Assembly (NCBI GenBank): GCA_041601615.1
Contig: JBFIHX010000003.1
Coordinates: forward strand, 256,001 to 320,000
Source: Thermoplasmatota archaeon
GTDB lineage: Archaea; Thermoplasmatota; E2; JACPAO01; JAHFTW01
Direction of reading: 5' to 3'
Length of the DNA stretch: 64,000 bases
Notes under the pieces: generated by a model
Told to the model about the DNA's origin: nothing
The model's input: only the letters and a program-made list of their open reading frames with translations
Databases searched by the model: none
Shown: piece after piece, positions 1-64,000 of the stretch
Layout: the number at the start of each line of letters is the position of its first letter
How positions within the stretch are numbered: the stretch's first letter is position 1
Position numbers and translations under genes: made by a program

Positions 1-327
1 GTGGCGCTTGATTGCTCGTGGCGCCAAGCTGAGGAAATGTTCCCTCTCTTGCAAGGTGAGGTGCGCAGCCGCGCCCTGCCGTTTTTGGTGGCGGCGAGTC
101 CGGCCAAATTTGGAACGCCTTTCGAGTTGAGCACGGCGGAAGCGCTCGCAGCGGCCTTGTACATTGCCGGCGAGCAGCGTCAAGCCAAGCGGATTCTCAA
201 GTGCGTGCCGTGGGCGGACACGTTTTGGGAAGTCAACGCGCAGCCGCTTGCCGATTATGCTGCTTGCACGACGAGCACTGAGGTCGTGGCGGCGCAGGCG
301 TTGTTTTTGCGGGACGAGGAAGAGTAG
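1..327 (+). CDS. tsr3: rRNA aminocarboxypropyltransferase Tsr3 (5'-truncated by window edge)
   Basis: LDCSW, RALPFLVAA and ELSTAEALAAALYI motifs of the Tsr3/DUF367 family. Confidence 0.88.
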   Translation: MALDCSWRQAEEMFPLLQGEVRSRALPFLVAASPAKFGTPFELSTAEALAAALYIAGEQRQAKRILKCVPWADTFWEVNAQPLADYAACTTSTEVVAAQALFLRDEEE

Positions 328-339
328 CCGCCGCAAAGC

Positions 340-1950
340 TCAGTCCCGGGCACCGATTTTTTCGACGTAGATCCAGTCTGCCACTTGCACGACGCCACGG
401 CCATGGTCGAACGTCAACACCACTTCTTTGGCGTTGACAGGAAGCGGCACATGGATGGTGTTGAGGATGGTTTTGGCGGCGTGTTCTCCCGGCGGAACGA
501 AGGCGCCAAGCTCGGCAAGGGTCCAGTATGTTTCTTGGACGGTGTCGGGGGGGCCGGTGCGCACGAGGATGCCCATGCCTTGTAGTTCGGTGGCGTTGAC
601 GGTTTCGGGGTCCAATCCGATGCGGAAGCTGAGGTCGCGTTCCTCGGGTCGAACATCGACTCGGTACGTGCTCGGTCCGACCCATCGAATGGCGGTTTGG
701 CGGGCGCTTGTGTAGGTGTTTTTGGCGGGGCATTCTTCGCCATCGCATCGTTCTACGGCCACCTCCCGGCTTGCCCTTCCGTCACCGTCCGCAATAACAT
801 CCCTGGAAATGGATTGCGCATCGGCGGGGTGGTAGCTTGTGACAACGCCAGGAACCGGCCAGGGTGCTTGGCCAGTCAGCATCGGCAGCAGGTTGGCCTC
901 CGCGCCGAGGTAGTGGCGGAAAAACCCGTTCATCAATGCCACGCCGTGGAGCCTTTGGGCGGTGGGCGTGTCGCGGCCGCTGGTGGGGCTGGATTCGTCG
1001 CACCAGGGATCGTCGCGGTCGCCCCAGTCGCTTCGGGTCCAGATGGTGTTGTAGTAATTGTGGTTGGCGCCCATGGTCAAGAATTGGTGCATGGGTGCGG
1101 TGTTCTCGTTGCGCGCGTCGTCGTACAGCCGGGAGCCGGAGAGGTCGTACATGTCGCCGTCGCAGTAGGGCAACAATACGGCAAACGGTACGCCTCGGAT
1201 GTCTTGGCGGTCGAAGTCGGAGGGCGCGAGTGCAAACACGGCGCGGATGGTGATTTCGGGCGGCAGTGCGCCTTCGTCGCGGGCCATGGCCCAGGCGCGA
1301 GATACCCCTTCGCCGCCTCTGCTGTGGCCCATGAGTCCAACGCGGGTCAAGTCGAGTCGGCCGGTTAGGCCTTGTAATGTGTCTTCGCCAGTGCCTGCGT
1401 TGGCGTCGGTGAGGGCAAGGAGCACTTGGTGGATGATGCGGGCGCGGGCGGTAGCGCCGAGGTCGTCGCCGAAGAGGAATCGGTTTTCGTTGTCGCGGTC
1501 GTTGACGTTGTTGGCGTCCACGGACAGCACCACGTAGCCGTGCGAGGCGAGGTTTTGAGCGAGGTAGTCGTAGCCTTTGTACGAATCCACGGGAGACAGT
1601 ACGGGGGTCGCATTCGGGCATGGTTGCAACAGTCGTTCGCCCACGGGGGTGGCGCATGTGCTGTGTCGGCCATGCATCAGCAGGACAACGGGGTAGCTGC
1701 CGTCGCCTTCGGGGACTTGGATGGAACCCTGGATGTGGACTAGGTAGGGGCCGCTTTGTCCTTCGATGATGTGTGTTCCGAGGTTCCATTCTGAGCGCAC
1801 GGAATCCAGGGCGCCGTTGGCGAGTGGATCGCCGAGCGTGAGCGGGAACTCCGATGCGAGGTTCTTGCCGGGCACATCATCGATGCATCCTGAGAACGGA
1901 ACCAGAAGGAGAAGAAGGAGCGCGGGAAGGGAGCGGGCCCAGGTTCGCAT
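340..1950 (-). CDS. Secreted lipoprotein, alpha/beta hydrolase
   Basis: Signal peptide with lipobox FSGC; HGRH, GYDYLA..LASHGYVV and GHSRGGEG nucleophile elbow; start moved to MRTWARS. Confidence 0.8.
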   Translation of the reverse strand: MRTWARSLPALLLLLLVPFSGCIDDVPGKNLASEFPLTLGDPLANGALDSVRSEWNLGTHIIEGQSGPYLVHIQGSIQVPEGDGSYPVVLLMHGRHSTCATPVGERLLQPCPNATPVLSPVDSYKGYDYLAQNLASHGYVVLSVDANNVNDRDNENRFLFGDDLGATARARIIHQVLLALTDANAGTGEDTLQGLTGRLDLTRVGLMGHSRGGEGVSRAWAMARDEGALPPEITIRAVFALAPSDFDRQDIRGVPFAVLLPYCDGDMYDLSGSRLYDDARNENTAPMHQFLTMGANHNYYNTIWTRSDWGDRDDPWCDESSPTSGRDTPTAQRLHGVALMNGFFRHYLGAEANLLPMLTGQAPWPVPGVVTSYHPADAQSISRDVIADGDGRASREVAVERCDGEECPAKNTYTSARQTAIRWVGPSTYRVDVRPEERDLSFRIGLDPETVNATELQGMGILVRTGPPDTVQETYWTLAELGAFVPPGEHAAKTILNTIHVPLPVNAKEVVLTFDHGRGVVQVADWIYVEKIGARD

Positions 1951-1993
1951 GGGCGCGGCAACAGAGTCCCGATTTATGATTTGGTTCCGAGTT

Positions 1994-3157
1994 CTAGGCC
2001 TTGCACAATTGCGTGTGGTGGTTGGCGTTGGCGCTGGCAATCACGCACCCGCTGGGCATTTCGATATCGATGCTGTGGTAGCCGATGCCTTCCAGGAGCG
2101 CGATGCCTTCTCCGCCTGCGATGGCTTCGAGTTGCCATGTGCCGCCGGGCCCTTCGTGGCCGAAGCTTTCGATTTTGATGGATTGGCCTTCGGTGGGGTC
2201 GAGGGTGGTTTCGTAGACGGTGCCGTCGGGGGCGGTTGCTTTGATGCTGTAGTAGCCACGGGCTGTGGGGACGCTGCTGGGGCCGACGCCGTTGACGTTG
2301 ATGCTGTTGCTGGCAAATCCATCGAGGAGAATGATGGAGAAGCTGGTGCGGTCGTAGCCTTCTGCGATTTCAATGGATTCCGTGGGCACGACGAGGTTCG
2401 GGTTTGCAAGATTGAAGTTGCTGACGTCCAAGACGCCGACGGCGCGGCCGTGCAGGAAGATCAAGTCGTGGTCGTGGGGAACTCGGACGGTGCCGGTGTA
2501 GTTGTAGCCGTGGTCGACGATTTCGTAGTCGGCGTATCCGGGGCTGATCCAGCGGCTGATTTCGCCGTATTCGGCGTTGTAGGTGAATTGGCCGCTGCCC
2601 TGGCCGCCTCCGCCGGCAGTGATGAAGGCTGTGCCGTTGGCTTCGTCCACTTCTTCGACGACGAAGGTGAGGCTGGCGGCTGTGGTTTCGAAGTTGCTGA
2701 CCCACGTTTTGCCTTCCACGAGGGGGAATTGGAGCGGGGCGTAGGGTACGTCGTGGGCGTCGTAGCTAAGGTCCGCGCGCTTGATGTCACCGTAGCCGGG
2801 GACGTGCAGGACCATGACGTCGTTGACGAATTGGTCTACGGGGAATCCGACGAGGTAGTTGTCGTGCTCCGTTCCGGCGACGACGCGGATGAAGTCGTAG
2901 GTTTGGCCATCGAAGTGGCTGACCATGCGGTATTTCCACCATTCGCCAAGGCGCCAAGTGGGCACGTCGAAGCCGCGTTCACCTTCGACGGGGGGCAGGC
3001 GCGGAAGTTTGGGTTGATCAACGGTGAAGTTGGTTTCGGAGTCTAGAAATTGGGGTTCGTCCGAGTCGGTCTCCGTTGGAGTGGGGGCCGGTTTGTCGTC
3101 GACGCAGCCGGCAAAGGCGAGGAGCCCGAGGCAGAGTACGGTCAAGATCGTGCGCAT
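1994..3157 (-). CDS. Lipoprotein of unknown function (related to 52162..53271)
   Basis: MRTIL...FAGC lipobox; PTWRLGEWWKY motif; acidic, normal codon usage. Confidence 0.75.
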   Translation of the reverse strand: MRTILTVLCLGLLAFAGCVDDKPAPTPTETDSDEPQFLDSETNFTVDQPKLPRLPPVEGERGFDVPTWRLGEWWKYRMVSHFDGQTYDFIRVVAGTEHDNYLVGFPVDQFVNDVMVLHVPGYGDIKRADLSYDAHDVPYAPLQFPLVEGKTWVSNFETTAASLTFVVEEVDEANGTAFITAGGGGQGSGQFTYNAEYGEISRWISPGYADYEIVDHGYNYTGTVRVPHDHDLIFLHGRAVGVLDVSNFNLANPNLVVPTESIEIAEGYDRTSFSIILLDGFASNSINVNGVGPSSVPTARGYYSIKATAPDGTVYETTLDPTEGQSIKIESFGHEGPGGTWQLEAIAGGEGIALLEGIGYHSIDIEMPSGCVIASANANHHTQLCKA

Positions 3158-3309
3158 GACCGAAGGAGGTCGGGCGACGACGGTTAACGATTGCGTCACT
3201 CGGTTTTCTGATTGGGTTGTTTTTGGTGGAATGATGCGGGGAAGGAGGTCCCTTGTGCACGACGATGTGGGGCCAAACGGCTAACCCTCCGTTCTTGGTT
3301 GCAGCCCTC

Positions 3310-5004
3310 GTGCCCAAGACCGCTGCCGCCCAGAGCACTGCCGATGAAGCCGCTAAAATCGCGCGCCCGCCCGTGGCGAATCCTGATACGCCGCTTCGGT
3401 GCAAGTCCTGGCGCACGGAGGCGATTCTGCGGATGCTCGAGAACAACTTGCACAACGCGGAAGAGCCGGACAAGCTCATTGTGTATGGCGGCACCGGCAA
3501 GGCGGCACGCAACCAGGAGTGCCTGGATACGATCAAGGCGAATTTGATGAGGTTGGGCGACGACGAAACGCTCCTGATTCAATCCGGCAAGCCGGTTGCG
3601 GTGTTTCCGACGTGGCCACAGGCGCCTCGGGTGTTGATGGCCAACAGCCATCTCGTGCCGCAATGGTCGAATTGGGACGAATTCAACAAGCTCGAAGCGG
3701 AAGGGCTGACGATGTACGGTCAGATGACGGCTGGGTCCTGGTGCTACATTGGAACACAGGGCATCATCCAAGGTACCTATGAGACGTTCGTGGCGGCGGC
3801 GCGCAAGCACTTCGACCAAGATACGCTTCAGGGAAAAATCGTCTTGACCGGGGGCCTTGGTGGCATGGGTGGCGCCCAGCCTCTTGCGGTCACCATGGCC
3901 GGCGGTGCTTGCCTCGCGATCGAAGTGGACGAAGCTCGTGCGCGTCGAAGAATGGAAGCAGGGTTCGTGGATCGCATCGAGACCGACGCTCGCGTGGCCC
4001 GCACCATTGTGGAAGAAGCCGCCAAGCAAGGACGCGCCTACTCGGTGGCGTTGATTGCCAATTGCGCCGATGCTCTCCCTGCCCTGCTGGCTGCAGGTTT
4101 CGCCCCGGACCTTGTTACGGACCAAACCAGTGCCCACGATCCTCTGAATGGGTATGTTCCAGGTGGCATGGAGTTTGGAGAGGCGCTCAAGCTACGCGCC
4201 CGCGACCCCGGCGCGTACAAGACCGCCGCGTACGAATCCATGGCCCGCCACGTCGAAGCGATGGTCGGCTTCCAATCCGCTGGCAGCCACACGTTCGACT
4301 ACGGCAATAACCTCCGAGAAGGTGCTCGCATCGGTGGCCTGCCCCGTGATGTTGCGTACAGCTTCCTTGGCTTTGTGCCCGCCTACATTCGGCCCCTGTT
4401 TTGCGAGGGTCGTGGACCGTTCCGTTGGCTGAGTTTGCGCGGAGACCCGGAGGACATCCGTAAGACTGGCGCGCTGGTGAAGCGGATGTTCCCCGACAAC
4501 GAAGCACTTGCCCGCTGGATCGACCTCGCGGACAAAAATTTGCCCTGGGAGGGCCTGCCGGCCCGTGTGTGCTGGCTTGGAATGGGTGAACGGGATCTAT
4601 TTGCGCTGGCCATGAACGAAATGGTGGACAAGGGAGAAATCGGCCCCATCGCCGTCACCCGCGACCACCTAGACTGCGGCAGTGTGGCGAGTCCGTACCG
4701 TGAGACGGAGGGCATGAAGGATGGCAGCGACGCCATCGCCGACTGGCCGCTTCTGAATGCCATGGTCAACATTGCGGCGGGCGCAGACAGCGTCCACATC
4801 CACAATGGTGGCGGCGTCGGAATCGGGTACTCCACGCACGCGGGCCAAGTGGTGGTGTTGGACGGCTCGGAGCTTGCCAAGGACAAGGCGACGCGCGTGT
4901 TCCGCACGGATCCCGGCATGGGCATTGTGCGGCATGTGGATGCTGGCTACGATGAGGCGCGGGTCGTGGCAGAGCGCACGGGTGTGCAGACGCCGCTCGT
5001 TTGA
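3310..5004 (+). CDS. hutU: Urocanate hydratase
   Basis: LIVYGGTGKAARN, YGQMTAGSW.YIGTQGI.QGTYET, TDQTSAHD, RDHLDCGSVASPYRETE motifs; GTG start at 3310 inferred. Confidence 0.97.
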   Translation: MPKTAAAQSTADEAAKIARPPVANPDTPLRCKSWRTEAILRMLENNLHNAEEPDKLIVYGGTGKAARNQECLDTIKANLMRLGDDETLLIQSGKPVAVFPTWPQAPRVLMANSHLVPQWSNWDEFNKLEAEGLTMYGQMTAGSWCYIGTQGIIQGTYETFVAAARKHFDQDTLQGKIVLTGGLGGMGGAQPLAVTMAGGACLAIEVDEARARRRMEAGFVDRIETDARVARTIVEEAAKQGRAYSVALIANCADALPALLAAGFAPDLVTDQTSAHDPLNGYVPGGMEFGEALKLRARDPGAYKTAAYESMARHVEAMVGFQSAGSHTFDYGNNLREGARIGGLPRDVAYSFLGFVPAYIRPLFCEGRGPFRWLSLRGDPEDIRKTGALVKRMFPDNEALARWIDLADKNLPWEGLPARVCWLGMGERDLFALAMNEMVDKGEIGPIAVTRDHLDCGSVASPYRETEGMKDGSDAIADWPLLNAMVNIAAGADSVHIHNGGGVGIGYSTHAGQVVVLDGSELAKDKATRVFRTDPGMGIVRHVDAGYDEARVVAERTGVQTPLV

Positions 5005-5074
5005 GTGGGAGCCACGGCCAAGAGGGTGCGTCCGTGGGTCCGTCTGGGTGTTGGCACTCAGCGGGTTTCGGGGG

Positions 5075-5560
5075 TTACGCTAGATACAGAACGGCGGACC
5101 AGGTGACGGTTCGTTCCAGTTGTACGGAAGCGGGGCCGGCGCCGCCGATGCCCACTTGGAAGGGGCCTTTGTAGCCGTCGAGATGATCGAGGTGGATGGA
5201 CAAGGGGCTGGTGCCTTGCGCTTCGGCTACGGGTTCGCCATTGTACCGTGACACGGTCACGAAGAGGCCGGTGGGGTCGACGACGCTGTCCCACGTGACG
5301 TTGAGGTAGCCGTGGGTCGGAGCGCCTTGGTTGGTGCTGAAGGTGCCAAAGTCCCAGGATGAGTAGCCAAAGCAGCGGCCGTCTTGGTCTGGGCAGACGC
5401 CTACTTGGGTCAGTTGGCTGGTGCCGTCAAAGAAAACTTGGGTGGGTGCGGGGTCTGTGTCCTGGCCGGTCAGATCATCGGGACGCTCGGGTGTGTTGCT
5501 TCCGAGGCATCCGGCCATCAGGAGCGTCAATGCTGTGAGTATCAGGGCGATTCGGGACAT
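5075..5560 (-). CDS. Small lipoprotein, unknown function
   Basis: MSRIAL...MAGC lipobox; beta-rich mature part. Confidence 0.7.
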   Translation of the reverse strand: MSRIALILTALTLLMAGCLGSNTPERPDDLTGQDTDPAPTQVFFDGTSQLTQVGVCPDQDGRCFGYSSWDFGTFSTNQGAPTHGYLNVTWDSVVDPTGLFVTVSRYNGEPVAEAQGTSPLSIHLDHLDGYKGPFQVGIGGAGPASVQLERTVTWSAVLYLA

Positions 5561-5705
5561 GGTTGCACGCGGGTGTGGGATGTGGTGGTCCTAGCTTCGT
5601 ATTGAAGCTTTAGGATTCGCAAGGGTTTGATGGAGGGGGTTGAGGTCGCGCCTGGCGCGGGTGGTGGGCTGGATGGGTTCATCCAGCGGGTGATTCCACG
5701 TCGAT

Positions 5706-6485
5706 TTAGGACTGCACGCCGGTGCAGTGGCCGTTCGAGGAGCGAAGGCCGACGCAGTAGGATTCACCGGAGTTGGGGAGGTAGGCGCCCCAGCAGACAC
5801 CGTTGCTGCCGCTCCAGCCGACGCAGCTGCTGCTGAGTACGAAGACGGCGTCGGATTCCATGGTGAGTTCGTCGAGGTAGGTCTGGGGGCCCTGGACGCC
5901 GGTGCAGTGTCCGCTGGAGGAGTGGATGCCGACGCAGATGGATTCGCCGGAGTCGGGGGTGTAGACGCCCCAGCAGACGCCGTTGCTTCCGCCCCAGCCG
6001 ATGCAGCTGCTGCTGACAGCGGCGGCGTCGTTGGAGCTCTGCAGGAGTTTCTCGATGTAGGTCACGGGGCCTTGGACACCGGTGCAGTGGCCGCTGGCGG
6101 AGCGGATGCCGACGCAGGCGGCTTCGCCGGAGTCGGGGGTGTAGACGCCCCAGCACAGGCCGCTGGGGTCGCCCCAGCCGATGCAGCTGCTGCTCAGGCC
6201 GTAGGCGGCGTCGGAGCTCGTGGTGGTGATGTCGAGGAGACCTTCGGGGCCTTGGGCTCCGGTGCAGTGTCCGCTGGAGGAGTGGATGCCGACGCAGATG
6301 GATTCGCCGGAGTCGGGGGTGTAGACGCCCCAACATACGCCGTTGCTTCCGCCCCAGCCGATGCAGCTGCTGTTGACGGTGCCCTCGCCGACTTTCTCGA
6401 CGGCCAAGGCGGAGGTGGTGGGGGCGAACGCAAGGATTGCGAGAGTCATACTGGCTGCGATGGCCAGAGTTGTTTTGGTGTTCAT
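5706..6485 (-). CDS. Secreted protein with four tandem Cys-rich repeats
   Basis: Sec signal (...APTTSA) then four SSC.GW....G.CWG.Y.P.SGE..CVG..S..GHCTG units. Confidence 0.85.
   Translation of the reverse strand: MNTKTTLAIAASMTLAILAFAPTTSALAVEKVGEGTVNSSCIGWGGSNGVCWGVYTPDSGESICVGIHSSSGHCTGAQGPEGLLDITTTSSDAAYGLSSSCIGWGDPSGLCWGVYTPDSGEAACVGIRSASGHCTGVQGPVTYIEKLLQSSNDAAAVSSSCIGWGGSNGVCWGVYTPDSGESICVGIHSSSGHCTGVQGPQTYLDELTMESDAVFVLSSSCVGWSGSNGVCWGAYLPNSGESYCVGLRSSNGHCTGVQS
5715..6371 (-). repeat. Intragenic tandem repeat, 4 units, exact 180-bp period
   Basis: Units start at 6371, 6191, 6011 and 5831; cores of units 1 and 3 are identical in protein, linkers differ. Confidence 0.92.
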
Positions 6486-6566
6486 GTATTTCACTCTTGA
6501 AGCAAAGGAGCTTCAGAGCGGCACAAATTCTTTCGATACTTAATGATGATTCCGCATTGCAACATA

Positions 6567-6630
6567 AATCACTAGGGAATCGTGGCAAACTTTACGAGTT
6601 GGTAAAGTATTATTCGTTTCCCTAGCGATT
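6567..6630. repeat. AT-rich imperfect palindrome in intergenic region
   Basis: AATCACTAGGGAA...TTCCCTAGCGATT outer arms with inner ACTTTAC/GTAAAGT. Confidence 0.65.
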
Positions 6631-6677
6631 GGGATGAAACGAGGCTCCAAGAGCACTCGAAGCGGGGCTCTGGTGAC

Positions 6678-7106
6678 CTAGCTTGCGTTTGCTTTGAAGT
6701 GAACCCGGTACATCGTCGAGTCGGCGACATCGGTGCCTTCCACCTCAATGAAGTAGTGGGGGCAGGCGTCGTAGTTCATGTCAATCATAATCTGGGCGTG
6801 TCCGTCTTGGCCCACGGCGACCTGTTCAAAGAGACCCGAGGGGTCGTTCACGTTGCGCACGCGCAGCGTTAGTACGTCGTCCGGGGTGTCGTAGTAGAGG
6901 TTCACGAAGTGGAAGTGCGGCCGGTCGGTTTTGCACTGGACTTGCTCGAACTTCTCACCAAGGCTGCGCGACATGTGGCGATATTCGTGCTCTGCGGTCT
7001 CGCCGTCCTCTAGAAATCCCACGAATGGGCCGGCGTAGGCGGGGGCGGCGAGGGTGGTGGGCAGCATCAGAAATATGATCGCGAGGGCGACATAGGGCAG
7101 GCGCAT
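6678..7106 (-). CDS. Secreted hypothetical protein
   Basis: Sec-type signal peptide; acidic beta-rich mature domain with two Cys. Confidence 0.7.
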   Translation of the reverse strand: MRLPYVALAIIFLMLPTTLAAPAYAGPFVGFLEDGETAEHEYRHMSRSLGEKFEQVQCKTDRPHFHFVNLYYDTPDDVLTLRVRNVNDPSGLFEQVAVGQDGHAQIMIDMNYDACPHYFIEVEGTDVADSTMYRVHFKANAS

Positions 7107-7258
7107 GGGACGAGAGTCCCGTCAGGGGGCTTTGAGGTTGCGGGTTCGCTCTACCGGAATAATGGCAAGAGCTGGGTGCCATGACCGCTGGCTTGTGCCC
7201 GGCGGCTTCATTCCACGGCTATCATGCACTGTTTGCCGCCTGTCGGCAGGAACAACCC

Positions 7259-7657
7259 ATGCCCGAAACACCCCTGCAACTGATCCTGGAAGCCAACGTC
7301 AAGAAAGGCCACGAAAACACCCTGCGCGAACTGGCCAAGTCGGGCTCCGCGAAGATTGAGAAATCCGAACCGGGCACGCTCGAGTACCGCTGGGTCATCG
7401 ATGATGAAGGCACCAAAGTCCGATTCTTGGACACCTACGCGAACTCGAAGGCGTTCGTGGACCACATTCACACTGCCCAGTCGACTGGCTTCATGGACGA
7501 ATTGATGGGCTGCGTGGACATCACGGCCGCCCACGTGGTCGGGAACCCCAATCCTGAGGCGCGCAAGATTCTGGACGGCTTCCACGCTCAGTACTTCCAC
7601 AATCTTGGCGGCTTCAACCGCATGCAGGCGACGGCGCCCATGACGGCATCCCGATAG
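7259..7657 (+). CDS. Antibiotic biosynthesis monooxygenase (ABM) family protein
   Basis: VKKG...EPGTLEYRW...DTYANSKAFVDH pattern of dimeric alpha-beta barrel ABM proteins. Confidence 0.8.
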   Translation: MPETPLQLILEANVKKGHENTLRELAKSGSAKIEKSEPGTLEYRWVIDDEGTKVRFLDTYANSKAFVDHIHTAQSTGFMDELMGCVDITAAHVVGNPNPEARKILDGFHAQYFHNLGGFNRMQATAPMTASR

Positions 7658-7724
7658 TCGGTCCCGGTCCGTCCCGCTCGGTACCACCGGGTGCCGCTCG
7701 GTCTCGGGTGTGCCCCGCTTAGCG

Positions 7725-8336
7725 CTATTTTGCCTCCTTTCCCCGTTCGGCCTTGTCTAGTGTGGTCAACAAGGACAACGCTGGGTCGCGAAACCGCATT
7801 TGTCCGTGTAGTTGACGACTCGCTTCGAGGTAGGCACGCAGAAAATCGACGACATGCTTGAGGGGGATGAATCGGCATGGCTCCATGTGTTCGCCGGGCC
7901 TTGACCCGAACAGTAGGAGGCGCACGCGGGAATTGTCATGCAGTGTGGCGGTTCCCTCTTTTTGCAGCACGGTGACGAGGTGGGTTTGTTCGTCGCGGTT
8001 GCCGCAGCCAAAGCGCCGCAAGCATTCGTGTAGTACGCCTCGGTGGAGCAGAACGCGGTTGGGGTTGGCCATGCCTTCTTTGACTTCGGCGATGATGAAT
8101 TCGCGGCGCCGGTGGTCGAGGTCGAGGACGGGGTCCATGTCCAGTTTTTCGCCTTGCATGGGGTGGGGTCGGGGCAGCACGCGGCCGGCGCCGGGCAAGC
8201 GAATCGCGAGCAGGTCTACGTCGGTTGCTTCGCGGAATGTGCCGTCTTTGTTGCGGTGCAGAATGGGATATTCGGTGACGGTGAGGAATCCGTTGATGCG
8301 CAGGTATGCTTGGACGAAGGCGTCCGCGTAGTCCAT
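7725..8336 (-). CDS. PD-(D/E)XK nuclease-like protein
   Basis: V.AYLR.NGF.TV.EYP, TDVDLLAIR and IAEVKEG motifs; start at MDYAD. Confidence 0.6.
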   Translation of the reverse strand: MDYADAFVQAYLRINGFLTVTEYPILHRNKDGTFREATDVDLLAIRLPGAGRVLPRPHPMQGEKLDMDPVLDLDHRRREFIIAEVKEGMANPNRVLLHRGVLHECLRRFGCGNRDEQTHLVTVLQKEGTATLHDNSRVRLLLFGSRPGEHMEPCRFIPLKHVVDFLRAYLEASRQLHGQMRFRDPALSLLTTLDKAERGKEAK

Positions 8337-8611
8337 CGTTGGGTCTTGGCGTGGGGGGACTTGACGATGCGGGGTGTGACTGCGCGGTGTGGCGGGGACG
8401 CTTGGGGGCAAGGTTGCGTGGCGGCGAGACGGGGATGTGTCGCTGCGGCGCGGTTGGGCTGCGGGGTGCGTGTTCGCGGGGTGGGTAGCTCTGCGCGTGG
8501 GCGCAGGGCTGTGAGGGCAACCAAGCGGGCTTCGAGGGCCCTTTCCGCTGGATGCTCAGGGCACCGCCATGCACTAGGAGCAAGAAAGGGGAGTGTGCCT
8601 TTGGTGCACTT

Positions 8612-9007
8612 ATGTCGGGACCTATCCAACTCATACTCGATGCGCAGATTCGATCCGGTCAGGAGGCGACGTTTCAGCGGGTCTGTCGAGCGGTGCCTGA
8701 TTTGATTCAAAAAGCGGAGCCTCGCACCCTGGAATCTCGCTGGGTCGTTCAGGAGGGCGGTGATCGCGTGCTCTTGATGGATTTGTATGCGTCATCGTCG
8801 GCGTTGGTGCAGCATTTTCAGAACCTACAAACCAGCGGGCACCTGGATGCGATTCGTTCTTGCCTGAACCTGGTGGCGGTCCATTGTGTGGGGTCGCCGG
8901 ACGCCCGCGCTCGTTTGGTGCTGGGTGAACTGGGCACGCTCTACTACCATCCTGTCGGCGGGTTTGTGCGCGACGTGCGGCCGGTTCCGCTCATGGTTGC
9001 GCTTTGA
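8612..9007 (+). CDS. ABM family protein, paralog of 7259..7657
   Basis: PIQLILDAQ vs PLQLILEAN; EPRTLESRW vs EPGTLEYRW; shared H.VG.P...AR and GGF.R. Confidence 0.75.
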   Translation: MSGPIQLILDAQIRSGQEATFQRVCRAVPDLIQKAEPRTLESRWVVQEGGDRVLLMDLYASSSALVQHFQNLQTSGHLDAIRSCLNLVAVHCVGSPDARARLVLGELGTLYYHPVGGFVRDVRPVPLMVAL

Positions 9008-9050
9008 GTCGGACCGTCAAGACTGAGAGCAGGTCTCGCGTGGCGGTGTC

Positions 9051-10598
9051 GTGAGCGAACGATTGGTGGTTCTCGACGGCACGGATTTGGGCATCGAGGA
9101 CGTGGTTGCGGTCGCCCGGCAAAACGCTCCGGTCGAAGTCGCCGCGGCGTCCTGGGGGGCCATCCAGGCAAGCCGGGACATCGTAGATTCGCTCGTGGCC
9201 CGAGGGGAGGTGGCGTATGGCATCACGACGGGGTTCGGGGAGTTTGCGCACGTTTCTATCGACCGGGATCAGGTGCGGCAATTGCAGCGCAATTTGATCA
9301 TGAGCCACTCTGTGGGTGTCGGTGCGCCGTTGCCTCGGGATGTTGTTCGGGCGATGATGTTGATTCGCATCAATACGCTCGTGAAGGGTCTCAGTGGCGT
9401 GCGGCGGTTGCTGGTGGAGCGGCTCGTGGAGTTGTTGAATCGGGACTTGGTGCCGGTGGTCCCGAGCCGAGGCAGTGTCGGTGCGAGCGGAGATTTGGCC
9501 CCACTTGCCCACATGGCGCTGCCTTTGCTCGGATTGGGACATTTGGATGATGGTGGCGACGGGGGCGCTCGTCCTGCCGCTGCGGTGCTTTCCGAACACG
9601 GCTTGGAGCCCTTGGAGTTGGAGGCGAAGGAGGGTCTTGCGCTCATCAACGGTACGCAACTGATGTCGGCGGTTGGGTGTCTTGTGGTGGCCGATGCTTC
9701 GAACTTGCTATTGGATGCTCAGATCGTCGCTGGCATGAGCCTCGAAGCCTTGATGGGCAGCATTCGTCCGTTTGATGCACGTGTCCATGCGGCGAGGCCC
9801 CACCCGGGGCAAGCGATTGTTGCGTCCAATATGCGAGCCCTCACCGCGGGCAGCGGCATCGTGGAGAGCCACGTCGGGTGCAGCCGTGTGCAGGATGCCT
9901 ACAGTCTGCGTTGCATGCCCCAAGTACTGGGTGCGTGCCGGGACCGCATCGAGGAGGCGCGGCGCGTGATGGAAGTCGAGATCAACAGCGCCACGGACAA
10001 TCCTTTGGTGTTTCCGGATGGCGACATTGTCAGTCAGGGCAATTTCCATGGCGAGCCATTGGCGTTCATGCTGGATGGGTTGGCCATTGCGATTGCTGAG
10101 ATGGCCAGCATCAGCGAGCGGCGCGTGGAGCGCCTTGTCAATCCGGATCTTAGCGAGGGCCTGAAGCCGTTTCTTGTGGACGCGGGCGGGCTCAATTCGG
10201 GCTTCATGATTGCTCAGTATGTGGCGGCTGCCTTGGTGAGTGAAAATAAGGTCTACGCGCACCCGGCGAGCGTGGACAGCATTCCTACGAGTGCCAATCA
10301 AGAAGATCATGTGAGCATGGGAAGCATCTCGGCACTGAAAGTGGGCCAGGTGCTGGAAAATGCGCGTCATGTGGTCGCCATTGAGGCGTTGTGCGCGGCG
10401 CAGGCGCTGGATTTCAAGGCGGACGAGGGACTTGTTGCGGGGGTGGGTGGCCAAGCGGCTCGCGCCAGGGTTCGATTGGATGTTGCAAGGCTTACGGGGG
10501 ATCGCATCCTGCACGACGATGTGGCGGCACTCACGGCCTTGTTGCAGGCAGGAGCATTGCGCAAGGCCGTCCAGGATGCGGGTGTGCAGCTTGCTTGA
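9051..10598 (+). CDS. hutH: Histidine ammonia-lyase
   Basis: YGITTGFG, GSVGASGDLAPL (MIO-forming ASG), KEGLALINGT, QDAYSLRC, NQEDHVSMG. Confidence 0.96.
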   Translation: MSERLVVLDGTDLGIEDVVAVARQNAPVEVAAASWGAIQASRDIVDSLVARGEVAYGITTGFGEFAHVSIDRDQVRQLQRNLIMSHSVGVGAPLPRDVVRAMMLIRINTLVKGLSGVRRLLVERLVELLNRDLVPVVPSRGSVGASGDLAPLAHMALPLLGLGHLDDGGDGGARPAAAVLSEHGLEPLELEAKEGLALINGTQLMSAVGCLVVADASNLLLDAQIVAGMSLEALMGSIRPFDARVHAARPHPGQAIVASNMRALTAGSGIVESHVGCSRVQDAYSLRCMPQVLGACRDRIEEARRVMEVEINSATDNPLVFPDGDIVSQGNFHGEPLAFMLDGLAIAIAEMASISERRVERLVNPDLSEGLKPFLVDAGGLNSGFMIAQYVAAALVSENKVYAHPASVDSIPTSANQEDHVSMGSISALKVGQVLENARHVVAIEALCAAQALDFKADEGLVAGVGGQAARARVRLDVARLTGDRILHDDVAALTALLQAGALRKAVQDAGVQLA

Positions 10599-10847
10599 TT
10601 AGTGGATGGGCAAGCAAGTTTGGCCGTTGATGGAGGTGCAGATCCAGAGGCCGCTGACGCCGTAGCATATGGAGGCGCCTTGGAGCCCGACGCCGACACT
10701 GACGCAGTGGTTCAGGGAGGGGTGGAACAGGTTCTGGCACACTTGGACTTCGCCGGGTTTGCCGATGCAGTCACCGAGGGCGGTGGCGCTGGGGGCAAAC
10801 AGGACGGAGGCCAGGAGCAGGCTTGCAGCAACGAGTAATACGCGCAT
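10599..10847 (-). CDS. Small secreted Cys-rich peptide (82 aa, 6 Cys)
   Basis: MRVLLVAASLLLASVLFAPSATA signal followed by 6-Cys mature peptide. Confidence 0.72.
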   Translation of the reverse strand: MRVLLVAASLLLASVLFAPSATALGDCIGKPGEVQVCQNLFHPSLNHCVSVGVGLQGASICYGVSGLWICTSINGQTCLPIH

Positions 10848-11071
10848 GCAGGAAGAAGAACCTGGAGGTACATGGATTGTTGGTGGCGGTTCTCTTTCGT
10901 CCATCCGCGCTTCTAGGTTCGGCGACGCAGGCTCCTGTGTGCCGTATCTTGATCGACGGGGGGTCGAGTGCGGTGGCGGGGAGGCGGGGGGTGGCTGCCA
11001 GGGGGGTGAGGAAGGTGGGGGAGGGTGCCGGCGTCGTCGTGGACGCGGGCGTTTCGGTCCGTTGGTCGCAC

Positions 11072-11356
11072 CTACAGGTCGGGGTAACAGCCGGGTTGCA
11101 GGAGGATGCCACTGCTGTTGCACAGGTACACGTCGTTGTTGCTGTCGTTGACGTAGACGCAGAGGAACGGCACGAGGTTGGGCATGGTGCCGGTGTAGAT
11201 CTGGACGCAGCGGTAGTCTGTGTCGCCGCTGGAGCCGCCGGTCGAACAGACGTTGGGGTTGCTTCCCTGGTCAAGCACGCAGGGTCGAGCGGTTGCCTCG
11301 GGGGCAAACGCCAGGGCGGTCATGAGCAGGCAGAGGGTAACGAGGATAGCTCGCAT
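11072..11356 (-). CDS. Small secreted Cys-rich peptide (94 aa, 6 Cys in mature part)
   Basis: MRAILVTLCLLMTALAFAPEATA signal, similar to neighbour; 6 Cys. Confidence 0.75.
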   Translation of the reverse strand: MRAILVTLCLLMTALAFAPEATARPCVLDQGSNPNVCSTGGSSGDTDYRCVQIYTGTMPNLVPFLCVYVNDSNNDVYLCNSSGILLQPGCYPDL

Positions 11357-11425
11357 GGGGGATTGATTGGCATCATTGGTTTAATTCCTACTGGGAATTT
11401 ACCTGATGGTGCGAGCCAATCGATG

Positions 11426-12655
11426 TCAAATCATTTCATGGACTCGACCATGGCTCAAAATTGCCTGCGCCGTTTGTCTTCCTGGTTCGTAGACCCAGTG
11501 GTCGAGGTCGGCTATGTTGTGCACCAACAAGTCTGCGCGTTTGCCTACTTCGATGCTGCCGACTTCGTGTTCCATTCCGAGAGTGCATGCGGCGTTCCAG
11601 GTGGCTGCTGTGAGTGCCTGGGCGGGCGACAATCCAAGCAGGAAGCATCCAAGTTGGGCCACGAGGGTCATGTTTGTTACGGGGTTGTTCGGGTTGTGGT
11701 CGGTGGCGAGGGCTACGGGTACGCCTGCGTCCAAAAATCGCTTGCCGGGCGCCCATTCGGGGCGCATGAGGGTGAGGGGGACGGTGGGGAGCAGGGTTGC
11801 GATGGTGCCGGCTTCTGCCATGGCTTCGATGCCTTCGTCGCTGACGCGGAGGAGGTGGTCGGCGCTGACGCATCCGGCGCGGGCGGCGAGTTGGGCGCCT
11901 CCGGTGTTGACGATTTCGTCGGCGTGCAGGCGCAGTCCAAGGCCGTGGCGCTTTGCGGCGGAGAAAATGGCGTCGCCTTGTTCGATGGTGAACACGTTTT
12001 CTTCCACAAAAACGTCGCAGTAGCGGGCGATTCCTTGGGCCGCCACTTGGGGCAGCATTTCGTCGATGACGAGGTCGGCGAATGCGGCAGCGTCGGTGCC
12101 GGAGGGGACGGCGTGGGCGCCGAGGAAGGTGCTGATAATGGGGACTCCGGCGGACGCTGCGAGTGCTTGGTTGGCTTCCAGCAGGCGCAGTTCCGACTCG
12201 GTGGTGAGTCCGTAGCCGCTCTTGGCCTCTAGGGTCGTCGTGCCGTTCTGGATCATTCGATCGAGTCGGGGTCGCGCTTCACGCACCAGTTGTTCGAGTG
12301 ATGCTTTGCGGGTGCGTTCGACAGTGTAGTTGATGCCGCCGCCGGCTGCCAGAATTTCGAGGTAGCTTTTGCCTTGGAGCTTCAGCGACAATTCGAAGGC
12401 GCGATCGCCTGCGTAGACGAGGTGGTTGTGGGGGTCGACGTAGCCGGGGGTTACGAGTTGGCCTGTGGCATCGATGGTTCGAGCGGCTTGGCCGTCCCAT
12501 TCGCCGTGGGGCCCGACCCAAGTGATGCGGCCGGCCTGGATTGCTACGCCCCATTGTTCGCGCAGGGCTACGTCCGATGCGGCGGTGGCGTCGCGTGCGC
12601 CCGCTGTCCCCTGCATCGTTGCGAGATTGCCATGGAGGTACAGGTCGGCGTCCAC
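11426..12655 (-). CDS. hutI: Imidazolonepropionase
   Basis: PGYVDPHNHLVYAGDR, Y.EILAAGGGI, EAKSGYGL, FLGAHA, HADE, SADHL, ATDHNP; GTG start at 12655 inferred. Confidence 0.95.
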   Translation of the reverse strand: MDADLYLHGNLATMQGTAGARDATAASDVALREQWGVAIQAGRITWVGPHGEWDGQAARTIDATGQLVTPGYVDPHNHLVYAGDRAFELSLKLQGKSYLEILAAGGGINYTVERTRKASLEQLVREARPRLDRMIQNGTTTLEAKSGYGLTTESELRLLEANQALAASAGVPIISTFLGAHAVPSGTDAAAFADLVIDEMLPQVAAQGIARYCDVFVEENVFTIEQGDAIFSAAKRHGLGLRLHADEIVNTGGAQLAARAGCVSADHLLRVSDEGIEAMAEAGTIATLLPTVPLTLMRPEWAPGKRFLDAGVPVALATDHNPNNPVTNMTLVAQLGCFLLGLSPAQALTAATWNAACTLGMEHEVGSIEVGKRADLLVHNIADLDHWVYEPGRQTAQAILSHGRVHEMI

Positions 12656-12706
12656 GCGCGGCGCAGCCGTGGCAAGGGCTTCAAGCCCCCGGTCGGTCCT
12701 CGGTTC

Positions 12707-13663
12707 GTGTTCCAGGCTAGTCCTGCTCTTGTGCCGACGCGCCGAGAGGCTCCTGAAGATCCTCGGTTTTTGGAATTGTTTGGCGCCGACGCTGGCGAAG
12801 CGGATGTGTTGATGGCAGGCGTGCCGTACGATGTGAGTGTCCTCGGCCGGAAGGGCGCAAAGTTCGGGCCCACGGGCATCCGGGAGGCGATGCGGTTTTT
12901 GTCCAATTTTGACGCGGACACGGGACGCAATGTGGCAAGCGTTCGGCTGCATGATGCCGGGGATGTGGCCGCGCTCGACGGGCATGGCGCCGATGTGCTT
13001 GCGGCGCACGAATCGGTGCGCGCTGCCGCCCGCGACCTCCTGCAACACGCAAAGCCCGTGGTGTTGCTTGGTGGCGATCATGGACTCACGTTTCCCCATG
13101 TCCAGGCGCTTGCGGACACCGTTTCTGGCCGCATCGGCATCATTGTTGTGGATGCGCATTATGACTTGCGAAGCTACCAGGGTCAGCCCAGCAGCGGCAC
13201 GCCGTTTCGCCGCATCCTGGAGGAGTTGGATGGTCGCGTTCGTGGTGATAACCTGGTAGAGATCGGCATCCGGCCCTTTGCCAACACCTTCCAATTGGCC
13301 GAGTACGCGGCGGGCGCGGGCCTTACGATTGTGACGGCCGAAGAAGTGCGGGCGCGGGGCATGGAAGCGGTGGCTCGGGAAGCGATTCGGATCGCGGCGG
13401 AAGGTGTGGACCACTTGTGGCTCAGCATCGACATCGACGGCCTTGACCAGAGCATTGCTAGTGGCTGCAGTGCTCCCGGCGCGGGCGGCTTGACGTACTC
13501 CGAAGTGGACGCGCTTGTGCGGGCGGTCGCGGCGCATCCGAGGTGCCGGGGGATGGACGTATTGGAGGTCGCACCCGGCCTGGACCCTACCGGCAACACC
13601 TGTCGGACGGCGGCGCAGCTTGTGGCGGCGTTTGTGGGTTCCGTGACGGCCCGCAATCGGTAG
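12707..13663 (+). CDS. hutG: Formimidoylglutamase (ureohydrolase family)
   Basis: GVPYD, GA.FGP..IR, GGDH, DAHYD, SSGTPF, SIDIDGLD; divergent from hutI within the hut cluster. Confidence 0.85.
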   Translation: MFQASPALVPTRREAPEDPRFLELFGADAGEADVLMAGVPYDVSVLGRKGAKFGPTGIREAMRFLSNFDADTGRNVASVRLHDAGDVAALDGHGADVLAAHESVRAAARDLLQHAKPVVLLGGDHGLTFPHVQALADTVSGRIGIIVVDAHYDLRSYQGQPSSGTPFRRILEELDGRVRGDNLVEIGIRPFANTFQLAEYAAGAGLTIVTAEEVRARGMEAVAREAIRIAAEGVDHLWLSIDIDGLDQSIASGCSAPGAGGLTYSEVDALVRAVAAHPRCRGMDVLEVAPGLDPTGNTCRTAAQLVAAFVGSVTARNR

Positions 13664-13737
13664 GAGCGGCACGAGGCCCCGTAGCTCGCTGGGATTTCCA
13701 GGCAATCGTTTCGCCGTGGTAGGCTTTGCTGGGTTCC

Positions 13738-14016
13738 ATGGCGTTGCAACTGCTGCACCCCGACGATGCGCGAAGCGAACTTGAGCACAAGACGCTCCTT
13801 GAGATCGAGCGCGAGACTGCCGAGACGTGGGGGGCTCGGGCGGCGGCGGCATTCGAGTTTGCGGCCAAGGCGACCGGCGAGAAGCGGGCGCATTGGCTTG
13901 CGGATGCGGAAAACTACCGCCAGGAAAGCCTGGAGCATGCTGCGATGACGGGCGACATTCGGTTCATTGAGCAAATTCTCAACGACTTGGAATCGGCCAA
14001 GCGCGCAGTTGCCTAG
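13738..14016 (+). CDS. Hypothetical helical protein
   Basis: 92-aa ORF filling the gap, with typical composition. Confidence 0.65.
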   Translation: MALQLLHPDDARSELEHKTLLEIERETAETWGARAAAAFEFAAKATGEKRAHWLADAENYRQESLEHAAMTGDIRFIEQILNDLESAKRAVA

Positions 14017-14023
14017 CTCGGGT

Positions 14024-15013
14024 TTACTGCGCCCGTTCCATCAACAATTCGGCGAGGGCCGCTAGCGCCTGTTGTGCTGGGCCTTCGGGCAATTGTTCGA
14101 GTCGCATGAGGGCTTGTTGGGTGTAGGCGCCGGCTTCCAGTTGGCTTGCTGCTACGGCGCCGGATTCCAGGAGGTCTTTGCGGACGTTTGGAAACTCCTT
14201 GGCATTGCGCTCGGGCGCGGGGGGGAGGTGTCCGCCGCGTTCTTCGTAGTGCAAGTAGGGGCTGCTGCGGGTGCCTGCGGCGTAGTCGGTGCCGGCGGGC
14301 TTTCCGGTCCATTGCGGGTCGCCGGTCACGTCCAGAACATCGTCGAGGACCTGGAACGCCTGGCCCACGGCTTCGCCGTACTCAAACAGCGCCTGCACGC
14401 GGTCGGGGCTGGCGCCTGCGAGGCTTGCGCCGATTGCGGTGCTTGCTGAGAGTAGGCAGGCGGTTTTGTCGCGGATGACGCTGGCGTATTCTTCCCGTGT
14501 AACGTCCGAGCGGCCGTGCAGTCTTTGTTCCCGAAGCTGGCCTTCGCAGAGGCGTCGGCAGGCGTCGGCGGTCAGGTCCATGGCGGCCTTCGGGAGTCGT
14601 GCGGCGAGTGCGAAGGCTTGCGTGAATAGGTAGTCGCCCACGAGGAGGGCGGCGTCGCGGCCGTGTGCGTGGTAGGTGCTGGGTTTGCCGCGTCGTTCTT
14701 TGGCTTCATCCATAATGTCGTCGTGAACCAAGCTTGCGGTGTGTACGAGTTCGATGGCGACGGCGGCGTCGACGGCCTCGTCAAGCTTTGCAGGATCGGG
14801 CGTGGCGGTTCCGTAGCAGGCTTGGAATGCGGTGAGCAAGAGGAGGGGGCGGATGCGTTTTCCGCCGGCGCCCAGAGGTTCCAGGCTCCACGATTCCAAG
14901 TCGGGGTCGCGGCTTTTTCCTTGTTTTTGGAGTCGGTATTCTACGTCGTCGAGCAGGTCCACCAAGTCGGGTGGGAAGACGGCGGTGATCGGGTGGGCTT
15001 TGGCGGGGATCAA
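14024..15013 (-). CDS. Polyprenyl diphosphate synthase
   Basis: GGKRIRP, ELVHTASLVHDDIMD..RRG, GD.L, KTA, FQVLDDVLD. Confidence 0.93.
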   Translation of the reverse strand: MIPAKAHPITAVFPPDLVDLLDDVEYRLQKQGKSRDPDLESWSLEPLGAGGKRIRPLLLLTAFQACYGTATPDPAKLDEAVDAAVAIELVHTASLVHDDIMDEAKERRGKPSTYHAHGRDAALLVGDYLFTQAFALAARLPKAAMDLTADACRRLCEGQLREQRLHGRSDVTREEYASVIRDKTACLLSASTAIGASLAGASPDRVQALFEYGEAVGQAFQVLDDVLDVTGDPQWTGKPAGTDYAAGTRSSPYLHYEERGGHLPPAPERNAKEFPNVRKDLLESGAVAASQLEAGAYTQQALMRLEQLPEGPAQQALAALAELLMERAQ

Positions 15014-16347
15014 GGAAACACTCCGTGGGCAAGTACGAGGAGGATGGCGGCGGTGGCGTACACGATGACTGTGGCGAGGCGGGCGGGGGCGAGTCCGCGT
15101 GGATCACCAAGGGTTGTGGCAACACGGCGCACGACGATGATGGCGGGGGCAAAGAGGATGGCTGCGGCAATCCCGAGGGCGGGGGCCAGCAACCAGAGCC
15201 CAGTGGTCGTTGCGGCGACTCCGGCAAGCATCAGCACTGCAAACAAAGTGACGTTGCGTGCGGGAGGCAGGCGGACCACGAGTGTGCGGTGGCCGGAGGC
15301 TTCGTCCAAGGGCCGATCGGCTAGGTCGTCTACGACCACGATGGCGGCGGCCAAGAGCGTGGTGGGAAGGGTGCCTAGGGCGAGCGTGGAAGGATGGGGG
15401 ATGGCGGTGCCTAGGGCTGCGAGGGTTCCCCAGACAATGATGGGTCCGTGGGTGGCTGCTGCGGTCAGGGGTCCGAGCCCAGTGTCGCGTAGGCGTCCGT
15501 AGGTCCAGGCAATGAGCACTCCGACGGCGGCAAACGCGAGGACGGCCCAGCGGTCGAGCCACAAGAATCGTGCCATGGCTGCGGTGGCGACTCCGAGCCC
15601 TGCGCCGAATTGGCTCCACAACATCCAGCGAGGAAGGCCTGGCGCTGCTGTGGGGCTGGTGACGGTGGGGCGGCGAAGGTCGTGCACGGCGTTGGCTCCA
15701 GCTTGGGCTGCCAGTGTGCCGAGTACGACGGTTACGGCGTCGAGCCAATACACGCCGCCCGGAATTGCCAACGCGACGCCCACGAGGGCTGCAAGTGTTG
15801 CCGTCAGCAGCAATGGGACTCGGAGACGGGCGATGCTTTCCACCACAACCGCCAGGCGATCGGAGGCGGCGATGTGCCATTGCACCCGAAATGCGCCGGC
15901 TCCCTCGGCTTCGGCCGAAGCGTGTGCTCCGCTGGTGGCCACGAAGGATTCGATGAGGCCGGCCTCATATTCGGAAGGCAGGTCGCCGGGCGTGATGACG
16001 CGCACATGTTCGGTGCCCTCCGTGCGTGCTGCGAGTCGGGTGCCGCGCAAGAACGGATGAACTTCGTCCACGAATAGGCCGAGGGCGCGGCGTGGGCGGC
16101 CGCGTAGGTGTCGCACGAGCGTTTTGAATGTGCGGCGCCACAGCGCGGTGTAGGCGTGCGCCGCGTCGCGCATTTGCTCGGGGGAAAGTTGGCCAAGCAC
16201 CGAGGCAAACGCGGCGGCGTCCACGAGGTCGTTCGGGTCGGACGCGGGACAGAGCGGCAAGTGGGCGTGGGTGGCCTGCAAGTGCTGCCACAGGATGGCC
16301 CGAACCCTGCCCATGCGCGCGCCACGGGCAGGGCCTTCATGAAGCAA
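15010..16347 (-). CDS. UbiA/MenA-like prenyltransferase with extra N-terminal soluble domain
   Basis: Multi-TM C-terminal part with NAVHD and DDLADRPLDEASGHRTLVVRL; overlaps the polyprenyl synthase start. Confidence 0.75.
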   Translation of the reverse strand: MLHEGPARGARMGRVRAILWQHLQATHAHLPLCPASDPNDLVDAAAFASVLGQLSPEQMRDAAHAYTALWRRTFKTLVRHLRGRPRRALGLFVDEVHPFLRGTRLAARTEGTEHVRVITPGDLPSEYEAGLIESFVATSGAHASAEAEGAGAFRVQWHIAASDRLAVVVESIARLRVPLLLTATLAALVGVALAIPGGVYWLDAVTVVLGTLAAQAGANAVHDLRRPTVTSPTAAPGLPRWMLWSQFGAGLGVATAAMARFLWLDRWAVLAFAAVGVLIAWTYGRLRDTGLGPLTAAATHGPIIVWGTLAALGTAIPHPSTLALGTLPTTLLAAAIVVVDDLADRPLDEASGHRTLVVRLPPARNVTLFAVLMLAGVAATTTGLWLLAPALGIAAAILFAPAIIVVRRVATTLGDPRGLAPARLATVIVYATAAILLVLAHGVFP

Positions 16348-16551
16348 TCCCGGGTCGGCTCAGGCGGGCTCCAGGCCGTCCACTGGCGGGATTAGGCGCG
16401 GATTTGTTCCGCGTGCGCCGCTCAAGACCACCCCAAAGCTCAAGTACGAGCGCCGTTGCACAACTAACCAACACCGGAGCGAATTCGAGCCACCCGGCTC
16501 GCGTCGCCCGGTCCAGAAAGCCCCCTCGTGGGGCTCTATGGAGGTCAGAAT

Positions 16552-18201
16552 ATGACTGGACAACAGCAACCCATCTACATCCTCAAGGAAGGCACGGAGC
16601 GCACCCGCGGTCGCAACGCTCAGTCCAACAACATCTACGCTGCCCGCCTCATCGCTGAGACCGTCAAGACGACGCTCGGCCCCCGCGGCATGGACAAGAT
16701 GCTTGTGGATTCCATGGGCGACGTGGTCATCACCAACGATGGCGCCACCATCCTCAAGGAAATCGACGTGGCCCACCCGGCTGCCAAGATGGTCATTGAG
16801 GTCGCCAAGACCCAGGACGCCGAGTGCGGCGACGGCACCACCACCAGTGTCATCCTCACGGGCGAACTGCTGAAGGTCGCCGGCGAACTCTTGGAGCAGG
16901 GCATCCACCCCACCACCATCACCAGCGGCTACAACATGGCCGCCAAGGAAGCCATCAAGGTCCTGGAGAACATGGCGATCACGATCAAGAAGGGCGACAC
17001 CACCACCCTTCGCAACATCGCCAAGACGAGCCTGGCCAGCAAGAACGCCAGCTCCAGCAGCGAACTTCTGTGCGACATCGTCGTGCGCGCCGTAACTGCC
17101 ATCGCCACCACCAACGGCACCGGCAAGAACGCCACCACCGAGGTCGACATCGACAACATCCTCGTCCAGAAGGCCCGCGGCGGCAGCCTGGAAGACACCG
17201 AACTCATCGAAGGCATTATCCTCGACAAGGAACGCGTCTCCAGCGGCATGCCCGAGTCCGTCACCAACGCGAAGATCGCTCTCGTCAACGCCGCCCTCGA
17301 AATCAAGAAGACCGAGGTCGACGCCAAGATCGAGATCACCGCCCCCGACCAACTCGGCGCCTTCCTCGCTCAGGAAGAAGCGACCCTGAAGTCCATGGTG
17401 GACAAGGTCAAGAAGAGCGGCGCCACCGTCCTCGTTTGCCAGAAGGGCATCGACGACCTCGCCCAGCACTTCCTCGCCAAGGCTGGCATCTACGCCATCC
17501 GCCGCGCCAAGAAGAGCGACATGGAGAAGCTCGCCAAGGCCACCAGCGCCACCATCGTCAACACCCTCGACGACCTGAAGGCCAACGTCCTCGGCACCGC
17601 CGGCAAGGTCTTCGAAAAGAAGATCGGTGACGACACCTTCACCTTCATCACCGAGTGCAAGGAAGCCAAGGCAGTCAGCATCCTGCTGCGCGGCGGCACC
17701 GAGCACGTCGTCGATGAAGCCGAGCGCGCCCTCGAAGACGCCCTGAGCGTCGTCGCTGTCGCTCTCGAAGACGGCAAGATGACTCCCGGCGGCGGCGCTG
17801 CTGCCACCGAGATCGCCATGCAACTACGCAGCTTTGCCCCCACCGTGGGCGGCCGCGAGCAAATGGCCGTCGAAGCCTTCGCGGACGCCGTCGAAGTGAT
17901 TCCCCGCACCCTGGCCGAGAACGCCGGTCTCGATGAGATCGACATCCTCCTGAGCCTGCGCCGCGCCCACAAGAAGGGCAACAGCAGCCACGGTGTCAAC
18001 GTCTTCTCGGGCAAGATCGAGAACATGTTCGACAACAACGTCATCGAGCCCCTGCGCGTCGGCACGCAAGAGGTCAAGGCCGCCACCGAGGCTGCCACCA
18101 TGATCCTGCGCATCGACGACGTCATCGCGGCCCGCGCCTTCTCCGGTGGAGAGGGTGGCCCCGGTGGCATGCCGGGCGGTATGGACGGAATGGATTTCTG
18201 A
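16552..18201 (+). CDS. ths: Thermosome (group II chaperonin) subunit
   Basis: [32 protein letters not shown]-rich tail; GGAGGT SD-like site before ATG 16552. Confidence 0.98.
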
Positions 18202-18323
18202 GCGTAGCGAAGAAATTCTTCCGAGGTGCCGAAGGCGCCGTTTCCGAGTGCGTTTCTGAACGCGCTTGAGGACGGAATGGATTTCTAGGCCCGGCGAAGA
18301 AATTCTTCCGAGGCGCCTCGTCC
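18183..18323 (+). repeat. Duplicated thermosome 3' end with hairpin unit (87-bp period)
   Basis: GGACGGAATGGATTTCT-N11-AGAAATTCTTCCGAGG at 18183 and 18270. Confidence 0.9.
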
Positions 18324-18342
18324 ACCAGACCATCGCGTCTGG

Positions 18343-18375
18343 CTCCTCTTTCCTTCTCTTCCTTCCTTTTCCCTT
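18343..18375 (+). terminator. Pyrimidine tract, probable archaeal terminator
   Basis: Uninterrupted C/T run downstream of thermosome; similar tracts follow other genes here. Confidence 0.55.
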
Positions 18376-18476
18376 GTTTCGCGGCCCTGGTGCCTTGCGC
18401 GCCGCCTGGTTTTGGGTGGTGATTGTTTCACGAATGCTCCAAAACCGCCATCCCTGCGCTTCCGGTGATGGGCCTT

Positions 18477-20084
18477 ATGCGTCGATGGTGGCTTGTGCTC
18501 TTGTTTTTGCCGTTGACGGTTTCGGGGTCGTCCCCGCCGGTCCTGGAACGGGCCTGGATGGATGTGGCCGAAGTGGAGGCGGGATCCGATGCGCTGGTGC
18601 ATCTGGAGTGGGCAACGGAGTCGAATTTGCTAGAGATGAGCGTCCATTTTGACGACGCGCATGGCAACTCAGGAACGATCTCTTCGAATGATTGCACCCT
18701 AGAGCGACACTCTGTGTGTCGGATGCATGTGCCTGCGAGTTTGCCTCCTTCGACGTACACCCTTTGGTTTGCGCACGCTCGCGACGACGCGGGAAACGAG
18801 GTGCACATACAGTCGTATGAGGTGCCGTTTTTGCAGTTTGCATTGCTGTCGAACGTAACGGATCGGCAAGCGCCCACATTGCTGGAAGTTGTCTTGTCGC
18901 CCTCGGTGCTTGCCCCCGGCGAAGTCGGTTGGCTGGGGCTTCGTTTCGATGAGCCGGAGCCAGTCCGGTCGGCGTATGTGCAGGTGGAGGGCCCTGGGGC
19001 GCATGGAAACGTGGATGTGTTGTGTCGGCCGGCGGTTCCTTGGACGGTGTGCAAGGTTCGGGCGGAGTGGGGCATTCCGGGTGGTGCGTACAGAATTTCG
19101 AGCATCACGGGAGTGGACCAGGCGGCCAATGCGAGACATGTCGATGGTGCCGAATTGAAACGGCTGTTGGGCGGAAACGCCACGGTGTGGGTTGAATCAG
19201 CGGTGGAGGATACGACGCCGCCCACGTTCCAAAAGCTCAGCGTCCAGCCAAGCGGGCATGCGCAGGAATCGTTCCGGGTGGATGTGGAGGCGGAGGATGC
19301 GTCGGGTTTGCGCGATGTGGTGTTGTTCATGCTGGAGTACGGGGTAAACACGGGACGGTTCTATGGCAAAGACTGTGTGCGGTCGCCTGGCGGCGCGTCG
19401 TGTCTCTTTTTTGCTGACGACTTGAAGGCGGGAACGCAGGAGATTTCGGGGTTGGCAATCGTTGATTCTGCCCGAAACAAGGGTTATGTGTGGGCGCCCA
19501 ACGATGAAAGCTTGGAGCCTAAGTTTGGCTCGGGCAATCAATCGGTGTTTCACCTAGAGCCGGCTCGTTGGAGCGGTCCTGTTTGGGGCGTCCATGCCGA
19601 TCCGGCGGCCGTGGTGACGGGTGAGTCGATTCGAATATTCTTGGCCTCGGAGTCCGTTGTTCAGGCTGATTTGCAGTTCATGAATGGTACAACGGAGGTT
19701 CCTGTGGAAGTCTCATGTCAACTCGAGGAGCGCGCGGATTTGTGGCAGGAGTGTAGAGGCTGGCTGCCGCCGAGCACGCCGGATGGCCTCTATTTTTTGT
19801 TGCATGGATTGTACACGGATGCGGCCGGCGCGGTGACGAATGTGTCCTATCCGTACGATGGGGTGCCGGTGTTTTTGGTCGGGGAACCGCTGAGCAAATC
19901 CGGTTCTGGGGCGCCGTTTACGCATCCTCGGCCAGCGCAGTTCGATGAAGATCCGACGCAACCGAATCAAGATTTCCTCGTCGTAGAGCCAGTGGACGAG
20001 GAGCGCGCATCCCATGCTGGCTCCTTGCCGGTGCTGGTGGTTGCGGTGGCGCTGTGTTGTTGGGTGCTGCGGCGGCGTTGCTAG
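18477..20084 (+). CDS. Surface protein with repeated Ig-like domains and C-terminal TM anchor
   Basis: Signal peptide; repeated D..PP...Y.......D.AGN-like modules; hydrophobic tail ending LRRRC. Confidence 0.75.
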   Translation: MRRWWLVLLFLPLTVSGSSPPVLERAWMDVAEVEAGSDALVHLEWATESNLLEMSVHFDDAHGNSGTISSNDCTLERHSVCRMHVPASLPPSTYTLWFAHARDDAGNEVHIQSYEVPFLQFALLSNVTDRQAPTLLEVVLSPSVLAPGEVGWLGLRFDEPEPVRSAYVQVEGPGAHGNVDVLCRPAVPWTVCKVRAEWGIPGGAYRISSITGVDQAANARHVDGAELKRLLGGNATVWVESAVEDTTPPTFQKLSVQPSGHAQESFRVDVEAEDASGLRDVVLFMLEYGVNTGRFYGKDCVRSPGGASCLFFADDLKAGTQEISGLAIVDSARNKGYVWAPNDESLEPKFGSGNQSVFHLEPARWSGPVWGVHADPAAVVTGESIRIFLASESVVQADLQFMNGTTEVPVEVSCQLEERADLWQECRGWLPPSTPDGLYFLLHGLYTDAAGAVTNVSYPYDGVPVFLVGEPLSKSGSGAPFTHPRPAQFDEDPTQPNQDFLVVEPVDEERASHAGSLPVLVVAVALCCWVLRRRC

Positions 20085-21541
20085 GTTTCTCGCGGGCCGC
20101 TTGCATCCGGCATTGGTGCGGGTTCTGACGGGTCTGGATCTGCGGAATGGTCGAGGTGTCGCGGCAGCCATACGCTGAAGGTGCTGCCCTTGCCGGGTCC
20201 GTCGCTTTCGGCCCATACGCGGCCTTGGTGTTGTTCGAGGATGCCATGGCTGATGAACAAGCCGAGGCCGGTGCCGGGGGGTCCTTTGCCGTTGTGTACT
20301 TGGCTGAATGGCTGAAACAGGAGTTTGAGTTGGTCGCTGCTGAGGCCGGGGCCGTCGTCTTGGATGCGTACTTGGGCGCCGTCGAGGTCGCGGTGGGCCA
20401 ATACGCGGACGTTGCCGCCGTGCGGTGCAAATTTGATGGCGTTGCCGAGGAGGTTGTAGAGGACTTGGCTGATGCGGACGGGGTCTGCTTCGATGGGGAT
20501 GGGGCCTTGGATTGCCACGTCCAGTCGGAGGTTTTTCTCTCTAGCTTGTTCGGCAAAGGATTCGAGAGTGTCGTGGACGAGCTCTTCGAGGTCGGTGGGT
20601 TCTGGGCACAAGACAATGGTGCCGGTGCCGATGCGGGCGATGTCGAGGAGGTCTCCTACGAGTACGCCGAGGCGTTGCAGGTTGCGTTCGATGATGTCGA
20701 GGTGGCGCACTTGTTGGCGGCTGAGGCCTTTGTCGTCGGTGCCGCGAAGGAGGCTCATTTGGATGAGGATGGGTGTCAGGGGGGTTCGTAGTTCGTGGCT
20801 TGCGGCGCTCAGGAATGCTTGTTGGTCTCGGTGTTGTTGGGTGAGATCTGCCATTTGCAGTTCGTGTTGGAGGCGTAGGTCTCCGGCGGTTTGCTCAAGT
20901 TCGCGCACGCGGTGGCGTTGTTGGTCGAGGTCGGCGGCGGTGTGTTGGAATTTTTCCCATTCGTATTGGCGTGCGGCGGCGTAGGCGATGAACAGGACGG
21001 CGTTGACGCCGAGAAAGAGGTAGGGCACTTCGATGGTGGTTGTTCCAGCTTCGGGGAGAAACCGGGGGGCTGCGGCGGCGCCGACGGTGTTGAGGGCGGC
21101 AAGGCCTGTGGCTACGGGGAAGGGCAGGAACATGGCGCCCACCAGAAGAACGGCGGCAAGCAGAAGGACGATGCCGGAGAGGGCCACGAGTGCGGGTTGG
21201 AGGAATGCGACGACGAGGGCGGCAGTGGCGCTGATTGCGAGGCTGGCGCCGCAGCTGCTCCAGCTCCAGCCGTTGCGAGCGAGCAATAAGCTGAGCCAGA
21301 AGGCGAGAGGGAGGGCGACGAGGACGCCGGCGATGGTGGTCTGATCGCCTGCCAGGTATTCGGCAAATCGGAGGGGGACGACGAGGGCGGCGACGGCGCT
21401 GGTGCCCATGAGGGTCGCGTTGGCAAGAACCATGCTCCGGGCGCGGTCGTCGCCTTGCTTCGAGGGCCGTGGGTCGGCGGAGCGTCGGTGCTTGGCCGCC
21501 GTTCTCGTACTCGGGAGCGCTGCAGCCGTGTCCGTAGGCAC
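20081..21541 (-). CDS. Membrane sensor histidine kinase
   Basis: N-terminal TMs; SHELRTPLT H-box, NLLGNAIKF, DDGPG, LFQPF, GTGLGL, GKGSTF. Confidence 0.95.
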   Translation of the reverse strand: MPTDTAAALPSTRTAAKHRRSADPRPSKQGDDRARSMVLANATLMGTSAVAALVVPLRFAEYLAGDQTTIAGVLVALPLAFWLSLLLARNGWSWSSCGASLAISATAALVVAFLQPALVALSGIVLLLAAVLLVGAMFLPFPVATGLAALNTVGAAAAPRFLPEAGTTTIEVPYLFLGVNAVLFIAYAAARQYEWEKFQHTAADLDQQRHRVRELEQTAGDLRLQHELQMADLTQQHRDQQAFLSAASHELRTPLTPILIQMSLLRGTDDKGLSRQQVRHLDIIERNLQRLGVLVGDLLDIARIGTGTIVLCPEPTDLEELVHDTLESFAEQAREKNLRLDVAIQGPIPIEADPVRISQVLYNLLGNAIKFAPHGGNVRVLAHRDLDGAQVRIQDDGPGLSSDQLKLLFQPFSQVHNGKGPPGTGLGLFISHGILEQHQGRVWAESDGPGKGSTFSVWLPRHLDHSADPDPSEPAPMPDASGPRET

Positions 21542-21612
21542 GGTGGGGGATGGCAGTGGCTCATTGGTGAAGCCTTCGCTTTTGCAATGTGCAACTCTGT
21601 GCGTCGGTGGGG

Positions 21613-22041
21613 TTAGGGCGCTACGAAGGGGCAGGAGGCTTCGCGGCGTCCGCGCAAGTGGAAGAGGACGAGGCCTGCTGTGTGGATGGCCCAGACGGAA
21701 AACAGGCTGCCCCAGAAGAACATGGTGCCAAATTCGGTGCTGAGTCCTTTGCTGGCAAGAAACAGCAATGCGGCGACGGTGACGAGGCCGGCGATGCGGC
21801 CGAGGAAGCCTCGGGTGCTGGGTGCGATGTCGTTGCGAGTGACGCCCCAGGAGAAGACGACGAGGCCGAAGACGTGGACGATGATCAGGAACCAGAGGTA
21901 TACTTTGGCGCCGAGTACGTCTTGGTAGAGCAGGATGGGGATGAGGGCGAGGAAAGTGACCAGCAGGAGCGTGGTTTTCCAGAGAAACCGGGCGCGGTGC
22001 CGGAACTCGAAGCGGGGGCCTTCCGTTCCTGTGGTGTCCAC
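21613..22041 (-). CDS. Small 4-TM membrane protein
   Basis: Four hydrophobic segments, two His in TMs. Confidence 0.7.
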   Translation of the reverse strand: MDTTGTEGPRFEFRHRARFLWKTTLLLVTFLALIPILLYQDVLGAKVYLWFLIIVHVFGLVVFSWGVTRNDIAPSTRGFLGRIAGLVTVAALLFLASKGLSTEFGTMFFWGSLFSVWAIHTAGLVLFHLRGRREASCPFVAP

Positions 22042-22178
22042 GGCGTCGGGTGTCTGGCCGTGGGATTTAGTGCTTCGGGTGGAGGGGGTGGACGGGTCCG
22101 TGCTGGGGGTGTTTTGGGGGCGCGATTAGTGGGGTGGACCGGGCCGTGTTGTGGCCGGGGAGGGGCACTGATCGTGAG

Positions 22179-22205
22179 GGTGGTGGTGGTGGTGGTGGTG
22201 GTGGT
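22179..22205. repeat. (GGT)9 microsatellite
   Basis: Nine perfect GGT copies in intergenic DNA. Confidence 0.9.
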
Positions 22206-22214
22206 GCGGTGTGC

Positions 22215-22862
22215 CTAGGCTTCGTCGGTGGTCGCGGCCGGGAGGGTCGGACGGGTGCGGCGTGGTGCGCGATGTTTGGGCGGTGCGGGGTCGATGGTTC
22301 GAAGGAGGCGGCGGCCGTCTCGAAGCAGCTGGGAGCCGCGAAGTAGGGAGGCAAGGCCGACGGCGGCGACGGGTGCGGTGAGGATGGCGGCGAAGGCCAA
22401 TGGGTCACCCAGGGTGCCGAATACGCTGGAGCTTTGCAGGCTTAGAATGAGGGCGGGCGGGGCGACGAACATGCCGATCCAGAAGTAGAGGCGGCCTTGT
22501 TCGAGGATGGTGCAGGCGGCGTGTTGGTCGTCGGCGAGAGCCCGTAGGGTCACAATGCGGTCGGTGGAGAGGCCGTTGTGTTCCAATTCGAGGGCGCGCA
22601 GCTGGAGTCGTTCTTGCCAGGTGCGTTGCGACAGGGGGGCGACCCAGGTGCCGAGTGCTGCGAGGGCCGCCAGAAGCAAGAGAGTGGCGAGGGCAGAGAG
22701 GAGGCTGCCGATGGCGGCAAAGAGTGCCACGGTGTCGCCAAGCAGCGCCCATAGGGCAAATAGGAGTGCGGCGGCGATGGAGGCAAGGAGGCTCAGCGCG
22801 AGCATATTCAGTCCCTTTTGGCGGCTCCAGTCTAGCGTTTTTTGCCGCATGGGTTGGGTCAT
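22215..22862 (-). CDS. Membrane protein, unknown function
   Basis: Two pairs of TM segments; start at MTQPM inferred. Confidence 0.65.
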   Translation of the reverse strand: MTQPMRQKTLDWSRQKGLNMLALSLLASIAAALLFALWALLGDTVALFAAIGSLLSALATLLLLAALAALGTWVAPLSQRTWQERLQLRALELEHNGLSTDRIVTLRALADDQHAACTILEQGRLYFWIGMFVAPPALILSLQSSSVFGTLGDPLAFAAILTAPVAAVGLASLLRGSQLLRDGRRLLRTIDPAPPKHRAPRRTRPTLPAATTDEA

Positions 22863-23123
22863 GGGGGGAGGGTCTTGGTCGAGATGATGAAGTTTCTCGG
22901 CAGACCGATTGAACGTGCGTCGATCGGGCCACATTTTCGGTACGAGGTGCCCGAAGTTGTACATCATAAGGGTCGGATGCGGATTCTGCGGTCGCCAGCC
23001 CCGATGCGCCTCCTTTATCTGGGTGCTCAGGGATGATTGTTCGCACGAAAGGCTACGGTGCCGCGCCAACCGGCCGACACCGACTGTCTTTTATAGAAGC
23101 GCTAATACATTCGAGCTGCTGAC

Positions 23124-25337
23124 ATGCCGAAGACCGAAGCAACCTTGCGCGTCGTAGAAGCCCTACAGCAGGACGTCAGTTACGGGCGAGCACGCCTGGA
23201 CGGCCAGACACGGGTCGAACTCAACCTCAGTCCCGGTGACATCATCGAGATCCACGGCTCCAAACAAACGGCCGCTGTGGTCTGGAGAAGCCACCCTGGC
23301 GACGAGGGCAAGGGAATCATCCACATCGACAACCTCACCCGCAAGAACGCGGGCGTCAGCATCGGCGACAAGGTCACCATCAAGAAGGCGGAGGTCAAGG
23401 CTGCCAAGGCCGTCACCCTCGCGCCTGCCATCAGCCAGGATCAACAAATCCAATTCGGCGAAGGCATCGACGCACTCGCCAAGCGCGGCCTCCTGAAGCG
23501 CCCCGTCGTCCAGGGCGACATCGTGGTCGTTCCCAACATTGCGCTCTTTGGCAACGCACTCCCGTTCAGCATTGTCCAGACGAACCCCAAGGGCATCGTC
23601 TTGATCAACGAGGAAACGGTCATCAAAGTCAACGAGGAGGCAGCCGCACAAGCCGCCTCCGCCCCCAGCATCAGCTACGAGGACATCGGAGGTCTTCGCG
23701 ACGAACTTCAGAACGTCCGCGAAATGATCGAACTTCCCCTCAAGCACCCCGAGCTGTTCGATCGCCTCGGCATCGACCCGCCCAAAGGTGTCCTGCTGCA
23801 CGGCCCACCAGGCACGGGCAAAACCATGATCGCCAAGGCCGTCGCCAACGAAGCCGGCGCCCAGTTCTACACCATCAACGGCCCGGAGATCATGAGCAAG
23901 TTCTACGGCCAGTCCGAAGAAAACCTGCGCAAGACCTTCGAGGAAGCCGAAAAGTCCGCTCCCAGCATCGTCTTCATTGACGAAATGGACGCCATTGCCC
24001 CCAAGCGCGACGAAGTCCAGGGCGAAGTGGAACGCCGTGTCGTGAGCCAAATGCTCACCCTGATGGACGGCCTCAAGGGCCGCGGCAAAATCATCGTCAT
24101 CGGCGCCACCAACCGCCCCGATTCAGTGGACGAAGCCTTGCGCCGCCCCGGTCGCTTCGACCGCGAAATCGAAATCGGCGTTCCCGACAAGGAAGGCCGG
24201 CTCGAAATTCTGCTCATTCAGACCCGCAACATGCCGAAGGACGAGGACGTTGTTCTCGAAGAGCTTGCCAAGCTTACCTACGGCTTCGTCGGCGCGGATT
24301 TGATGGCTCTGGCTCGCGAGGCCGCCATGAAGGCACTGCGCCGCTACCTGCCGGAAATCGACTTGGACGAGCCCGTCCCGACCGAGATCCTTGAGCGCAT
24401 GTGTGTGACCATGGACGACTTCAAGGAAGCCTTGAAGATCGTGGACCCCAGCGCGCTTCGCGAATTCCTCGTGGAAGTGCCCAACACGACCTGGGAATCC
24501 GTCGGTGGTCTCGAAGACGTCAAGCAGCAACTCAAGGAAGCCGTCGAATGGCCCCTCGACGACCCCGAATCCTTCGAGCGCATGGGCATCCGGCCCCCGC
24601 GCGGCATCCTGTTGTACGGACCGCCCGGCACCGGCAAGACCCTGCTGGCCAAGGCAGTCGCCAACGAATCCGGCGCCAACTTCCTCTCCGTCAAAGGCCC
24701 CGAAGTTCTGTCCAAATGGGTTGGAGAATCCGAGAAGGCGATTCGTGAGATTTTCAAGAAGGCCAAGCAGAGCAGCCCCAGCATCATCTTCCTCGACGAA
24801 GTGGACGCCATCGCTCCCCGTCGCGGCGCCTACGAAGGCAGCCACGTCACCGAGAGTGTCGTCAATCAGCTCTTGACCAGTATGGACGGCATGGAATCCA
24901 TGGAAGGAGTCGTCGTCATCGGTGCCACCAACCGCCCGGACATCCTCGACAACGGTTTGCTTCGCGCCGGCCGCTTCGACCGTCTCATCAAGGTCACGGC
25001 GCCTGACGAGCCTGCTCGCATGGCGATTCTTCGCGTCCACGCCGAGAAAATGCCCCTTGCCAAGGATGTTGATCTTGCAGAGATTGGCAAACTCACCAAG
25101 GGCTATGTCGGCGCCGATCTGGAAGCACTGTGCCGTGAAGCTGCCATTGTGGCGCTGCGCGAGGACCGCAAGGCGCGCCAAGTCAGCAAGAACCACTTCG
25201 AGGAGGCCCTGCGAAGTGTTCGCAGCAGTGTCACCGAAGAGGTCGTCAAGTACTACGACCGGCTCGCCGAGCAACTTGGTCAAACAGCCGTAAAGAAGGT
25301 CGCAAGCGGTGGAGCTGGCGGCATGGAATTCCTCTAG
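23124..25337 (+). CDS. cdc48: CDC48/VCP-like AAA ATPase (VAT)
   Basis: Double-psi N-domain, two AAA modules GPPGTGKT, FIDE.D, ATNRPD, RPGRFDR. Confidence 0.97.
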   Translation: MPKTEATLRVVEALQQDVSYGRARLDGQTRVELNLSPGDIIEIHGSKQTAAVVWRSHPGDEGKGIIHIDNLTRKNAGVSIGDKVTIKKAEVKAAKAVTLAPAISQDQQIQFGEGIDALAKRGLLKRPVVQGDIVVVPNIALFGNALPFSIVQTNPKGIVLINEETVIKVNEEAAAQAASAPSISYEDIGGLRDELQNVREMIELPLKHPELFDRLGIDPPKGVLLHGPPGTGKTMIAKAVANEAGAQFYTINGPEIMSKFYGQSEENLRKTFEEAEKSAPSIVFIDEMDAIAPKRDEVQGEVERRVVSQMLTLMDGLKGRGKIIVIGATNRPDSVDEALRRPGRFDREIEIGVPDKEGRLEILLIQTRNMPKDEDVVLEELAKLTYGFVGADLMALAREAAMKALRRYLPEIDLDEPVPTEILERMCVTMDDFKEALKIVDPSALREFLVEVPNTTWESVGGLEDVKQQLKEAVEWPLDDPESFERMGIRPPRGILLYGPPGTGKTLLAKAVANESGANFLSVKGPEVLSKWVGESEKAIREIFKKAKQSSPSIIFLDEVDAIAPRRGAYEGSHVTESVVNQLLTSMDGMESMEGVVVIGATNRPDILDNGLLRAGRFDRLIKVTAPDEPARMAILRVHAEKMPLAKDVDLAEIGKLTKGYVGADLEALCREAAIVALREDRKARQVSKNHFEEALRSVRSSVTEEVVKYYDRLAEQLGQTAVKKVASGGAGGMEFL

Positions 25338-25668
25338 GCCGAATCGAGGAACCAAGCGAGCAACTGCCTGCAACAGGCGCCCGAGCCGAGGCGTGCGGCC
25401 CTGTTCCATCAGCGGTCAGCATGAGTGGTGCTTTGCGGCTGTGCCTACGGCTGGTGCCTTCCTGGAAATCGGATTTCAAAGAGGGCCAACCAAGCCCCGG
25501 CTGGGAGAATGGAGTCCAAAAATTCGGAATCCAAGGCCGCGTTGTGTGTCCAACTGGGGAATGATATGGGCACAACGGGGTTTAAGCCGCGATTGCATTG
25601 TGTCCTCGGTCAATAGACCCATTCTGGCAATTCGGTCTCGGCCGGTGCTGGAGTGACCACACCACCAA

Positions 25669-25698
25669 CCCCTCCTCCCTTCCATTAGGGAGGAGGGG
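25669..25698. terminator. Perfect 12-bp stem hairpin near end of convergent gene
   Basis: CCCCTCCTCCCT-TCCATT-AGGGAGGAGGGG, 13 nt past the stop of 25712..27031. Confidence 0.6.
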
Positions 25699-25711
25699 CC
25701 TCAATGCAATG

Positions 25712-27031
25712 CTACGCAAGGAGGGCTTTGGTGGTGAGGGCGAATTGGTTGCGCAGACCACCACTTTCCTCGGTCAATACGTTGTAGACCGTGGCCACGC
25801 GGCCGTCGGGCATGCGCTGGAGCGCAAAATAATCGAGGAATTCACGGCCACCCGTGCAGGTGGTGCCGCTGATGCAAATCGGTCCATCCTTGATGATGGC
25901 ACCGCCTGCTAGGTTGCCTCGGCTCCAGGTGCCGTTCCATATGTCGCTTGTCCAGGCAAGATTGACGGTCCAGTTGTGGGTGTTGTCGGGGAGGCCAGGT
26001 TGCTCGCTCTCGTAGTAGGCAATGGCGACTTTGCCGTCGGCGCCGGCGGCGATGGCGGGAAACACCTTGCTGTGGTTGTTGTCGGCCGCATCGACGCGAA
26101 TCTTGTCGGTCCAGGTGCGTCCGTCGTCGCGGCTGCCTGCGACAAAGATTTCGACCGTACCGTTGATGGCTTCGCCCCAGGTGAGGTAGACGTTTCCGGC
26201 GTCGTCGGCGGCTCCCATGACGAGACTGAGGCCGAGGCCAGCGCCGTCGAAGGCAGGCCCGACGCCTTCCTCCCAAAGCATCCCGTCACGGGTGACCGAA
26301 AAGGCAGGGTATTCGTCGGCGAGGTTGGTCTCGGCGGCGGCCTCGGCCACGGCGTCGGCAAGGCCGGGGCTGCGGGTGTAGGTCAGGAAGACGCTGCCGG
26401 TCGTGGGGTTCCAGAATCCGCCGCCGCCCCAGGAGCTGCCGTCGGTGACCAGCAAATGGCCGTCGGGGGTCTCGGCGGGGCCGGTGGGAAGCCACGTGAC
26501 ACCGCAGTCGGTGGTCTTCATCACCGTCTGGTAGAACGTGGGGACTTGGTGCCAGTAGAGGTATGCGGTGCAGTCCTTGGTCGGCACAACGTATTGGCGG
26601 TCGCCCACGGGGCCGTTGCAAACCACGGGGTTGTTGGTCCACGTGGCACCCCCGTCCTGGGACACGGACACCGCATTGCAAGCCAGTGCGTAGAGGCGGC
26701 TTTCCCACACGACGCCGTCTGCGTCCACTGCAAGGTCTGGGTCGTTGTTGGGAATCAACGGAAACGGATTGCCAAGGTTCTGCCATGTCGAGCCGTTGTC
26801 GTCGCTGCGGTAGACCTCGCTGAAGATGTTCGTAAACAACACGCCGTCAGGAGTCACGCCCATGCTGGACTCGCCGCCGCCCCGGGTCTCCGAGATGCGC
26901 GTGATGGTGGACAAAAACGGAGCCGCAAAGGGGTCTGGGGCTCCCGGATTGGCCACGGGGTCATCCGAACCGCCGTCGAGGCAGCCGGCGAGGGCGGGGA
27001 GGGTCAGGAGGATGGCCAGGAGGGGGCGCAT
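25712..27031 (-). CDS. Lipoprotein with BNR/Asp-box repeats (sialidase-like beta-propeller)
   Basis: LAGC lipobox; SDDNGSTW, SQDGGATW, TTDCGVTW, SRDDGRTW Asp-boxes. Confidence 0.85.
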   Translation of the reverse strand: MRPLLAILLTLPALAGCLDGGSDDPVANPGAPDPFAAPFLSTITRISETRGGGESSMGVTPDGVLFTNIFSEVYRSDDNGSTWQNLGNPFPLIPNNDPDLAVDADGVVWESRLYALACNAVSVSQDGGATWTNNPVVCNGPVGDRQYVVPTKDCTAYLYWHQVPTFYQTVMKTTDCGVTWLPTGPAETPDGHLLVTDGSSWGGGGFWNPTTGSVFLTYTRSPGLADAVAEAAAETNLADEYPAFSVTRDGMLWEEGVGPAFDGAGLGLSLVMGAADDAGNVYLTWGEAINGTVEIFVAGSRDDGRTWTDKIRVDAADNNHSKVFPAIAAGADGKVAIAYYESEQPGLPDNTHNWTVNLAWTSDIWNGTWSRGNLAGGAIIKDGPICISGTTCTGGREFLDYFALQRMPDGRVATVYNVLTEESGGLRNQFALTTKALLA

Positions 27032-27086
27032 GGGCCCCGTCGCGCGGTGGAGTGGGATAAGAGTTACCGACACTGGCTCGCGTCGG

Positions 27087-27854
27087 TTAGCCGCGGAGGC
27101 GTCGACTCGTCCCAAACCGCCACACCACCGCCACATACAACCCCACCACAAACAGCGCAAGCCCTGCCAGACTCGGCCCAACGGGAAGATCGTGCACCCC
27201 AAGCAGCCCGGCTCGCTGTGCATCGACGATGTACAGGATGGGGTTCCACTTGCTTGCTGCCGCGAGGTTGGAGGGCAGTTCGGAGACGGGGTAGAACACG
27301 CCGCCAAGGAAGGTCAACGGGGTCAATAGGAATGTCTGCGGCACGAAGACGTGGTCCCAGCGGCTCGCGGCAAGGCCCGTGAGGATTCCGAGCAACGCAA
27401 ACGCGAGGCAGCCGCCTACCAGAACCGCGATGGTCAGCGGCCAGTGGATGTTCCAGCCTTCGGCGACAGGAGCGGCGACGAGAATGGTCAAGACACCGAT
27501 GAGGACGCCTCGGAAGGCGCCGCTGGCGGCGTAGGCGAGTGCAATCTGCCAGTCGCGAAGCGGCGAGGTGAGCACGTCGTCGATGTAGCCGGCGCGCCGA
27601 GCATCGAAGAGGCTGCTGCCGGTGTTGCTGAAGGCGTTGGTGAGTGCGCCTTGGGCGACCAGGCCGGGAATCAGGAAGGTGAGGTAGGGAACATCGCCGA
27701 AGCTGCCGATGCGGCCGCCGAGTGCGTGGCCGAAGACGAACAAGAACAGAGCGGCGCTGACGACGGGGGGTACGATGGTTTGCACCCAGACGTTCATGAA
27801 GCGGGCAATCTCGCGGCGGGTGAGCATGTAGGTGCCGTAGAGTTCGCTGTTCAT
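27087..27854 (-). CDS. ABC-2 type transporter permease (YadH-like)
   Basis: REIARF..VW.QTIVPP, Y..FL.PGL, PLTFLGGVFYP, NPI.Y. Confidence 0.92.
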   Translation of the reverse strand: MNSELYGTYMLTRREIARFMNVWVQTIVPPVVSAALFLFVFGHALGGRIGSFGDVPYLTFLIPGLVAQGALTNAFSNTGSSLFDARRAGYIDDVLTSPLRDWQIALAYAASGAFRGVLIGVLTILVAAPVAEGWNIHWPLTIAVLVGGCLAFALLGILTGLAASRWDHVFVPQTFLLTPLTFLGGVFYPVSELPSNLAAASKWNPILYIVDAQRAGLLGVHDLPVGPSLAGLALFVVGLYVAVVWRFGTSRRLRG

Positions 27855-28792
27855 GGCGCGGCCTCCTTGCGTTTGGTGAGTTGCACGAAGACGTCTTCGA
27901 GGCGGCTCTGGCTCACTTCGAGGTCCACCACGTCCACCTGGTGCTCTTCGAGTCGGCGCAGCAGGCTTCGCATGGCTTTGGTGGGGTCCGTGGATTCCAG
28001 GACGTATCGGCCGCGGCCATCGACTGCGAATCCGTACACGGCGGGGTCCACTTGCGGGTGGAGGTTTTCGGGAGTGACGACGACGCGGCGCACGCCGTAT
28101 TTGGCGCGCAGATGGTCGGGGGCTCCGGATTCCACGACGCGTCCCTTGTCCATGACGGTGACGGTGCCGCAGAGCGCCTCGGCCTCTTCCAGGTAGTGCG
28201 TGGTGAGAAGGACGGTCATGCCTTCTTCCTCGTTGAGGCGGCGCACGTGTTCCCAGAGGTTGCGGCGCAGTTCCACGTCGACGCCGGCGGTGGGCTCGTC
28301 GAGCACCAGGAGCTTCGGGTCGTGCATCAGGGCTCGAGCCAGGAGCAGGCGTCGCTTCATGCCGCCGCTGAGGGTGCTGCTGCGCTTTTGCCGATAATCG
28401 TAGAGGTCGAAGAATTTCAGGAGGTGGCGCGCGCGGTCGATCGCCTTGGCATAGGGCATGCCGAAGTAGCCGGCGTGGTAGGCGAGGATCCGTTCGAGAC
28501 CCAAGAAGTCGTCAAAGTTCGGCTCTTGCGGGCAGACACCGATGAGGCGGCGGGCGGCGGCGGGGTCGGTCCAGCAGTTCTTGCCGAACACCTCGACGGT
28601 GCCGCTGGTGGGGCGCACGAGGCCGGTGATGGTGCCGATGGTGGTGGTCTTGCCTGCGCCGTTGGGCCCAAGGAGGCCAAAGAACGCGCCTTCGTCCACG
28701 GTGAGGTCGAGTCCGTCCACGGCGGGCTTGCCGTCGTAGGATTTGACGAGGTTCCGGATGCGGATGGCGGGCGCGTCGGTGGTGCTAGGCAC
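27851..28792 (-). CDS. ABC transporter ATP-binding protein (YadG-like)
   Basis: GPNGAGKTT, LSGGMKRR, LDEPTAGVD, TTHY. Confidence 0.95.
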   Translation of the reverse strand: MPSTTDAPAIRIRNLVKSYDGKPAVDGLDLTVDEGAFFGLLGPNGAGKTTTIGTITGLVRPTSGTVEVFGKNCWTDPAAARRLIGVCPQEPNFDDFLGLERILAYHAGYFGMPYAKAIDRARHLLKFFDLYDYRQKRSSTLSGGMKRRLLLARALMHDPKLLVLDEPTAGVDVELRRNLWEHVRRLNEEEGMTVLLTTHYLEEAEALCGTVTVMDKGRVVESGAPDHLRAKYGVRRVVVTPENLHPQVDPAVYGFAVDGRGRYVLESTDPTKAMRSLLRRLEEHQVDVVDLEVSQSRLEDVFVQLTKRKEAAP

Positions 28793-29150
28793 AGCTCAAC
28801 ACCCGCACCCGGTACCGCTCGTCGTCTAGCGTGACGATGAGTTCCTTTTCGTCGCCGGCCACGCCGTAGTGGTCCCACAGCGCCGCTTCTTGCTCCGGGG
28901 TCCACTTCAGGTGTTCGTGTGCGCCGGCTTCGAGGCTGCGCAGAATGCGGTCGAGGTCGGGCCACATCGCTGCGTCGGATTGGGTCCAGGCTACGGCGAC
29001 TGCGTCGGCGCTCGGTTCGCATTGGGTTTCTAGGCAGTGGCGGACTTCGAGCAGGGGTTCGCACTCGATGCAGCCGGAGGCGCCCACGAGAGCGAGCGCA
29101 AGGGTGAGAATGGCGAAGGTGGGAAGCAAGCGCACGGGCGGGGACCTCAC
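28785..29150 (-). CDS. Small lipoprotein, unknown function
   Basis: ASGC lipobox; overlaps both neighbours (operon with eno and ABC genes). Confidence 0.7.
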
Positions 29151-30430
29151 CGGAAGCGGCGGTAGGTGTCGATGCCTCGGTAGGTGGCGGCGTCTCCGAG
29201 GCCTTCTTCGATGCGCAGAAGCTCGTTGTACTTGGCGACTCGGTCGCTGCGGGCGGGGGCGCCGGTTTTGATTTGGCCGGCGTTGGTGGCGACCGCGAGG
29301 TGCGCGATGATCGAGTCTTCGGTCTCGCCGCTGCGGTGGCTGACGACGTTGCTGAATCCGGCGTTCTCGGCCATGCGCATGACGTCGAGGGTTTCGGTCA
29401 GGGTGCCGATTTGGTTGACCTTGATGAGGATGGAGTTGGCTTCCTTGTCTTGGATGCCGGTGGCGAGGCGTTGTTGGTTGGTGACGAAGAGGTCGTCGCC
29501 GACGAGTTGGCAGCGGTCGCCGAGTTTCTTGGTTTGGTGGATCCAGCCGGCGTGGTCGTCTTCGCTCATACCGTCTTCGATGCTGATGATGGGGAAGCGG
29601 TCTGCGAGGTCTTCGTAGAAGGCGACGGTTTCTTCGCTGCTCTTTTTGCCGTCGACGCCGAAGTCGTATTCGCCCTTCTTAGGGTCGTAGAATTCGGTGG
29701 CGGCAACGTCGAGGGCGAGCAGGAGGTCGCTGCCCATTTCGTAGCCGGCGTTGCGGGCGGCTTTTTCGATGTAGGTCAGAGCGTCGACGTTGCTCGGGAG
29801 GTTGGGGGCGAAGCCGCCTTCGTCTCCTACGGCGGTGGCGAGTCCGTCGGCTTTGAGGGCCTTCTTGAGGTGGTGGTAGACCTCGACGCCCATGCGCATG
29901 GATTCTTGGAAGGTGTCGGCGCCGACGGGGGCGATCATGAATTCTTGGATGGACACGTTGTTGGCTGCGTGGGCGCCGCCGTTGAGGATGTTCATCAGGG
30001 GTACGGGGAGGACGCGACCGTTTTGGCCTCCGAGGTACATGTGGAGGGGCACTTGGAGCTCATCGGCGGCGGCGCGGGCGGTGGCGAGGCTCACGGCGAG
30101 TACGGCGTTGGCGCCGAGGTTGGCTTTGTTGGGGGAGTCGTCCAGTTCGAGCATCAAGTGGTCGATGCCGGTTTGGTCGAAGACGTCCATGCCTTGGACG
30201 GCGGCGGCGATTTGGTCGTTGACGTTGCGTACGGCGTCTTGGACGCCTTTGCCCATGTAGCGGGTGCCGCCGTCGCGTAGTTCGACGGCTTCGTGGGTGC
30301 CGGTGCTGGCGCCGCTGGGGACGATGGCGCGGCCCATGGCCCCGGTGTCGGTGACGACCTCCGCTTCTACCGTGGGGTTGCCTCGGCTGTCGAGCACTTC
30401 GCGAGCATGGACGGACAGGATGCCGGTCAC
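29147..30430 (-). CDS. eno: Enolase
   Basis: [49 protein letters not shown]. Confidence 0.98.
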
Positions 30431-30495
30431 GAGGGGCGCGAGTGAGCGGTTCCATAAGACGGCGACGGCTCAAGCGGGCCGCGGCATGGGCTGTT

Positions 30496-31743
30496 TTAGT
30501 CGAAGCTGTGTGCGGTTTGGGCTTTCTCCTTAGCAACGCGCGTCACGCCCACGAACAGGGGCCGCACGAGGTGGATTTGGCGCACGGCAAGGGCCACCAG
30601 AAGCGGGGCGGCGGCTAGTGGCACGAAGGCGAACCACCAGCTTTGGGCATCGGGGATGATGTTGTTGTCGTAGCTGGGGCGCCATTGGTAGGCGGCAAGT
30701 AGCACGAATTGTACGGCGGCCCAGGCGACGAAGATGAGGCCGGCGGCGTGGGCGAGGACGAATGCTTTGGCGTCGCGGTTGGTGGCGCTGGTGATGACGC
30801 CTCCGAGGGTTGCGATGAAGCCGGCAAAGAAGGTGGTCCAGGCGGCGGCGGTGAGCACTTTGAGGCTGAAGCTTGCGTGGGCAAACAGGGGCACGCCGAC
30901 GGTGTCGCTGGTGGGGGCGATGGTGAGGATGCCGCCGTAGAGGCCGTTGGCGTCGCTGCCGAAGCCGTCGCCTTCGAGGTCCACTTGCAGAATGGCGAGG
31001 TTGGCGCCGGCGCTGGCGCCCCAGGCACTGTACCAGTCGAGGCGGCCTTCGCAGACGGCGCTTTGGTTGCATTCGTTGTTGTCGCGGCGTTCGTCGCCGT
31101 CGAGGATTTGGAAGCTCCAGGGAACCGCGAGCATGGCGACGAGGATGATGGCGGCGAGGGTGATGGTGCGGGTGTGTTGTTTGGCGGCGTCGCGTAGGCC
31201 GTCGCGGGTGCTGATGACGCCGGTTGCGACGCGAAGGAAGACTCGGAGCATGAACAGGGCGCCGCCGGCTATGAGCAGGGGGCTGATGATCCAGAGGCGG
31301 TCGGTTTCGTGGGGATTGCTGCTGAGCACCCCAAGCAAGGTGGTAAAGCCGGTGCCGATCCAGTAGGCGGTGCTTGCTAGTGCCATCCAGGCTCCGGTAG
31401 CACCCACGAGGGCGAGGCCCCAGCCGGTGTAGCGGGCTACGTTGACGCCCATGGGCATGAGGCCGAAGATGAGCAGGAGCGTGCCTGCTACGAGTGCGAT
31501 GAGGATGCCGCTGAAGGCTATGTCGGGGTTGGGGAGGTTGTAGCGGCTGCCGGTGTCGAAGTCGGCTGCGATGTCTGCGACGCTGACGGTGTCGTCGTCG
31601 AGGCCGGCGCGGTTTTGGTCGGCGGGGTGGTCGACGATGCCGAAGGGGACGGCGAACTGGATGACCAGGAGTACAAGGGCTGTCAAGAATGCTACAAGCG
31701 AGGGGGTTCCGTAATGTCCGATTTTCATGCGCGTGCGGTCCAC
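30496..31743 (-). CDS. Multi-pass membrane protein (paralog 3 of 3)
   Basis: About 8 TMs; WIISP, LRD.A..H.R, PWS, WYSA motifs shared with neighbours. Confidence 0.8.
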   Translation of the reverse strand: MDRTRMKIGHYGTPSLVAFLTALVLLVIQFAVPFGIVDHPADQNRAGLDDDTVSVADIAADFDTGSRYNLPNPDIAFSGILIALVAGTLLLIFGLMPMGVNVARYTGWGLALVGATGAWMALASTAYWIGTGFTTLLGVLSSNPHETDRLWIISPLLIAGGALFMLRVFLRVATGVISTRDGLRDAAKQHTRTITLAAIILVAMLAVPWSFQILDGDERRDNNECNQSAVCEGRLDWYSAWGASAGANLAILQVDLEGDGFGSDANGLYGGILTIAPTSDTVGVPLFAHASFSLKVLTAAAWTTFFAGFIATLGGVITSATNRDAKAFVLAHAAGLIFVAWAAVQFVLLAAYQWRPSYDNNIIPDAQSWWFAFVPLAAAPLLVALAVRQIHLVRPLFVGVTRVAKEKAQTAHSFD

Positions 31744-32877
31744 CTAGGCGTCAAAGTCTGCCGCCTTCGTGGCGGGAGAAGCGGCTCCCATGAAAGACTT
31801 CAGGGTCGGTAGGTGTTGCCGTAGGAGCATCCACGCGGGCACGAGCACCAAAAGCGGGAAGAATCCGGGAAGGAAGGTGTGCTCGGTCGTTCCGTTGGGT
31901 GTAAACAGGACCCATGTGATGATGTAGAAGATGCAGGAGAGGGCCCAGAATAGGCCCACGGCCCAGATGCCGAGGTCTGCGGTGCGCAGGATCTTGGGGT
32001 CGGCGCCGGTGCTGACGTGGATGGCGGCGGCGGGCCAGACGAGGTGCCAAACGTAGGCGGTCCAGGTGAGGCCTAGGAGGATGTGGAGGGCGAGCGATAG
32101 GGCTCCGAAGTCGCCGTCGCGGGTGAAGCGCATGCGGCCACCGTCTACGCCTTCGGCGGGGGTGATGCTTTGGGCGTCTTCGGCGCTAAAAAAGTAGGGT
32201 GCGTCGTCGTCTCCGAGGTCAAAGTCGGCAAAGTCGCTGGTGCCGTCGGGCATGAGGCCGATGCTCCAGGGTACTAGGAGGATGGTGCCCATCATGGCGA
32301 GGGCGAGCACGGCGCTGCGGCCGTGGTGCTGGGCGCGTTCGCGTAGGTGGTCTTTGCTGCTGACGACGGTGGTCATCACTTTGAGGGAGAACACCAGAAG
32401 CGCCATGGATGCGGCGGCGACGAATACGGGGCTGATGGCCCAGAAGTTGCTGAGGAATTTGGTGCCGAAGATGGTGCCGAGGAAGGTGCTGAATCCGGTG
32501 CCTACCGAATACATGCTGCTCATCCACATCAGTCCGGCGCCGAGGGCGGTCATGGCGCCGCCGCCGTAGCCGACCAAGCGTGCGGCGGTCACTTGCAGGG
32601 GTTGGTATCCTAGGATGAGGAGGAGGGCGGCGCCGAATACGGCGAGGAGGGATCCGGCGAGGGTGACGGTGGGGCTTGGGTTGTTGGCCACGAGCTCGGC
32701 GGGCAGGAAGTCTCGTTGTTCCATGACGTCGCCGCGCCAAACCACTACGTCGTCGGGGGCTGCGGCGCTTCGGAACTCCACGACGCCGTAGGGCACGGCA
32801 AAGTGCAGCAGGAGAGCGGCGACGGCGAGGCCGGCGACGATCCAGGATGGGCGTCCGAAGTGTCCGTAGCTTTCCAT
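31744..32877 (-). CDS. Multi-pass membrane protein (paralog 2 of 3)
   Basis: WAISP, LRERAQHHGR, PWS, FFSA. Confidence 0.8.
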   Translation of the reverse strand: MESYGHFGRPSWIVAGLAVAALLLHFAVPYGVVEFRSAAAPDDVVVWRGDVMEQRDFLPAELVANNPSPTVTLAGSLLAVFGAALLLILGYQPLQVTAARLVGYGGGAMTALGAGLMWMSSMYSVGTGFSTFLGTIFGTKFLSNFWAISPVFVAAASMALLVFSLKVMTTVVSSKDHLRERAQHHGRSAVLALAMMGTILLVPWSIGLMPDGTSDFADFDLGDDDAPYFFSAEDAQSITPAEGVDGGRMRFTRDGDFGALSLALHILLGLTWTAYVWHLVWPAAAIHVSTGADPKILRTADLGIWAVGLFWALSCIFYIITWVLFTPNGTTEHTFLPGFFPLLVLVPAWMLLRQHLPTLKSFMGAASPATKAADFDA

Positions 32878-32878
32878 G

Positions 32879-34051
32879 CTAATCGTAGGTGATGGGTTCG
32901 GGGAAGTCGTCTGCGAGTAGGGTGCCTGATTCGCGCATGAGGGTGCGGGAGATGGCGATTTGGGAGAGGAGGCCCATGAATACGGGAATCAGGGCGCCGA
33001 GGCCGAGGATAAGTCCGCGGTCGTCGATATCGGCGTTGGGGCGATGCAGCAGGAGCACGATGAGGCTTGTGAGAATGAACAGGCCGACGTTGGCGGTGAT
33101 GCCGGCGTAGACGGAGCCTTGCCAGAGGTTGCCGAGGTTGCGGTCGCCTTGGGCGCCTAGGAGGGTGCCGTGGGTTCCAAGCACGGTTGCGAGGCCGGCA
33201 AGGAGGACGGCGGAGAAGCCGAGCCAGAGGGCGCGGCCGAGGTCTTCGTATTGGACGAGGTTGCCTCGGTTGGTTTCTTCGGCGGCGCGGCTGGTGCCTT
33301 CGTGGATGCGATAGGTGTCGTAGGCGCTGAACCAGAATGTGTCGTTGTCTGTGGCGGTGGCGCCGTTGTTGTTGCCGAGGTTGTCGGGCAGTTCTTGGGC
33401 GCTTAGTGGTGCTGCAAACAGCACGGCGAGGACGATGAGGGCCATCCAGCCGGCGCGGGTGTGCAATGCGGCTTGGGGGCGTAGGTCGAATTCGCCGGTG
33501 GCGCGTGCGGCGAGGCCTCGCGCTTGGACGATGACTGCGGCTAGTGCTAGGCCCAGGACGAGTGTCGGGGCGATGGTCCAGACACTGCTGTAGGCGTCGG
33601 GGGTAAATGGACCGGTGCGAAGGAGCGCGGCGGGTGCGTCGAAGCCGGCGATGGTGTGCACGAGTGTTGTCAGGAGGCGGCCGGTCCAGAGGGCGCTGTA
33701 GTGGATGGTGGCGGTGGCGCCTGCGAGGGTGGTGGCGAGGCCGGCCACGATGAGTCCATGGCGGTTGCGGCGGTCGCCGAGCCAGGCAAGTGCGGTTCCG
33801 GTGGCAAGCACGACGGCGGAGATGGCTCCGTATAGGGCTGCGGCGCCGGGGACGGTTTCATGGTCGAGGTCCCAGGAGAGTTGGTCCCACCAGAAGCGCA
33901 GTTCCGTGGTGGAGGTCTGGTTGGGCGCTTCGTCTTGCAAGAAAACGTGGGGTGCTGCGGCCAGCACGGTGAGTGCTAGGCCTGCGAGCACTAGCGCGGC
34001 AAAGAGGGCTCGCGAGGGGCGTTTTTCGGGTTGTGTTGTTGCGTCAACCAC
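32879..34051 (-). CDS. Multi-pass membrane protein (paralog 1 of 3)
   Basis: WTIAP, LRPQAALHTR, PLS, WFSA. Confidence 0.78.
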   Translation of the reverse strand: MVDATTQPEKRPSRALFAALVLAGLALTVLAAAPHVFLQDEAPNQTSTTELRFWWDQLSWDLDHETVPGAAALYGAISAVVLATGTALAWLGDRRNRHGLIVAGLATTLAGATATIHYSALWTGRLLTTLVHTIAGFDAPAALLRTGPFTPDAYSSVWTIAPTLVLGLALAAVIVQARGLAARATGEFDLRPQAALHTRAGWMALIVLAVLFAAPLSAQELPDNLGNNNGATATDNDTFWFSAYDTYRIHEGTSRAAEETNRGNLVQYEDLGRALWLGFSAVLLAGLATVLGTHGTLLGAQGDRNLGNLWQGSVYAGITANVGLFILTSLIVLLLHRPNADIDDRGLILGLGALIPVFMGLLSQIAISRTLMRESGTLLADDFPEPITYD

Positions 34052-34081
34052 CGGGAATCGGGCAACGACCCTGGGCCGGGG

Positions 34082-35164
34082 TCAAAAGGTTTGGGCGGGT
34101 AGGCTTGAAACGACTCGGTCCAGCGCCGCCAGCCCCTCTCGCAGTGGCCCGGGTTTGATGCCGAGGCTGATTCGAACGTGTCCGGGGGTCCCGAAGCCTT
34201 CGCCGGGAATGACGAGGACGCCGTTTTGGATGGCTTGGATTGCAATTTCGGTCGCCTCATGCATGGCGGGAAACGCCGTGAGTCCGATGGGTCCTGCATC
34301 GCGGCCGGTATCTTCGCACCAAGTTTGGTAGATGGCGTGCGTGGCGGCGAGGCGTTGGTCCAATAATTCGCGTGCTTCGGCTTCGCGGGCAAGCAGGTGC
34401 AGGCCGATGCGGGAGCCGACGACGGGGTTGGAAAGGGAGGCGAGGCGGTGTACCTGCATGATGCGGTCCGTGTCGGGGGCGGTGGCGGCGAGCCAGCCGG
34501 TGCGGATGCCGGGGGCCCCCCAGCATTTGTTGAATCCGCTGGTGGTGATGCAGGCGTCGTGTTGGTCGGCGGCGATGACGTGGTCTGTGAGTTCGCGGTA
34601 GACTTGGTCCACGAGTACGCGGGCGCCGACGTTGGCGGCGATGGCTCCGAGTGCTTCCAGGTCCTCGGCGCTGGCGGCGGCCCCGGTGGGGTTGTTGGGG
34701 CTGGTGAGGAGAACGAGTGCGGTGTTCGAGTCGGTGGCTTTTGCTACGTCGGCGGGGTCGAGTCGCCAGTTTTGGCCGGGGTCGCGGTCTACGAATCGGA
34801 CTTCGGCGCCAAGGCCTCGGGCAAGGTGTGGCAGTGGCGCGTAGTAGGGTCGTTCGCAGACCACGTTGCAGCCGGGGCCAAGGAAGGTCAGGAGGGTGGC
34901 GAGGTTGGCGCCGGTGGTGCCGGAGGTGACGATGAGTTCGTCGTCGGCGCGGTTCCAGCGCTGGGCAAGGGCCGCACGCAATTCGGTGGCGGGGTCGAGG
35001 TCTATCCAGGCTAGGTCTTTGGCTTCGAGTTCGAGGCCGTCGAGGCGGCCGGCCCAGGGGGCGACGAAGGCACTGGAACCCAGGTTGTGCTTCGGCGCGC
35101 CGTGCTTCCATGCTCGGGCGAGCCATTCCACGTGGTCGAAGGCTGGAAACTCCACGCGCTGCAA
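34082..35164 (-). CDS. PLP-dependent aminotransferase class I/II
   Basis: PNNPTG, DQVY, GFNKCWG.PG.R.GW, PGEGFG...HVRIS. Confidence 0.92.
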   Translation of the reverse strand: MQRVEFPAFDHVEWLARAWKHGAPKHNLGSSAFVAPWAGRLDGLELEAKDLAWIDLDPATELRAALAQRWNRADDELIVTSGTTGANLATLLTFLGPGCNVVCERPYYAPLPHLARGLGAEVRFVDRDPGQNWRLDPADVAKATDSNTALVLLTSPNNPTGAAASAEDLEALGAIAANVGARVLVDQVYRELTDHVIAADQHDACITTSGFNKCWGAPGIRTGWLAATAPDTDRIMQVHRLASLSNPVVGSRIGLHLLAREAEARELLDQRLAATHAIYQTWCEDTGRDAGPIGLTAFPAMHEATEIAIQAIQNGVLVIPGEGFGTPGHVRISLGIKPGPLREGLAALDRVVSSLPAQTF

Positions 35165-35242
35165 CAGCGGCTGGCCTTCATTTGTCTGGCGACCCCCTAC
35201 GCCTATGGTTTATCTGGAACGGTTCGATGGCGAACCGCCCTC

Positions 35243-36409
35243 ATGGACCCTCGGTTTCCCGCGATGCTCCTGTTGCCGTTGCTGCTCTTGCCCCTAGTTG
35301 ATCCCATTGCCGCGCAATCGGCCCCGGTGCCGGGCGCGGGCGCGAATCCTGAGCCCACGGTGCTGTTTTTGACGGGGATTGTGGACGAGGGGATCGATGG
35401 ATCGAGCGGCAATACGCTTGGCGACACTTTGGCAGGAACGGATCAATCGGTGACACTCTTGCCTTTGGTGGGCGGCTCCATCCAACTTCCCGGGGTCGGA
35501 CAACAGGAGGCCACTTGGGACAGCACCGAGCCGTGGCCAGAGGACCATGAATTGTTGGCCGACGTGCGCGTGGATGTGTGGATTCAAGGAGTTGCCAAAT
35601 TGCGCGTCGAACTGTACGACGTGGCTCCGGATGGCGCGGTTCGGCTCTTGGGCGAGGATGTGCGTACCGTCAGCCGCCAGGAAACCGCCCCGATTCTGGC
35701 GACCTTTGAGTTGGCAACGGAGGGCGAGGTGATGCAGCAGTACCACGGTTTGCGGCTTCTAGTCGCCATTGATGACCTGACCAGCATCGTCACTTTGCAC
35801 TACGATGCCGCCGATACGCCTGCCGCGGTAACCCTCACGCATGCGCCGCTCGACTCGGACAAGGACGGCATCCGCGACCGGGAAGAACGAGCGCTCGGAA
35901 CGGACCCCCTTGACCCCAAGGACCCCGACGACCGCATCTCCGACTCCGACCGCGATGGACTTTCGGACACCCGCGAACGGAGCCTCGGAACCAACCCCGA
36001 CAATCCAGATTCCGATGGCGACGGTTGGAGCGACGGCGCCGAAGTCGTGCTCGGAACCAATCCCCTAGACGGCGCCGACTTGCCCACGGACACGGACGCC
36101 GACGGCCTCGCGGACGCATGGGAACGCAGGCACTTTGGCGACCTCTCGGCCAACGCGGATGGCGACCCGGATGGCGACGGGCTCGTGAACATGCTGGAAC
36201 AACAATACGGAACCAATCCAAGAGACGCGGACTCGGACGACGACGGCACCGACGACGGCATGGAAGTGGCGCAAGGACGCGACCCACGCGACGCCGTGGA
36301 CCGCAGCGACCCAGAGCCCCGCGTGGTGGAACTCGTGGCCGGCATCCTCCTTGCCCTCGCGACCATTTCCTTTGCCACCGTCGGCCTACTTCGGAGGCAC
36401 GCCCTATGA
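35243..36409 (+). CDS. Surface protein with DxDxDG (TSP3-like Ca-binding) repeats and C-terminal TM
   Basis: Signal from MDPRF; repeated DSD.DG..D..E...GT.P; tail TM ending RRHAL. Confidence 0.85.
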   Translation: MDPRFPAMLLLPLLLLPLVDPIAAQSAPVPGAGANPEPTVLFLTGIVDEGIDGSSGNTLGDTLAGTDQSVTLLPLVGGSIQLPGVGQQEATWDSTEPWPEDHELLADVRVDVWIQGVAKLRVELYDVAPDGAVRLLGEDVRTVSRQETAPILATFELATEGEVMQQYHGLRLLVAIDDLTSIVTLHYDAADTPAAVTLTHAPLDSDKDGIRDREERALGTDPLDPKDPDDRISDSDRDGLSDTRERSLGTNPDNPDSDGDGWSDGAEVVLGTNPLDGADLPTDTDADGLADAWERRHFGDLSANADGDPDGDGLVNMLEQQYGTNPRDADSDDDGTDDGMEVAQGRDPRDAVDRSDPEPRVVELVAGILLALATISFATVGLLRRHAL

Positions 36410-36663
36410 GAAAACGGAGCATCCGATTCCTGCTCAAATGGAGCTTTCCGCTGACGTTTGCCCTGCTCGCTTTCGTGGTCGCGGACTTCTGGCTGTGGAA
36501 CAGTGAGGCGATGATCGTCTTGCTTGGCCTCATGACCCTCCTGTTGGTCGCGGTGCTCGTGTTGCTCGTCCTCGAAGACCGCCCCAAATTCCTGCGCATC
36601 GACCTCGACGAACGCATCGAACCCTCGACCACCGTCATCTACCCTCGTGATCCTCATGGCTGA
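36406..36663 (+). CDS. Small 2-TM protein
   Basis: MRKRSIRFLLKWSF... begins in ATGA overlap with upstream stop; resembles N-terminus of 57342..58175. Confidence 0.75.
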   Translation: MRKRSIRFLLKWSFPLTFALLAFVVADFWLWNSEAMIVLLGLMTLLLVAVLVLLVLEDRPKFLRIDLDERIEPSTTVIYPRDPHG

Positions 36664-37630
36664 ACTCGACATCCTGCCCGCTTGGGCCATCCACTACCTC
36701 AACGAGAACATCCTCGACCACGCTCGCGTGCTCAATGCACTGCCCATCGAGGACGGACGCAACTCGTACCTCCTGAACACCAGCCGAGGCGCCTTGATCT
36801 TGTCCAAGAAGCGATTCGGGGAGCCGCATCACTGGCTCCTTCCGTTGCCGGGCACCCGCGTGGACTTCGACTGCGATGTGTGCTCCGAGCGGATGGGATT
36901 CATCAACCCCGAAGTGCCCCGCATGGTTCACTGTCCACATTGCGCCGCCGAGTACACCCTCGTCGAAGAAGCCGGAGAGCTCCTACTGATGCCCAGTGAA
37001 ACCATCGTGGACCTCGAATCCGAGCCAACAGGGTCGCCCGAGCCGGACCCGTTGCCGCCAGCACCCCCGGAACCGCGCCCGGAGCCCGAGCCGGAACCAG
37101 AGCCTGAACCCTACACCGAACCTGAACCCGGCCCCCTCCCTCCGGCATCACTCGAGGCCGCCCCCGCCACCGCCGCCGCAAGTAGCGCAGTTCGATCCGG
37201 CGACTACCGCGACTACTTGGGCGACGTCCATCCAGTCATGGAAGTGGAGGGCATTGGACCCGTGTATGCTGCCAATCTCAAACGCATCGGCGTCCTGACC
37301 ACAGCCCGCCTCTGCTACGAGGATGCCGAAAGCCTCGCCGAACGCATCGGAGCCCGGCAAAAAACGGTCGAATCCTGGCAGGACATGGCCCAACTCATGA
37401 AAATCAAAGGCGTCGGACCACAGTACGCCGAAGTGCTCGTGCGCAGCGGCATTCGAATGGACGAGCTGCGCCGCCGCAGCCCCACTCGCATCGCCGACGA
37501 AGTCAACGCGTACCACGACAGCCTAGACACCAATGTGCTGGGAAACCGCGTCACCCCGAAACGCGTGGCGCGCTGGCAAGAGACCGCCAAGTCCATGCAG
37601 CGCGTCAAGCAACCCGTTCCCCTCGAATAA
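36656..37630 (+). CDS. Zn-ribbon + PE-rich linker + tandem helix-hairpin-helix (DUF4332-like) protein
   Basis: CDVC/CPHC; EPEP linker; VEGIGPVYA..L...G and IKGVGPQYAEVL..SG. Confidence 0.82.
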   Translation: MAELDILPAWAIHYLNENILDHARVLNALPIEDGRNSYLLNTSRGALILSKKRFGEPHHWLLPLPGTRVDFDCDVCSERMGFINPEVPRMVHCPHCAAEYTLVEEAGELLLMPSETIVDLESEPTGSPEPDPLPPAPPEPRPEPEPEPEPEPYTEPEPGPLPPASLEAAPATAAASSAVRSGDYRDYLGDVHPVMEVEGIGPVYAANLKRIGVLTTARLCYEDAESLAERIGARQKTVESWQDMAQLMKIKGVGPQYAEVLVRSGIRMDELRRRSPTRIADEVNAYHDSLDTNVLGNRVTPKRVARWQETAKSMQRVKQPVPLE

Positions 37631-37699
37631 GCGACGCCGTCGCCAGAAAAGCAAGGCATCGGTTTCAAACCCTCCTCCGGTCTCGGCCGCCTCGTCGCC

Positions 37700-38155
37700 A
37701 TGTACGCCTGCCCCCACTGCGACTCCACGAAGATGTTCATGGCCTACAAGGATGGCCACCTTCTGCGCGTCCTCGAAGACCACGAAGACGTGGACGGACT
37801 TTCCGAAGTCAGCGAACTCTTGTGCGTCGACTGCAACGAATGGTTCCAGAACCCCTACCAAGACTCTCATGGTCGAACCCTGACGGGCGAACTCGTCACC
37901 ATCACCGGCCTCAAGAGCAAAGGCACCATCAAAGTGGTCGCAAGCGGCCTCCAGTTCCCGTTCCACTACGACACGTACGAATCCGAAGCCGCCGAGGCAC
38001 TGCGCGGCCAACCCGCCGAATTCATCTCGGACCTGCGCGAATTCAGTGAACACCGCGACCACACCCTTGGCCTGCGCGTCAAAGAAGTAGGCAACCCCAA
38101 CACCTGGGTCTACCGCCTCGACCGCCGCCGCCTCTGGAAAGCATTGCGCACCTAG
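37700..38155 (+). CDS. Zn-ribbon-containing hypothetical protein
   Basis: CPHC...CVDC; typical codon usage. Confidence 0.75.
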   Translation: MYACPHCDSTKMFMAYKDGHLLRVLEDHEDVDGLSEVSELLCVDCNEWFQNPYQDSHGRTLTGELVTITGLKSKGTIKVVASGLQFPFHYDTYESEAAEALRGQPAEFISDLREFSEHRDHTLGLRVKEVGNPNTWVYRLDRRRLWKALRT

Positions 38156-38212
38156 TCCCCCCGCTCCGACTCGGTTCGCGCAGTTCAAGACCCGGGGCCA
38201 AATCGATTGACA

Positions 38213-38410
38213 ATGGACATCACTCCGCTCGTCTCCGCTGGAGACTTCGCCGCCCCGACGCCGATCATCATCGCCATCGTCCTGATTGTCCTGGGCCTGC
38301 TGATCATCCGGTTCGTCCTGAAAACCGTCTTTACCCTGGCAAAAATCGGCATCCTGGTGGCGATTGGCGTCGCCGCCTACCTTGGAATCTCGGTGCTGCT
38401 CGGCTCGTAA
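38213..38410 (+). CDS. Small 2-TM membrane protein
   Basis: Hydrophobic 65-aa ORF after TTCAAG promoter-like box. Confidence 0.7.
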   Translation: MDITPLVSAGDFAAPTPIIIAIVLIVLGLLIIRFVLKTVFTLAKIGILVAIGVAAYLGISVLLGS

Positions 38411-38955
38411 TCGCCAAGCACCGCAGCATCCGTTGAATCGCCGAGGTCCAACTCTCTAGGATCAAAAACCGTAACGTCCGGCGCCGGCCAGCCTGCCTCG
38501 CGCACCGCATCCAAAGCCGGCCCCACCGCGTCCCACGCTTCGTCCTCCTCCAGCGACAATATGGCAATGCGCAGCGGGGTTCTTGGGTCGCCCGCCGTGT
38601 CGCCATCGGCTCGGTACGCGTGGATGGATTCGAAAGGCCCATGGAATCCGGAGCGGAATGCATCCAAGGTCCTAGCCCGCACGTCCGGCACCTCCAACCC
38701 GCGCAAGAGGTCCGCCACCGGCCCCGCCCGCCACCGAATGACCGCGTCGCGTCCAGGCCGCAGCTTATCGAGCGCTTCCAAGGCCTCCAAATCGTCCACC
38801 ACCCGCCCAGCTGTTGCCGTCGGAACCCCTGCCGCCCGGGCGAGCCCCCGCAGCGTCCAAGGCCCGAATCCGGCTCGAAGCTCATCCAGTACCGCCCCCG
38901 CGCTGCGACGGCCAAGCACAGTAAGCAATGGGTTGTCGGCAAGCACCACAACCAT
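38377..38955 (-). CDS. Winged-HTH protein with degenerate nucleotidyltransferase-like domain
   Basis: TLRGLARAAGVPTATAGRVVDDL HTH; C-terminal alpha/beta region. Confidence 0.6.
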   Translation of the reverse strand: MVVVLADNPLLTVLGRRSAGAVLDELRAGFGPWTLRGLARAAGVPTATAGRVVDDLEALEALDKLRPGRDAVIRWRAGPVADLLRGLEVPDVRARTLDAFRSGFHGPFESIHAYRADGDTAGDPRTPLRIAILSLEEDEAWDAVGPALDAVREAGWPAPDVTVFDPRELDLGDSTDAAVLGDYEPSSTEIPR

Positions 38956-39057
38956 TGTATCAAAATTGGTACAATAGCTCTTTCTCCCGTACACGCGCCC
39001 ACCGGACCCAAACAGACAGGCAAAGCGGTCAAATAGGGGCGCTATGTGGGCCGCAAC

Positions 39058-39810
39058 ATGGCTCTAGCCCGTGCCCGCCAAGCTGCCCGCCGCGTCAAGG
39101 ACCGATGGAAGTCCAAGCAATGGTACACCATCTCGGCCCCCGCCGCGTTCAACAACCACCTGCTTGGCGAGACCTTCGCCGACGAACCCCAAAAGCTCAT
39201 CGGCCGCACCAGCGAAGTCACACTCCAAGACCTCACGGGCGACATGCGCCAAATGCACGTCAAGCTGACCTTCAAAGTCAACGAAGTCAACGACATGCAG
39301 GCCAAGACTGTCTTCACTGGCCACAACATGACCAGTGACTACGTGCGCCGCCTCACCCGCCGCGGGCACACCAAGATCCCCGCCGTCTTCGACGTCAAGA
39401 CCAAGGACGGCAGCCGCCTCCGTGTCAAGCCGTTCGCCATCACCGACCGCCGCGCCCAAACCGGCGCCGCCCAGGACATCCGCCGCATCATGGTGGAACA
39501 CATCGAGAAGGCCGCCAAGGAGAACACCCTCAGCGGATTCCTGAAGCTCGTCCTGATGGGCGAACTCAGCAACACGATCTACAAGGACGCCCGCAAGATT
39601 CACCCCCTGCGCCGCGTCGAGATCGCCAAGACGGAAGTCCTCAGCGCCCCCTCGATCGAAGTCGACGAAACCCCCATCATCGTCGTCGAAGAAGAGGTCG
39701 AAGAGACGGAAGAGAGCGAGGAAGACCTCGACGCCGGCCTCATCGAGAGCGACTCCGAAGACGAGGAATCCGAAGCTGAATCGGCCGACGACGACTCCGA
39801 AGAAGAGTAA
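39058..39810 (+). CDS. rps3ae: 30S ribosomal protein eS1 (S3Ae) with acidic tail
   Basis: VKDRWKSKQWY...AP..F, GR..EVTL.DLTGD, DYVRRL.RR, IHPLRRVEI.K. Confidence 0.97.
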   Translation: MALARARQAARRVKDRWKSKQWYTISAPAAFNNHLLGETFADEPQKLIGRTSEVTLQDLTGDMRQMHVKLTFKVNEVNDMQAKTVFTGHNMTSDYVRRLTRRGHTKIPAVFDVKTKDGSRLRVKPFAITDRRAQTGAAQDIRRIMVEHIEKAAKENTLSGFLKLVLMGELSNTIYKDARKIHPLRRVEIAKTEVLSAPSIEVDETPIIVVEEEVEETEESEEDLDAGLIESDSEDEESEAESADDDSEEE

Positions 39811-39820
39811 GCCCACGAGG

Positions 39821-39850
39821 CTCCCCTTTCCCCCTTCCCCTCCCCCTTCT
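39821..39850 (+). terminator. Pyrimidine tract after rps3ae
   Basis: 30-nt C/T-only run. Confidence 0.5.
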
Positions 39851-39854
39851 GTGG

Positions 39855-39926
39855 GGGCCTATAGGGTAGTGGATATCCTTTCGGCCTTCGAAGCCGAAAA
39901 CCCCGGTTCGAATCCGGGTAGGCCCG
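39855..39926 (+). tRNA. tRNA-Arg(TCG)
   Basis: Acceptor GGGCCTA/TAGGCCC, anticodon arm TCGGC-CTTCGAA-GCCGA, GGTTCGAATCC T-arm; no encoded CCA. Confidence 0.95.
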
Positions 39927-40036
39927 TTTTGCAGCACCCCGCAAGGGGATGCTTTACTGAAACAAGTCTCGTGGGGGCTAGGTGCCCCCGTTTGCGCGCC
40001 CCAAAGGAGCTGAGCCTAACGCCGGGCGCAGTGGGT

Positions 40037-40342
40037 TGCGAGGAGCAGGATGGTTTGCGGAGGCCGAGCGCAGCGAGGTTTCCGTAAACCGAGGGCGCGT
40101 AGCGCCCGGAGACTGCGGCTCGCATTGAGCGCAGCGAAATGCGAGGAGCAGGATGGGAGTGGGGAGCCCGGAGGGCGACCCCGACCTCCTGCGTCTCGCA
40201 TTCGAGCGAGCGCAGCGAGAGAGAATGCGAGGAGCAGGATTCGACGATAAGCGAATGCGAGCATTCGCTCATCGATCTCGCTCTCTTCGTTCGCGAGCAA
40301 ATCCTGCTCGCGCAAAATGCCCGGTCGGGGACCGGGCATGAA
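40037..40342 (-). repeat. Array of three tRNA-Leu 3'-end copies separated by hairpin-rich spacers
   Basis: TGCGAGGAGCAGGAT (+ strand) at 40037, 40140, 40226 and in the tRNA at 40343. Confidence 0.92.
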
Positions 40343-40424
40343 TGCGAGGAGCAGGATTCGAACCTGCGAACCACTAAGGACCAGCCCCTCAAGCTGGCGT
40401 CGTTGGCCGCTTGACTATCCTCGC
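40343..40424 (-). tRNA. tRNA-Leu(GAG)
   Basis: GCGAGGA/TCCTCGC acceptor, CCAGC-TTGAGGG-GCTGG anticodon arm, variable arm, GGTTCGAATCC. Confidence 0.95.
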
Positions 40425-40471
40425 GATGTGTTGGCGGATGCTGTTGTTCGTCCCGCTTGGAGACGAACAAG

Positions 40472-40555
40472 CGCGACGAGGGAGATTTGAACTCCCGTGG
40501 GAAGAATCCCAGAGGCTTAGCAGGCCCCCGCAATACCGAGCTATGCGATCGTCGC
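40472..40555 (-). tRNA. tRNA-Ser(GCT)
   Basis: GCGACGA/TCGTCGC acceptor, GGGGC-CTGCTAA-GCCTC anticodon arm, long variable arm, GTTCAAATC. Confidence 0.93.
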
Positions 40556-40687
40556 TTGCGGATGTCGGCTCGGAGCCCCGTGCCGAAGGCGGGCGACTTG
40601 GGTAGGGGTTATCACCATTTCGTCTGGCGCTGGCTGGAGCTTGGGCGTGGTGGAGGCGGTTTGGGCGTAGGTCTGGGGTCGTTTTGG

Positions 40688-41368
40688 GTGCCGATTGCTT
40701 ATGTGGTTCGTCGGCTCGGGCGGGTCGTGCGGTTCGTGGATGGTCGGCTGCTGATGTGGTTGCTCGTGGCGGTGTTTGCTTCGGGTGTGCCCTTGGCGGT
40801 TTGGTTTGATGCGGATGCGACGCGGGCGGTGTCGTTGGTGGAGCGATGGCTGCGGGGGGCGCACGCGGTTTCCACGGCGTTGCTGGTGTTGGGGACTGTG
40901 TTGCACTTGGTCATGCGGCTTCGGGGGCGCGTGGAGCCGCGGGTGGTCCGGTGGGGCGGTTTGTCGCTGGCGTTTGTGGGCCTTGCTGCGGCGACGGGCG
41001 CGCTCGTGGACCAGACGGGGCACGGGGCGCGAGCGTGGGCACGCCTTGGATTGGATGTGGGTGCGGTTTCGGCGGTTGCTGTGGTGCATGTGGCGTTTGC
41101 TTCGGTGCTGGTGGCGTTGGGCGTGTATGTTCATGTGGCGCGCAAGTCTCGGGTGCGGATTTTTGGCGGTTGGCAAAGTGCTGCGATTTCGTTGGTCCTG
41201 GTGGTCCTCGGCGTCGCGTTGTTGCCGGGCGTGGCTCCGGGTGCCGGTTCTGGGCACATTGCGACGGTTGCCGTGGCGCCGGGCGGCTTTGCGTGGCCGG
41301 TGTTGGTGGGCCTCGTGGTAGCTGTGGGTGCGCGCTGGTTGTCTTCTTGGCGTGGCGGCCTAGCGTAG
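40688..41368 (+). CDS. Membrane protein resembling a divergent cytochrome b N-terminal domain (start uncertain)
   Basis: LRGAH-x13-H and VH-x14-H His pairs in TM helices; W.G and TG motifs. Confidence 0.5.
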   Translation: MPIAYVVRRLGRVVRFVDGRLLMWLLVAVFASGVPLAVWFDADATRAVSLVERWLRGAHAVSTALLVLGTVLHLVMRLRGRVEPRVVRWGGLSLAFVGLAAATGALVDQTGHGARAWARLGLDVGAVSAVAVVHVAFASVLVALGVYVHVARKSRVRIFGGWQSAAISLVLVVLGVALLPGVAPGAGSGHIATVAVAPGGFAWPVLVGLVVAVGARWLSSWRGGLA

Positions 41369-42319
41369 AAAGTGGACGCCTGATTCGTCCACAGTGGCGC
41401 GAAGCTCGCTTGCTTCCCTGGCGAAGTCGCTGGAAAAGGGCGCACTGCGCGCCTCGAAGCGCTGCACCACGTCGAGGAGGGTGATGTTCCAGCCGCCGTC
41501 TTGGTGCGCCGAGGCTTCGATTTGCCAGACGAGGGGGCCGATGCTGGCCATGAGGAATCCGTCGTAGGCGGAGGTCTGCCGAATGGCCGCTACGGCGCCT
41601 GTGGAGCCTGCTGGGAGGTGCCAGGGGTACCATGCGGAGTCGAGAACGGTGTCGCCGCGCATCAAGTCCACGCGTGTGCCCTCGGCTTGTTCGTCCACGA
41701 CGATCCATTCCAATGGGTGTCGCGTGGCGTAGGTGTCGCCGTCGGGGGCCGAGAGAACGCGCACGCCTCCAAGCACCAGTAGGACGAGTACGATTACGGC
41801 TCCGGCTTGCAGCACGCGGGCGTCGCTCCAGTGTCGGCGCCAGCGCAACCACAATACGCCTGCGGCCGGCGGGGCAAGCCACCAAACAATCCAGTAGTAC
41901 CATTCGAGACTCCATGGTGTCGGAGAAAGGGGCCAGAAGAGGGGGATGCCGTGGTGCGTGATGCCGTCGAGCAAGAGGTGGCTCCAAGCGCCGAGCAAGA
42001 GGGGGCGCCACGCTCCAGGCCACCAGCGAGCCGCCGAGAGGCTGTTCCAGCGACGCGACAGCCGCCCAAGGAGCCGCACGAACAGCCACGCCGCCACAGG
42101 AGCCCCGAGAAGGCTGTGGCTTGCGCCTCGATGTTGCAACCAGTACAGGGAATCAAAGTACGACAAAGGCGCCACGAATGCGTCTAGGTCCGGCGCGAAG
42201 GCCGAGGCGGCCGCCACGAGGCCGTAGGAGGTCGCGGATGCGTGGCTTGGGCGCCCTAAGGCGGCGAATAAGATGATGCCCGCAGCGTAGCCCAAAAGGA
42301 CGTGGGTGAAGACATCCAC
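41360..42319 (-). CDS. Membrane metal-dependent hydrolase (YbcI/YdjM-like)
   Basis: D..TH, PDLD, HRGASHS, SHLLLD..T..G.PLFWP. Confidence 0.88.
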   Translation of the reverse strand: MDVFTHVLLGYAAGIILFAALGRPSHASATSYGLVAAASAFAPDLDAFVAPLSYFDSLYWLQHRGASHSLLGAPVAAWLFVRLLGRLSRRWNSLSAARWWPGAWRPLLLGAWSHLLLDGITHHGIPLFWPLSPTPWSLEWYYWIVWWLAPPAAGVLWLRWRRHWSDARVLQAGAVIVLVLLVLGGVRVLSAPDGDTYATRHPLEWIVVDEQAEGTRVDLMRGDTVLDSAWYPWHLPAGSTGAVAAIRQTSAYDGFLMASIGPLVWQIEASAHQDGGWNITLLDVVQRFEARSAPFSSDFAREASELRATVDESGVHFLR

Positions 42320-42373
42320 GGACACCGCCAGCGAGCAAGCCGGTTGAGGGTTTGCCGAAGGGGCGGTGCAGAC

Positions 42374-42500
42374 CTACTTCGTAAGCACCGTCTTCACGGC
42401 GTCCAGCCGCGTGCTGCACTTCGCTTCGCTCGTACCGCTGCGGGCTCGATGGCTCCGTTTGGCCCTTACTTCGTAAGGACCGCTCGGACCGCATCGAGCA
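42374..42500 (-). repeat. Duplicated transketolase 3' end with hairpin unit (92-bp period)
   Basis: LDAVRAVLTK-TAA (gene) and LDAVKTVLTK-TAG (downstream copy) flanking GAGCGAAGCGA. Confidence 0.88.
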
Positions 42501-43437
42501 TTTTCGGTTGATCGACCTCGAAGTGCTGGTACAGTTCCTCGGGGGTGCCGCTGGTGGTGAAGCTGCGCACACCGATGCGGTGCAGCACACCGCCGGTGGC
42601 GTGCTCGGCCATCACTTCGGCAACTGCACTTCCGAGACCGTTGTGGATGAAGTGGTCCTCGGCGGTGACGATGCGACCGGTCTCGTGGGCACACTTGGAA
42701 ACGAGCGCCTCGTCGATGGGCTTGATGCTGGCCATGTTGACGACACGGACACTGATGCCCTCGGCTTTGGCTTGCTTGGCCACTTGCAGGCTCTCGTTGA
42801 CGTGCGGGCCACTGGCGATGAGGGTGACGTCCTCGCCGTCTTGGACAATCTGGCCCTTGCCCCATTTGAATTCGTAGTCGTCGTCGTGGAACATCGGCAC
42901 GCCTGCGCGAGTGCTGCGCATGTAGCAGGGGCCCTTGCGTTCGTACATGGCGTGGACGGCGGAGCGCGCCTCGTTGGCGTCTGCCGGGGACACGACATAC
43001 ATGTTGGGCAAGGTGCGCATGATTCCGATGTCTTCGAGGCCGTGGGCGCTGCTGCCGTCTTGGCCGGTCATCAGACCACCGTGGCTGCCGCAGAACTTGA
43101 CGTTGAGGCCCTGGCGCCCGACGCAGTTGCGGATCTGCTCCCAGCCGCGTTCGAGGAAGACTGCGAAGGTGCTGACGAAGGGCGTCTTGCCCATGTGCGC
43201 AAGGCCGCCGGCGGTGGTGACCATGTCCTGTTCGCTGATGCCCATTTGCACGAAGCGCTCGGGCCATTGGGCTTCGAACCAGTTGCTGCGCGTGCTTCCG
43301 GCAAGGTCCGCGTCGAGGGCGACCACTTCAGGGTGCAAGGCGCCGACTTCCAGGAGGCCGCGTCCGTAGCCGTCGCGGATGGCAACCTTGTCACCTAGTT
43401 TCCAGTTGAATGTCTTCGCGGTGGTGGCGGCTCCCAT
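42466..43437 (-). CDS. Transketolase C-terminal subunit
   Basis: DADL..ST, GISEQ, DG.S.H..ED, GP.Y.R, IKPID, EDH...GLG. Confidence 0.95.
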   Translation of the reverse strand: MGAATTAKTFNWKLGDKVAIRDGYGRGLLEVGALHPEVVALDADLAGSTRSNWFEAQWPERFVQMGISEQDMVTTAGGLAHMGKTPFVSTFAVFLERGWEQIRNCVGRQGLNVKFCGSHGGLMTGQDGSSAHGLEDIGIMRTLPNMYVVSPADANEARSAVHAMYERKGPCYMRSTRAGVPMFHDDDYEFKWGKGQIVQDGEDVTLIASGPHVNESLQVAKQAKAEGISVRVVNMASIKPIDEALVSKCAHETGRIVTAEDHFIHNGLGSAVAEVMAEHATGGVLHRIGVRSFTTSGTPEELYQHFEVDQPKMLDAVRAVLTK

Positions 43438-44339
43438 CAGTCGTCCTCCAGGTTCTTGGGTCCCCATGTTTCGCCGAGTTGGCGCATCGCTTCGACCATT
43501 TCGTCGGTGGTGAGGGAGCGGCCGTGGAAGTCGGCCTGGCCTTCCATGAAGTCTACGCCGTGGCCCTTGTCCGTGTCGAAGACGATGCAAGTGGGTTTGC
43601 CCTTCGTGGCGGCGGCTTCCTTGAAGGCGGCGTCGCAGGCGGCAAGATCGTGGCCGTCGCATTCGATGACATGGAACCCAAAGGCGCGGAACTTGGCACC
43701 GACGGGATCAACGTTCTTGACTTGGGCGCAGGGGCCATCGATTTGGACCTTGTTCCAGTCCACGAGGACGCAGACGGAATCGAGTTTGTAGTGCGCAGCA
43801 GTGAGGGCAGATTCCCAGATGTTGCCCTCTTGCAGTTCGCCGTCGCCAAGCGTCACGTAGACGCGGCCCTTGTTGCCGTCCATGCGCTTGGCAAGGGCAA
43901 CACCGTTGCCATATCCGAGGCCCATGCCGAGGCTGCCTGTGCTCATTTCGATGCCGGGAATCTTGCGGTCTACGTGGCCTTGAAGAAGGCCCCCGAGGCG
44001 GCGCAAGCGACGGAACTCCTTCTTGTCGTAGTAGCCCATTTCGCCGAGCACCGCGTAGATGCCGGGGGCGCAGTGGCCCTTCGAAAGGATGAACACGTCT
44101 CGATCTGGGTCCTTGGCCGCGGCTTGCGCCGGGCTCATGTGCAAGTGGTTGTAGTACAGCACGGACAGGAAGTCGATCATCGAGAACGACCCGCCCGGGT
44201 GACCCGAGCCAGCGTCGAAGATCATGTTCAAGATCGCCACGCGCGACTTGCGCGTCCGCTCTGCCAGTTCTTCTAGAGAGAGCGGCCCCTGTACCGCCGT
44301 GGATGCAGCCACGGAGGCGGCGAGACGGCGTTGTGTCAA
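43437..44339 (-). CDS. Transketolase N-terminal (TPP-binding) subunit
   Basis: SGHPGGS, RD.FILSKGH, LQGH, STGSLG.G, GDGELQEG..WE. Confidence 0.95.
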   Translation of the reverse strand: MTQRRLAASVAASTAVQGPLSLEELAERTRKSRVAILNMIFDAGSGHPGGSFSMIDFLSVLYYNHLHMSPAQAAAKDPDRDVFILSKGHCAPGIYAVLGEMGYYDKKEFRRLRRLGGLLQGHVDRKIPGIEMSTGSLGMGLGYGNGVALAKRMDGNKGRVYVTLGDGELQEGNIWESALTAAHYKLDSVCVLVDWNKVQIDGPCAQVKNVDPVGAKFRAFGFHVIECDGHDLAACDAAFKEAAATKGKPTCIVFDTDKGHGVDFMEGQADFHGRSLTTDEMVEAMRQLGETWGPKNLEDD

Positions 44340-44429
44340 AAGGGTTCGGGGATATCGTTGCAGCTACTCTGGCGCCCGGGCATGCCCACCAACAGAAACC
44401 CTATGTGCCTCTAGTCCACCCCCGCTTCT

Positions 44430-45218
44430 ATGCGCACCCTCTGGATTGCCCTCGTCGTACTCGCTACTGCTCTTGCAGGTTGCTCTGACGACACCAAAGC
44501 GCCCGTGGACCCTGCGACCGAATGCGATGGAATCTATGCGGATGATGTTTGCACGCCGCACGTCGAACCCCGCATCACGGTGTCGGGTCTGCCTCCGAGC
44601 ATCGGCGCCTACAGTACAGTGGCTTTTGAGTGGAGCATCGACAACGGCACCCGCGGCACTGCGTCCGAGCCGGTGCACTCCATGGACAGTCGCATCTTGG
44701 TCAGCAACGAAGCTGGCACGGTCTCCAACATGACGGGTCCGGACGAGTGGGGCATGGAGCTTGCCCGTGAGCAACACCAGAACTTGCCCGGCAGCTTCGA
44801 GGCGAGCCTCTCCTGGGAAACCATGGAAATGCTGTACCTGCGCGGTTACATGCTGATTGAGGGCGAGAACGTCTGGACGGACCTTGGCACGATCAACATC
44901 ACGGCCGTAGAGCCCACGGGCAAGGTCGCAGTTGTGTCCATCGAAGGTGTTCCGCCGGGCCTGGATGAGTCCACGGTCGGCATCGTCGTGGGAGACGCTT
45001 TCATGATTTCCAATGGCCAGCCAACGGACTACACCGCGGTCTTTGACTGCTCGAATGGCGTCTCGGTGCCGGAACTCGCAGTTCCTGCCAGCGGCGACAG
45101 CGACGTGGTGCTGTTTGATGCACCCACGAGCTGTTCCTACACGCTTCAGCCGGCTCTCCTTTCGGGCTCCTCGTCGCCCCTTGACATCGATGGCACGGTC
45201 AACGTCAACCGTCCCTAG
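44430..45218 (+). CDS. Lipoprotein, possible C-terminal cupredoxin-like fold
   Basis: LAGC lipobox; I.VGD....N ... GT..V ending. Confidence 0.72.
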   Translation: MRTLWIALVVLATALAGCSDDTKAPVDPATECDGIYADDVCTPHVEPRITVSGLPPSIGAYSTVAFEWSIDNGTRGTASEPVHSMDSRILVSNEAGTVSNMTGPDEWGMELAREQHQNLPGSFEASLSWETMEMLYLRGYMLIEGENVWTDLGTINITAVEPTGKVAVVSIEGVPPGLDESTVGIVVGDAFMISNGQPTDYTAVFDCSNGVSVPELAVPASGDSDVVLFDAPTSCSYTLQPALLSGSSSPLDIDGTVNVNRP

Positions 45219-45280
45219 GCCGGAGTGGTTTCTGGGGCCTATCCCACACCTTGAAAGGCCTGCGCGTCGGTGGCGACAGC

Positions 45281-46153
45281 GTGCGCGAGTACCACGACCG
45301 GTTGGTGTCCTGCGAGACCCTGTTCGAGAACCTAGACCAAGGCTGGGTGGTGTTCGATTGCCGACATGATCTTGCGGACGCTGAAGCAGGTCCCGGTGCC
45401 TACGCTCGTGGGCATATTCCGGGCTCGCTGCATGCGCATGTGGATCGCGATTTGAGCAGTCCCGTGGGAGACGGTGTGCGCGGTCGCCATCCTCTGCCGG
45501 ACCCTGAGAAATTCGCGGCGTGGTTGCGTGCCTCCGGCGTCGACTCCGAGTCGCAAGTGGTGTGCTACGATGATGCTGGCGGAGCTTGGGCGGCGCGCCT
45601 TTGGTGGCTGCTTCGATTCTACGGCCACGGCCACGTCGCGGTTTTGGATGGTGGATTGCGCCGCTGGCAGGCGCTTGATTTGCCAGTGACGACCAAGATT
45701 CCGTCCACCGTGGCCGGTTCATTCGAGGGCGACCCGGGGCGTATGCCAACCGTGGATGCACTGCGCATCGAGACCAACATAGGCAAGCGGCGCGAGGCGC
45801 TGCAAGTGGTGGATGCACGGGCTGCGGAGCGTTTTCGCGGCGATGTGGAGCCCTTGGATCCTGTGGCTGGGCATATTCCAGGCGCTCTGAACCTGCCGTT
45901 TGCCGGCAACGTTGGCTCGGACGGTCGGTTTCTGAGTCCGGACGAATTGCGTGCTCGTTACGAAGATGCGCTTGGGGTCCAGGAGGTGTCGCGGGTCGCG
46001 GTGTATTGTGGCAGCGGTGTAACTGCCGCACACGACGTCCTGGCCATGGAGGTGGCGGGCATGGGAACGGCGTCGTTGTATCCCGGTTCTTGGAGTGAAT
46101 GGTGCCAGCCTGCCGCCGGGCGAGCGGTGGAGACAGGGGACGCTCCAGTTTAG
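45281..46153 (+). CDS. Tandem-rhodanese sulfurtransferase (SseA/MST-like)
   Basis: GHIPG twice, GRHPLP, AARLWW, LDGG, YCGSGVTA, YPGSWSEW. Confidence 0.93.
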   Translation: MREYHDRLVSCETLFENLDQGWVVFDCRHDLADAEAGPGAYARGHIPGSLHAHVDRDLSSPVGDGVRGRHPLPDPEKFAAWLRASGVDSESQVVCYDDAGGAWAARLWWLLRFYGHGHVAVLDGGLRRWQALDLPVTTKIPSTVAGSFEGDPGRMPTVDALRIETNIGKRREALQVVDARAAERFRGDVEPLDPVAGHIPGALNLPFAGNVGSDGRFLSPDELRARYEDALGVQEVSRVAVYCGSGVTAAHDVLAMEVAGMGTASLYPGSWSEWCQPAAGRAVETGDAPV

Positions 46154-46554
46154 TCTCGTGTGGCTTCGGAATCGTCCAAGACGCCGGCTACGACCGCGAT
46201 GCCGAGTGCTGAGTACGCCACGGCAAGTGCAAGGTTTCCGGTGACAGCGGCGTACCCCCATAGGTTCCATAGCACCACGGCCCAGGAGGAGAGGGTTGCA
46301 AACCAGAGGGCGGCGGGGACGTGGTAGGTTCGCAATGGATCAAGCAGGACGGCGGCCACGGCGAGCGCGACGACGCCTGCCTTGACGGCAATGAGCCCTC
46401 GCCAACCGGCGCCGTCCAAAACGGGCTCTAGGAGGGGGTTGGATTCGGTTCCCCCCACGCGCAGCGCAAGGAGGGTGCTTGCTACGTCGAATGCCTGAGC
46501 ACAAGCAAGCAACAGAAGCGGAATTCCGCAGCGTCGTAGCTTGTGGCCCGCCAT
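46150..46554 (-). CDS. Small membrane protein (DUF5658-like)
   Basis: D..ST......G..E.NPL...K motif. Confidence 0.7.
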   Translation of the reverse strand: MAGHKLRRCGIPLLLLACAQAFDVASTLLALRVGGTESNPLLEPVLDGAGWRGLIAVKAGVVALAVAAVLLDPLRTYHVPAALWFATLSSWAVVLWNLWGYAAVTGNLALAVAYSALGIAVVAGVLDDSEATRD

Positions 46555-46612
46555 GAGGAGGTTGTTTTGTTGGCGACCTTGAAGAGCCCATGGGGCAGGT
46601 GCGGAAGGAGCG

Positions 46613-47095
46613 TCAGCCGCCGTAGATCAAGCGGCCTAGGGCGCTGAAGCCGGCGACGAATGCCGTGAACCAAATCATTTGGGCGATGGCGCCAAGCACG
46701 AGGCCGATGACGGCCATGGGGCGGCCTTTGAGTTTGCCGGGGCCGGTTTGTGCGATGCCGCCGATGCCGAGGGCGAGGGCGACGATGCCGGCGATGGGGA
46801 TGAACACAAGGAGGCCTAGTACGAGGCTGGCGATGGCGAGGCCGCTGTACTCTTTGTTCTCGGCCTTTTTTTGGGCCTTTTTCTCGGCTTCGGCCGTGGC
46901 TTTGGCAAGTTCCGCGCCGGGTGCTGCGAATCCTTGGGATTGGAACGTGTAGCTCCCGGTTCCTGCCGTGTAGCTGCCGGTACCTGCGTCGCCTGGAACG
47001 CGTCCGCCTCCGAATCCGCATACGGGACAGTTTGCGTCGGCGCCGGGAGCGGCCCGGAACGAGGACGCGCAGCGGGGACAGACGACCTCAACCAC
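46613..47095 (-). CDS. Zn-ribbon + DUF4190-like membrane protein
   Basis: CPRC/CPVC; LAIASLVLG...ALALG...KGR.MA..GLVLG. Confidence 0.8.
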   Translation of the reverse strand: MVEVVCPRCASSFRAAPGADANCPVCGFGGGRVPGDAGTGSYTAGTGSYTFQSQGFAAPGAELAKATAEAEKKAQKKAENKEYSGLAIASLVLGLLVFIPIAGIVALALGIGGIAQTGPGKLKGRPMAVIGLVLGAIAQMIWFTAFVAGFSALGRLIYGG

Positions 47096-47315
47096 GGGTC
47101 ATCGAGTCAAGGCTGCGCTTGAAGGGTTTGCGGGTGGACCGTTTGTGTTCCCGCCACCATGGCCCAGGCGGAAGACGCATAATCACAGCTCGGGCAAGTG
47201 TGTCAATTGTTCAAGCGTGGCGGCGGATAACCGGAGGGTGCAGGCGAGCGGAATCGGATGGGAGGAAGAGGTCCGGAAGCAAGCACGGACACAAGCGTTG
47301 GCCTGCTGCACACAA

Positions 47316-47339
47316 CTGGGCGACACAAAACGTCATCAA
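47316..47339 (+). promoter_or_regulatory. 24-bp upstream motif shared with 48351..48374
   Basis: CTGGGCGACACAAAAYGTCATCAA, 22 nt before the ATG in both paralogs. Confidence 0.7.
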
Positions 47340-47361
47340 CCGAGACAAGGTTGTTGCGCCG

Positions 47362-48300
47362 ATGCGCGCGGCCTTGGTGCTCGTACTGCTTGCCCTGACT
47401 TCCCTTTCCGGATGTGCCGAGAACGGCCCGAAGGACGAAGGCGGCGACCCATACGACGATTTCGAATACGAAAAGGACTCGGAAACGGGAGTCATCCTGG
47501 GCGTTGTGGTTGACCAGGCGATTGTTCCGGTGGCCGACGCAACCGTGACCGTGGAGGTGGGCGGCAATCAGCTCACCAAAACCAGCGACCAGAACGGACG
47601 CTTCGTGTTTGCGGGCCTAGAGCCCGGCACCTACTTCGTGGTGGCCAAGAAAATCGCCTATGAGCCCGTCCAATCCAGCGTCGTAGTGGTGGCGGGCGTC
47701 GAAGAACCTCCGATTCTCAAGTTGCAAATTGAGCGCCTCTTCAACCAAGACCCATACATGCAGACCCAGCGGTTTGCCGGCTTCGTGGGTTGCGCGTACA
47801 GTCTCATTTTGATCAGCAGCACCTGTGTCAACGACTACACCCGCGTTGATCCCACCGGAACCTGCCCCAACGGCTGCCTGCCGCAGACGACGGGCGTCGT
47901 GGACCAGCGCGAATACCGCAGTGAAGTCAATGCCGGTTGGCAGACGATTTTGTGGGAAATGGTCTGGGATAGCAGTGTGAGCGGCACGGCCGAACAAATG
48001 GCCATCACTGTAAGCTACGCCGAGCGCGTGGGTGCAGGCCACTGGTATGCAAGTTCCCGCATGCCCCAGCCGTACCGGATGCAAGTGAACGTTGGAGAGC
48101 CCGGCCCCGGCGCTCAGATTCCCGCCGACACGCCCGAATTCATTGACCCCGAAGGCCAAGACAACCTCTGGAACATGATCGGCGCCGGCCCGAGCGATGT
48201 GGCCGTTCAGCAAGAAGTGGAGATCTTCCAGAGCAACTTCTACTTCGGGCAGCCTCCGGAAGGATGGGCGCTTCTCAACGGCGACGAGAACCCCTTCTAG
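47362..48300 (+). CDS. Lipoprotein with carboxypeptidase-regulatory-like domain
   Basis: LSGC lipobox; GVILGVVVDQAIVP...SD.NGRFVF..L.PGTY. Confidence 0.85.
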   Translation: MRAALVLVLLALTSLSGCAENGPKDEGGDPYDDFEYEKDSETGVILGVVVDQAIVPVADATVTVEVGGNQLTKTSDQNGRFVFAGLEPGTYFVVAKKIAYEPVQSSVVVVAGVEEPPILKLQIERLFNQDPYMQTQRFAGFVGCAYSLILISSTCVNDYTRVDPTGTCPNGCLPQTTGVVDQREYRSEVNAGWQTILWEMVWDSSVSGTAEQMAITVSYAERVGAGHWYASSRMPQPYRMQVNVGEPGPGAQIPADTPEFIDPEGQDNLWNMIGAGPSDVAVQQEVEIFQSNFYFGQPPEGWALLNGDENPF

Positions 48301-48350
48301 GGCCCCCGACCGCACTGCAGCCGCGCCGGCAGGAGCCACCAAGGATTCGC

Positions 48351-48374
48351 CTGGGCGACACAAAATGTCATCAA
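48351..48374 (+). promoter_or_regulatory. 24-bp upstream motif shared with 47316..47339
   Basis: 23 of 24 positions identical, same spacing to ATG. Confidence 0.7.
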
Positions 48375-48396
48375 TCCCAGCCGGAGTCCTCGTGCG

Positions 48397-49341
48397 ATGC
48401 GTGCGATGTTCATCGTTGCGGTGCTCGCCTTTGCGACTCTCGCGGGATGCGCCGACCCAGCCCCTACCGGAACCGATGAGCCTGACGGGTTCAAGGACGT
48501 CAAAGTGGAGGTGGACGAACAGCACGGAGTCATCCTTGGCGTCGTGGTGGACCAAGCCATCGTTCCGATCGCGGACGTGAAGGTATCCACCGACGTGGGC
48601 GGAAAAACCATCGAAAAAACCACGGACGCCCAGGGGCGCTTTGTCTTTGACCGTGTACCGGAAGGGACCTACTTCCTGACCTCCGAAAAGCTCGGCTACG
48701 AAGCAAGCCAGATCAGCGCCACGGTCGTTGCCGGCGTCAAGGACCCTGCGGTTTTGAAAATCCAAATGGCGGCCACGTTCAGCGGCACTCCGTACATGGT
48801 GCCGTTCCAGTTCACGGGCTTCATCGCGTGCAGCTACTCGTACTCCGGGGGCGTCGGAATCAACGCACCTTGCATCACCGATTACACCTCCATTGGCTAC
48901 CCCGGCGGCGCAGCGCCCATTCTTCGCGAAATCCAAGGAGACAGCCGCGACTGGCTCACCGAGGTCAACCCCGGCTGGAAGAGCCACGTCACGGAAATGG
49001 TCTGGGAAGCAAGTGCCCAGGGAACCTCAGACCGACTCGGTGTCACCATAAGCTTCGAGGGTCGCACCGCAAGCCACTGGTACAGCTCCGATGGCGGCCC
49101 GTCGCCTTTGCTTTCCCGGCTCGACCAAGGCACCACCCACCCCACAAATCAGGGTGACCCAGCGCAAGTGCCCGAAGAAGGACTGCCCAATTTGTTGTCC
49201 TTTGTGGGCGTGCGCCGACCCGATGGGGAAATACTCGCCTTGGCCGTCGAACAGGAGTTTGAGTCCTTCACGCACACGTTCTACAACCTCGGTGCGCCGG
49301 AAGGATGGTCTTTCATCGCCGGCGACGGAAACCCGTTCTAA
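48397..49341 (+). CDS. Tandem paralog of 47362..48300
   Basis: LAGC lipobox; identical GVILGVVVDQAIVP; both end PEGW....GD.NPF. Confidence 0.85.
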   Translation: MRAMFIVAVLAFATLAGCADPAPTGTDEPDGFKDVKVEVDEQHGVILGVVVDQAIVPIADVKVSTDVGGKTIEKTTDAQGRFVFDRVPEGTYFLTSEKLGYEASQISATVVAGVKDPAVLKIQMAATFSGTPYMVPFQFTGFIACSYSYSGGVGINAPCITDYTSIGYPGGAAPILREIQGDSRDWLTEVNPGWKSHVTEMVWEASAQGTSDRLGVTISFEGRTASHWYSSDGGPSPLLSRLDQGTTHPTNQGDPAQVPEEGLPNLLSFVGVRRPDGEILALAVEQEFESFTHTFYNLGAPEGWSFIAGDGNPF

Positions 49342-49416
49342 CACGGATCTCGCCGGGTACATTCGCTTCCGTCTCCCCCCTCTTACCTTTCAAGTTCCCG
49401 GCGGCGATCCTGGGGT

Positions 49417-49638
49417 ATGGCCACAAGCACGCTTGTCCTAGTCGTCCTCGCCGCCAGCCTCCTTTCGGTGGTGCCCACCGCAACGGCACACGAGGTCTGC
49501 GCTCCGACTCCGCCTACCCAACCTACCGTAGATATTTGCAGTGGCGATGACACTTGCATGCCTGGAATCGATCCATGCCTACACAACCGATACTGCGTCC
49601 GGGTCAACTCCATCGGTCCCTGCTTGACCCTGCTATGA
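49417..49638 (+). CDS. Small secreted Cys-rich peptide (73 aa, 6 Cys)
   Basis: Signal ending PTATA; 6 Cys; TTTCAAG box about 22 nt upstream. Confidence 0.7.
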   Translation: MATSTLVLVVLAASLLSVVPTATAHEVCAPTPPTQPTVDICSGDDTCMPGIDPCLHNRYCVRVNSIGPCLTLL

Positions 49639-50940
49639 TAGGTCGGGCAAACGGAAATCCGCCTTGCCTGGGTCCGTAACGCGCGCCGCCCACCCGGTGG
49701 GCCTCGGTTCGTCGCAGGGGCTCATCAGGAGACCAGATCGTAGTTTGGGTACGAAGTACGTCGCTTTTTGCGGCATCAAGTGCCCCTCGCTTGCAACATC
49801 GAGCACAGCTTCCACGGGTTCGCCCGCGAGCAGCACCACGGCGGGGAATTCGCCGCTGCGTACGCGCTGCACCGCTTCTACGTCGCTCCGGGTGTACTTC
49901 AGGTGCTCTTCGACGTTCTCGGGCACGAGTCCCCAGGAGGCTTGCAGGAGGTGGTCGTGCAGGATGGTGACGGCGAGCCGGTCGAGCGTGCCACGCCCTT
50001 GGTCCAGCGCCACGTCGTCGCGGAGCGAGAGTTTCCAGGCGCGAACGGTGCCCGCTTCAAGACCGGCGACCGTGACGATCTTCGGGTCGTTGTTTACGGC
50101 GGCGCGCAGGGCCGCGGCTGCTGCCTCGTCGCTCTCGGGTAGGTTCATTTCTTCGGCGTTCCAGCGTTGTGCGGCTGCGATTGCGGCTGCCAGGGACGGG
50201 AATGGGTAGTCAATGATGAGTCGATCCGTGGGCTTGATGCTAAGCCCGGCGTCCGAATCCCGCACCAGACAAACTAGGATGCTGCCGTCTTCGTCGCGGC
50301 CGGTCTCTTGCCAGTGCTTGAGTTGGGTCGCGTAGCGGTGGTGGCCGTCTGCGATGACCACGGTGCGGTCGTCAAATTGCGCAGTAACTTCTTCCACGGC
50401 CTCGCTGCGATCCACGCGCCACAAAACGTGCTCCATGCCTTCCTCGTCGCGCAAACGCGCCAATTCGTCGAAGGCGCTGCCGCGAAGGACTTCCTCGACC
50501 CAGCCGCGCTCATCGCGGTAGAGCATCCAAATCGATTCCAAGTTGGTGTCTGTGGTGCGTAGGATTTCGAGGCGGTCGCTGCGCTTTTTCGGGAGCGTGT
50601 GCTCGTGGCGGCGGATGGTTTCGTAGTCGGGATCCACGGCGATGCGTGCAAAGAAACCGGTCATGACGCCGCCCGCGTGGTGGACTTCGTATAGGTAGTA
50701 CCCGGCTTTTTCATCGCGGGCAATGGTGCCGTCTGCCTGCCATTTTTTGAGTGTCTCGGCGCAAGCTCGGTAGCGACCTTCATCGCCCTTGGGGAGCGTC
50801 AATTCGCAGATGTTGTGCGCATCGGCAGCAACGAAAGCATCCCGTTCTTCCGCCGTGAGCACATCGTGCGGCGGGCTCGTAACAGAAGAAATATCGTCGC
50901 GGGTGTACCGGAGGGCACGGAAGGGGGCAATCTGGACCAC
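49633..50940 (-). CDS. DUF1015 family protein
   Basis: PFRALRY, SPP.DV, HE.T, IADGHHRY.T, MPQK.TYF.PKL.SGL. Confidence 0.9.
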   Translation of the reverse strand: MVQIAPFRALRYTRDDISSVTSPPHDVLTAEERDAFVAADAHNICELTLPKGDEGRYRACAETLKKWQADGTIARDEKAGYYLYEVHHAGGVMTGFFARIAVDPDYETIRRHEHTLPKKRSDRLEILRTTDTNLESIWMLYRDERGWVEEVLRGSAFDELARLRDEEGMEHVLWRVDRSEAVEEVTAQFDDRTVVIADGHHRYATQLKHWQETGRDEDGSILVCLVRDSDAGLSIKPTDRLIIDYPFPSLAAAIAAAQRWNAEEMNLPESDEAAAAALRAAVNNDPKIVTVAGLEAGTVRAWKLSLRDDVALDQGRGTLDRLAVTILHDHLLQASWGLVPENVEEHLKYTRSDVEAVQRVRSGEFPAVVLLAGEPVEAVLDVASEGHLMPQKATYFVPKLRSGLLMSPCDEPRPTGWAARVTDPGKADFRLPDLS

Positions 50941-50978
50941 AAGCGGCGCACGGGGCGGGTGCAATTGAATGGATTGGC

Positions 50979-51584
50979 CTACGGCCGGGCTGGCCGGGAC
51001 TGATTTTGCACCTGCGCCAACCGCGCACACACCGCGTCCGCATCAGGGGCAGCAAACAAAACCACGGCCCGCACGTCCTGGCCGGCGAGGTTCTGCCAGA
51101 GGCGCTTTGCCGTCTCGTCTCGTCGCCCTATCAGCCATGTGCGCAGCTCCGGCACGCGCAGGACGTAGTGGTCCACGAACCGCTCCATGGCGGCTTGGCT
51201 CGTGGCGGCCTCGAAGCCCTCCTTTTTGACCAGTTTGTCCAATTTTTTCAAGCCCTTCTTGGGTGGTTCCGTGCCTTCCGCGTGGATGACGCCGACACGG
51301 GTGCCGGTGCGTGTTGCCCACGCCTTCGCTTCTCGCCAGAGCACATCGGGGCGCGTGCCGGCGCCGGTCGCCTTGACTGCCCCTAGGAGGCGTTCGTTGT
51401 AGGGATCAAGGTGGCCCGCGCGAACACTGTCCCAATCGGCGCGGCTGCGGTCAAGCAGCAGAAGCGGCGGTCGCAGGGCGTCGAGGGTGGCGATGGCGGC
51501 GGCGGCCTCCTTGGGGTCGTGCGGGGCGGCTTCGAGCACTTGCAAAGTTGCGCGTCCCAGTTGCACAAACCGAGGTGCCTTCAT
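50979..51584 (-). CDS. Hypothetical protein
   Basis: ATGA overlap with upstream gene; no recognised motif. Confidence 0.6.
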   Translation of the reverse strand: MKAPRFVQLGRATLQVLEAAPHDPKEAAAAIATLDALRPPLLLLDRSRADWDSVRAGHLDPYNERLLGAVKATGAGTRPDVLWREAKAWATRTGTRVGVIHAEGTEPPKKGLKKLDKLVKKEGFEAATSQAAMERFVDHYVLRVPELRTWLIGRRDETAKRLWQNLAGQDVRAVVLFAAPDADAVCARLAQVQNQSRPARP

Positions 51585-52120
51585 TCCCCACCGTAATGGG
51601 GCCCGCGCAGGGTCGCCCACTTACCCGCGATGTGGTCGCGGCGGTACCCGAGGTAGCGCTGGCCGTTATGGTAGGCCATTTCGGCGATGGCCTCGTCGTC
51701 CGTTTTGACGACCTTGCATGGAACGCCCACGGCGAGGCTACGCGGGGGAATCTGGAAACCGTTCGGAACCACCGCTCCGGCGCCCACGACGCTGTGGTGG
51801 CCAACGACCGCCTTGTCGAGGACGGTGGCGTTCATGCCAATGATCGAATGGGCGCCGATGGTGGCTCCGTGGATGACGGCGCCGTGCCCGACGCTCGCTT
51901 CTTCCTCAATGACCACGGGGTTGCCCGCGTGCGTGTGCAGGACGACACAGTCTTGCACGTTGCTGCCACGCCGCATGGTCAAGGGCTCAATGTCGCCGCG
52001 CAGCACTGCGTTGGGGCCAATGAAGCAATCTGCCTCCACTTCGACTTGCCCAATCAGCACCGCGCCCTCGCAGATGTACGCACTTGGGTGCACCCGTGGG
52101 GCGACGGGGGTCCGGTCCAT
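51581..52120 (-). CDS. Gamma carbonic anhydrase family protein
   Basis: AVLRGD, NVQD..VLH, VGH.A.IHG hexapeptide repeats. Confidence 0.92.
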   Translation of the reverse strand: MDRTPVAPRVHPSAYICEGAVLIGQVEVEADCFIGPNAVLRGDIEPLTMRRGSNVQDCVVLHTHAGNPVVIEEEASVGHGAVIHGATIGAHSIIGMNATVLDKAVVGHHSVVGAGAVVPNGFQIPPRSLAVGVPCKVVKTDDEAIAEMAYHNGQRYLGYRRDHIAGKWATLRGPHYGGE

Positions 52121-52161
52121 GTTCACAATCATTAAGCCGTGGCGCCGGGGATAGCGGTTTC

Positions 52162-53271
52162 GTGCGAAGCGCGGCGCTGATCCTACTTCTGTTGGGTGTG
52201 ACTCTCTCGGGTTGCTTTGGCGGCAACGAGGTCGCGACTCCGGACGATGTGTGCGAGGACGAGCAGGTCTTGTGTGATCCGGAGCAATACTTCGGGGACC
52301 ACTTCTGCGAGAAAAACGACGTGCGACCCCGCATCTATGCCCCCGACACCAAAGGCCCTGATAGCGACGCAAACCCCTGGGTCATCGGCGACTACTGGGA
52401 ATACAGCCTCAAAGTCAATGACGAAGATTTGGGCAAAACCAAGCTCGTCTACTACGCCATCCAGGACCAGGGTGCTCACTACATGGCCGGAACGCCGACC
52501 CGCGAGGAAGCGCTCCAGCACGCACTGTTCAGCACCAATCCCGTCATCGGCCGTGTTCACCGAACCCTCTATTCGCCCCACGAATCAGGCAGCCACGCGG
52601 ACATGTTCTTGTTCCCGTTGTGCCAAGGCAGCACTTGGAAGGACACGTTCTTTGGCACTGAATTTACCTTCAGGGCAAGCCGCCAAACCATCAACTTGCC
52701 CGATGGCAGCAGCGACCCGCTCGGCTTCCTTATCAAAGGCACCGCCACGGACGGTAGCAGGGTCGAACACACCTACAGCCCCATGGCGAAGTGGTTCACG
52801 GCCATCCACCTAGACCGCGCCGACGGCGAAAGCGTCGACATGGACCTCACCGACACGGGCTCCGGCTACAAGGGCAAAGCCTACTTCCTGCGTGGCCAAA
52901 AAGACGAATCGTTCGACTTGTCCACGTTCAGCAGCAGCCGCTCGGAAGTTGTGGTTCGAGAGGACGGCAAAGAAGGTCCCTACGACAAAATCGGCCTCCA
53001 CATTGACGTGGAACGCACGGAAGGCACCGGTCGTGTGGACGTGCGCATCATGGATCCAGGCGGCAACGTCGCGGCGTGCATGACGCTCGTCGGAAGTGGC
53101 CCCGCCGGAGGTTCTGTCCCGGCCGGCTGCTCGGCGAGTGAAATCATCATGGAAACAGCCTACCTTCCCGGCGACTGGACCGTCGAAGTGCAGTTGCCAG
53201 TGCTGGGCGGAACACGCATCAGTGGCGATGTACGCCTCGTGTCCATCTACGACCGCAGTGGCACCGCGTAG
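52162..53271 (+). CDS. Lipoprotein of unknown function (related to 1994..3157)
   Basis: LSGC lipobox; PWVIGDYWEY, FPL..G.TW motifs. Confidence 0.78.
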   Translation: MRSAALILLLLGVTLSGCFGGNEVATPDDVCEDEQVLCDPEQYFGDHFCEKNDVRPRIYAPDTKGPDSDANPWVIGDYWEYSLKVNDEDLGKTKLVYYAIQDQGAHYMAGTPTREEALQHALFSTNPVIGRVHRTLYSPHESGSHADMFLFPLCQGSTWKDTFFGTEFTFRASRQTINLPDGSSDPLGFLIKGTATDGSRVEHTYSPMAKWFTAIHLDRADGESVDMDLTDTGSGYKGKAYFLRGQKDESFDLSTFSSSRSEVVVREDGKEGPYDKIGLHIDVERTEGTGRVDVRIMDPGGNVAACMTLVGSGPAGGSVPAGCSASEIIMETAYLPGDWTVEVQLPVLGGTRISGDVRLVSIYDRSGTA

Positions 53272-53285
53272 CAGGAAACCGGAAC

Positions 53286-54236
53286 CTAACGCACGCGCAC
53301 GTCGTGGACCTTCCCAGACATCGAAATGATGCGGCCCGCCGGCCCCGGCTTGACCTTCTCGCCGGTCTCGGGGTCCGATGCGTGCCGGAAGAACTCCTCC
53401 ACCCACGCACGAAACACGTCCGGTTCATCGTGGCTGCGCTCCATTTCAGTCAGCGCCTTGTGGGCGCGGGGGTCGGAGGCGAATGGTTCCAATTTGGCAA
53501 AGTCCACGGCGGTCTTGAGAGGCAACTCGCGTCCCATTTCCGAGCGCCGAACCATAAGAAATCCAATCACCAGTCCAGCCGCCAACCCTCCAAGGTGGGC
53601 TGCAAACGCGATGTTGCTGCTGTTGCCACTGACCCACAGGTACGCGGTTTGGAGGCCGGCGCCAATCATGGCGAACACCAATACGGGTGCGCGGATCCAG
53701 AAGAAAATCGGACCGCCGGGAATGGGTAGCCGCATCCGTTCCTTGGGGTATGCGCCGCCAAATCCGCCGAGGATTCCAAACACAGCGCCCGATGCACCTA
53801 CGAGGCGAATCGGATCGCCCCAGCCGATGCCCACTTGCAAGAGTGCCGCAAACGCCCCGGTGAGCAGGTAGAGGATGGTGAAGCGGCGGTGACCGATGCG
53901 TTCCTCGAACGGCATGCCGAAGATGAGCAGCATCAGCATGTTGCCGAAAATGTGGCCCGCGTCGGCGTGGATGAACATGCTCGTAACGAGTCGCAGACCC
54001 GCCACGGGTTTCGCCGCGTACAAATCGGAGCCGTTGAGCGCCAACTCCAGAAGCACCGTCGGCGCTCGAAACAGATGGGTGCCTTGCACCACTTGGTCGG
54101 GGCCAAACGCGGTCAGCACGAACACGAGCACGTTGGTGATGACAAGTGCGCCCACGGCGAGGAACCGGCCGCTGAATGCGACGACGATTCCGGCGACGAT
54201 GATGGCGATGGCAAGAAGGGATACGAAAGAGAACAT
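53286..54236 (-). CDS. Rhomboid intramembrane serine protease
   Basis: TSMFIH....HIFGNM, GASGA, AHLGG..G. Confidence 0.93.
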   Translation of the reverse strand: MFSFVSLLAIAIIVAGIVVAFSGRFLAVGALVITNVLVFVLTAFGPDQVVQGTHLFRAPTVLLELALNGSDLYAAKPVAGLRLVTSMFIHADAGHIFGNMLMLLIFGMPFEERIGHRRFTILYLLTGAFAALLQVGIGWGDPIRLVGASGAVFGILGGFGGAYPKERMRLPIPGGPIFFWIRAPVLVFAMIGAGLQTAYLWVSGNSSNIAFAAHLGGLAAGLVIGFLMVRRSEMGRELPLKTAVDFAKLEPFASDPRAHKALTEMERSHDEPDVFRAWVEEFFRHASDPETGEKVKPGPAGRIISMSGKVHDVRVR

Positions 54237-55900
54237 CACCGGCGCAACACCCCCAGCACCAGCAGGGCGGCGAAAAGCATTGGCCACGGGGGACTTGATG
54301 CTTCGAGCGTACGCTCCTGAGGTTCCCGCGCATCGCGGTCGAACAGGCCACCGAACCACGCCGCAGCCTCGGGGCTGTCAAGGAGCACGCCAAATTCGCG
54401 GTTGTTGCTGCGGCTGTGGTGGTTTTGGTTCATGGAGCCCACGTAGCTCCAGCGGTCGTCCACCACCACGCCTTTGTTGTGCAACCACAGGGGTCCACCG
54501 AATTCCGCCGCGTCGATGCCTTGCGCGGCGAGGGCCGAAAGCACAGGCCGATTGCCGTCGTCATCGCGCGAAAACGGAGCCGCCGCCCGCGCCGCGATGG
54601 TGGCTCCTTGCTCATCTGCCTGCAACAACGCCGAATACAATCCGTCGCGGCCGCTCCAGCCAAGCAAATTCGAAGCGGCCAATCGAAGGTCCAATTGCTG
54701 CACACGCACCGAGGATTGGGCGCCGCGCACCAAATCCAGAACGGGGTCCCTGCTAGGATCGGCAGTCATGTCGGGAGTCAGCACGAGCCGCACCGGAACA
54801 TGCGCAAGCATGGGCGGCAACGGAACGGGCACATAGGTACCATCGCGGTCCGGGAATCGAAGCACCTCCTGGGCCGGCCCAGCAACAAACGGCGCAACGT
54901 CCCACGCGGCGCGATCCTCGGCAAGGACGGACCAGACGGCGTCGGCAATTTCGGCGTCGTGCAGCACAACGCCCCCGCCGCGACTGCCCCAAGTGGGAAT
55001 CTGCGGAAAGGAAGACGGCACTCCGTTGTCCGATTGAATCGCCACGGCATCGTCCACGATGAGCACCTTCAGATGGTGGTAGGCGTAGCGGCCACGACTC
55101 GCGAGCACAGCCTCTCCGCCTGCTGCTTCGATGCGTCGAAGCGCGTCATTTCGCTCCCGTTGCTCGGCTTCGTCCATGCCCACGGGGCGGTCCTGCACCA
55201 ATACCTGCAACGGAACGCGGCCGGCAGCCTCTACGAGAGCATCCGCAAGCCAGGGTGCTCGAAGGTCGTAAATGTGCAGCGCTGCACGGTTCGTGGCCGA
55301 GTCCAACAAGTCAGACCAGACGCGAAGGCAGTGGTCGGGACACGCATAGGGTTGCACGCGATCCGCCACCATCCAATCAAATTGGACGCTGGACTCCCCA
55401 ACTCGATGCATGCGCGGAGTTTGCCAATCGGCGACGGTATCAGTGTCCACGAGCGCGCCGGTTGCGTCCTCGAAGCGGTGGTACACGAGTCCCGGTGACT
55501 TGTACGAGATCGAACCCTGCATCCCTGGGGTCGAGCCGTCACCCCACGCAAACGAATCCACGACGGCGCCCAAGGGATCCACGAGGCGCACGTCATCACC
55601 GTCATTGCCAAGCCGCAAGGACAAACCCGACGCAGCGGGCGCCGCACCACCAAACGAGGACCAAATTTCCGAGTTGCCCACAAACCAGCCTGGGCCCGAC
55701 AGGGAGCCTTGGGGAAGCGGCCAAGAATCCTCCCCGTCCGACAAGCTCCAACCAGCAAGGTCCGTTCCGTCGCCCCAAAGCGCCACCGCCTCGTCGCCAG
55801 GTCCAGCGCCGGGCAAGTCCGGAACCACCGCCAACAGAAGGGGAGCGCCAGCGACGGAGGGGAAGAGCAACAACAAAAGCAACGACCTGTGCACAACCAC
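54236..55900 (-). CDS. Secreted phospholipase D / nuclease family protein with lamin-tail-like domain and C-terminal TM
   Basis: Signal peptide; DL.GW.L.D and LGN.GD.V.L; two HKD motifs (HLKVLIVD, HNKGVVVD); tail ending LRR. Confidence 0.88.
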   Translation of the reverse strand: MVVHRSLLLLLLFPSVAGAPLLLAVVPDLPGAGPGDEAVALWGDGTDLAGWSLSDGEDSWPLPQGSLSGPGWFVGNSEIWSSFGGAAPAASGLSLRLGNDGDDVRLVDPLGAVVDSFAWGDGSTPGMQGSISYKSPGLVYHRFEDATGALVDTDTVADWQTPRMHRVGESSVQFDWMVADRVQPYACPDHCLRVWSDLLDSATNRAALHIYDLRAPWLADALVEAAGRVPLQVLVQDRPVGMDEAEQRERNDALRRIEAAGGEAVLASRGRYAYHHLKVLIVDDAVAIQSDNGVPSSFPQIPTWGSRGGGVVLHDAEIADAVWSVLAEDRAAWDVAPFVAGPAQEVLRFPDRDGTYVPVPLPPMLAHVPVRLVLTPDMTADPSRDPVLDLVRGAQSSVRVQQLDLRLAASNLLGWSGRDGLYSALLQADEQGATIAARAAAPFSRDDDGNRPVLSALAAQGIDAAEFGGPLWLHNKGVVVDDRWSYVGSMNQNHHSRSNNREFGVLLDSPEAAAWFGGLFDRDAREPQERTLEASSPPWPMLFAALLVLGVLRR

Positions 55901-56093
55901 CCACCCGTGAATCCTCCTTAAGCACCGTAGTACAGGCGTTGGTATCCCGATTGCAGCCGTGCTGCGAAAGGCGTCCAAGGATCGCCCGCAAATGCAGTTT
56001 TTTGGCGTCGAGGTGGGGGGTGATGCAAGATGCAGGCACAGAGCCAGATACTTGGCACAAACGGAGCGCAAAATTGGTTGGAAAAGTAGGGGT

Positions 56094-56120
56094 GAGGAAA
56101 GGAAGGAAAGAGAGGGGAAG
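56094..56120 (-). terminator. Pyrimidine tract after rpl40e
   Basis: Purine-only run on + strand just downstream of the stop. Confidence 0.5.
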
Positions 56121-56135
56121 TGTGCGGGGGCGCGG

Positions 56136-56282
56136 TTATGCGCCGCGGCTTTCCTTCGCCTTCATGCGGAGGTTCTGCGTGTGGCACTTGCGGCAGCGGG
56201 TCGCCTTGGGTGCGTTGGTCGCACCGCAGTGCATGCAGATCTTCTTGTTGAGGCGCCGAGCGACGGCTTCCGGGAAGGCCAT
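56136..56282 (-). CDS. rpl40e: 50S ribosomal protein eL40
   Basis: [19 protein letters not shown]...ATRCRKC....LRMKAKE. Confidence 0.96.
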
Positions 56283-56430
56283 GGTGCAGTCTCCTAAGTA
56301 GGCTGCGCGACTCGGGTGTCGTATATAGCGATGTTGGGGGTCAAAGGGGTGCCGCCCATCGAGTTGGGGGGGGGAAAATGGAGGAAGGGAGGGGGAGAGG
56401 GGAAAGTCGGGTCGGCGGGCGGCGGTTCGA

Positions 56431-57027
56431 TTAGGGATCGCCGAGGCCACATTGACCGGTGGCGTGGTGGACGCCTGGGCTCCAGGATACGTTGCAGTTC
56501 CATGGGGTCTTGTCGTTGAGGTCGTAGTCTGCGTCGGCGCCGGAGCAGAACGTCGTTGGGGGGGCTGGGGGCCAGGGCAGAATGTCGATGATTTCGTCGA
56601 GGATGGTGGCGGAGCTGGCTGCAGGTCGGTGGATTTCGGGCGTGGTGGCGTAGAGGAGGTTGCCGCAGGTGGCATTTACGGAGCCACATTGGCTCTGGCC
56701 TGAGACATAGGGGCGCGTTTCGCCGCTTGCGTACACATCGACCCAGGTGTTCAGGCACAACGCGGATTTGCGAAGTGCGGGTCGGCAGGAGGCGCTTCCT
56801 CCTGTGGGTCCCATGCTGCCGATTTCGCAGCTCCAGTATCCTACGGGTTGCACATCGAATGTCGTGATTCCTGCGATGGTGGTGAATGTGATGGTGGATA
56901 CGGGGGCCAGTCCTCCGTCGGCGCTGTCGGCGAGTTGGTGTACGAGCGATACGGCGTCGTCTATGGTTTGGGCGTAGCTGGCGGGTACGCTAAAGAGCGC
57001 AACGACCAGGATGATTGTAAGCTTCAT
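56431..57027 (-). CDS. Secreted Cys-rich protein
   Basis: Sec signal; 8 Cys; lower GC and AT-rich upstream region. Confidence 0.7.
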
Positions 57028-57341
57028 GGTTTATTTCCTAACCTCATTTCGAGGCAATCGAGAATGATTACCAGATGAATTTAGTTTGTGTTTGGTTTGT
57101 TACCCCCTTAATAACGGGCCAATTCGGCCAAACAGACACTATTTTTACGGGGATTGGGAAATTTTGCCTTCTCGAAGCGAGCGAGAGGCGGGGGCTGGAA
57201 GCCCTCGAGCGAAGCATGCCGCTCCTCAGAAAGGGAGGACAAATTTTGATTGCGCGGAAAAAAAGTGGAGAGAAAGTGGGGAAGGGAGAAAGGGGGAATG
57301 ACGGGGCCCCTGTGCCGGGTGTTGCGCCGGCGCAATGTTCC

Positions 57342-58175
57342 TTATGCGCCAGCCTTGGCGGCCTCAATCCAGCGCTTGGCGCGGCCGACACCCACGTCGG
57401 CCTTCTGGATTGCGGTCTTGCGTCCGGCTTCGAGCGTGTGGATTCGTGCCACGAGGTCCTCGGCATTCTGTGCTGCTAGGTCCTTGGGGCTGGTGATGCC
57501 AGCGCGCACGAGGAGTTCGGCGAACTGCGGTCCAATGCCCGAAAGCTGCATGAGTGCACCCATCGCTTGCCACTGACGGCCCAGTTCTTCCGTGACATCG
57601 GCGAACTTGGCGATGTCCTTGAGGGGGGCCTTGATCAATTGCGGGATGGTGATGATGCCGTTGGCGTTGAGGCGGCTTGCGAACTTCTCACCGATGCCTT
57701 CGATGATGATGACGTGTTGTTTTTCCTCGCCTGCATCGAACTTGATGTGCACGGGTGGCCGGTCGATGTACTTGATGACCTCGACGGGCTTTTCCACGAT
57801 TTTCTCCACGACGCGGATCTTTTCGACCGGTTTTTCCACGACCTTTTCGACGACGCGGACCGTCTCCACGGGCTTGTCGACGTATTCGACGCGCGTCACC
57901 GGCTTCTCGACTGTTTGGTCGCGGATGATGCGGCCGGGGAACGCCTTGTGGCGGCCAACGAGGAAAATCAGCGTGAACACCACGAGGGCGATTAGGGAGC
58001 CGAGCACTAGCCACTTGAGGCGGGATTCCCACCAAAGGACGTCTGCGACAGCGAGGCAGAAGATGCTGACTGCGGAGATGATGAAGATCCAGTACAGGCT
58101 CCTGCGTTCCTGGATGGCCACGTCCCAGCCTCCGTGTGTTCCGGTGTAGGGTCCTGCTTCTAGGGTCTTGTTCAT
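57342..58175 (-). CDS. 2-TM protein with VEKPVE repeats and tandem HhH (DUF4332-like) domain
   Basis: Two TMs; (VEK.VE)n; [11 protein letters not shown]...GI and [15 protein letters not shown]. Confidence 0.85.
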
Positions 58176-59404
58176 AGGGTCCACCTTCGGGTGAGGGCGA
58201 GGATGCTGACGAGCGCAGCGGTTGCGCCGAGGCCGCCAGCGGCGGGAAGATAGTCGACCGAGCCAAGGAGGCTGTTGTCGGCTTTGGTAGATGGGCTTGG
58301 ACTGCCGCCGTCCCCGGGGCCGCCCGTGCCAGTTCCGTTGCCCGCGCCGCCGGGGGGCGTCGTGGGGGTCGTGGTTCCGGAGCCAGGGTCGTTGGGGTCC
58401 AGCGGGTCGGTGCCGGCGGTCACTTCGTCGCCGTCGTCGTGGCCGTCACCATCGGTGTCGGGGTCCAGCGGGTCCGTGCCGCGATCTACTTCGTCGCCAT
58501 CGAGGAGGCCGTCTCCGTCTGTATCCGGATTCAGCGGATCGGTGCCTTCGGTCGCCTCGTCGCCGTCCGACAAGCCGTCCGCGTCCGTGTCCGGGTTGTT
58601 CGGGTCTGTGCCTGCGTCCTGCTCTTGCAGGTTGCTGCTGCCGTCGCCGTCCGGGTCGTCGTCGGCACCTTGGGTGAGGTTGCCAAAGTGTGTGATTTCC
58701 CAACTGTCCAGGAGGCCGTCGTTGTCGGAGTCGAGTGGAACCTCAAAGCCCGTGGTCATCCAGAACGGAACGTCCGTCGAAGCGGTATCGGTGGTGGCAA
58801 GGGCCACGCCCGAAGCAATGCCGGCCACCAGTTCCTCCGTGCGCGCCTCGGCGCCAAGCCAGCTCGTGGACACAAACAGATCAGGGCCAATGTCTGCATC
58901 GAGGGCGGCGCCAGTGGCGGTGACCACCAAGTCGCCAAGTTCGGCATCGGTTTCGGTCGACGCAACCAGAACGCCATCGAGGTAGACTTCCACGAAGCTG
59001 TCAAAGTAACCGTAGACGAGTCCAGCCATTTGCAGCTCAAACTGGTACACGAATTCCACCACAAGGTCCGCGACGCCTTCAGGCTCAATGGGGTCCACGA
59101 TCGCACGCGCCGAAATCAGCGTATCACCACTCAGAACAGACACTCCAATGAGGCTGGATTCTGCGACCGTAACACCCAGTTGCAATCGTTCGCAGTCGTC
59201 CCCGGCGGTCCCGATGCGCACTTGCAGCAAGTCGAGGGCGCCGTTGAGGGTGATGGCGGGGGAGACGAGGAACGCGTCACCTTCTGGATCTTCGATCCAA
59301 ATGTCCGCCGGGATGCAAGTCGTTTCCTGTGCCTGAATAGCGGGCACCAACAGGAAAGCGACCAAAAGCCACCCCAGTGGTAGAACTAGGTTTTGGTGAG
59401 CCAC
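58172..59404 (-). CDS. Surface protein with DxDxDG repeats and C-terminal TM
   Basis: Signal peptide; DTD.DG..DGDE...GTDPL repeats; G/T/P linker; TM ending RRWTL; start uncertain. Confidence 0.85.
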
Positions 59405-59562
59405 GGCTCCAATGGGGCCACGTTCATACAATAACCTTTGGTGCTGTTTCTAGGTTATCGAACAGGAGAAAAAATCCGGTCTTGCCTCGTGTTGCGATGT
59501 GGGCGCCATTCGCGGCGCAGAGCGGCCCGGGCCCTTTTCAAGCCCCCCGAGGTCGCCCCGTC

Positions 59563-61119
59563 GTGTCCGTGGAAGCCAAGGTCGCCGACCTGCGAGAACG
59601 CAAGGCCGATTCCCTGCAAGGCGGAGGTCCTGCACGCATCGAAAAGCAGCACGCGGCGGGCAAGTACACCGCCCGCGAACGCATCGACCTCCTGCTCGAC
59701 GCCGGCAGTTTCCAGGAGTTGGATGCTCTGCGCGAGCACGACTGCCACGACTTTGGCATGCAGGACAAGTCCGTTCCTGGTGATGGCGTCGTGACGGGCT
59801 TCGGCACCGTCGCGGGCCGGCTCGTGTACGTCTTTGCGCAGGATTTCACGGTTTTTGGTGGCAGCCTCGGCCTCGTCTATGCAGAAAAAATCTGCAAGGT
59901 CATGGATCTCGCGGTGCAAAACGGAGCCCCCGTCATCGGCCTCAACGATTCGGGCGGCGCTCGCATCCAAGAAGGCGTCATGAGCCTCGGTGGCTACGCG
60001 GAGATTTTCTACCGCAACACCCGCGCTTCGGGTGTCGTGCCGCAAATCTCGGCCATCCTTGGTCCCTGTGCCGGCGGCGCCGTGTACTCGCCTGCCATCA
60101 CCGACTTTGTCATGATGGTGGACCAAACCAGCCACATGTTCATCACCGGCCCCGAAGTGATCAAAACAGTCACGGGTGAAGAAGTCGGCTTCGACGAACT
60201 GGGCGGCGCCCACGCCCACGCGGCAACCTCCGGCGTGTGCCACCAAGTGTTCGACGACGAAGAGAGCCTCATTGCCGGCATCCGCGACCTTCTGTCGTAC
60301 CTACCCAGCAACAACCTCGCTGAGCCTCCCGTCGTGCCCGCCACGGACGACCCGGCTCGCATGGAGATGGACCTTTTGCGCATCGTGCCCGATTCGCCTG
60401 ACAAGCCCTACGACATTGTGGAGGTGATTCGCGCCGTGGTGGACAATGGACGGTTCAACGAGATCCAACCCGAATTTGCCCGCAACATCGTCACCGGATT
60501 TGCCCGACTCAACGGCCGCAGCATCGGTGTCGTCGCGAACCAGCCCGCCGTATTTGCCGGTGTCCTGGACATTGACGCAAGCAGCAAGGCTGCCCGTTTC
60601 GTGCGCTTCTGCGACGCCTTCGGCATTCCGCTCGTGACGTTCGTGGACGTGCCTGGCTTCTTACCCGGTGTCGCCCAGGAGCACGGCGGCATCATTCGCC
60701 ATGGTGCCAAGCTGCTGTATGCGTACTCGGAAGCGACCGTTCCCAAACTCACCGTCATCACGCGAAAAGCATACGGCGGCGCCTACGACGTGATGTGCAG
60801 CAAGCACATTCGCGCCGATTTGAACGTCGCGTGGCCGACGGCGGAAATCGCGGTCATGGGCTCGGAGGGTGCCGTGAACATCATCCACCGCGCCGAACTG
60901 AAGGGCCTCGAAGGTGCCGCATTGGAGGCAAAGCGCGCCGAGCTCGTGGCCGACTACCGCGCCAAGTTTGCCAATCCGTATGTGGCGGCGCGCAAGGGCT
61001 ACATCGACGACGTGATTGAGCCGCAGGAGACGCGGCCGGTGCTGATCAAGACCTTGGAGACCTTGGTCAACAAGCGCCAGGACGGGCCCAAGCGAAAGCA
61101 CGGCAATATCCCGTTGTAG
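59563..61119 (+). CDS. Acyl-CoA carboxylase carboxyltransferase subunit (PccB/MmdA type)
   Basis: [54 protein letters not shown]. Confidence 0.96.
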
Positions 61120-61255
61120 AGCGACGGGGGGTCGGTGGCGTGGCCGAGCGGAGCGGGAGCCGTCCGCCAGGATCGATATTCTGGAAGGCGGCAAGGCGTC
61201 ACAACGGCGAGGCGGCTCGTTTTCGATGCTGCTTGGGGTTGACGATGTGACCAAC

Positions 61256-61282
61256 ACTACGTAGATATCAAAATACTACGTA
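61256..61282. promoter_or_regulatory. Two ACTACGTA boxes, candidate operator
   Basis: Direct repeat at 61256 and 61275, each containing palindromic TACGTA, in an AT-rich patch. Confidence 0.4.
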
Positions 61283-61322
61283 ACTCTACACGCCACAACC
61301 CTAAGTACCGCGCCCAACGAGT

Positions 61323-61445
61323 ATGGTTTGGGGTGCGCAGTACACCACTGCACACTTCGACACACAGAGGCGGCCCGGTGCCTTCCGACAGCACTCGGAA
61401 CAACGCATCAAACCACCGACCTACCATGGGCCCAGACACCACTGA
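61323..61445 (+). CDS. Possible 40-aa small protein
   Basis: MVWGAQYTTAHFDTQRRPG...; CTAAG box upstream; not in ORF track. Confidence 0.3.
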   Translation: MVWGAQYTTAHFDTQRRPGAFRQHSEQRIKPPTYHGPRHH

Positions 61446-61487
61446 GCTCCGGCCATCCTGGCCAAACACCGGGCCGCCACCACCCCT

Positions 61488-61529
61488 CCCACCACTTTCC
61501 TCCATCCCACCACTTTCCTCCATCCCACC
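61488..61529 (+). repeat. 18-bp tandem repeat in C-rich tract
   Basis: CCCACCACTTTCCTCCAT twice plus partial third. Confidence 0.8.
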
Positions 61530-61607
61530 CTCCTTCTGTCCCTCCCCCCTTTCTCCACTGCGTCTTCCTTCCCTCCCGTCCACTCCAACCCAATCCACAG
61601 GATCCCC

Positions 61608-61787
61608 ATGTTCTCAACCTTCCTCATCGGCATCGTGATCGCCTCTCTGCTGGCCCTCGCCGTTCTGCTTGTGATTCCCCAAAGCCAAGAAAGCACCACA
61701 CCCGCCGCCCTTCCCTGGGTCGGCCTCGTGCTCGCCGTCCTGTTTGCCGCCCTGGGCTTCGTAGGCGGCTTCGCCATGGGGTCCTAG
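61608..61787 (+). CDS. 59-aa 2-TM membrane protein
   Basis: MFSTFLIGIVIASLLALAVLLVIP...LPWVGLVLAVLFAALGFVGGFAMGS; below ORF-track cutoff. Confidence 0.65.
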   Translation: MFSTFLIGIVIASLLALAVLLVIPQSQESTTPAALPWVGLVLAVLFAALGFVGGFAMGS

Positions 61788-61952
61788 CATGATCGGACAA
61801 TGCTTCCTGGCGCGCCTGAACCTCCTTCGAGGCGTACGATTTCGATTCGACGCCGACGACCTGCTCGACTAGCCCACGCCGCGCCCGCGCAGGCCACTAA
61901 AACGTCCTTGGTGAGTGAAACGGTCAAGTGCAGGAGCACGCGTCGCCCCCGC

Positions 61953-62171
61953 ATGGGACTCTTCCAGAAGCTGTTTGCACGAAACAAGCAGGCCAGCGCC
62001 ACCACGACCACCGCCACGGAAACCATGGAGGTCGAAGTCAACAAGGGCAAAGCCGATGTCGCGCCCGTCAAGGCTACCACCACGCGCTGCGCCGCCACCA
62101 CCAAAGCTGGCACCCCCTGCAAGCGCAACGCCGCAGGCACCGGAACGTTCTGCGGCACGCACAGCAACTAG
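61953..62171 (+). CDS. Small CCCH Zn-finger protein (DUF5763-like)
   Basis: MGLFQKLF amphipathic start; CAATTKAGTPCKRNA....TFCGTH. Confidence 0.75.
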   Translation: MGLFQKLFARNKQASATTTTATETMEVEVNKGKADVAPVKATTTRCAATTKAGTPCKRNAAGTGTFCGTHSN

Positions 62172-62271
62172 ACGACGCGAACCTTCCTTTTCCCTCTCTT
62201 TTTCCCAAATCTCGGCCCTGCATCGCATCGCTTCCTTTGAGTAGGGCCAGGAGCGTAGCGGGCCGAACACC

Positions 62272-62919
62272 ATGGGATTCTGGACCTGGCTCAACCCGCT
62301 CAACTGGTTCCGTCGCCGCGCTGCACCCGAAGAAGTGCCCGCCGCCGCACCGACCACGACCTCCGAGACGACCGTGGTCGCAACACCCACCGTCGCCAAG
62401 ACCGCCGCACCCGCCACCAAGAAGGCAGCCCCCAAAGCAGCCCCTAAGGCCGCGACGAAGGCAGCCGCGGCGCCGGCTGCAAAGAAAGCCGCAGCCAAGG
62501 CACCCGCAAAACCGGCCACCAAGGCCGCCGCCGCACCCGCAAAGAAGGCCGCAGCCACTGCAAAAGCGACCGCCCAGTGCGCCGCCCTCACCGCCGCTGG
62601 CGGACAATGCAAGCGCACCGCTCGTGACACTAGCAAATACTGCGCCAGCCACAAGGGCTACCGCCCCCCAGCCAAGGCTGCCAAGAAGACCGACACCAAG
62701 CCCGTAGGCTCCAAGGTCAAGGACACGCTGCCCTCCACGCGCCGCTCGCACGTCACGCACAACGGCTACAAGCTCTACCAAAAGGGCAACCGCTTCTACT
62801 TCAGCAAGAAGTCCCACGCGGAAGCCAAAGCTGGCGGCGCCGACCCCGTCTACGAGATGCCCATGGGACGCGAAGTCGTCGTGACCCCCAACGGCCTACC
62901 GGTTCTCAAGACCAAGTAG
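62272..62919 (+). CDS. Ala/Lys/Pro-rich protein with CCCH Zn finger and small C-terminal domain
   Basis: MGFWTWL start; KKAAPKAA repeats; CAALTAAGGQCKR......YCASH; YFSK...P.G.EVV...NGLPVLK. Confidence 0.8.
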   Translation: MGFWTWLNPLNWFRRRAAPEEVPAAAPTTTSETTVVATPTVAKTAAPATKKAAPKAAPKAATKAAAAPAAKKAAAKAPAKPATKAAAAPAKKAAATAKATAQCAALTAAGGQCKRTARDTSKYCASHKGYRPPAKAAKKTDTKPVGSKVKDTLPSTRRSHVTHNGYKLYQKGNRFYFSKKSHAEAKAGGADPVYEMPMGREVVVTPNGLPVLKTK

Positions 62920-62966
62920 ACACCACAGGGCCACGCGCATGGGCGCCCGCGCTCGGCTCGGCCCAG

Positions 62967-63005
62967 CTTTTTCCTTTACTTTCTCTCCTTCGCTTCCTTT
63001 CCTTT
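62967..63005 (+). terminator. T/C-rich tract
   Basis: Pyrimidine run after 62272..62919; similar run at 62182..62206. Confidence 0.45.
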
Positions 63006-63072
63006 GCATGCCCGGAGGTAGCTTCACAGCCCCCTCCCTCCCCCTTAAATCGATGCCCCGAGACTGTCCAAC

Positions 63073-64000
63073 GTGGCGTTTCGCGTCGTCAGCCCCTTCG
63101 AGCCCGCAGGCGACCAAGGGCCGGCCATCGATTCCATCGTCAACGGCATCCAGCGCGGGCTCCGCTACCAGACGCTCCAAGGCGTCACAGGTGTCGGCAA
63201 GACCTACATCATGGCCAAGACCATCGAGCGGGTCCAAAAACCGACACTGATCATCTGCCACAACAAAACCCTCGCCGCCCAACTCTACGAAGAAATGAAG
63301 GCGTTCTTCCCAGACAACGCCGTCGAATACTTCGTCAGCTACTACGACTACTACCAACCCGAAGCCTACGTCCCCCAATCGGACACCTACATCGCCAAGG
63401 AATCCGACGTCAACAAAGAGATCGAAAAACTACGCCACGCCGCCACGGTCTCGCTCATGACCCGCGACGACGTCATCGTGGTCGCCTCCGTCTCCTGCAT
63501 CTACGGCCTCGGCTCCCCCCAGGACTACAAGGAACAACACCTCCTCGTCCACAAAGGCCAGGATCTGGAACGCAAAGCCCTCACCGGCCGCCTCGTCGAC
63601 ATCTACTACGAACGCAACGACGCCGATCTGAAACCCGGCACCTTCCGCGTCCGAGGCGACGTGGTGGACATCCTGCCACCTGGCGACGAACACCCCCTGC
63701 GCATCGAACTCTGGGGCGACGAAGTGGATGCCGTCAAGCGCGTCCACCTCGTCACCGGCGAAACGATGCACGACTACGAGAGCCTCACCATCTTCCCCGC
63801 CAAGCACTGGGTCATCCCCGACGACCAAATGCAAGCGGCCATCCAACGCATCCGCACCCAACTCGACGCCCGCCTCTTCGAGCTACGATCCCAGCAAAAA
63901 ATCCTCGAAGCCGCCCGCCTCGAACAACGCACCCGCTTCGACATGGAAATGCTGCAAGAAGTGGGCTTCTGCTCAGGCATCGAAAACTACAGCCAACCGC
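63073..64000 (+). CDS. uvrB: Excinuclease ABC subunit UvrB (3'-truncated by window edge)
   Basis: PAGDQ, GVTGVGKT, HNKTLAAQLY, VEYFVSYYDYYQPEAYVP, ASVSCIYGLG, GFCSGIENYS; read from DNA, absent from ORF track. Confidence 0.97.
   Translation, partial: MAFRVVSPFEPAGDQGPAIDSIVNGIQRGLRYQTLQGVTGVGKTYIMAKTIERVQKPTLIICHNKTLAAQLYEEMKAFFPDNAVEYFVSYYDYYQPEAYVPQSDTYIAKESDVNKEIEKLRHAATVSLMTRDDVIVVASVSCIYGLGSPQDYKEQHLLVHKGQDLERKALTGRLVDIYYERNDADLKPGTFRVRGDVVDILPPGDEHPLRIELWGDEVDAVKRVHLVTGETMHDYESLTIFPAKHWVIPDDQMQAAIQRIRTQLDARLFELRSQQKILEAARLEQRTRFDMEMLQEVGFCSGIENYSQP

Follow-up and report, generated by a model that had tools for sequence, protein, structure and literature searches.

Genetic elements with a tyrosine integrase make att-site duplications in tRNA genes and at the 3' ends of protein-coding genes, and their integrase-less derivatives are flanked by att sites. 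In this work, we describe units of related appearance in the genome of a Thermoplasmatota archaeon and its relatives, in which a gene end (D) is followed by hairpins (X) and by a second copy of the gene end (D'). As in att-site duplications, an intact gene appears to have been rebuilt with a surrogate 3' end, while the old end now lies further on as a partial direct repeat. This repeat reaches from inside the gene to its end, and in tRNAs it begins in the T loop or the anticodon loop and includes the 3' end. Silent sites distinguish the surrogate, the orientation is fixed, and tandem arrays appear to arise via repeated events. In contrast to att-site elements, the units hold only 40–110 nt of hairpins between the repeats, with no gene and no integrase, and no common core sequence was seen among their repeats. 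Moreover, one hairpin family is found at many different genes, a distribution that site-specific integration would forbid.

Several families of short structured sequences offer further comparisons. REP/REPIN sequences mobilized by RAYT and the palindromes of IS200/IS605 elements are likewise short extragenic hairpins enriched behind gene ends, folding in a strand-specific manner and sometimes forming arrays. REP insertion, however, does not copy gene ends, and the conserved tetranucleotide at the foot of REP hairpins was not seen in the units; in addition, a Y1_Tnp gene was not found in this genome, and most inserts are single-copy, with only one module, element E, being multi-copy. The attC sites of integrons, which a tyrosine recombinase joins in their folded single-stranded form, are imperfect hairpins directly behind ORFs that share structure rather than sequence, and in this genome they carry the same tip as many of the units. 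The units differ in lacking attC boxes, in standing behind housekeeping genes instead of cassettes, and in coming with a direct gene-end copy, which is no product of attC recombination. MITEs resemble the units in being small, non-coding and structured, with direct-repeat flanks, and in the multi-copy nature of E. Unlike MITEs, the units have variable and often anciently diverged repeats of 12 to >125 nt and locus-specific inverted arms, and possess neither common terminal inverted repeats nor a parent insertion sequence.

In homology-facilitated illegitimate recombination, known from natural transformation, a conserved anchor guides foreign DNA, and the other junction is non-homologous. Casposons insert at the 3' ends of aEF-2 or tRNA genes with duplications of 14–15 bp. 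The units would share with these processes a conserved anchor that guides entry, and aEF-2 and tRNA ends are targets of archaeal elements; the difference is that the junction here always has a hairpin foot on one side and the last ~100 nt of the same gene on the other. Our literature searches, which were not aimed at integrase att-site elements, found no published description of a gene end followed by hairpins and a second copy.

Three gene ends and their displaced copies

The window, as we call the whole analysed stretch of 64,000 nt, belongs to a metagenome assembly (G000) of 30 contigs that is 93% complete and has 1996 predicted genes. At its thermosome, tRNA-Leu and transketolase loci, the last 16–48 nt of the gene occur again 86–117 nt downstream, behind hairpins often tipped by the motif GAGCGNAGCGA (the cap). 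This motif occurs five times in the window (18200+, 40066+, 40127+, 40208+ and 42421−), whereas 100 shuffled sequences had 0.23 on average and never more than 2.

The intact thermosome gene occupies 16528..18201 on the plus strand (Pfam Cpn60_TCP1, 614 bits; ORF list), or 16552–18201 according to our own gene caller. Its copy D is the last 17 nt (18183–18199), and its TGA stop takes its final two bases from the start of the cap. The insert X (18200..18269, +), unique in the genome, comprises the cap GAGCGTAGCGA (18200–18210), the inverted gene-end copy I (18211–18226), a short GC hairpin (~18225–18239) and a second hairpin (~18246–18270). A 48-nt block of gene end, cap and imperfect inverted copy (18183–18230) returns as the displaced copy at 18270..18317 (+), with 88% identity and a spacing of 87, where D' spans 18270–18286; all mismatches except one fall in the loop. 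The displaced copy has a TAG stop in D' and keeps the inverted arm, but its loop (AGGCCCGGCGA) differs; it is followed by a CT-rich tract, as is typical for native downstream regions. In the predicted fold, D and I form a hairpin with the cap as its tip, while I and D' form a closing stem with two hairpins (z = −4.1). In the same-genus relative G001, the thermosome gene (L005) has a TAG end and a simple hairpin with no duplicate; units are present in G000 and in 3 of the 10 readable relatives.

The second locus is an intact tRNA-Leu(gag) gene (40343..40424, minus strand; ARAGORN, Rfam tRNA 52.5 bits) followed downstream by a three-unit array (40034..40342, −) recognized from repeats, caps and folds. 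The 3' end of the tRNA occurs four times, at 40340, 40223, 40137 and 40034 (spacings of 117, 86 and 103), and repeat comparison placed the additional copies at 40223–40244, 40137–40158 and 40034–40055 and inverted copies at 40187–40203 and 40113–40126. The inverted copies (I1, I3 and I6) are 14–17 nt long, with a complementarity of 86–88%. Caps are located at 40208–40218, 40127–40137 and 40066–40076 on the plus strand, antisense to the tRNA; the first unit (40245–40339) has none. Each unit is predicted to fold into a closing stem with hairpins (z = −4.1 and −5.2). Units accompany 10 of the 12 tRNA-Leu genes examined, with D' matching the acceptor variant of each tRNA.

At the third locus, the C-terminal section of transketolase (42466..43662, −; Pfam Transket_pyr and Transketolase_C; start at 43467 in our gene caller) ends in a copy D of 16 nt plus the TAA stop (42466–42482), which recurs at 42375 with a spacing of 92. 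The displaced copy D' (42375..42390, −; TAG stop at 42374–42376) differs from D by a single synonymous change, GTC/GTG. The insert X between them (42391..42465, −) is unique in the genome and contains the cap and a last hairpin, the 3' arm of which overlaps D'; X shows no similarity to the DNA behind D'. The inverted copy here is a predicted 9-bp hairpin spanning the stop codon (42461–42481), and the cap GAGCGAAGCGA (42421–42431) sits in a separate weak hairpin 35 nt beyond it, so the gene-end hairpin is not capped by it.

An earlier note on this DNA had attributed one architecture to the three loci, with caps in most units and with stems that share structure but not sequence. The direct and inverted gene-end copies are indeed common to all three, and caps are present in most units though not in the first tRNA-Leu unit; the exception to the shared plan is the transketolase cap, which lies outside the gene-end hairpin. 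A genome search found one tRNA-Leu unit to have an 89% paralogue at a second tRNA-Leu gene, and all other inserts at these loci are unique in the genome. The description of stems derived from the locus beneath conserved tips therefore stands, and the inserts of the three loci are not copies of a repeated element.

Since the genome is a metagenome assembly of 30 contigs, and D and D' resemble two alleles, two strain variants of a gene end might have been strung together during assembly or binning. Such an artefact is extremely improbable, because contigs from the Logan collection bridge the units. The tRNA-Leu array is spanned without any difference by a 10,405-nt contig of run X1 (possibly the source sample), the transketolase unit is unchanged in independent contigs from three samples (runs X1, X2 and X3), and the same architecture is found in assemblies of many other genera. 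The Logan data consisted of contigs from four runs of one study; no excised circle, empty allele or length variant was seen in them.

Distribution of the layout in the genome and its relatives

Across the genome, a direct copy of part of the last 120 nt of a gene was sought 15–280 nt downstream (score of at least 30). The D-X-D' layout was found at 38 of the 1996 genes and at none after shuffling, whereas the mirror test at 5' ends gave 9 cases and inverted copies 1. An independent seed scan likewise returned 23 repeat pairs at 3' ends versus 7 at 5' ends. Several tRNAs show the same layout, and the same genes carry it in other genera of one Thermoplasmatota family. What had been proposed from three loci is thus an architecture that recurs, in a non-random manner, at the ends of genes and tRNAs, and we tentatively place the window loci in a class of gene-end replacement units that spans the family.

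In these units, X has no ORF and is either unique sequence or assembled from conserved hairpin modules, and D' is a truncated copy of the last 12 to >125 nt of the gene. The predicted folds are three-way junctions (z = −2.7 to −5.2). Units at aEF-2 were found in 6 of 14 readable family genomes, with 1 more doubtful and 7 empty, and their boundaries differ; different genera have acquired units independently at the same conserved genes. At GAPDH, the copies D, D' and D'' form a mosaic with shared left and right halves in the pattern B-P', P-P', P-B', which is the kind of mosaic expected from a crossover inside D.

A layout of this kind could also arise from a local accident of replication, in which stable hairpins stall synthesis or protect flaps and roughly one Okazaki-fragment length is recopied by template switching or from an uncut flap, with neither an element nor foreign DNA involved. 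The period of the units (65–378 nt, median 142) would suit this explanation, as would tandem arrays of near-identical units and the numerous identical D/D' pairs (e.g., 76/76, 71/71 and 34/34 nt). At three loci the flank itself is duplicated: the thermosome arm, E versus E' on C11 (~80% identity) and the spacer at C2:306496. The DNA form of the cap, described in passages of PMC13037366 as extraordinarily stable, resistant to nucleases and a poor binder of SSB, points in the same direction. On the other hand, X shows no similarity to the DNA after D' at 11 of 16 loci, a marginal one at 2 (p 0.04–0.05) and a clear one at only 3. Together with the history of the two copies described below, this makes a replication accident a rather unlikely origin of the layout.

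Polarity and history of the two copies

Alignment of orthologous loci, suggested in the earlier note, revealed empty alleles in relatives. A single gene end is present in a relative at aEF-2 (G002), at a NifU-like gene (G001) and at ETF-alpha (G002), and D' of G000 with its downstream DNA is colinear with that end. These comparisons establish D' as the old gene end, with D and X added upstream of it. At the same loci, the stop codon and flank of D differ from the ancestral ones, as would not be expected if the resident end had simply been recopied during replication.

The differences between D and D' fall at codon positions 1/2/3 in the ratio 44/27/115 (186 in total), and in 27 of 38 D' copies the triplet homologous to the stop of D is still a stop codon. 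At individual loci, 13 changes over 54 nt are all synonymous, or 14 are synonymous and 1 is non-synonymous over 80 nt; genome-wide, the codon counts are 94 synonymous and 59 non-synonymous, owing to the inclusion of weak or decayed pairs. The third-position bias and the retained stops identify diverged pairs as separate alleles rather than decaying duplicates. Judged by these substitutions, at many loci D and D' are alleles that diverged under coding constraint, so one of them came from another lineage. The bias and the retained stops also show that, for most of the divergence, many D' copies served as functional gene ends, which again argues against a replication accident. The direct repeats are not fresh target duplications: the pairs are often two coding alleles that have long evolved apart, and D' is the ancestral end.

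At C5:111455, the same-genus orthologue is closer to D' (65/83) than to D (54/77), and the identity between the gene and this orthologue falls from ~0.86 to ~0.71 over the last ~100 nt. The foreign copy was resolved, weakly, at one locus, and two other loci gave no signal.

The explanation we favour, although with less than even confidence, is that replacement gene ends terminated by hairpins entered by recombination, guided by homology within the conserved end of the gene. A segment made of the terminal part of a gene and a hairpin flank would recombine with the resident gene, either by a single Campbell-type crossover of a hypothetical small circle or concatemer, or by one-sided homologous pairing in which the other end of the incoming strand is defined and protected by terminal hairpins. 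By both routes the gene would be reconstituted and the resident end moved downstream; the unit might later multiply in tandem, degenerate or become partially homogenised. The part that is reused, and kept through structural selection, would be the conserved modules (the cap tip, the 59-nt E and CTTG-loop hairpins), and the candidate machinery would be host homologous recombination or a tyrosine recombinase of the genome.

Several points weigh against this proposal. Among them are the lack of circles, empty alleles and length variants in the Logan contigs, the mixed genome-wide codon counts, and the weak signal, at a single locus, for which copy is foreign. A double-stranded circle of 90–270 bp would be a strained substrate, the first origin of a unit at a new gene is not accounted for, and identical D/D' pairs fit in-place duplication equally well. 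In the orthologous units compared, D' matches D of its own genome while the spacers diverge, so gene conversion or repeated re-integration has to be added. The tRNA-Leu caps are antisense to the tRNA, so that no single strand-specific hairpin-end mechanism would suit all loci.

If homology-guided replacement is correct, ~2% of the genes in a widespread marine archaeal lineage would preserve a readable history of how their 3' ends were replaced, in part by pieces from other lineages, and would provide a direct, countable marker of between-lineage recombination in uncultured archaea. Where exchanges end would then be shaped by very stable hairpins of a kind known mainly to DNA chemists. The displaced "ghost" ends also mean that the sequence directly behind a stop codon is not a neutral spacer in these genomes, and annotators may take them for small ORFs or for repeats.

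Hairpin modules and candidate enzymes

The cap is one among several conserved hairpin tips and is common away from the units as well: of 53 caps, 13 fall mostly within coding sequence, and several are inside attC sites. CTTG-loop hairpins are another conserved module in X. Element E is a 59-nt two-hairpin module with precise ends, often tandem (periods of ~100–145 nt), with 24 matches in G000 and present in 22 of 32 family genomes. It adjoins more than 10 different genes, and the repeats flanking it are unrelated. In other genera, the flanks of E form a direct repeat (score of at least 25) at 16 of 22 loci, and at 15 of these 16 D' starts within the last 3–8 positions of the E model; the beginning of D' coincides with the foot of the last hairpin. 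Pairing is maintained in 97.9% of cells, compared with 80.8% after shuffling and ~42% when the structure is slid, and double changes occur in 13 of 17 pairs, which shows that the hairpins are under structural selection.

Conservation, precise ends and multiple, often tandem matches in most family genomes would also be expected of non-autonomous mobile hairpin elements, inserted by a trans-acting enzyme that recognizes folded single-stranded DNA and duplicates a long, variable stretch of the target. At several apparently young loci (L099, L085, L102, L083, L088 and L089), only 0–5 nt separate the repeat from the 5' end of E, as a target duplication would predict; in G002, the spacer at the H+-pyrophosphatase (PPase) locus recognizably resembles, by eye, the DNA that follows D', though the two have diverged. 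A 16-nt hairpin, GGCCCACTTGTGGGCC, occurs five times, in five genera and at different genes, and in 4 of the 5 cases a copy of the end of the upstream gene begins 0–5 nt past it. Furthermore, E matches at 24 unrelated loci in G000 require a means of movement beyond homology in D, which homology-guided replacement alone does not supply. Nevertheless, we consider mobile elements unlikely. Most inserts are single-copy, pairs with 13–14 synonymous differences are not duplications made at insertion, and we know of no transposase that fits repeats of 12 to >125 nt. The intact gene is always on the same side of E, and at ETF-alpha both same-genus relatives carry hairpin 1 of E at the same position, so E is an old flank there and not a new arrival.

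Alternatively, X together with D', as the 3' strand of the closing stem, may form a selected 3'-UTR or tRNA-trailer module for RNA stabilisation, for processing, or for a switch between D:I and I:D' pairing, the duplication being kept because it is useful. Predicted three-way junctions and the strong covariation of E, which has a conserved U.G pair on the sense strand and runs in the direction of the upstream gene at 10 of 11 G000 loci, are in agreement with such a role, as is the architecture of tRNA-Leu units, in our reading kept across genera while stem sequences changed. UUCG- and CUUG-type loops, classes that are stable in RNA, also occur in the hairpins. As a full explanation, however, the RNA module is quite doubtful, although it can be compatible with any other reading. 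It leaves the origin of D', its kept stop codon and the synonymous-only differences unexplained; E units have no inverted copy able to pair with D'; and the tRNA-Leu caps are on the antisense strand. A search for RNA sequencing runs returned 0. Rfam at gathering thresholds matched only three tRNAs in the window, and at E ≤ 1 for five E or tRNA-Leu loci it gave tRNAs and two weak chance matches overlapping a tRNA. Passages of PMC13037366 also describe the cap as much more stable as DNA than as RNA.

Among enzymes acting on folded DNA, Y1 HUH transposases of the RAYT/IS200 type (PF01797) had 0 matches in the 93%-complete G000, while 6 of 14 control genomes were matched; TnpB (PF07282), Cas1 (PF01867) and reverse transcriptase (PF00078) likewise gave 0 matches in G000, which counts against mobile elements. 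An IS200/IS605 origin was rejected on the basis of the missing TnpA/TnpB matches and of long direct repeats where no target duplication is expected, and a casposon-derived element because of the Cas1 result and repeat lengths that vary from 16 nt to at least 120 nt. A diversity-generating retroelement was rejected as well, given the reverse transcriptase result and D/D' differences that are third-position changes of all kinds, not confined to template adenines.

Integrons are described in Archaea in passages of PMC9668308. G000 encodes an integron integrase (C16:15954–17264; TIGR02249, 414.7 bits versus a cut-off of 265), a structure-specific tyrosine recombinase acting on folded single strands. 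The earlier suggestion of a trans-acting enzyme for folded single-stranded DNA, encoded outside the window, is supported in part, by this integrase and not by a HUH/RAYT protein. Its presence beside cap-tipped attC hairpins would favour mobile elements, but the units have no AAC...GTT boxes on reading of their sequences, and at the three window loci neither a regex and fold scan nor reading found RYYYAAC...GTTRRRY boxes. A more far-reaching possibility, which we consider decidedly improbable, is a homology-guided mobile system independent of integrase, in which hairpin-capped ends excise through D × D', pass between related archaea and re-enter the same gene, continually replacing the 3' ends of housekeeping and tRNA genes; D-cap-I would then be plausible raw material for new attC sites. 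The shared tip motif and the integrase make the attachment of attC hairpins to genes testable. A genome-wide attC regex and fold scan gave 23 matches (on C1, C2, C3, C8, C11, C12, C13, C14, C16, C17 and C25), and those at C1:2838 and on C11, C13, C16 and C25 resemble cap-tipped attC hairpins.

Repeated gene ends in the window

The window belongs to contig C3 of an archaeal assembly, G000, which comprises 2.79 Mb in 30 contigs with 62% GC, and the public runs that contain it are marine metagenomes. The earlier note had described hairpin units that duplicate the 3' ends of the thermosome, tRNA-Leu and transketolase C-part genes. Because the repeats were confirmed and contigs bridge two of the units, this account of repeats, caps and inverted copies can be regarded as accurate, with two nuances. 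The thermosome gene (Pfam match of 614 bits) ends at 18201, and a 48-nt block, consisting of its last 17 nt and the hairpin tip GAGCGNAGCGA (the cap) with an imperfect inverted copy behind them, is repeated 87 nt downstream with 88% identity. All mismatches but one lie in the loop, and the stop codon is TGA in the first copy and TAG in the second. Downstream of tRNA-Leu(gag), the 3' end of the gene is found three more times, spaced 117, 86 and 103 nt apart, in an array that also holds 14-17-nt inverted copies and three caps; the first unit is capless. In the transketolase C-part, the last 16 nt and the stop codon are repeated 92 nt downstream, and the cap sits elsewhere than on the gene-end hairpin. 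In total, the window holds five caps against 0.23 expected.

The tRNA-Leu and transketolase units are spanned, unaltered, by contigs from public runs. Among Logan contigs from four runs of one study (contigs only, with no RNA runs among them), no indel or joint is listed at the units within window positions 24000-43900, a range that leaves the thermosome outside; this says nothing against mobility. Two long open reading frames, at 18423-20084 (+) and 40911-42089 (-), have no Pfam matches and were not called by a codon-usage gene caller; given the high GC content of the genome, these frames may be spurious.

Displaced gene-end copies across genomes

A seed scan of G000 for direct repeats of at least 15 nt at a spacing of 50-160 nt returned 194 pairs, in 23 of which one copy lies on the 3' end of a gene or tRNA and the other is extragenic, compared with seven for 5' ends. 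When the last 120 nt of 1996 predicted genes were aligned to the 15-280 nt downstream, 38 genes reached a score of at least 30, against none for shuffled sequences, nine in the mirror test on 5' ends and one for inverted copies. In these pairs the gene end (D) is separated by hairpins (X) from its second, displaced copy (D'), with a median period of 142 nt (range 65-378). The affected genes are ordinary housekeeping genes, including those for the thermosome, GAPDH, H+-pyrophosphatase, aEF-2, ribosomal protein S7, an aminoacyl-tRNA synthetase, acyl-CoA dehydrogenases and topoisomerase VI A, among others; the Pfam check covers the thermosome and transketolase, and the remaining names are readings of C-terminal sequences. 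Simple tandem duplication of a gene end with its flank was rejected, as X clearly resembles the DNA following D' in only 3 of 16 loci, and marginally in two more.

The units recur among relatives and are subject to turnover. At aEF-2 they are found in six of 14 readable family genomes, with one doubtful case and seven empty sites; their boundaries and X vary, and one genome carries two units. Thermosome units occur in G000 and in three of ten readable relatives, a fourth relative having the cap hairpin, while 10 of 12 tRNA-Leu genes examined carry one to three downstream copies, each matching its own acceptor variant, two paralogous tRNA-Leu genes of G000 included. Arrays of two or three near-identical units are present at GAPDH, tRNA-Ser, C5:92034 and C1:24217, and the GAPDH copies are mosaic, as expected from crossovers inside D. 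Where orthologous units were compared, D' agrees with the D of its own genome and the spacers diverge; there must therefore be some homogenisation or re-integration that spares the spacer. Replication accidents at stable hairpins are a less likely source of the units than the reading favoured below, but a rival to be taken seriously; that many pairs are identical, and that the periods match the size of Okazaki fragments, both speak for such accidents.

Several repeats of other kinds were noted. The 5' ends of tRNA-Gln (C8:91779-91880), tRNA-Ser(tga) (C2:114771-115171) and tRNA-Leu(taa) (C14:35610-35881), together with upstream DNA, are repeated upstream, forming a mirror image of the 3'-end units. 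At C4:142560-142738, two identical tRNA-Gly(gcc) genes stand in tandem 105 nt apart, which is a whole-gene duplication, distinct from the partial gene-end copies. Intergenic tandem repeats that include no gene end are located at C17:7457-7765, C10:84236-84640 and C1:54721-54830, with periods of about 157-159, 147-148 and 19 nt, respectively, and the units of C17 and C1:420416 have a 'TTTCGCCCC...GGTAATCCGAGGGCG' hairpin block in common.

Over the 38 pairs, D and D' differ at 44, 27 and 115 sites in codon positions 1, 2 and 3, and in 27 pairs D' has a stop codon of its own opposite that of D. Synonymous codon changes at single loci number 13 over 54 nt (none non-synonymous), 14 over 80 nt (one non-synonymous) and 5 over 57 nt (none non-synonymous), and translation shows one 120-nt copy to continue to at least 180 nt. 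Counts made by eye in relatives are 5 and 0 for aEF-2 of G015, 7 and 1 for a ThyX-like gene of G014, and 4 and 0 and 3 and 0 for units of G005 and G006; the genome-wide tally, in which weak and decayed pairs are included, gives 94 synonymous against 59 non-synonymous codons. Since the changes concentrate in third codon positions, unlike those expected in an unused duplicate made in place, these D' copies must have worked as gene ends for most of the divergence, and one of the two copies at such loci must stem from another lineage or allele. At one locus, D' matches the same-genus orthologue at 65 of 83 positions and D at 54 of 77, and the identity of the gene to that orthologue falls from about 0.86 to about 0.71 across the last ~100 nt; to judge from this one comparison, the sequence suggests that D and X are the import. 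Comparison with orthologues at two other loci gave no signal as to which copy is foreign. In G000 pairs with differing stops, D' has TAG in 10 of 13, and TAG as a preferred insertion target was rejected, this figure being weak once the observable combinations are allowed for.

The empty alleles that the earlier note had proposed to look for in relatives do exist, and three such orthologous sites without the unit were located, at aEF-2, a NifU-like gene and ETF-alpha, all in same-genus genomes. The aEF-2 gene of G002 ends in ...GAATAG followed by a 7-bp hairpin arm; this end is colinear with D' (stop TAG) and its downstream DNA in G000, where the 104 nt upstream of D' consist of D, with a new TGA stop, and X. 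The NifU-like gene has the same layout relative to G001, the other same-genus relative, and at its silent sites D' has the states common to both relatives, D having two derived ones. At ETF-alpha, the stop codon in G002 is followed by just a short hairpin, and the second hairpin and D' are absent; a stem like the first hairpin is already at this site in both relatives, and that part of E, the 59-nt element described below, is therefore old flank there.

Hairpins between the gene-end copies

At the three loci of the window and at most others, X is single-copy in the genome. In one class of unit, the Y-units, a hairpin tip comes first and the inverted gene-end copy next, and D' lies behind two further hairpins, the first a short GC hairpin and the second a longer one; the inverted copy is predicted to pair either with D, forming a cap-tipped hairpin, or with D', forming a closing stem around two hairpins (fold z of -2.7 to -5.2). 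The second class contains E, a conserved 59-nt two-hairpin element, which has 13 regular-expression and 24 covariance-model matches in G000; of the 32 family genomes, 22 contain it, frequently in tandem. Strong support for its structure comes from 97.9% paired cells, compared with 80.8% in shuffled and about 42% in slid alignments, and from double changes in 13 of 17 pairs; the alignment behind both values was fitted to the model and is thus biased towards it. A conserved U.G pair suggests that the sense strand is the one that folds, and E has the orientation of its upstream gene at 10 of 11 loci in G000, the exception being antisense upstream of tRNA-Ser. Selected RNA structure, a reading compatible with the others, is less probable than the other rivals as the explanation of the units. 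No Rfam family matches E; a C/D-box sRNA was rejected because 'ATGATCGA' only resembles a C box and the D box is absent, and the MITE-like sRNA element described from Pyrobaculum (PMC6009581) is different. Antisense copies of E also separate the 5'-end repeats at tRNA-Ser(tga) and tRNA-Leu(taa).

Of the 22 E loci from other genera, 16 have a flanking repeat with a score of at least 25, and at 15 of the 16 loci the foot of E is where D' starts; the junction of the last hairpin with D' is therefore a constant feature. The 16-nt hairpin GGCCCACTTGTGGGCC is found in five of 32 family genomes, one occurrence per genome and each genome from a different genus (reversed control 0). In four of the five, the end of the upstream gene starts anew 0-5 nt past the hairpin, and the gene is a different one every time. 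Two genera share an identical 23-nt hairpin, trailing bases included (GCGGCCCACTTGTGGGCCGTATG), directly before D'; in one it stands at an aminoacyl-tRNA synthetase gene (locus L186, G005:C3, ~31150-31260) and in the other at aEF-2 (G000 C5:74580-74610). A hairpin transposon that makes long target duplications is a less likely origin for the units than the favoured reading, yet it retains some weight, with the dispersed and precise occurrence of E in its favour. Viral carriers were also considered and rejected: the 16-nt hairpin is present in 16 viral contigs, where no copy of the upstream sequence follows any occurrence and several sites look like ordinary terminators, and the CTTG hairpin has one viral match. 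Against contigs of named genomes, the E pattern matched 39 stretches, four in an archaeal (Thermoplasmatota) MAG and 35 in bacterial records; only the four archaeal ones were inspected, and the bacterial ones are taken to be chance or unrelated conserved sequence.

The cap occurs 53 times in G000, compared with 16 occurrences of the reversed motif, and 40 of the 53 are non-coding, in a genome with 15% non-coding DNA. Its placement relative to gene ends is non-random, as had been expected: 32 caps lie from -12 to 150 nt downstream of 3' ends and 12 upstream of 5' ends. In five cases the last two bases of a TGA stop codon belong to the cap. Of the 26 caps at protein genes, 20 are in sense orientation, and the caps at three tRNA-Leu genes are antisense. 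The excess over the reversed motif extends through the window's family (e.g., 46 vs 10 and 41 vs 6) and is not seen in sister families (13 vs 15 and 9 vs 22). The cap is one among several conserved tips, since hairpins with CTTG or TTCG loops are also recurrent; in RNA, UUCG and CUUG form stable loops. According to a review, GCGNAGC in DNA form has extraordinary stability, resists nucleases and binds SSB poorly, and as RNA it is much less stable (PMC13037366). An 83-nt tandem repeat with a cap stands at the contig ends C4:235625-235753 and C9:74-240, probably one array where the assembly broke. Many genes of the family have CT-rich tracts (TTTCCTTCTCTTCCTTCC...) behind the hairpins or D' (e.g., window 18320-18400; C5:74640-74700), which are possibly the real transcription terminators.

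Origin of the units and candidate recombinases

We tentatively favour a reading in which the units are hairpin-terminated replacement gene ends that entered through homology in D. It is favoured because the evidence, namely polarity, allelic divergence, the hairpin-foot junction, the bias towards conserved genes and tRNAs, similarity ending at the stop codon and mosaics, matches in combination that at integration sites of elements bringing a surrogate gene end with them, except that here the "element" consists of hairpins only. Such ends could enter when a small circle or concatemer undergoes a single crossover, or by one-sided strand pairing in which nuclease-resistant hairpins would set the far end. 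No matching description of the D-X-D' architecture was found in the open-access literature, and we rate it as a variant that combines the known duplication of gene ends at recombination or integration junctions with REP-like hairpin modules.

A trans-acting enzyme for folded single-stranded DNA had also been proposed, and this idea fared unevenly. G000, which is 93% complete, has no match to a Y1/HUH transposase (including RAYT), TnpB, Cas1 or reverse transcriptase, and these were set aside as the responsible enzymes, their absence being unproven at that completeness; Rep-Arvir is a newer family of rolling-circle endonucleases (PMC13107129). One of three matches to tyrosine recombinases is an integron integrase, encoded outside the window at C16:15954-17264 (TIGR02249, 414.7 bits, cut-off 265); a second tyrosine recombinase lies on C13. 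Integrons are known from archaeal MAGs (PMC9668308). The gene-end units lack the RYYYAAC...GTTRRRY boxes of attC and are therefore not attC sites; a link to the integron is kept open because the tip is shared and a recombinase for folded single strands is present. Hairpins with such boxes, many of them tipped with GAGCGNAGCGA, are located at C16:118, 3838, 5348 and 12895, C21:880, 2957 and 6570, C25:3352, 4412 and 7036, C11:73634 and 75042, C1:1943 and 2838, C13:51882, C4:186276 and C5:16725, and the integron array of G000 appears to be split across several small contigs of lower GC content.

Follow-up and report, generated by a model that had tools for sequence, protein, structure and literature searches.

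Described repeats at gene ends and the array behind tRNA-Leu(GAG)

The nearest described counterparts of the locus studied here are the tRNA-linked repeats of E. coli (TLR/RtT). There are 22 of them at ten loci, with 1-5 per locus, and each ends in 18-19 bp identical to the end of the upstream tRNA or rRNA (PMC8144298). The accessible part of that paper traces them to Egan and Landy 1978 and Rudd 1999 and treats them as sRNA genes whose function is unknown and not as elements of ssDNA. Transcripts of the rRNA-linked TLRs are cut to defined sizes and interact with Hfq and CsrA, and the repeat was suggested to be an RNase E site (PMC8144298); for RrB and RtT a processing that sets small RNAs free is proposed. 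The tandem GA of RtT is an RNA motif supported by covariation (bioRxiv 2020.02.04.933952). In the E. coli mobilome the tyrT/rttR region is enriched, a signal that was read as RNA/DNA heteroduplex and not as circles (bioRxiv 2024.07.17.603846), and the kit used should be blind to ssDNA. The literature covered, outside of which the original 1978 and 1999 descriptions lie, held nothing on TLRs in archaea or on TLRs as ssDNA elements.

The window, i.e. the whole stretch of 64,000 nt analysed here, contains an array behind tRNA-Leu(GAG) (40343..40424, minus strand). The repeat is the last 15 nt of this target gene (40343-40357, tRNA positions 59-73). The preliminary description had the tail recurring three more times at spacings of 117, 86 and 103 bp, with the longest match nearest the tRNA, and both statements hold: the 15-mer ATCCTGCTCCTCGCA is found at 40343-57 inside the tRNA, at 40226-40, at 40140-54 and at 40037-51, and in the tRNA-proximal copy the exact match lengthens to 22 nt. 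This proximal copy, Repeat 1 (40223..40244, minus strand; family D2), includes 3 trailer bases. Repeat 2 (40140..40154, minus strand) is a 15-nt copy of the tail, again tRNA positions 59-73, and the distal 15-nt Repeat 3 (40037..40051, minus strand) would be the oldest displaced tail. One 14-mer from ATCCTGCTCCTCGCA occurs exactly four times in the 2.79-Mb assembly, always in the array. Compared to dinucleotide shuffles the array region has folding z-scores of -6.5 (RNA) and -7.3 (DNA). A single public contig covers 39700-40376 with 0 differences, a match that is not independent because the contig may be the source sample.

The tRNA cluster of the array adjoins the gene for ribosomal protein S3Ae, which marks the host as archaeal; named GTDB records that share the anatomy point indirectly to Thermoplasmatota. 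A metagenome scan with this neighbouring protein gave six distant loci at 45-50% identity. Upstream and in the same orientation lies tRNA-Ser(GCT) (40471..40555, minus strand), behind which a unit is absent here and present in the relative G011. The convergent tRNA-Arg(TCG) (39855..39926, plus strand) lies 110 nt past the array, and read-through from it could transcribe the antisense strand of the array. A hydrophobic ORF of 303 aa with no Pfam match occupies 40457-41368 on the plus strand and its start overlaps tRNA-Ser on the other strand. An Rfam search of the window region gave only tRNAs above threshold; a scan of the locus for promoters and terminators, with bacterial consensus sequences only, found nothing. 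It had also been stated that no ORF or integrase lies between the repeats. Taken literally this needs correction, since mechanically called ORFs of 91-224 aa overlap the array; we treated them as non-genes because they run through tRNA genes or repeats, and in that sense the statement remains.

We then compared the array to the TLRs. Its three units lie directly downstream of a tRNA gene, inside the TLR range of 1-5, and they end in exact copies of 15-22 nt of the tRNA tail, where 15 nt together with CCA give the length seen in E. coli. The inner build is also the same, with a tail-matched inverted arm, GNA triloops and identical GAGCG(A/C)AGCGA caps, although this shared inner anatomy is a criterion derived in the present analysis and not one published for TLRs. 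The two differ in length, with units of 86-117 nt and repeats of 15-22 nt in the archaeon compared to 98-181 nt and 18-19 nt in E. coli, and in the folding strand: in the archaeon two of the three units use the strand opposite the transcript, and in E. coli every capped unit tested uses the sense strand. Furthermore the host is archaeal, the units of the array are mutually unrelated and the class reaches protein gene ends. At the gathering threshold of RF00391 there was no match in loci L004, L185 and L199 and there were 9 matches in two E. coli control loci; in the window region no match was found at E<=5. The array thus carries the published hallmark of a TLR and shares the inner anatomy, yet it is no member of RF00391. 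We are confident that its anatomy is of the TLR type, and we class it as an archaeal TLR variant, which includes a strand-flipped subtype and has relatives at the ends of protein genes. The architecture as such was already known from TLRs.

The initial label of the locus as CRISPR-like has to be withdrawn. Cas1 (PF01867), the only cas gene searched for, is absent from the host genome (93% complete), and the spacers fold on themselves and are not foreign. Unit lengths range from 86 to 117 nt, unit 3 occurs at a second tRNA, and there is no match among 50,697 phage and 72,556 plasmid records. Casposons come closer, as those of Methanosarcina form tandem inserts at tRNA-Leu that are flanked by 14-bp duplications of the gene's 3' end, according to the part of PMC4779613 available. 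The inserts of the present array differ in being ~100 nt long, self-paired with the repeat and without terminal inverted repeats, in a genome without Cas1; no inverted pair joins the spacer ends, either among the 25 longest pairs listed or in the folds, and we therefore rejected a casposon or casposon MITE. Remnants of attR left by a prophage or another integrative element would fit the tRNA-targeting integrases that occur in the host order. There is, however, no integrase or cargo between the copies and no spacer equals an element end, the spacers are self-paired and homologous between tRNAs, and the tRNA-plus-cap pattern has 0 matches in viral contigs. The case that the preliminary description had named as refuting, spacers that match the ends of large prophages, did not arise, with 0 matches in phage records, plasmid records and viral contigs. 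Overall, we consider it extremely unlikely that the locus is a CRISPR-like array, a casposon-derived array or a row of attR remnants.

Anatomy and folding strand of the units

From tail copy to tail copy the three units share one layout: first the tail, next a hairpin tip with its cap, then an inverted arm pairing with this tail, and finally one or two further hairpins. The bodies of units within one array are unrelated to each other. All four spacer hairpins that had been quoted for the locus are present in the sequence. Unit 1 (40241..40357, minus strand) measures 117 nt counted from the tRNA's own tail and folds on the sense strand. It consists of a GC hairpin (40317-40339), an inverted arm (~40298-40314) pairing with tRNA positions ~56-73, a capped GAA hairpin (~40277-40297) and a long hairpin (40245-40274). 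The cap is one base off the consensus and is intact in the congeneric genome G002. Identity at the junction begins at tRNA position 55. Folded as circular DNA the unit has z-scores of -9.3 (sense) and -8.1 (antisense), and in the predicted tRNA precursor its arm disrupts the tRNA fold.

Unit 2 (40155..40240, plus strand; 86 nt) adopts its fold on the strand opposite the tRNA. It has a GGA-triloop hairpin with tandem GA (~40160-40182), an arm (40187-40203) whose pairing with the tail copy at 40223-40239 is interrupted by a 2x2 mismatch at tRNA positions 66-67, and the cap GAGCGCAGCGA at 40208-40218. Its DNA circle folds at -20.2 kcal/mol on the opposite strand compared to -17.5 kcal/mol on the tRNA-sense strand. 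Unit 3 (40052..40154, plus strand; 103 nt) likewise folds opposite the tRNA, with three arms: A (40052-40090, cap 40066-76), B (40093-40107, GTA triloop) and C (40113-40151, cap 40127-37), the last of which pairs with the tail copy and again has a 2x2 mismatch at tRNA positions 66-67. The values for its DNA circle are -25.2 (opposite strand) and -19.8 kcal/mol (tRNA-sense).

On the opposite strand units 2 and 3 carry GNA triloops and GA-GC-GNA-GC-GA tips. DNA mini-hairpins of the type GCGNAGC far exceed their RNA counterparts in stability, and this type is found at ssDNA replication origins, as stated in the available part of PMC13037366. GNA triloops with tandem GA at the unit tips are a DNA-specific motif. 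As many of the units that we collected from other loci had been found through the cap pattern, we repeated the census of tips on 20 units fetched by tRNA homology and counted 18 GA-capped GNA tips compared to 0.2 (maximum 2) in shuffles. The loops of these 20 units include GNA in 11/29 triloops and GNRA or UNCG in 2/16 tetraloops.

Altogether 109 units were collected, and 101 were kept (<=150 nt, no whole-tRNA copies). Among these 74 fold on the antisense strand, 17 on the sense strand and 10 are ties. The repeat starts at a median tRNA position of 59 for antisense and 53 for sense units (p=8e-7, with kin that are not independent). We had considered that the folding strand fixes the edge of the T-loop at which the crossover occurs, and dropped this link because the E. 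coli TLRs contradict it, folding in sense and starting at 58-59. Over the 74 antisense-class units, with the class defined by the cap strand, the arm shows 101 wobbles and 160 mismatches when read as antisense and 69 wobbles and 200 mismatches when read as sense. In the haloarchaeal loci L040, L042, L048, L118, L139 and others sense and antisense folders alternate within one array, and the sense-type units there carry the whole T-arm.

For comparison we folded 13 TLR units of E. coli K-12 (behind Lys, Ser, Tyr and Pro tRNAs). Caps lie on the sense strand in 11 of the 13, and the junctions are at tRNA positions 58-59. The arm fits its own tail better than foreign tails in 10/13 cases, a weak control with only four distinct tails. 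The exact cap occurs 19 times in the E. coli genome compared to 15 for the control, which is no genome-wide enrichment; it is enriched only near tRNAs, with 11 of the 19 within 700 nt of them. At serX only 2417 of the 5417 E. coli genomes that match cover the TLR region in full, and the 25 genomes listed have 0-3 annotated RtT copies. The copy number at serX varies among E. coli strains.

These folds also bear on the possibility that the units act as RNA, with the repeated tail as a processing signal that frees small structured RNAs from the tRNA precursor. The preliminary description had offered processed small RNAs as one of its readings. This could apply to unit 1, which folds best on the transcribed strand and for which the rRNA-linked TLRs of E. 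coli, processed and bound by Hfq and CsrA, set a precedent (PMC8144298); it fits poorly with units 2 and 3, which fold opposite the tRNA transcript. The RNA reading is further favoured by the tandem GA of RtT, which covaries as an RNA motif (bioRxiv 2020.02.04.933952), and an antisense transcript of the array could come from the convergent tRNA-Arg. On the other hand, in units 2 and 3 both the caps and the G-T wobbles point to the non-transcribed strand, triloops outnumber RNA tetraloops, the arm of unit 1 breaks the tRNA fold in the predicted precursor and close genomes differ in their units. We therefore regard a role of the units as RNA as quite unlikely.

Related units behind tRNA and protein genes

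Inspection of the other tRNA genes of the genome, which had been suggested as a check, revealed units behind five of the 46 genes examined: Leu GAG, CAG and CAA and two Asp. There were seven initial matches, from which a whole-gene Gly duplication and a doubtful Val were dropped. The unit behind tRNA-Leu(CAG) resembles unit 3, with 89.9% identity over 89 nt, and a unit behind tRNA-Leu(CAA) shares 87% identity over 31 nt with part of unit 2. The earlier statement that the spacers are unique is thus correct within the array only. The arm behind Leu(CAG) has a compensatory change that fits the CAG tail, with one pair tracking the difference between the GAG and CAG tails. Homologous units behind different tRNAs, each with an arm matched to its own tRNA, make serial insertion of mini-elements at a tRNA 3' end, already proposed at the outset, the best-supported reading of the locus.

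Similar structures occur at the ends of protein genes. In a survey of ORFs of 150 aa or more in the host genome, 22 of 7,658 have a 3' GNA hairpin followed by a second copy of their own end, and ~17 of these are credible. The copies are often synonymously recoded, and the GNA lies on the sense strand in 19/22. The arm fits the in-gene copy better in nine cases and the downstream copy in five, with eight ties (n=22). The genes concerned are unrelated and there are no junction bases in common. One such element lies in the window: behind a transketolase-like gene there is a 92-nt capped-hairpin unit (42374..42465, minus strand), after which the last 11 codons and the stop appear again in recoded form, and the arm of the unit matches the in-gene copy.

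A capped core of ~60 nt is present at seven separate loci of the host genome, with gene-end duplications at five. The core sits at C1:235817, C2:182019, C2:306594, C3:92456, C4:168343, C5:134659 and C11:46766, and also at C10:44041, behind unrelated genes; several of the sites have gene-end duplications of 30-60 nt and no tailored arm. The core could represent a mobile subfamily of its own. Several contigs of the assembly are broken by perfect, GNA-capped tandem repeats of 71-133 nt (C4 end, 235553-235753; C9 start, 1-200; C5:1-387; C14:63251-63598; C18:31142-31454; C8 end), and the 83-mer shared by C9 and C4 lies between two genes and takes in a start-codon region. Behind tRNA-Gly(TCC), C10:31500-32069 holds a cluster of capped hairpins on the tRNA-sense strand with no clear tail repeat.

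Throughout the host family units are found behind Leu, Ser, Arg and other tRNAs. The strict tRNA-plus-cap pattern occurs in 18 of 38 genomes of the order, and in none with the reversed control. Across 30 distinct relative loci the gene's own tail is repeated 76-200 nt downstream in 28 (mean for foreign tails 2.1), and 20 of the 30 arms lie above the 95th percentile of foreign tails. In GTDB at least 118 loci have the pattern (~740 estimated), and the matches listed include Halobacteria, Thermoplasmatota, Acidobacteriota, Patescibacteria, Planctomycetota and others. Among 117 GTDB matches listed, the arm lies above the 95th percentile of foreign tails in 42 and the tail repeat is present in 45 (control 3.4).

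Unit content differs between close relatives, which also supports serial insertion. In G002 unit 1 is followed by relatives of unit 3 and then by part of a unit 1, an order that spans a contig break; unit 2 is absent from the assembled parts of that array. Unit 3 homologues lie behind Leu tRNAs of relatives. For eight of them, a set of related sequences with the structure taken from one member, we found 91.8% paired cells and changes on both sides in 11/36 pairs; shuffles reached this in 0/500 cases and slid controls gave 30-45%. The fold of the units is under selection.

These comparisons have to be weighed against the alternative that the units are immobile between sites and arise by local slippage and quasi-palindrome correction around a generic hairpin, or serve as spare or decoy att sites. 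Our enzyme searches found no mover, unit bodies are mostly unrelated from locus to locus, and near-identical tandem copies of a unit exist in L031, L061 and G002. Moreover, the tails of Leu(GAG) and Leu(CAG) are almost identical, and therefore gene conversion could move a unit between them. Against this stand one order of parts and one length range of 65-180 nt from archaea to E. coli and the ~60-nt core at seven separate loci of one genome, five with gene-end duplications, and covariation shows that the fold is selected. We consider immobility of the units improbable.

Proposed mobility of the units and candidate enzymes

At these loci the fold is conserved, the arm matches its target, the tips are of DNA type in either orientation and the units turn over. 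The units probably act as ssDNA mini-elements. Our best reading, which we put forward tentatively, is that they are non-autonomous and that an enzyme acting in trans, probably a tyrosine recombinase, inserts them in the form of folded ssDNA. Excision between two tail copies would turn a unit into an ssDNA circle with nearly all of its bases paired, in which the arm would rebuild a double-stranded att site, like integron attC and CTXphi attP. The enzyme supplied in trans would insert it near the T-loop. Through a single strand exchange, at tRNA position 55-60 or 3' of it, the tRNA would be restored and the old tail displaced downstream. Arrays would be built up and trimmed by repeated entry together with recombination among the short repeats, and retargeting would need correction of the arm against the new tail, e.g. 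by template switching.

In integron attC and CTXphi attP, folding of ssDNA rebuilds a double-stranded recombination site. The folded-ssDNA attP of CTXphi-type IMEXs is an imperfect hairpin with an unpaired or mismatched centre. The attC sites fold as ssDNA (PMC9668308, as far as available), and the units resemble attC and this attP as imperfect hairpins with unpaired or mismatched central bases. A further likeness to attC is the GA-capped GNA tip on the bottom strand of the attC sites of the host genome. The units differ from attC and IMEX sites in having no cassette ORF, a branched fold, an arm derived from the target gene and a tRNA or gene end as target. The RYYYAAC/GTTRRRY core of attC was found in none of the three array units, which led us to reject integron attC as an identity. 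The anatomy is consistent with units that work like attC or IMEX attP, i.e. folded ssDNA recombined by a tyrosine recombinase. The host genome has an integron integrase at C16:15954-17264 (L001; TIGR02249, 414 bits) and attC-like sites on C1, C4, C5, C6, C7, C11, C13, C16, C21 and C25, whose tips are the GA-capped GNA hairpin.

A tyrosine recombinase may be the mover, an assignment that we make with reserve. We favour this family because folded-ssDNA sites are known substrates of it and because the tRNA-Met att remnants start at position 60, like the antisense units: ordinary remnants of this type in the host genome begin at position 60 and the median of antisense units is 59. The tyrosine recombinases of the host genome (93% complete) are the integron integrase, a divergent integrase behind tRNA-Met and one fragment, none of them near a unit. 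A regex search of up to 3 kb of flank at 46 repeat-bearing loci gave a tyrosine-recombinase or GIY-YIG motif in none. Among 34 integrase loci of the order none ends in unit anatomy, and two have a unit-bearing tRNA nearby with the integrase upstream. In the unit-bearing genomes G002 and G010 (MAGs 86% and 74% complete) PF00589 gave a weak match or none. A sequence-specific tRNA integrase fails to explain units at unrelated protein gene ends. Contigs of four runs from one study contained no excised or empty-site joints, with the X2-X4 contigs covering units 1 and 2 only partly; the lack there of a joint that skips a unit speaks neither for nor against mobility.

Other families of hairpin-processing enzymes were considered as well. 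REP and REPIN elements carry a GTAG/CGTC tag and depend on a RAYT transposase. The units lack a terminal GTAG and differ further in having a target duplication and a target-matched arm; they share with REP/REPIN the character of non-autonomous hairpin repeats that act as ssDNA and form tandem arrays (PMC3733652, in the part available). The Y1 transposase domain PF01797 is absent from the host genome and five relatives, and the host genome (93% complete) holds no Y1/RAYT, reverse transcriptase or IS110 transposase.

A small GIY-YIG nuclease of the Ssn type could also drive the hairpin units, by nicking followed by repair that copies the unit and the gene end in a homing-like manner. In the accessible part of PMC11893778 Ssn proteins cut their own hairpin repeats only as ssDNA, and the main text as available mentions neither tRNA nor archaea. 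Ssn repeats (NTS/SRM) are, like the units, short ssDNA hairpin repeats, and small GIY-YIG genes follow a tRNA and cap in some bacterial loci. Among the 118 GTDB loci listed, a candidate small GIY-YIG-type ORF starts 80-200 nt behind the tRNA and cap in eight, compared to one upstream; this count comprises five by motif regex and three more and is not Pfam-based. Synonymously recoded gene ends would fit an escape from recutting. The SRM consensus, however, is found in 0/101 units, no GIY-YIG motif flanks the 46 repeat-bearing loci, and the tail repeat follows the gene in 0/5 loci with enough flank. A second PF01541 match beside the UvrC-sized one is present in only five of 32 family genomes, the small PF01541 gene of the host genome and its orthologue in G018 lie behind a purE-like gene without such hairpins, and G002 has the array yet its PF01541 match is the UvrC-sized one only. 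A GIY-YIG nuclease as driver of the units is thus unlikely in our view. Small GIY-YIG-type ORFs behind a tRNA end and paired caps are found in L035, L049, L076, L079, L112, L124, L131 and L150; the upstream gene in L049 is apparently tmRNA, and versions of the GIY-YIG leader without the gene occur in L036, L058 and others.

In E. coli, TLRs carry small-RNA annotations and have lacked an explanation since 1978. Their anatomy recurs in an archaeon, in many phyla, on both strands and at protein gene ends, and this offers a concrete alternative, namely folded-ssDNA mobile units, which is testable in E. coli K-12. If insertion is by structure and not by a fixed target sequence, the enzyme would represent a novel type of site-directed integrase and provide a route for the exchange of gene ends. 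A wider and rather doubtful extension would join TLRs, the archaeal units and the gene-end hairpin elements in one cross-domain system of self-programming ssDNA mini-elements. Each element would carry a copy of a gene 3' end and a pairing arm and so build its own recombination site, and one structure-reading enzyme would insert it at any tRNA, rRNA or protein gene end, swapping the tail. If true, integration would here be DNA-guided and retargetable, and E. coli K-12 would already harbour members of the system. Even if the units are not mobile ssDNA, a false CRISPR-like call is removed and the RtT annotations are flagged for review.

Some integrase loci of the host group deserve mention in their own right. 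The divergent integrase of the host genome is a 384-aa tyrosine integrase behind tRNA-Met(CAT) at C13:21850-23160 (L002). On C17 two tRNA-Met att remnants that start from position 60 lie at 42805 and 52262, ~9.5 kb apart, and belong to ordinary tandem integrative elements. L236 (G005:C200) has a strong PF00589 match that may be an integron integrase and stops immediately behind a convergent tRNA-Glu gene.
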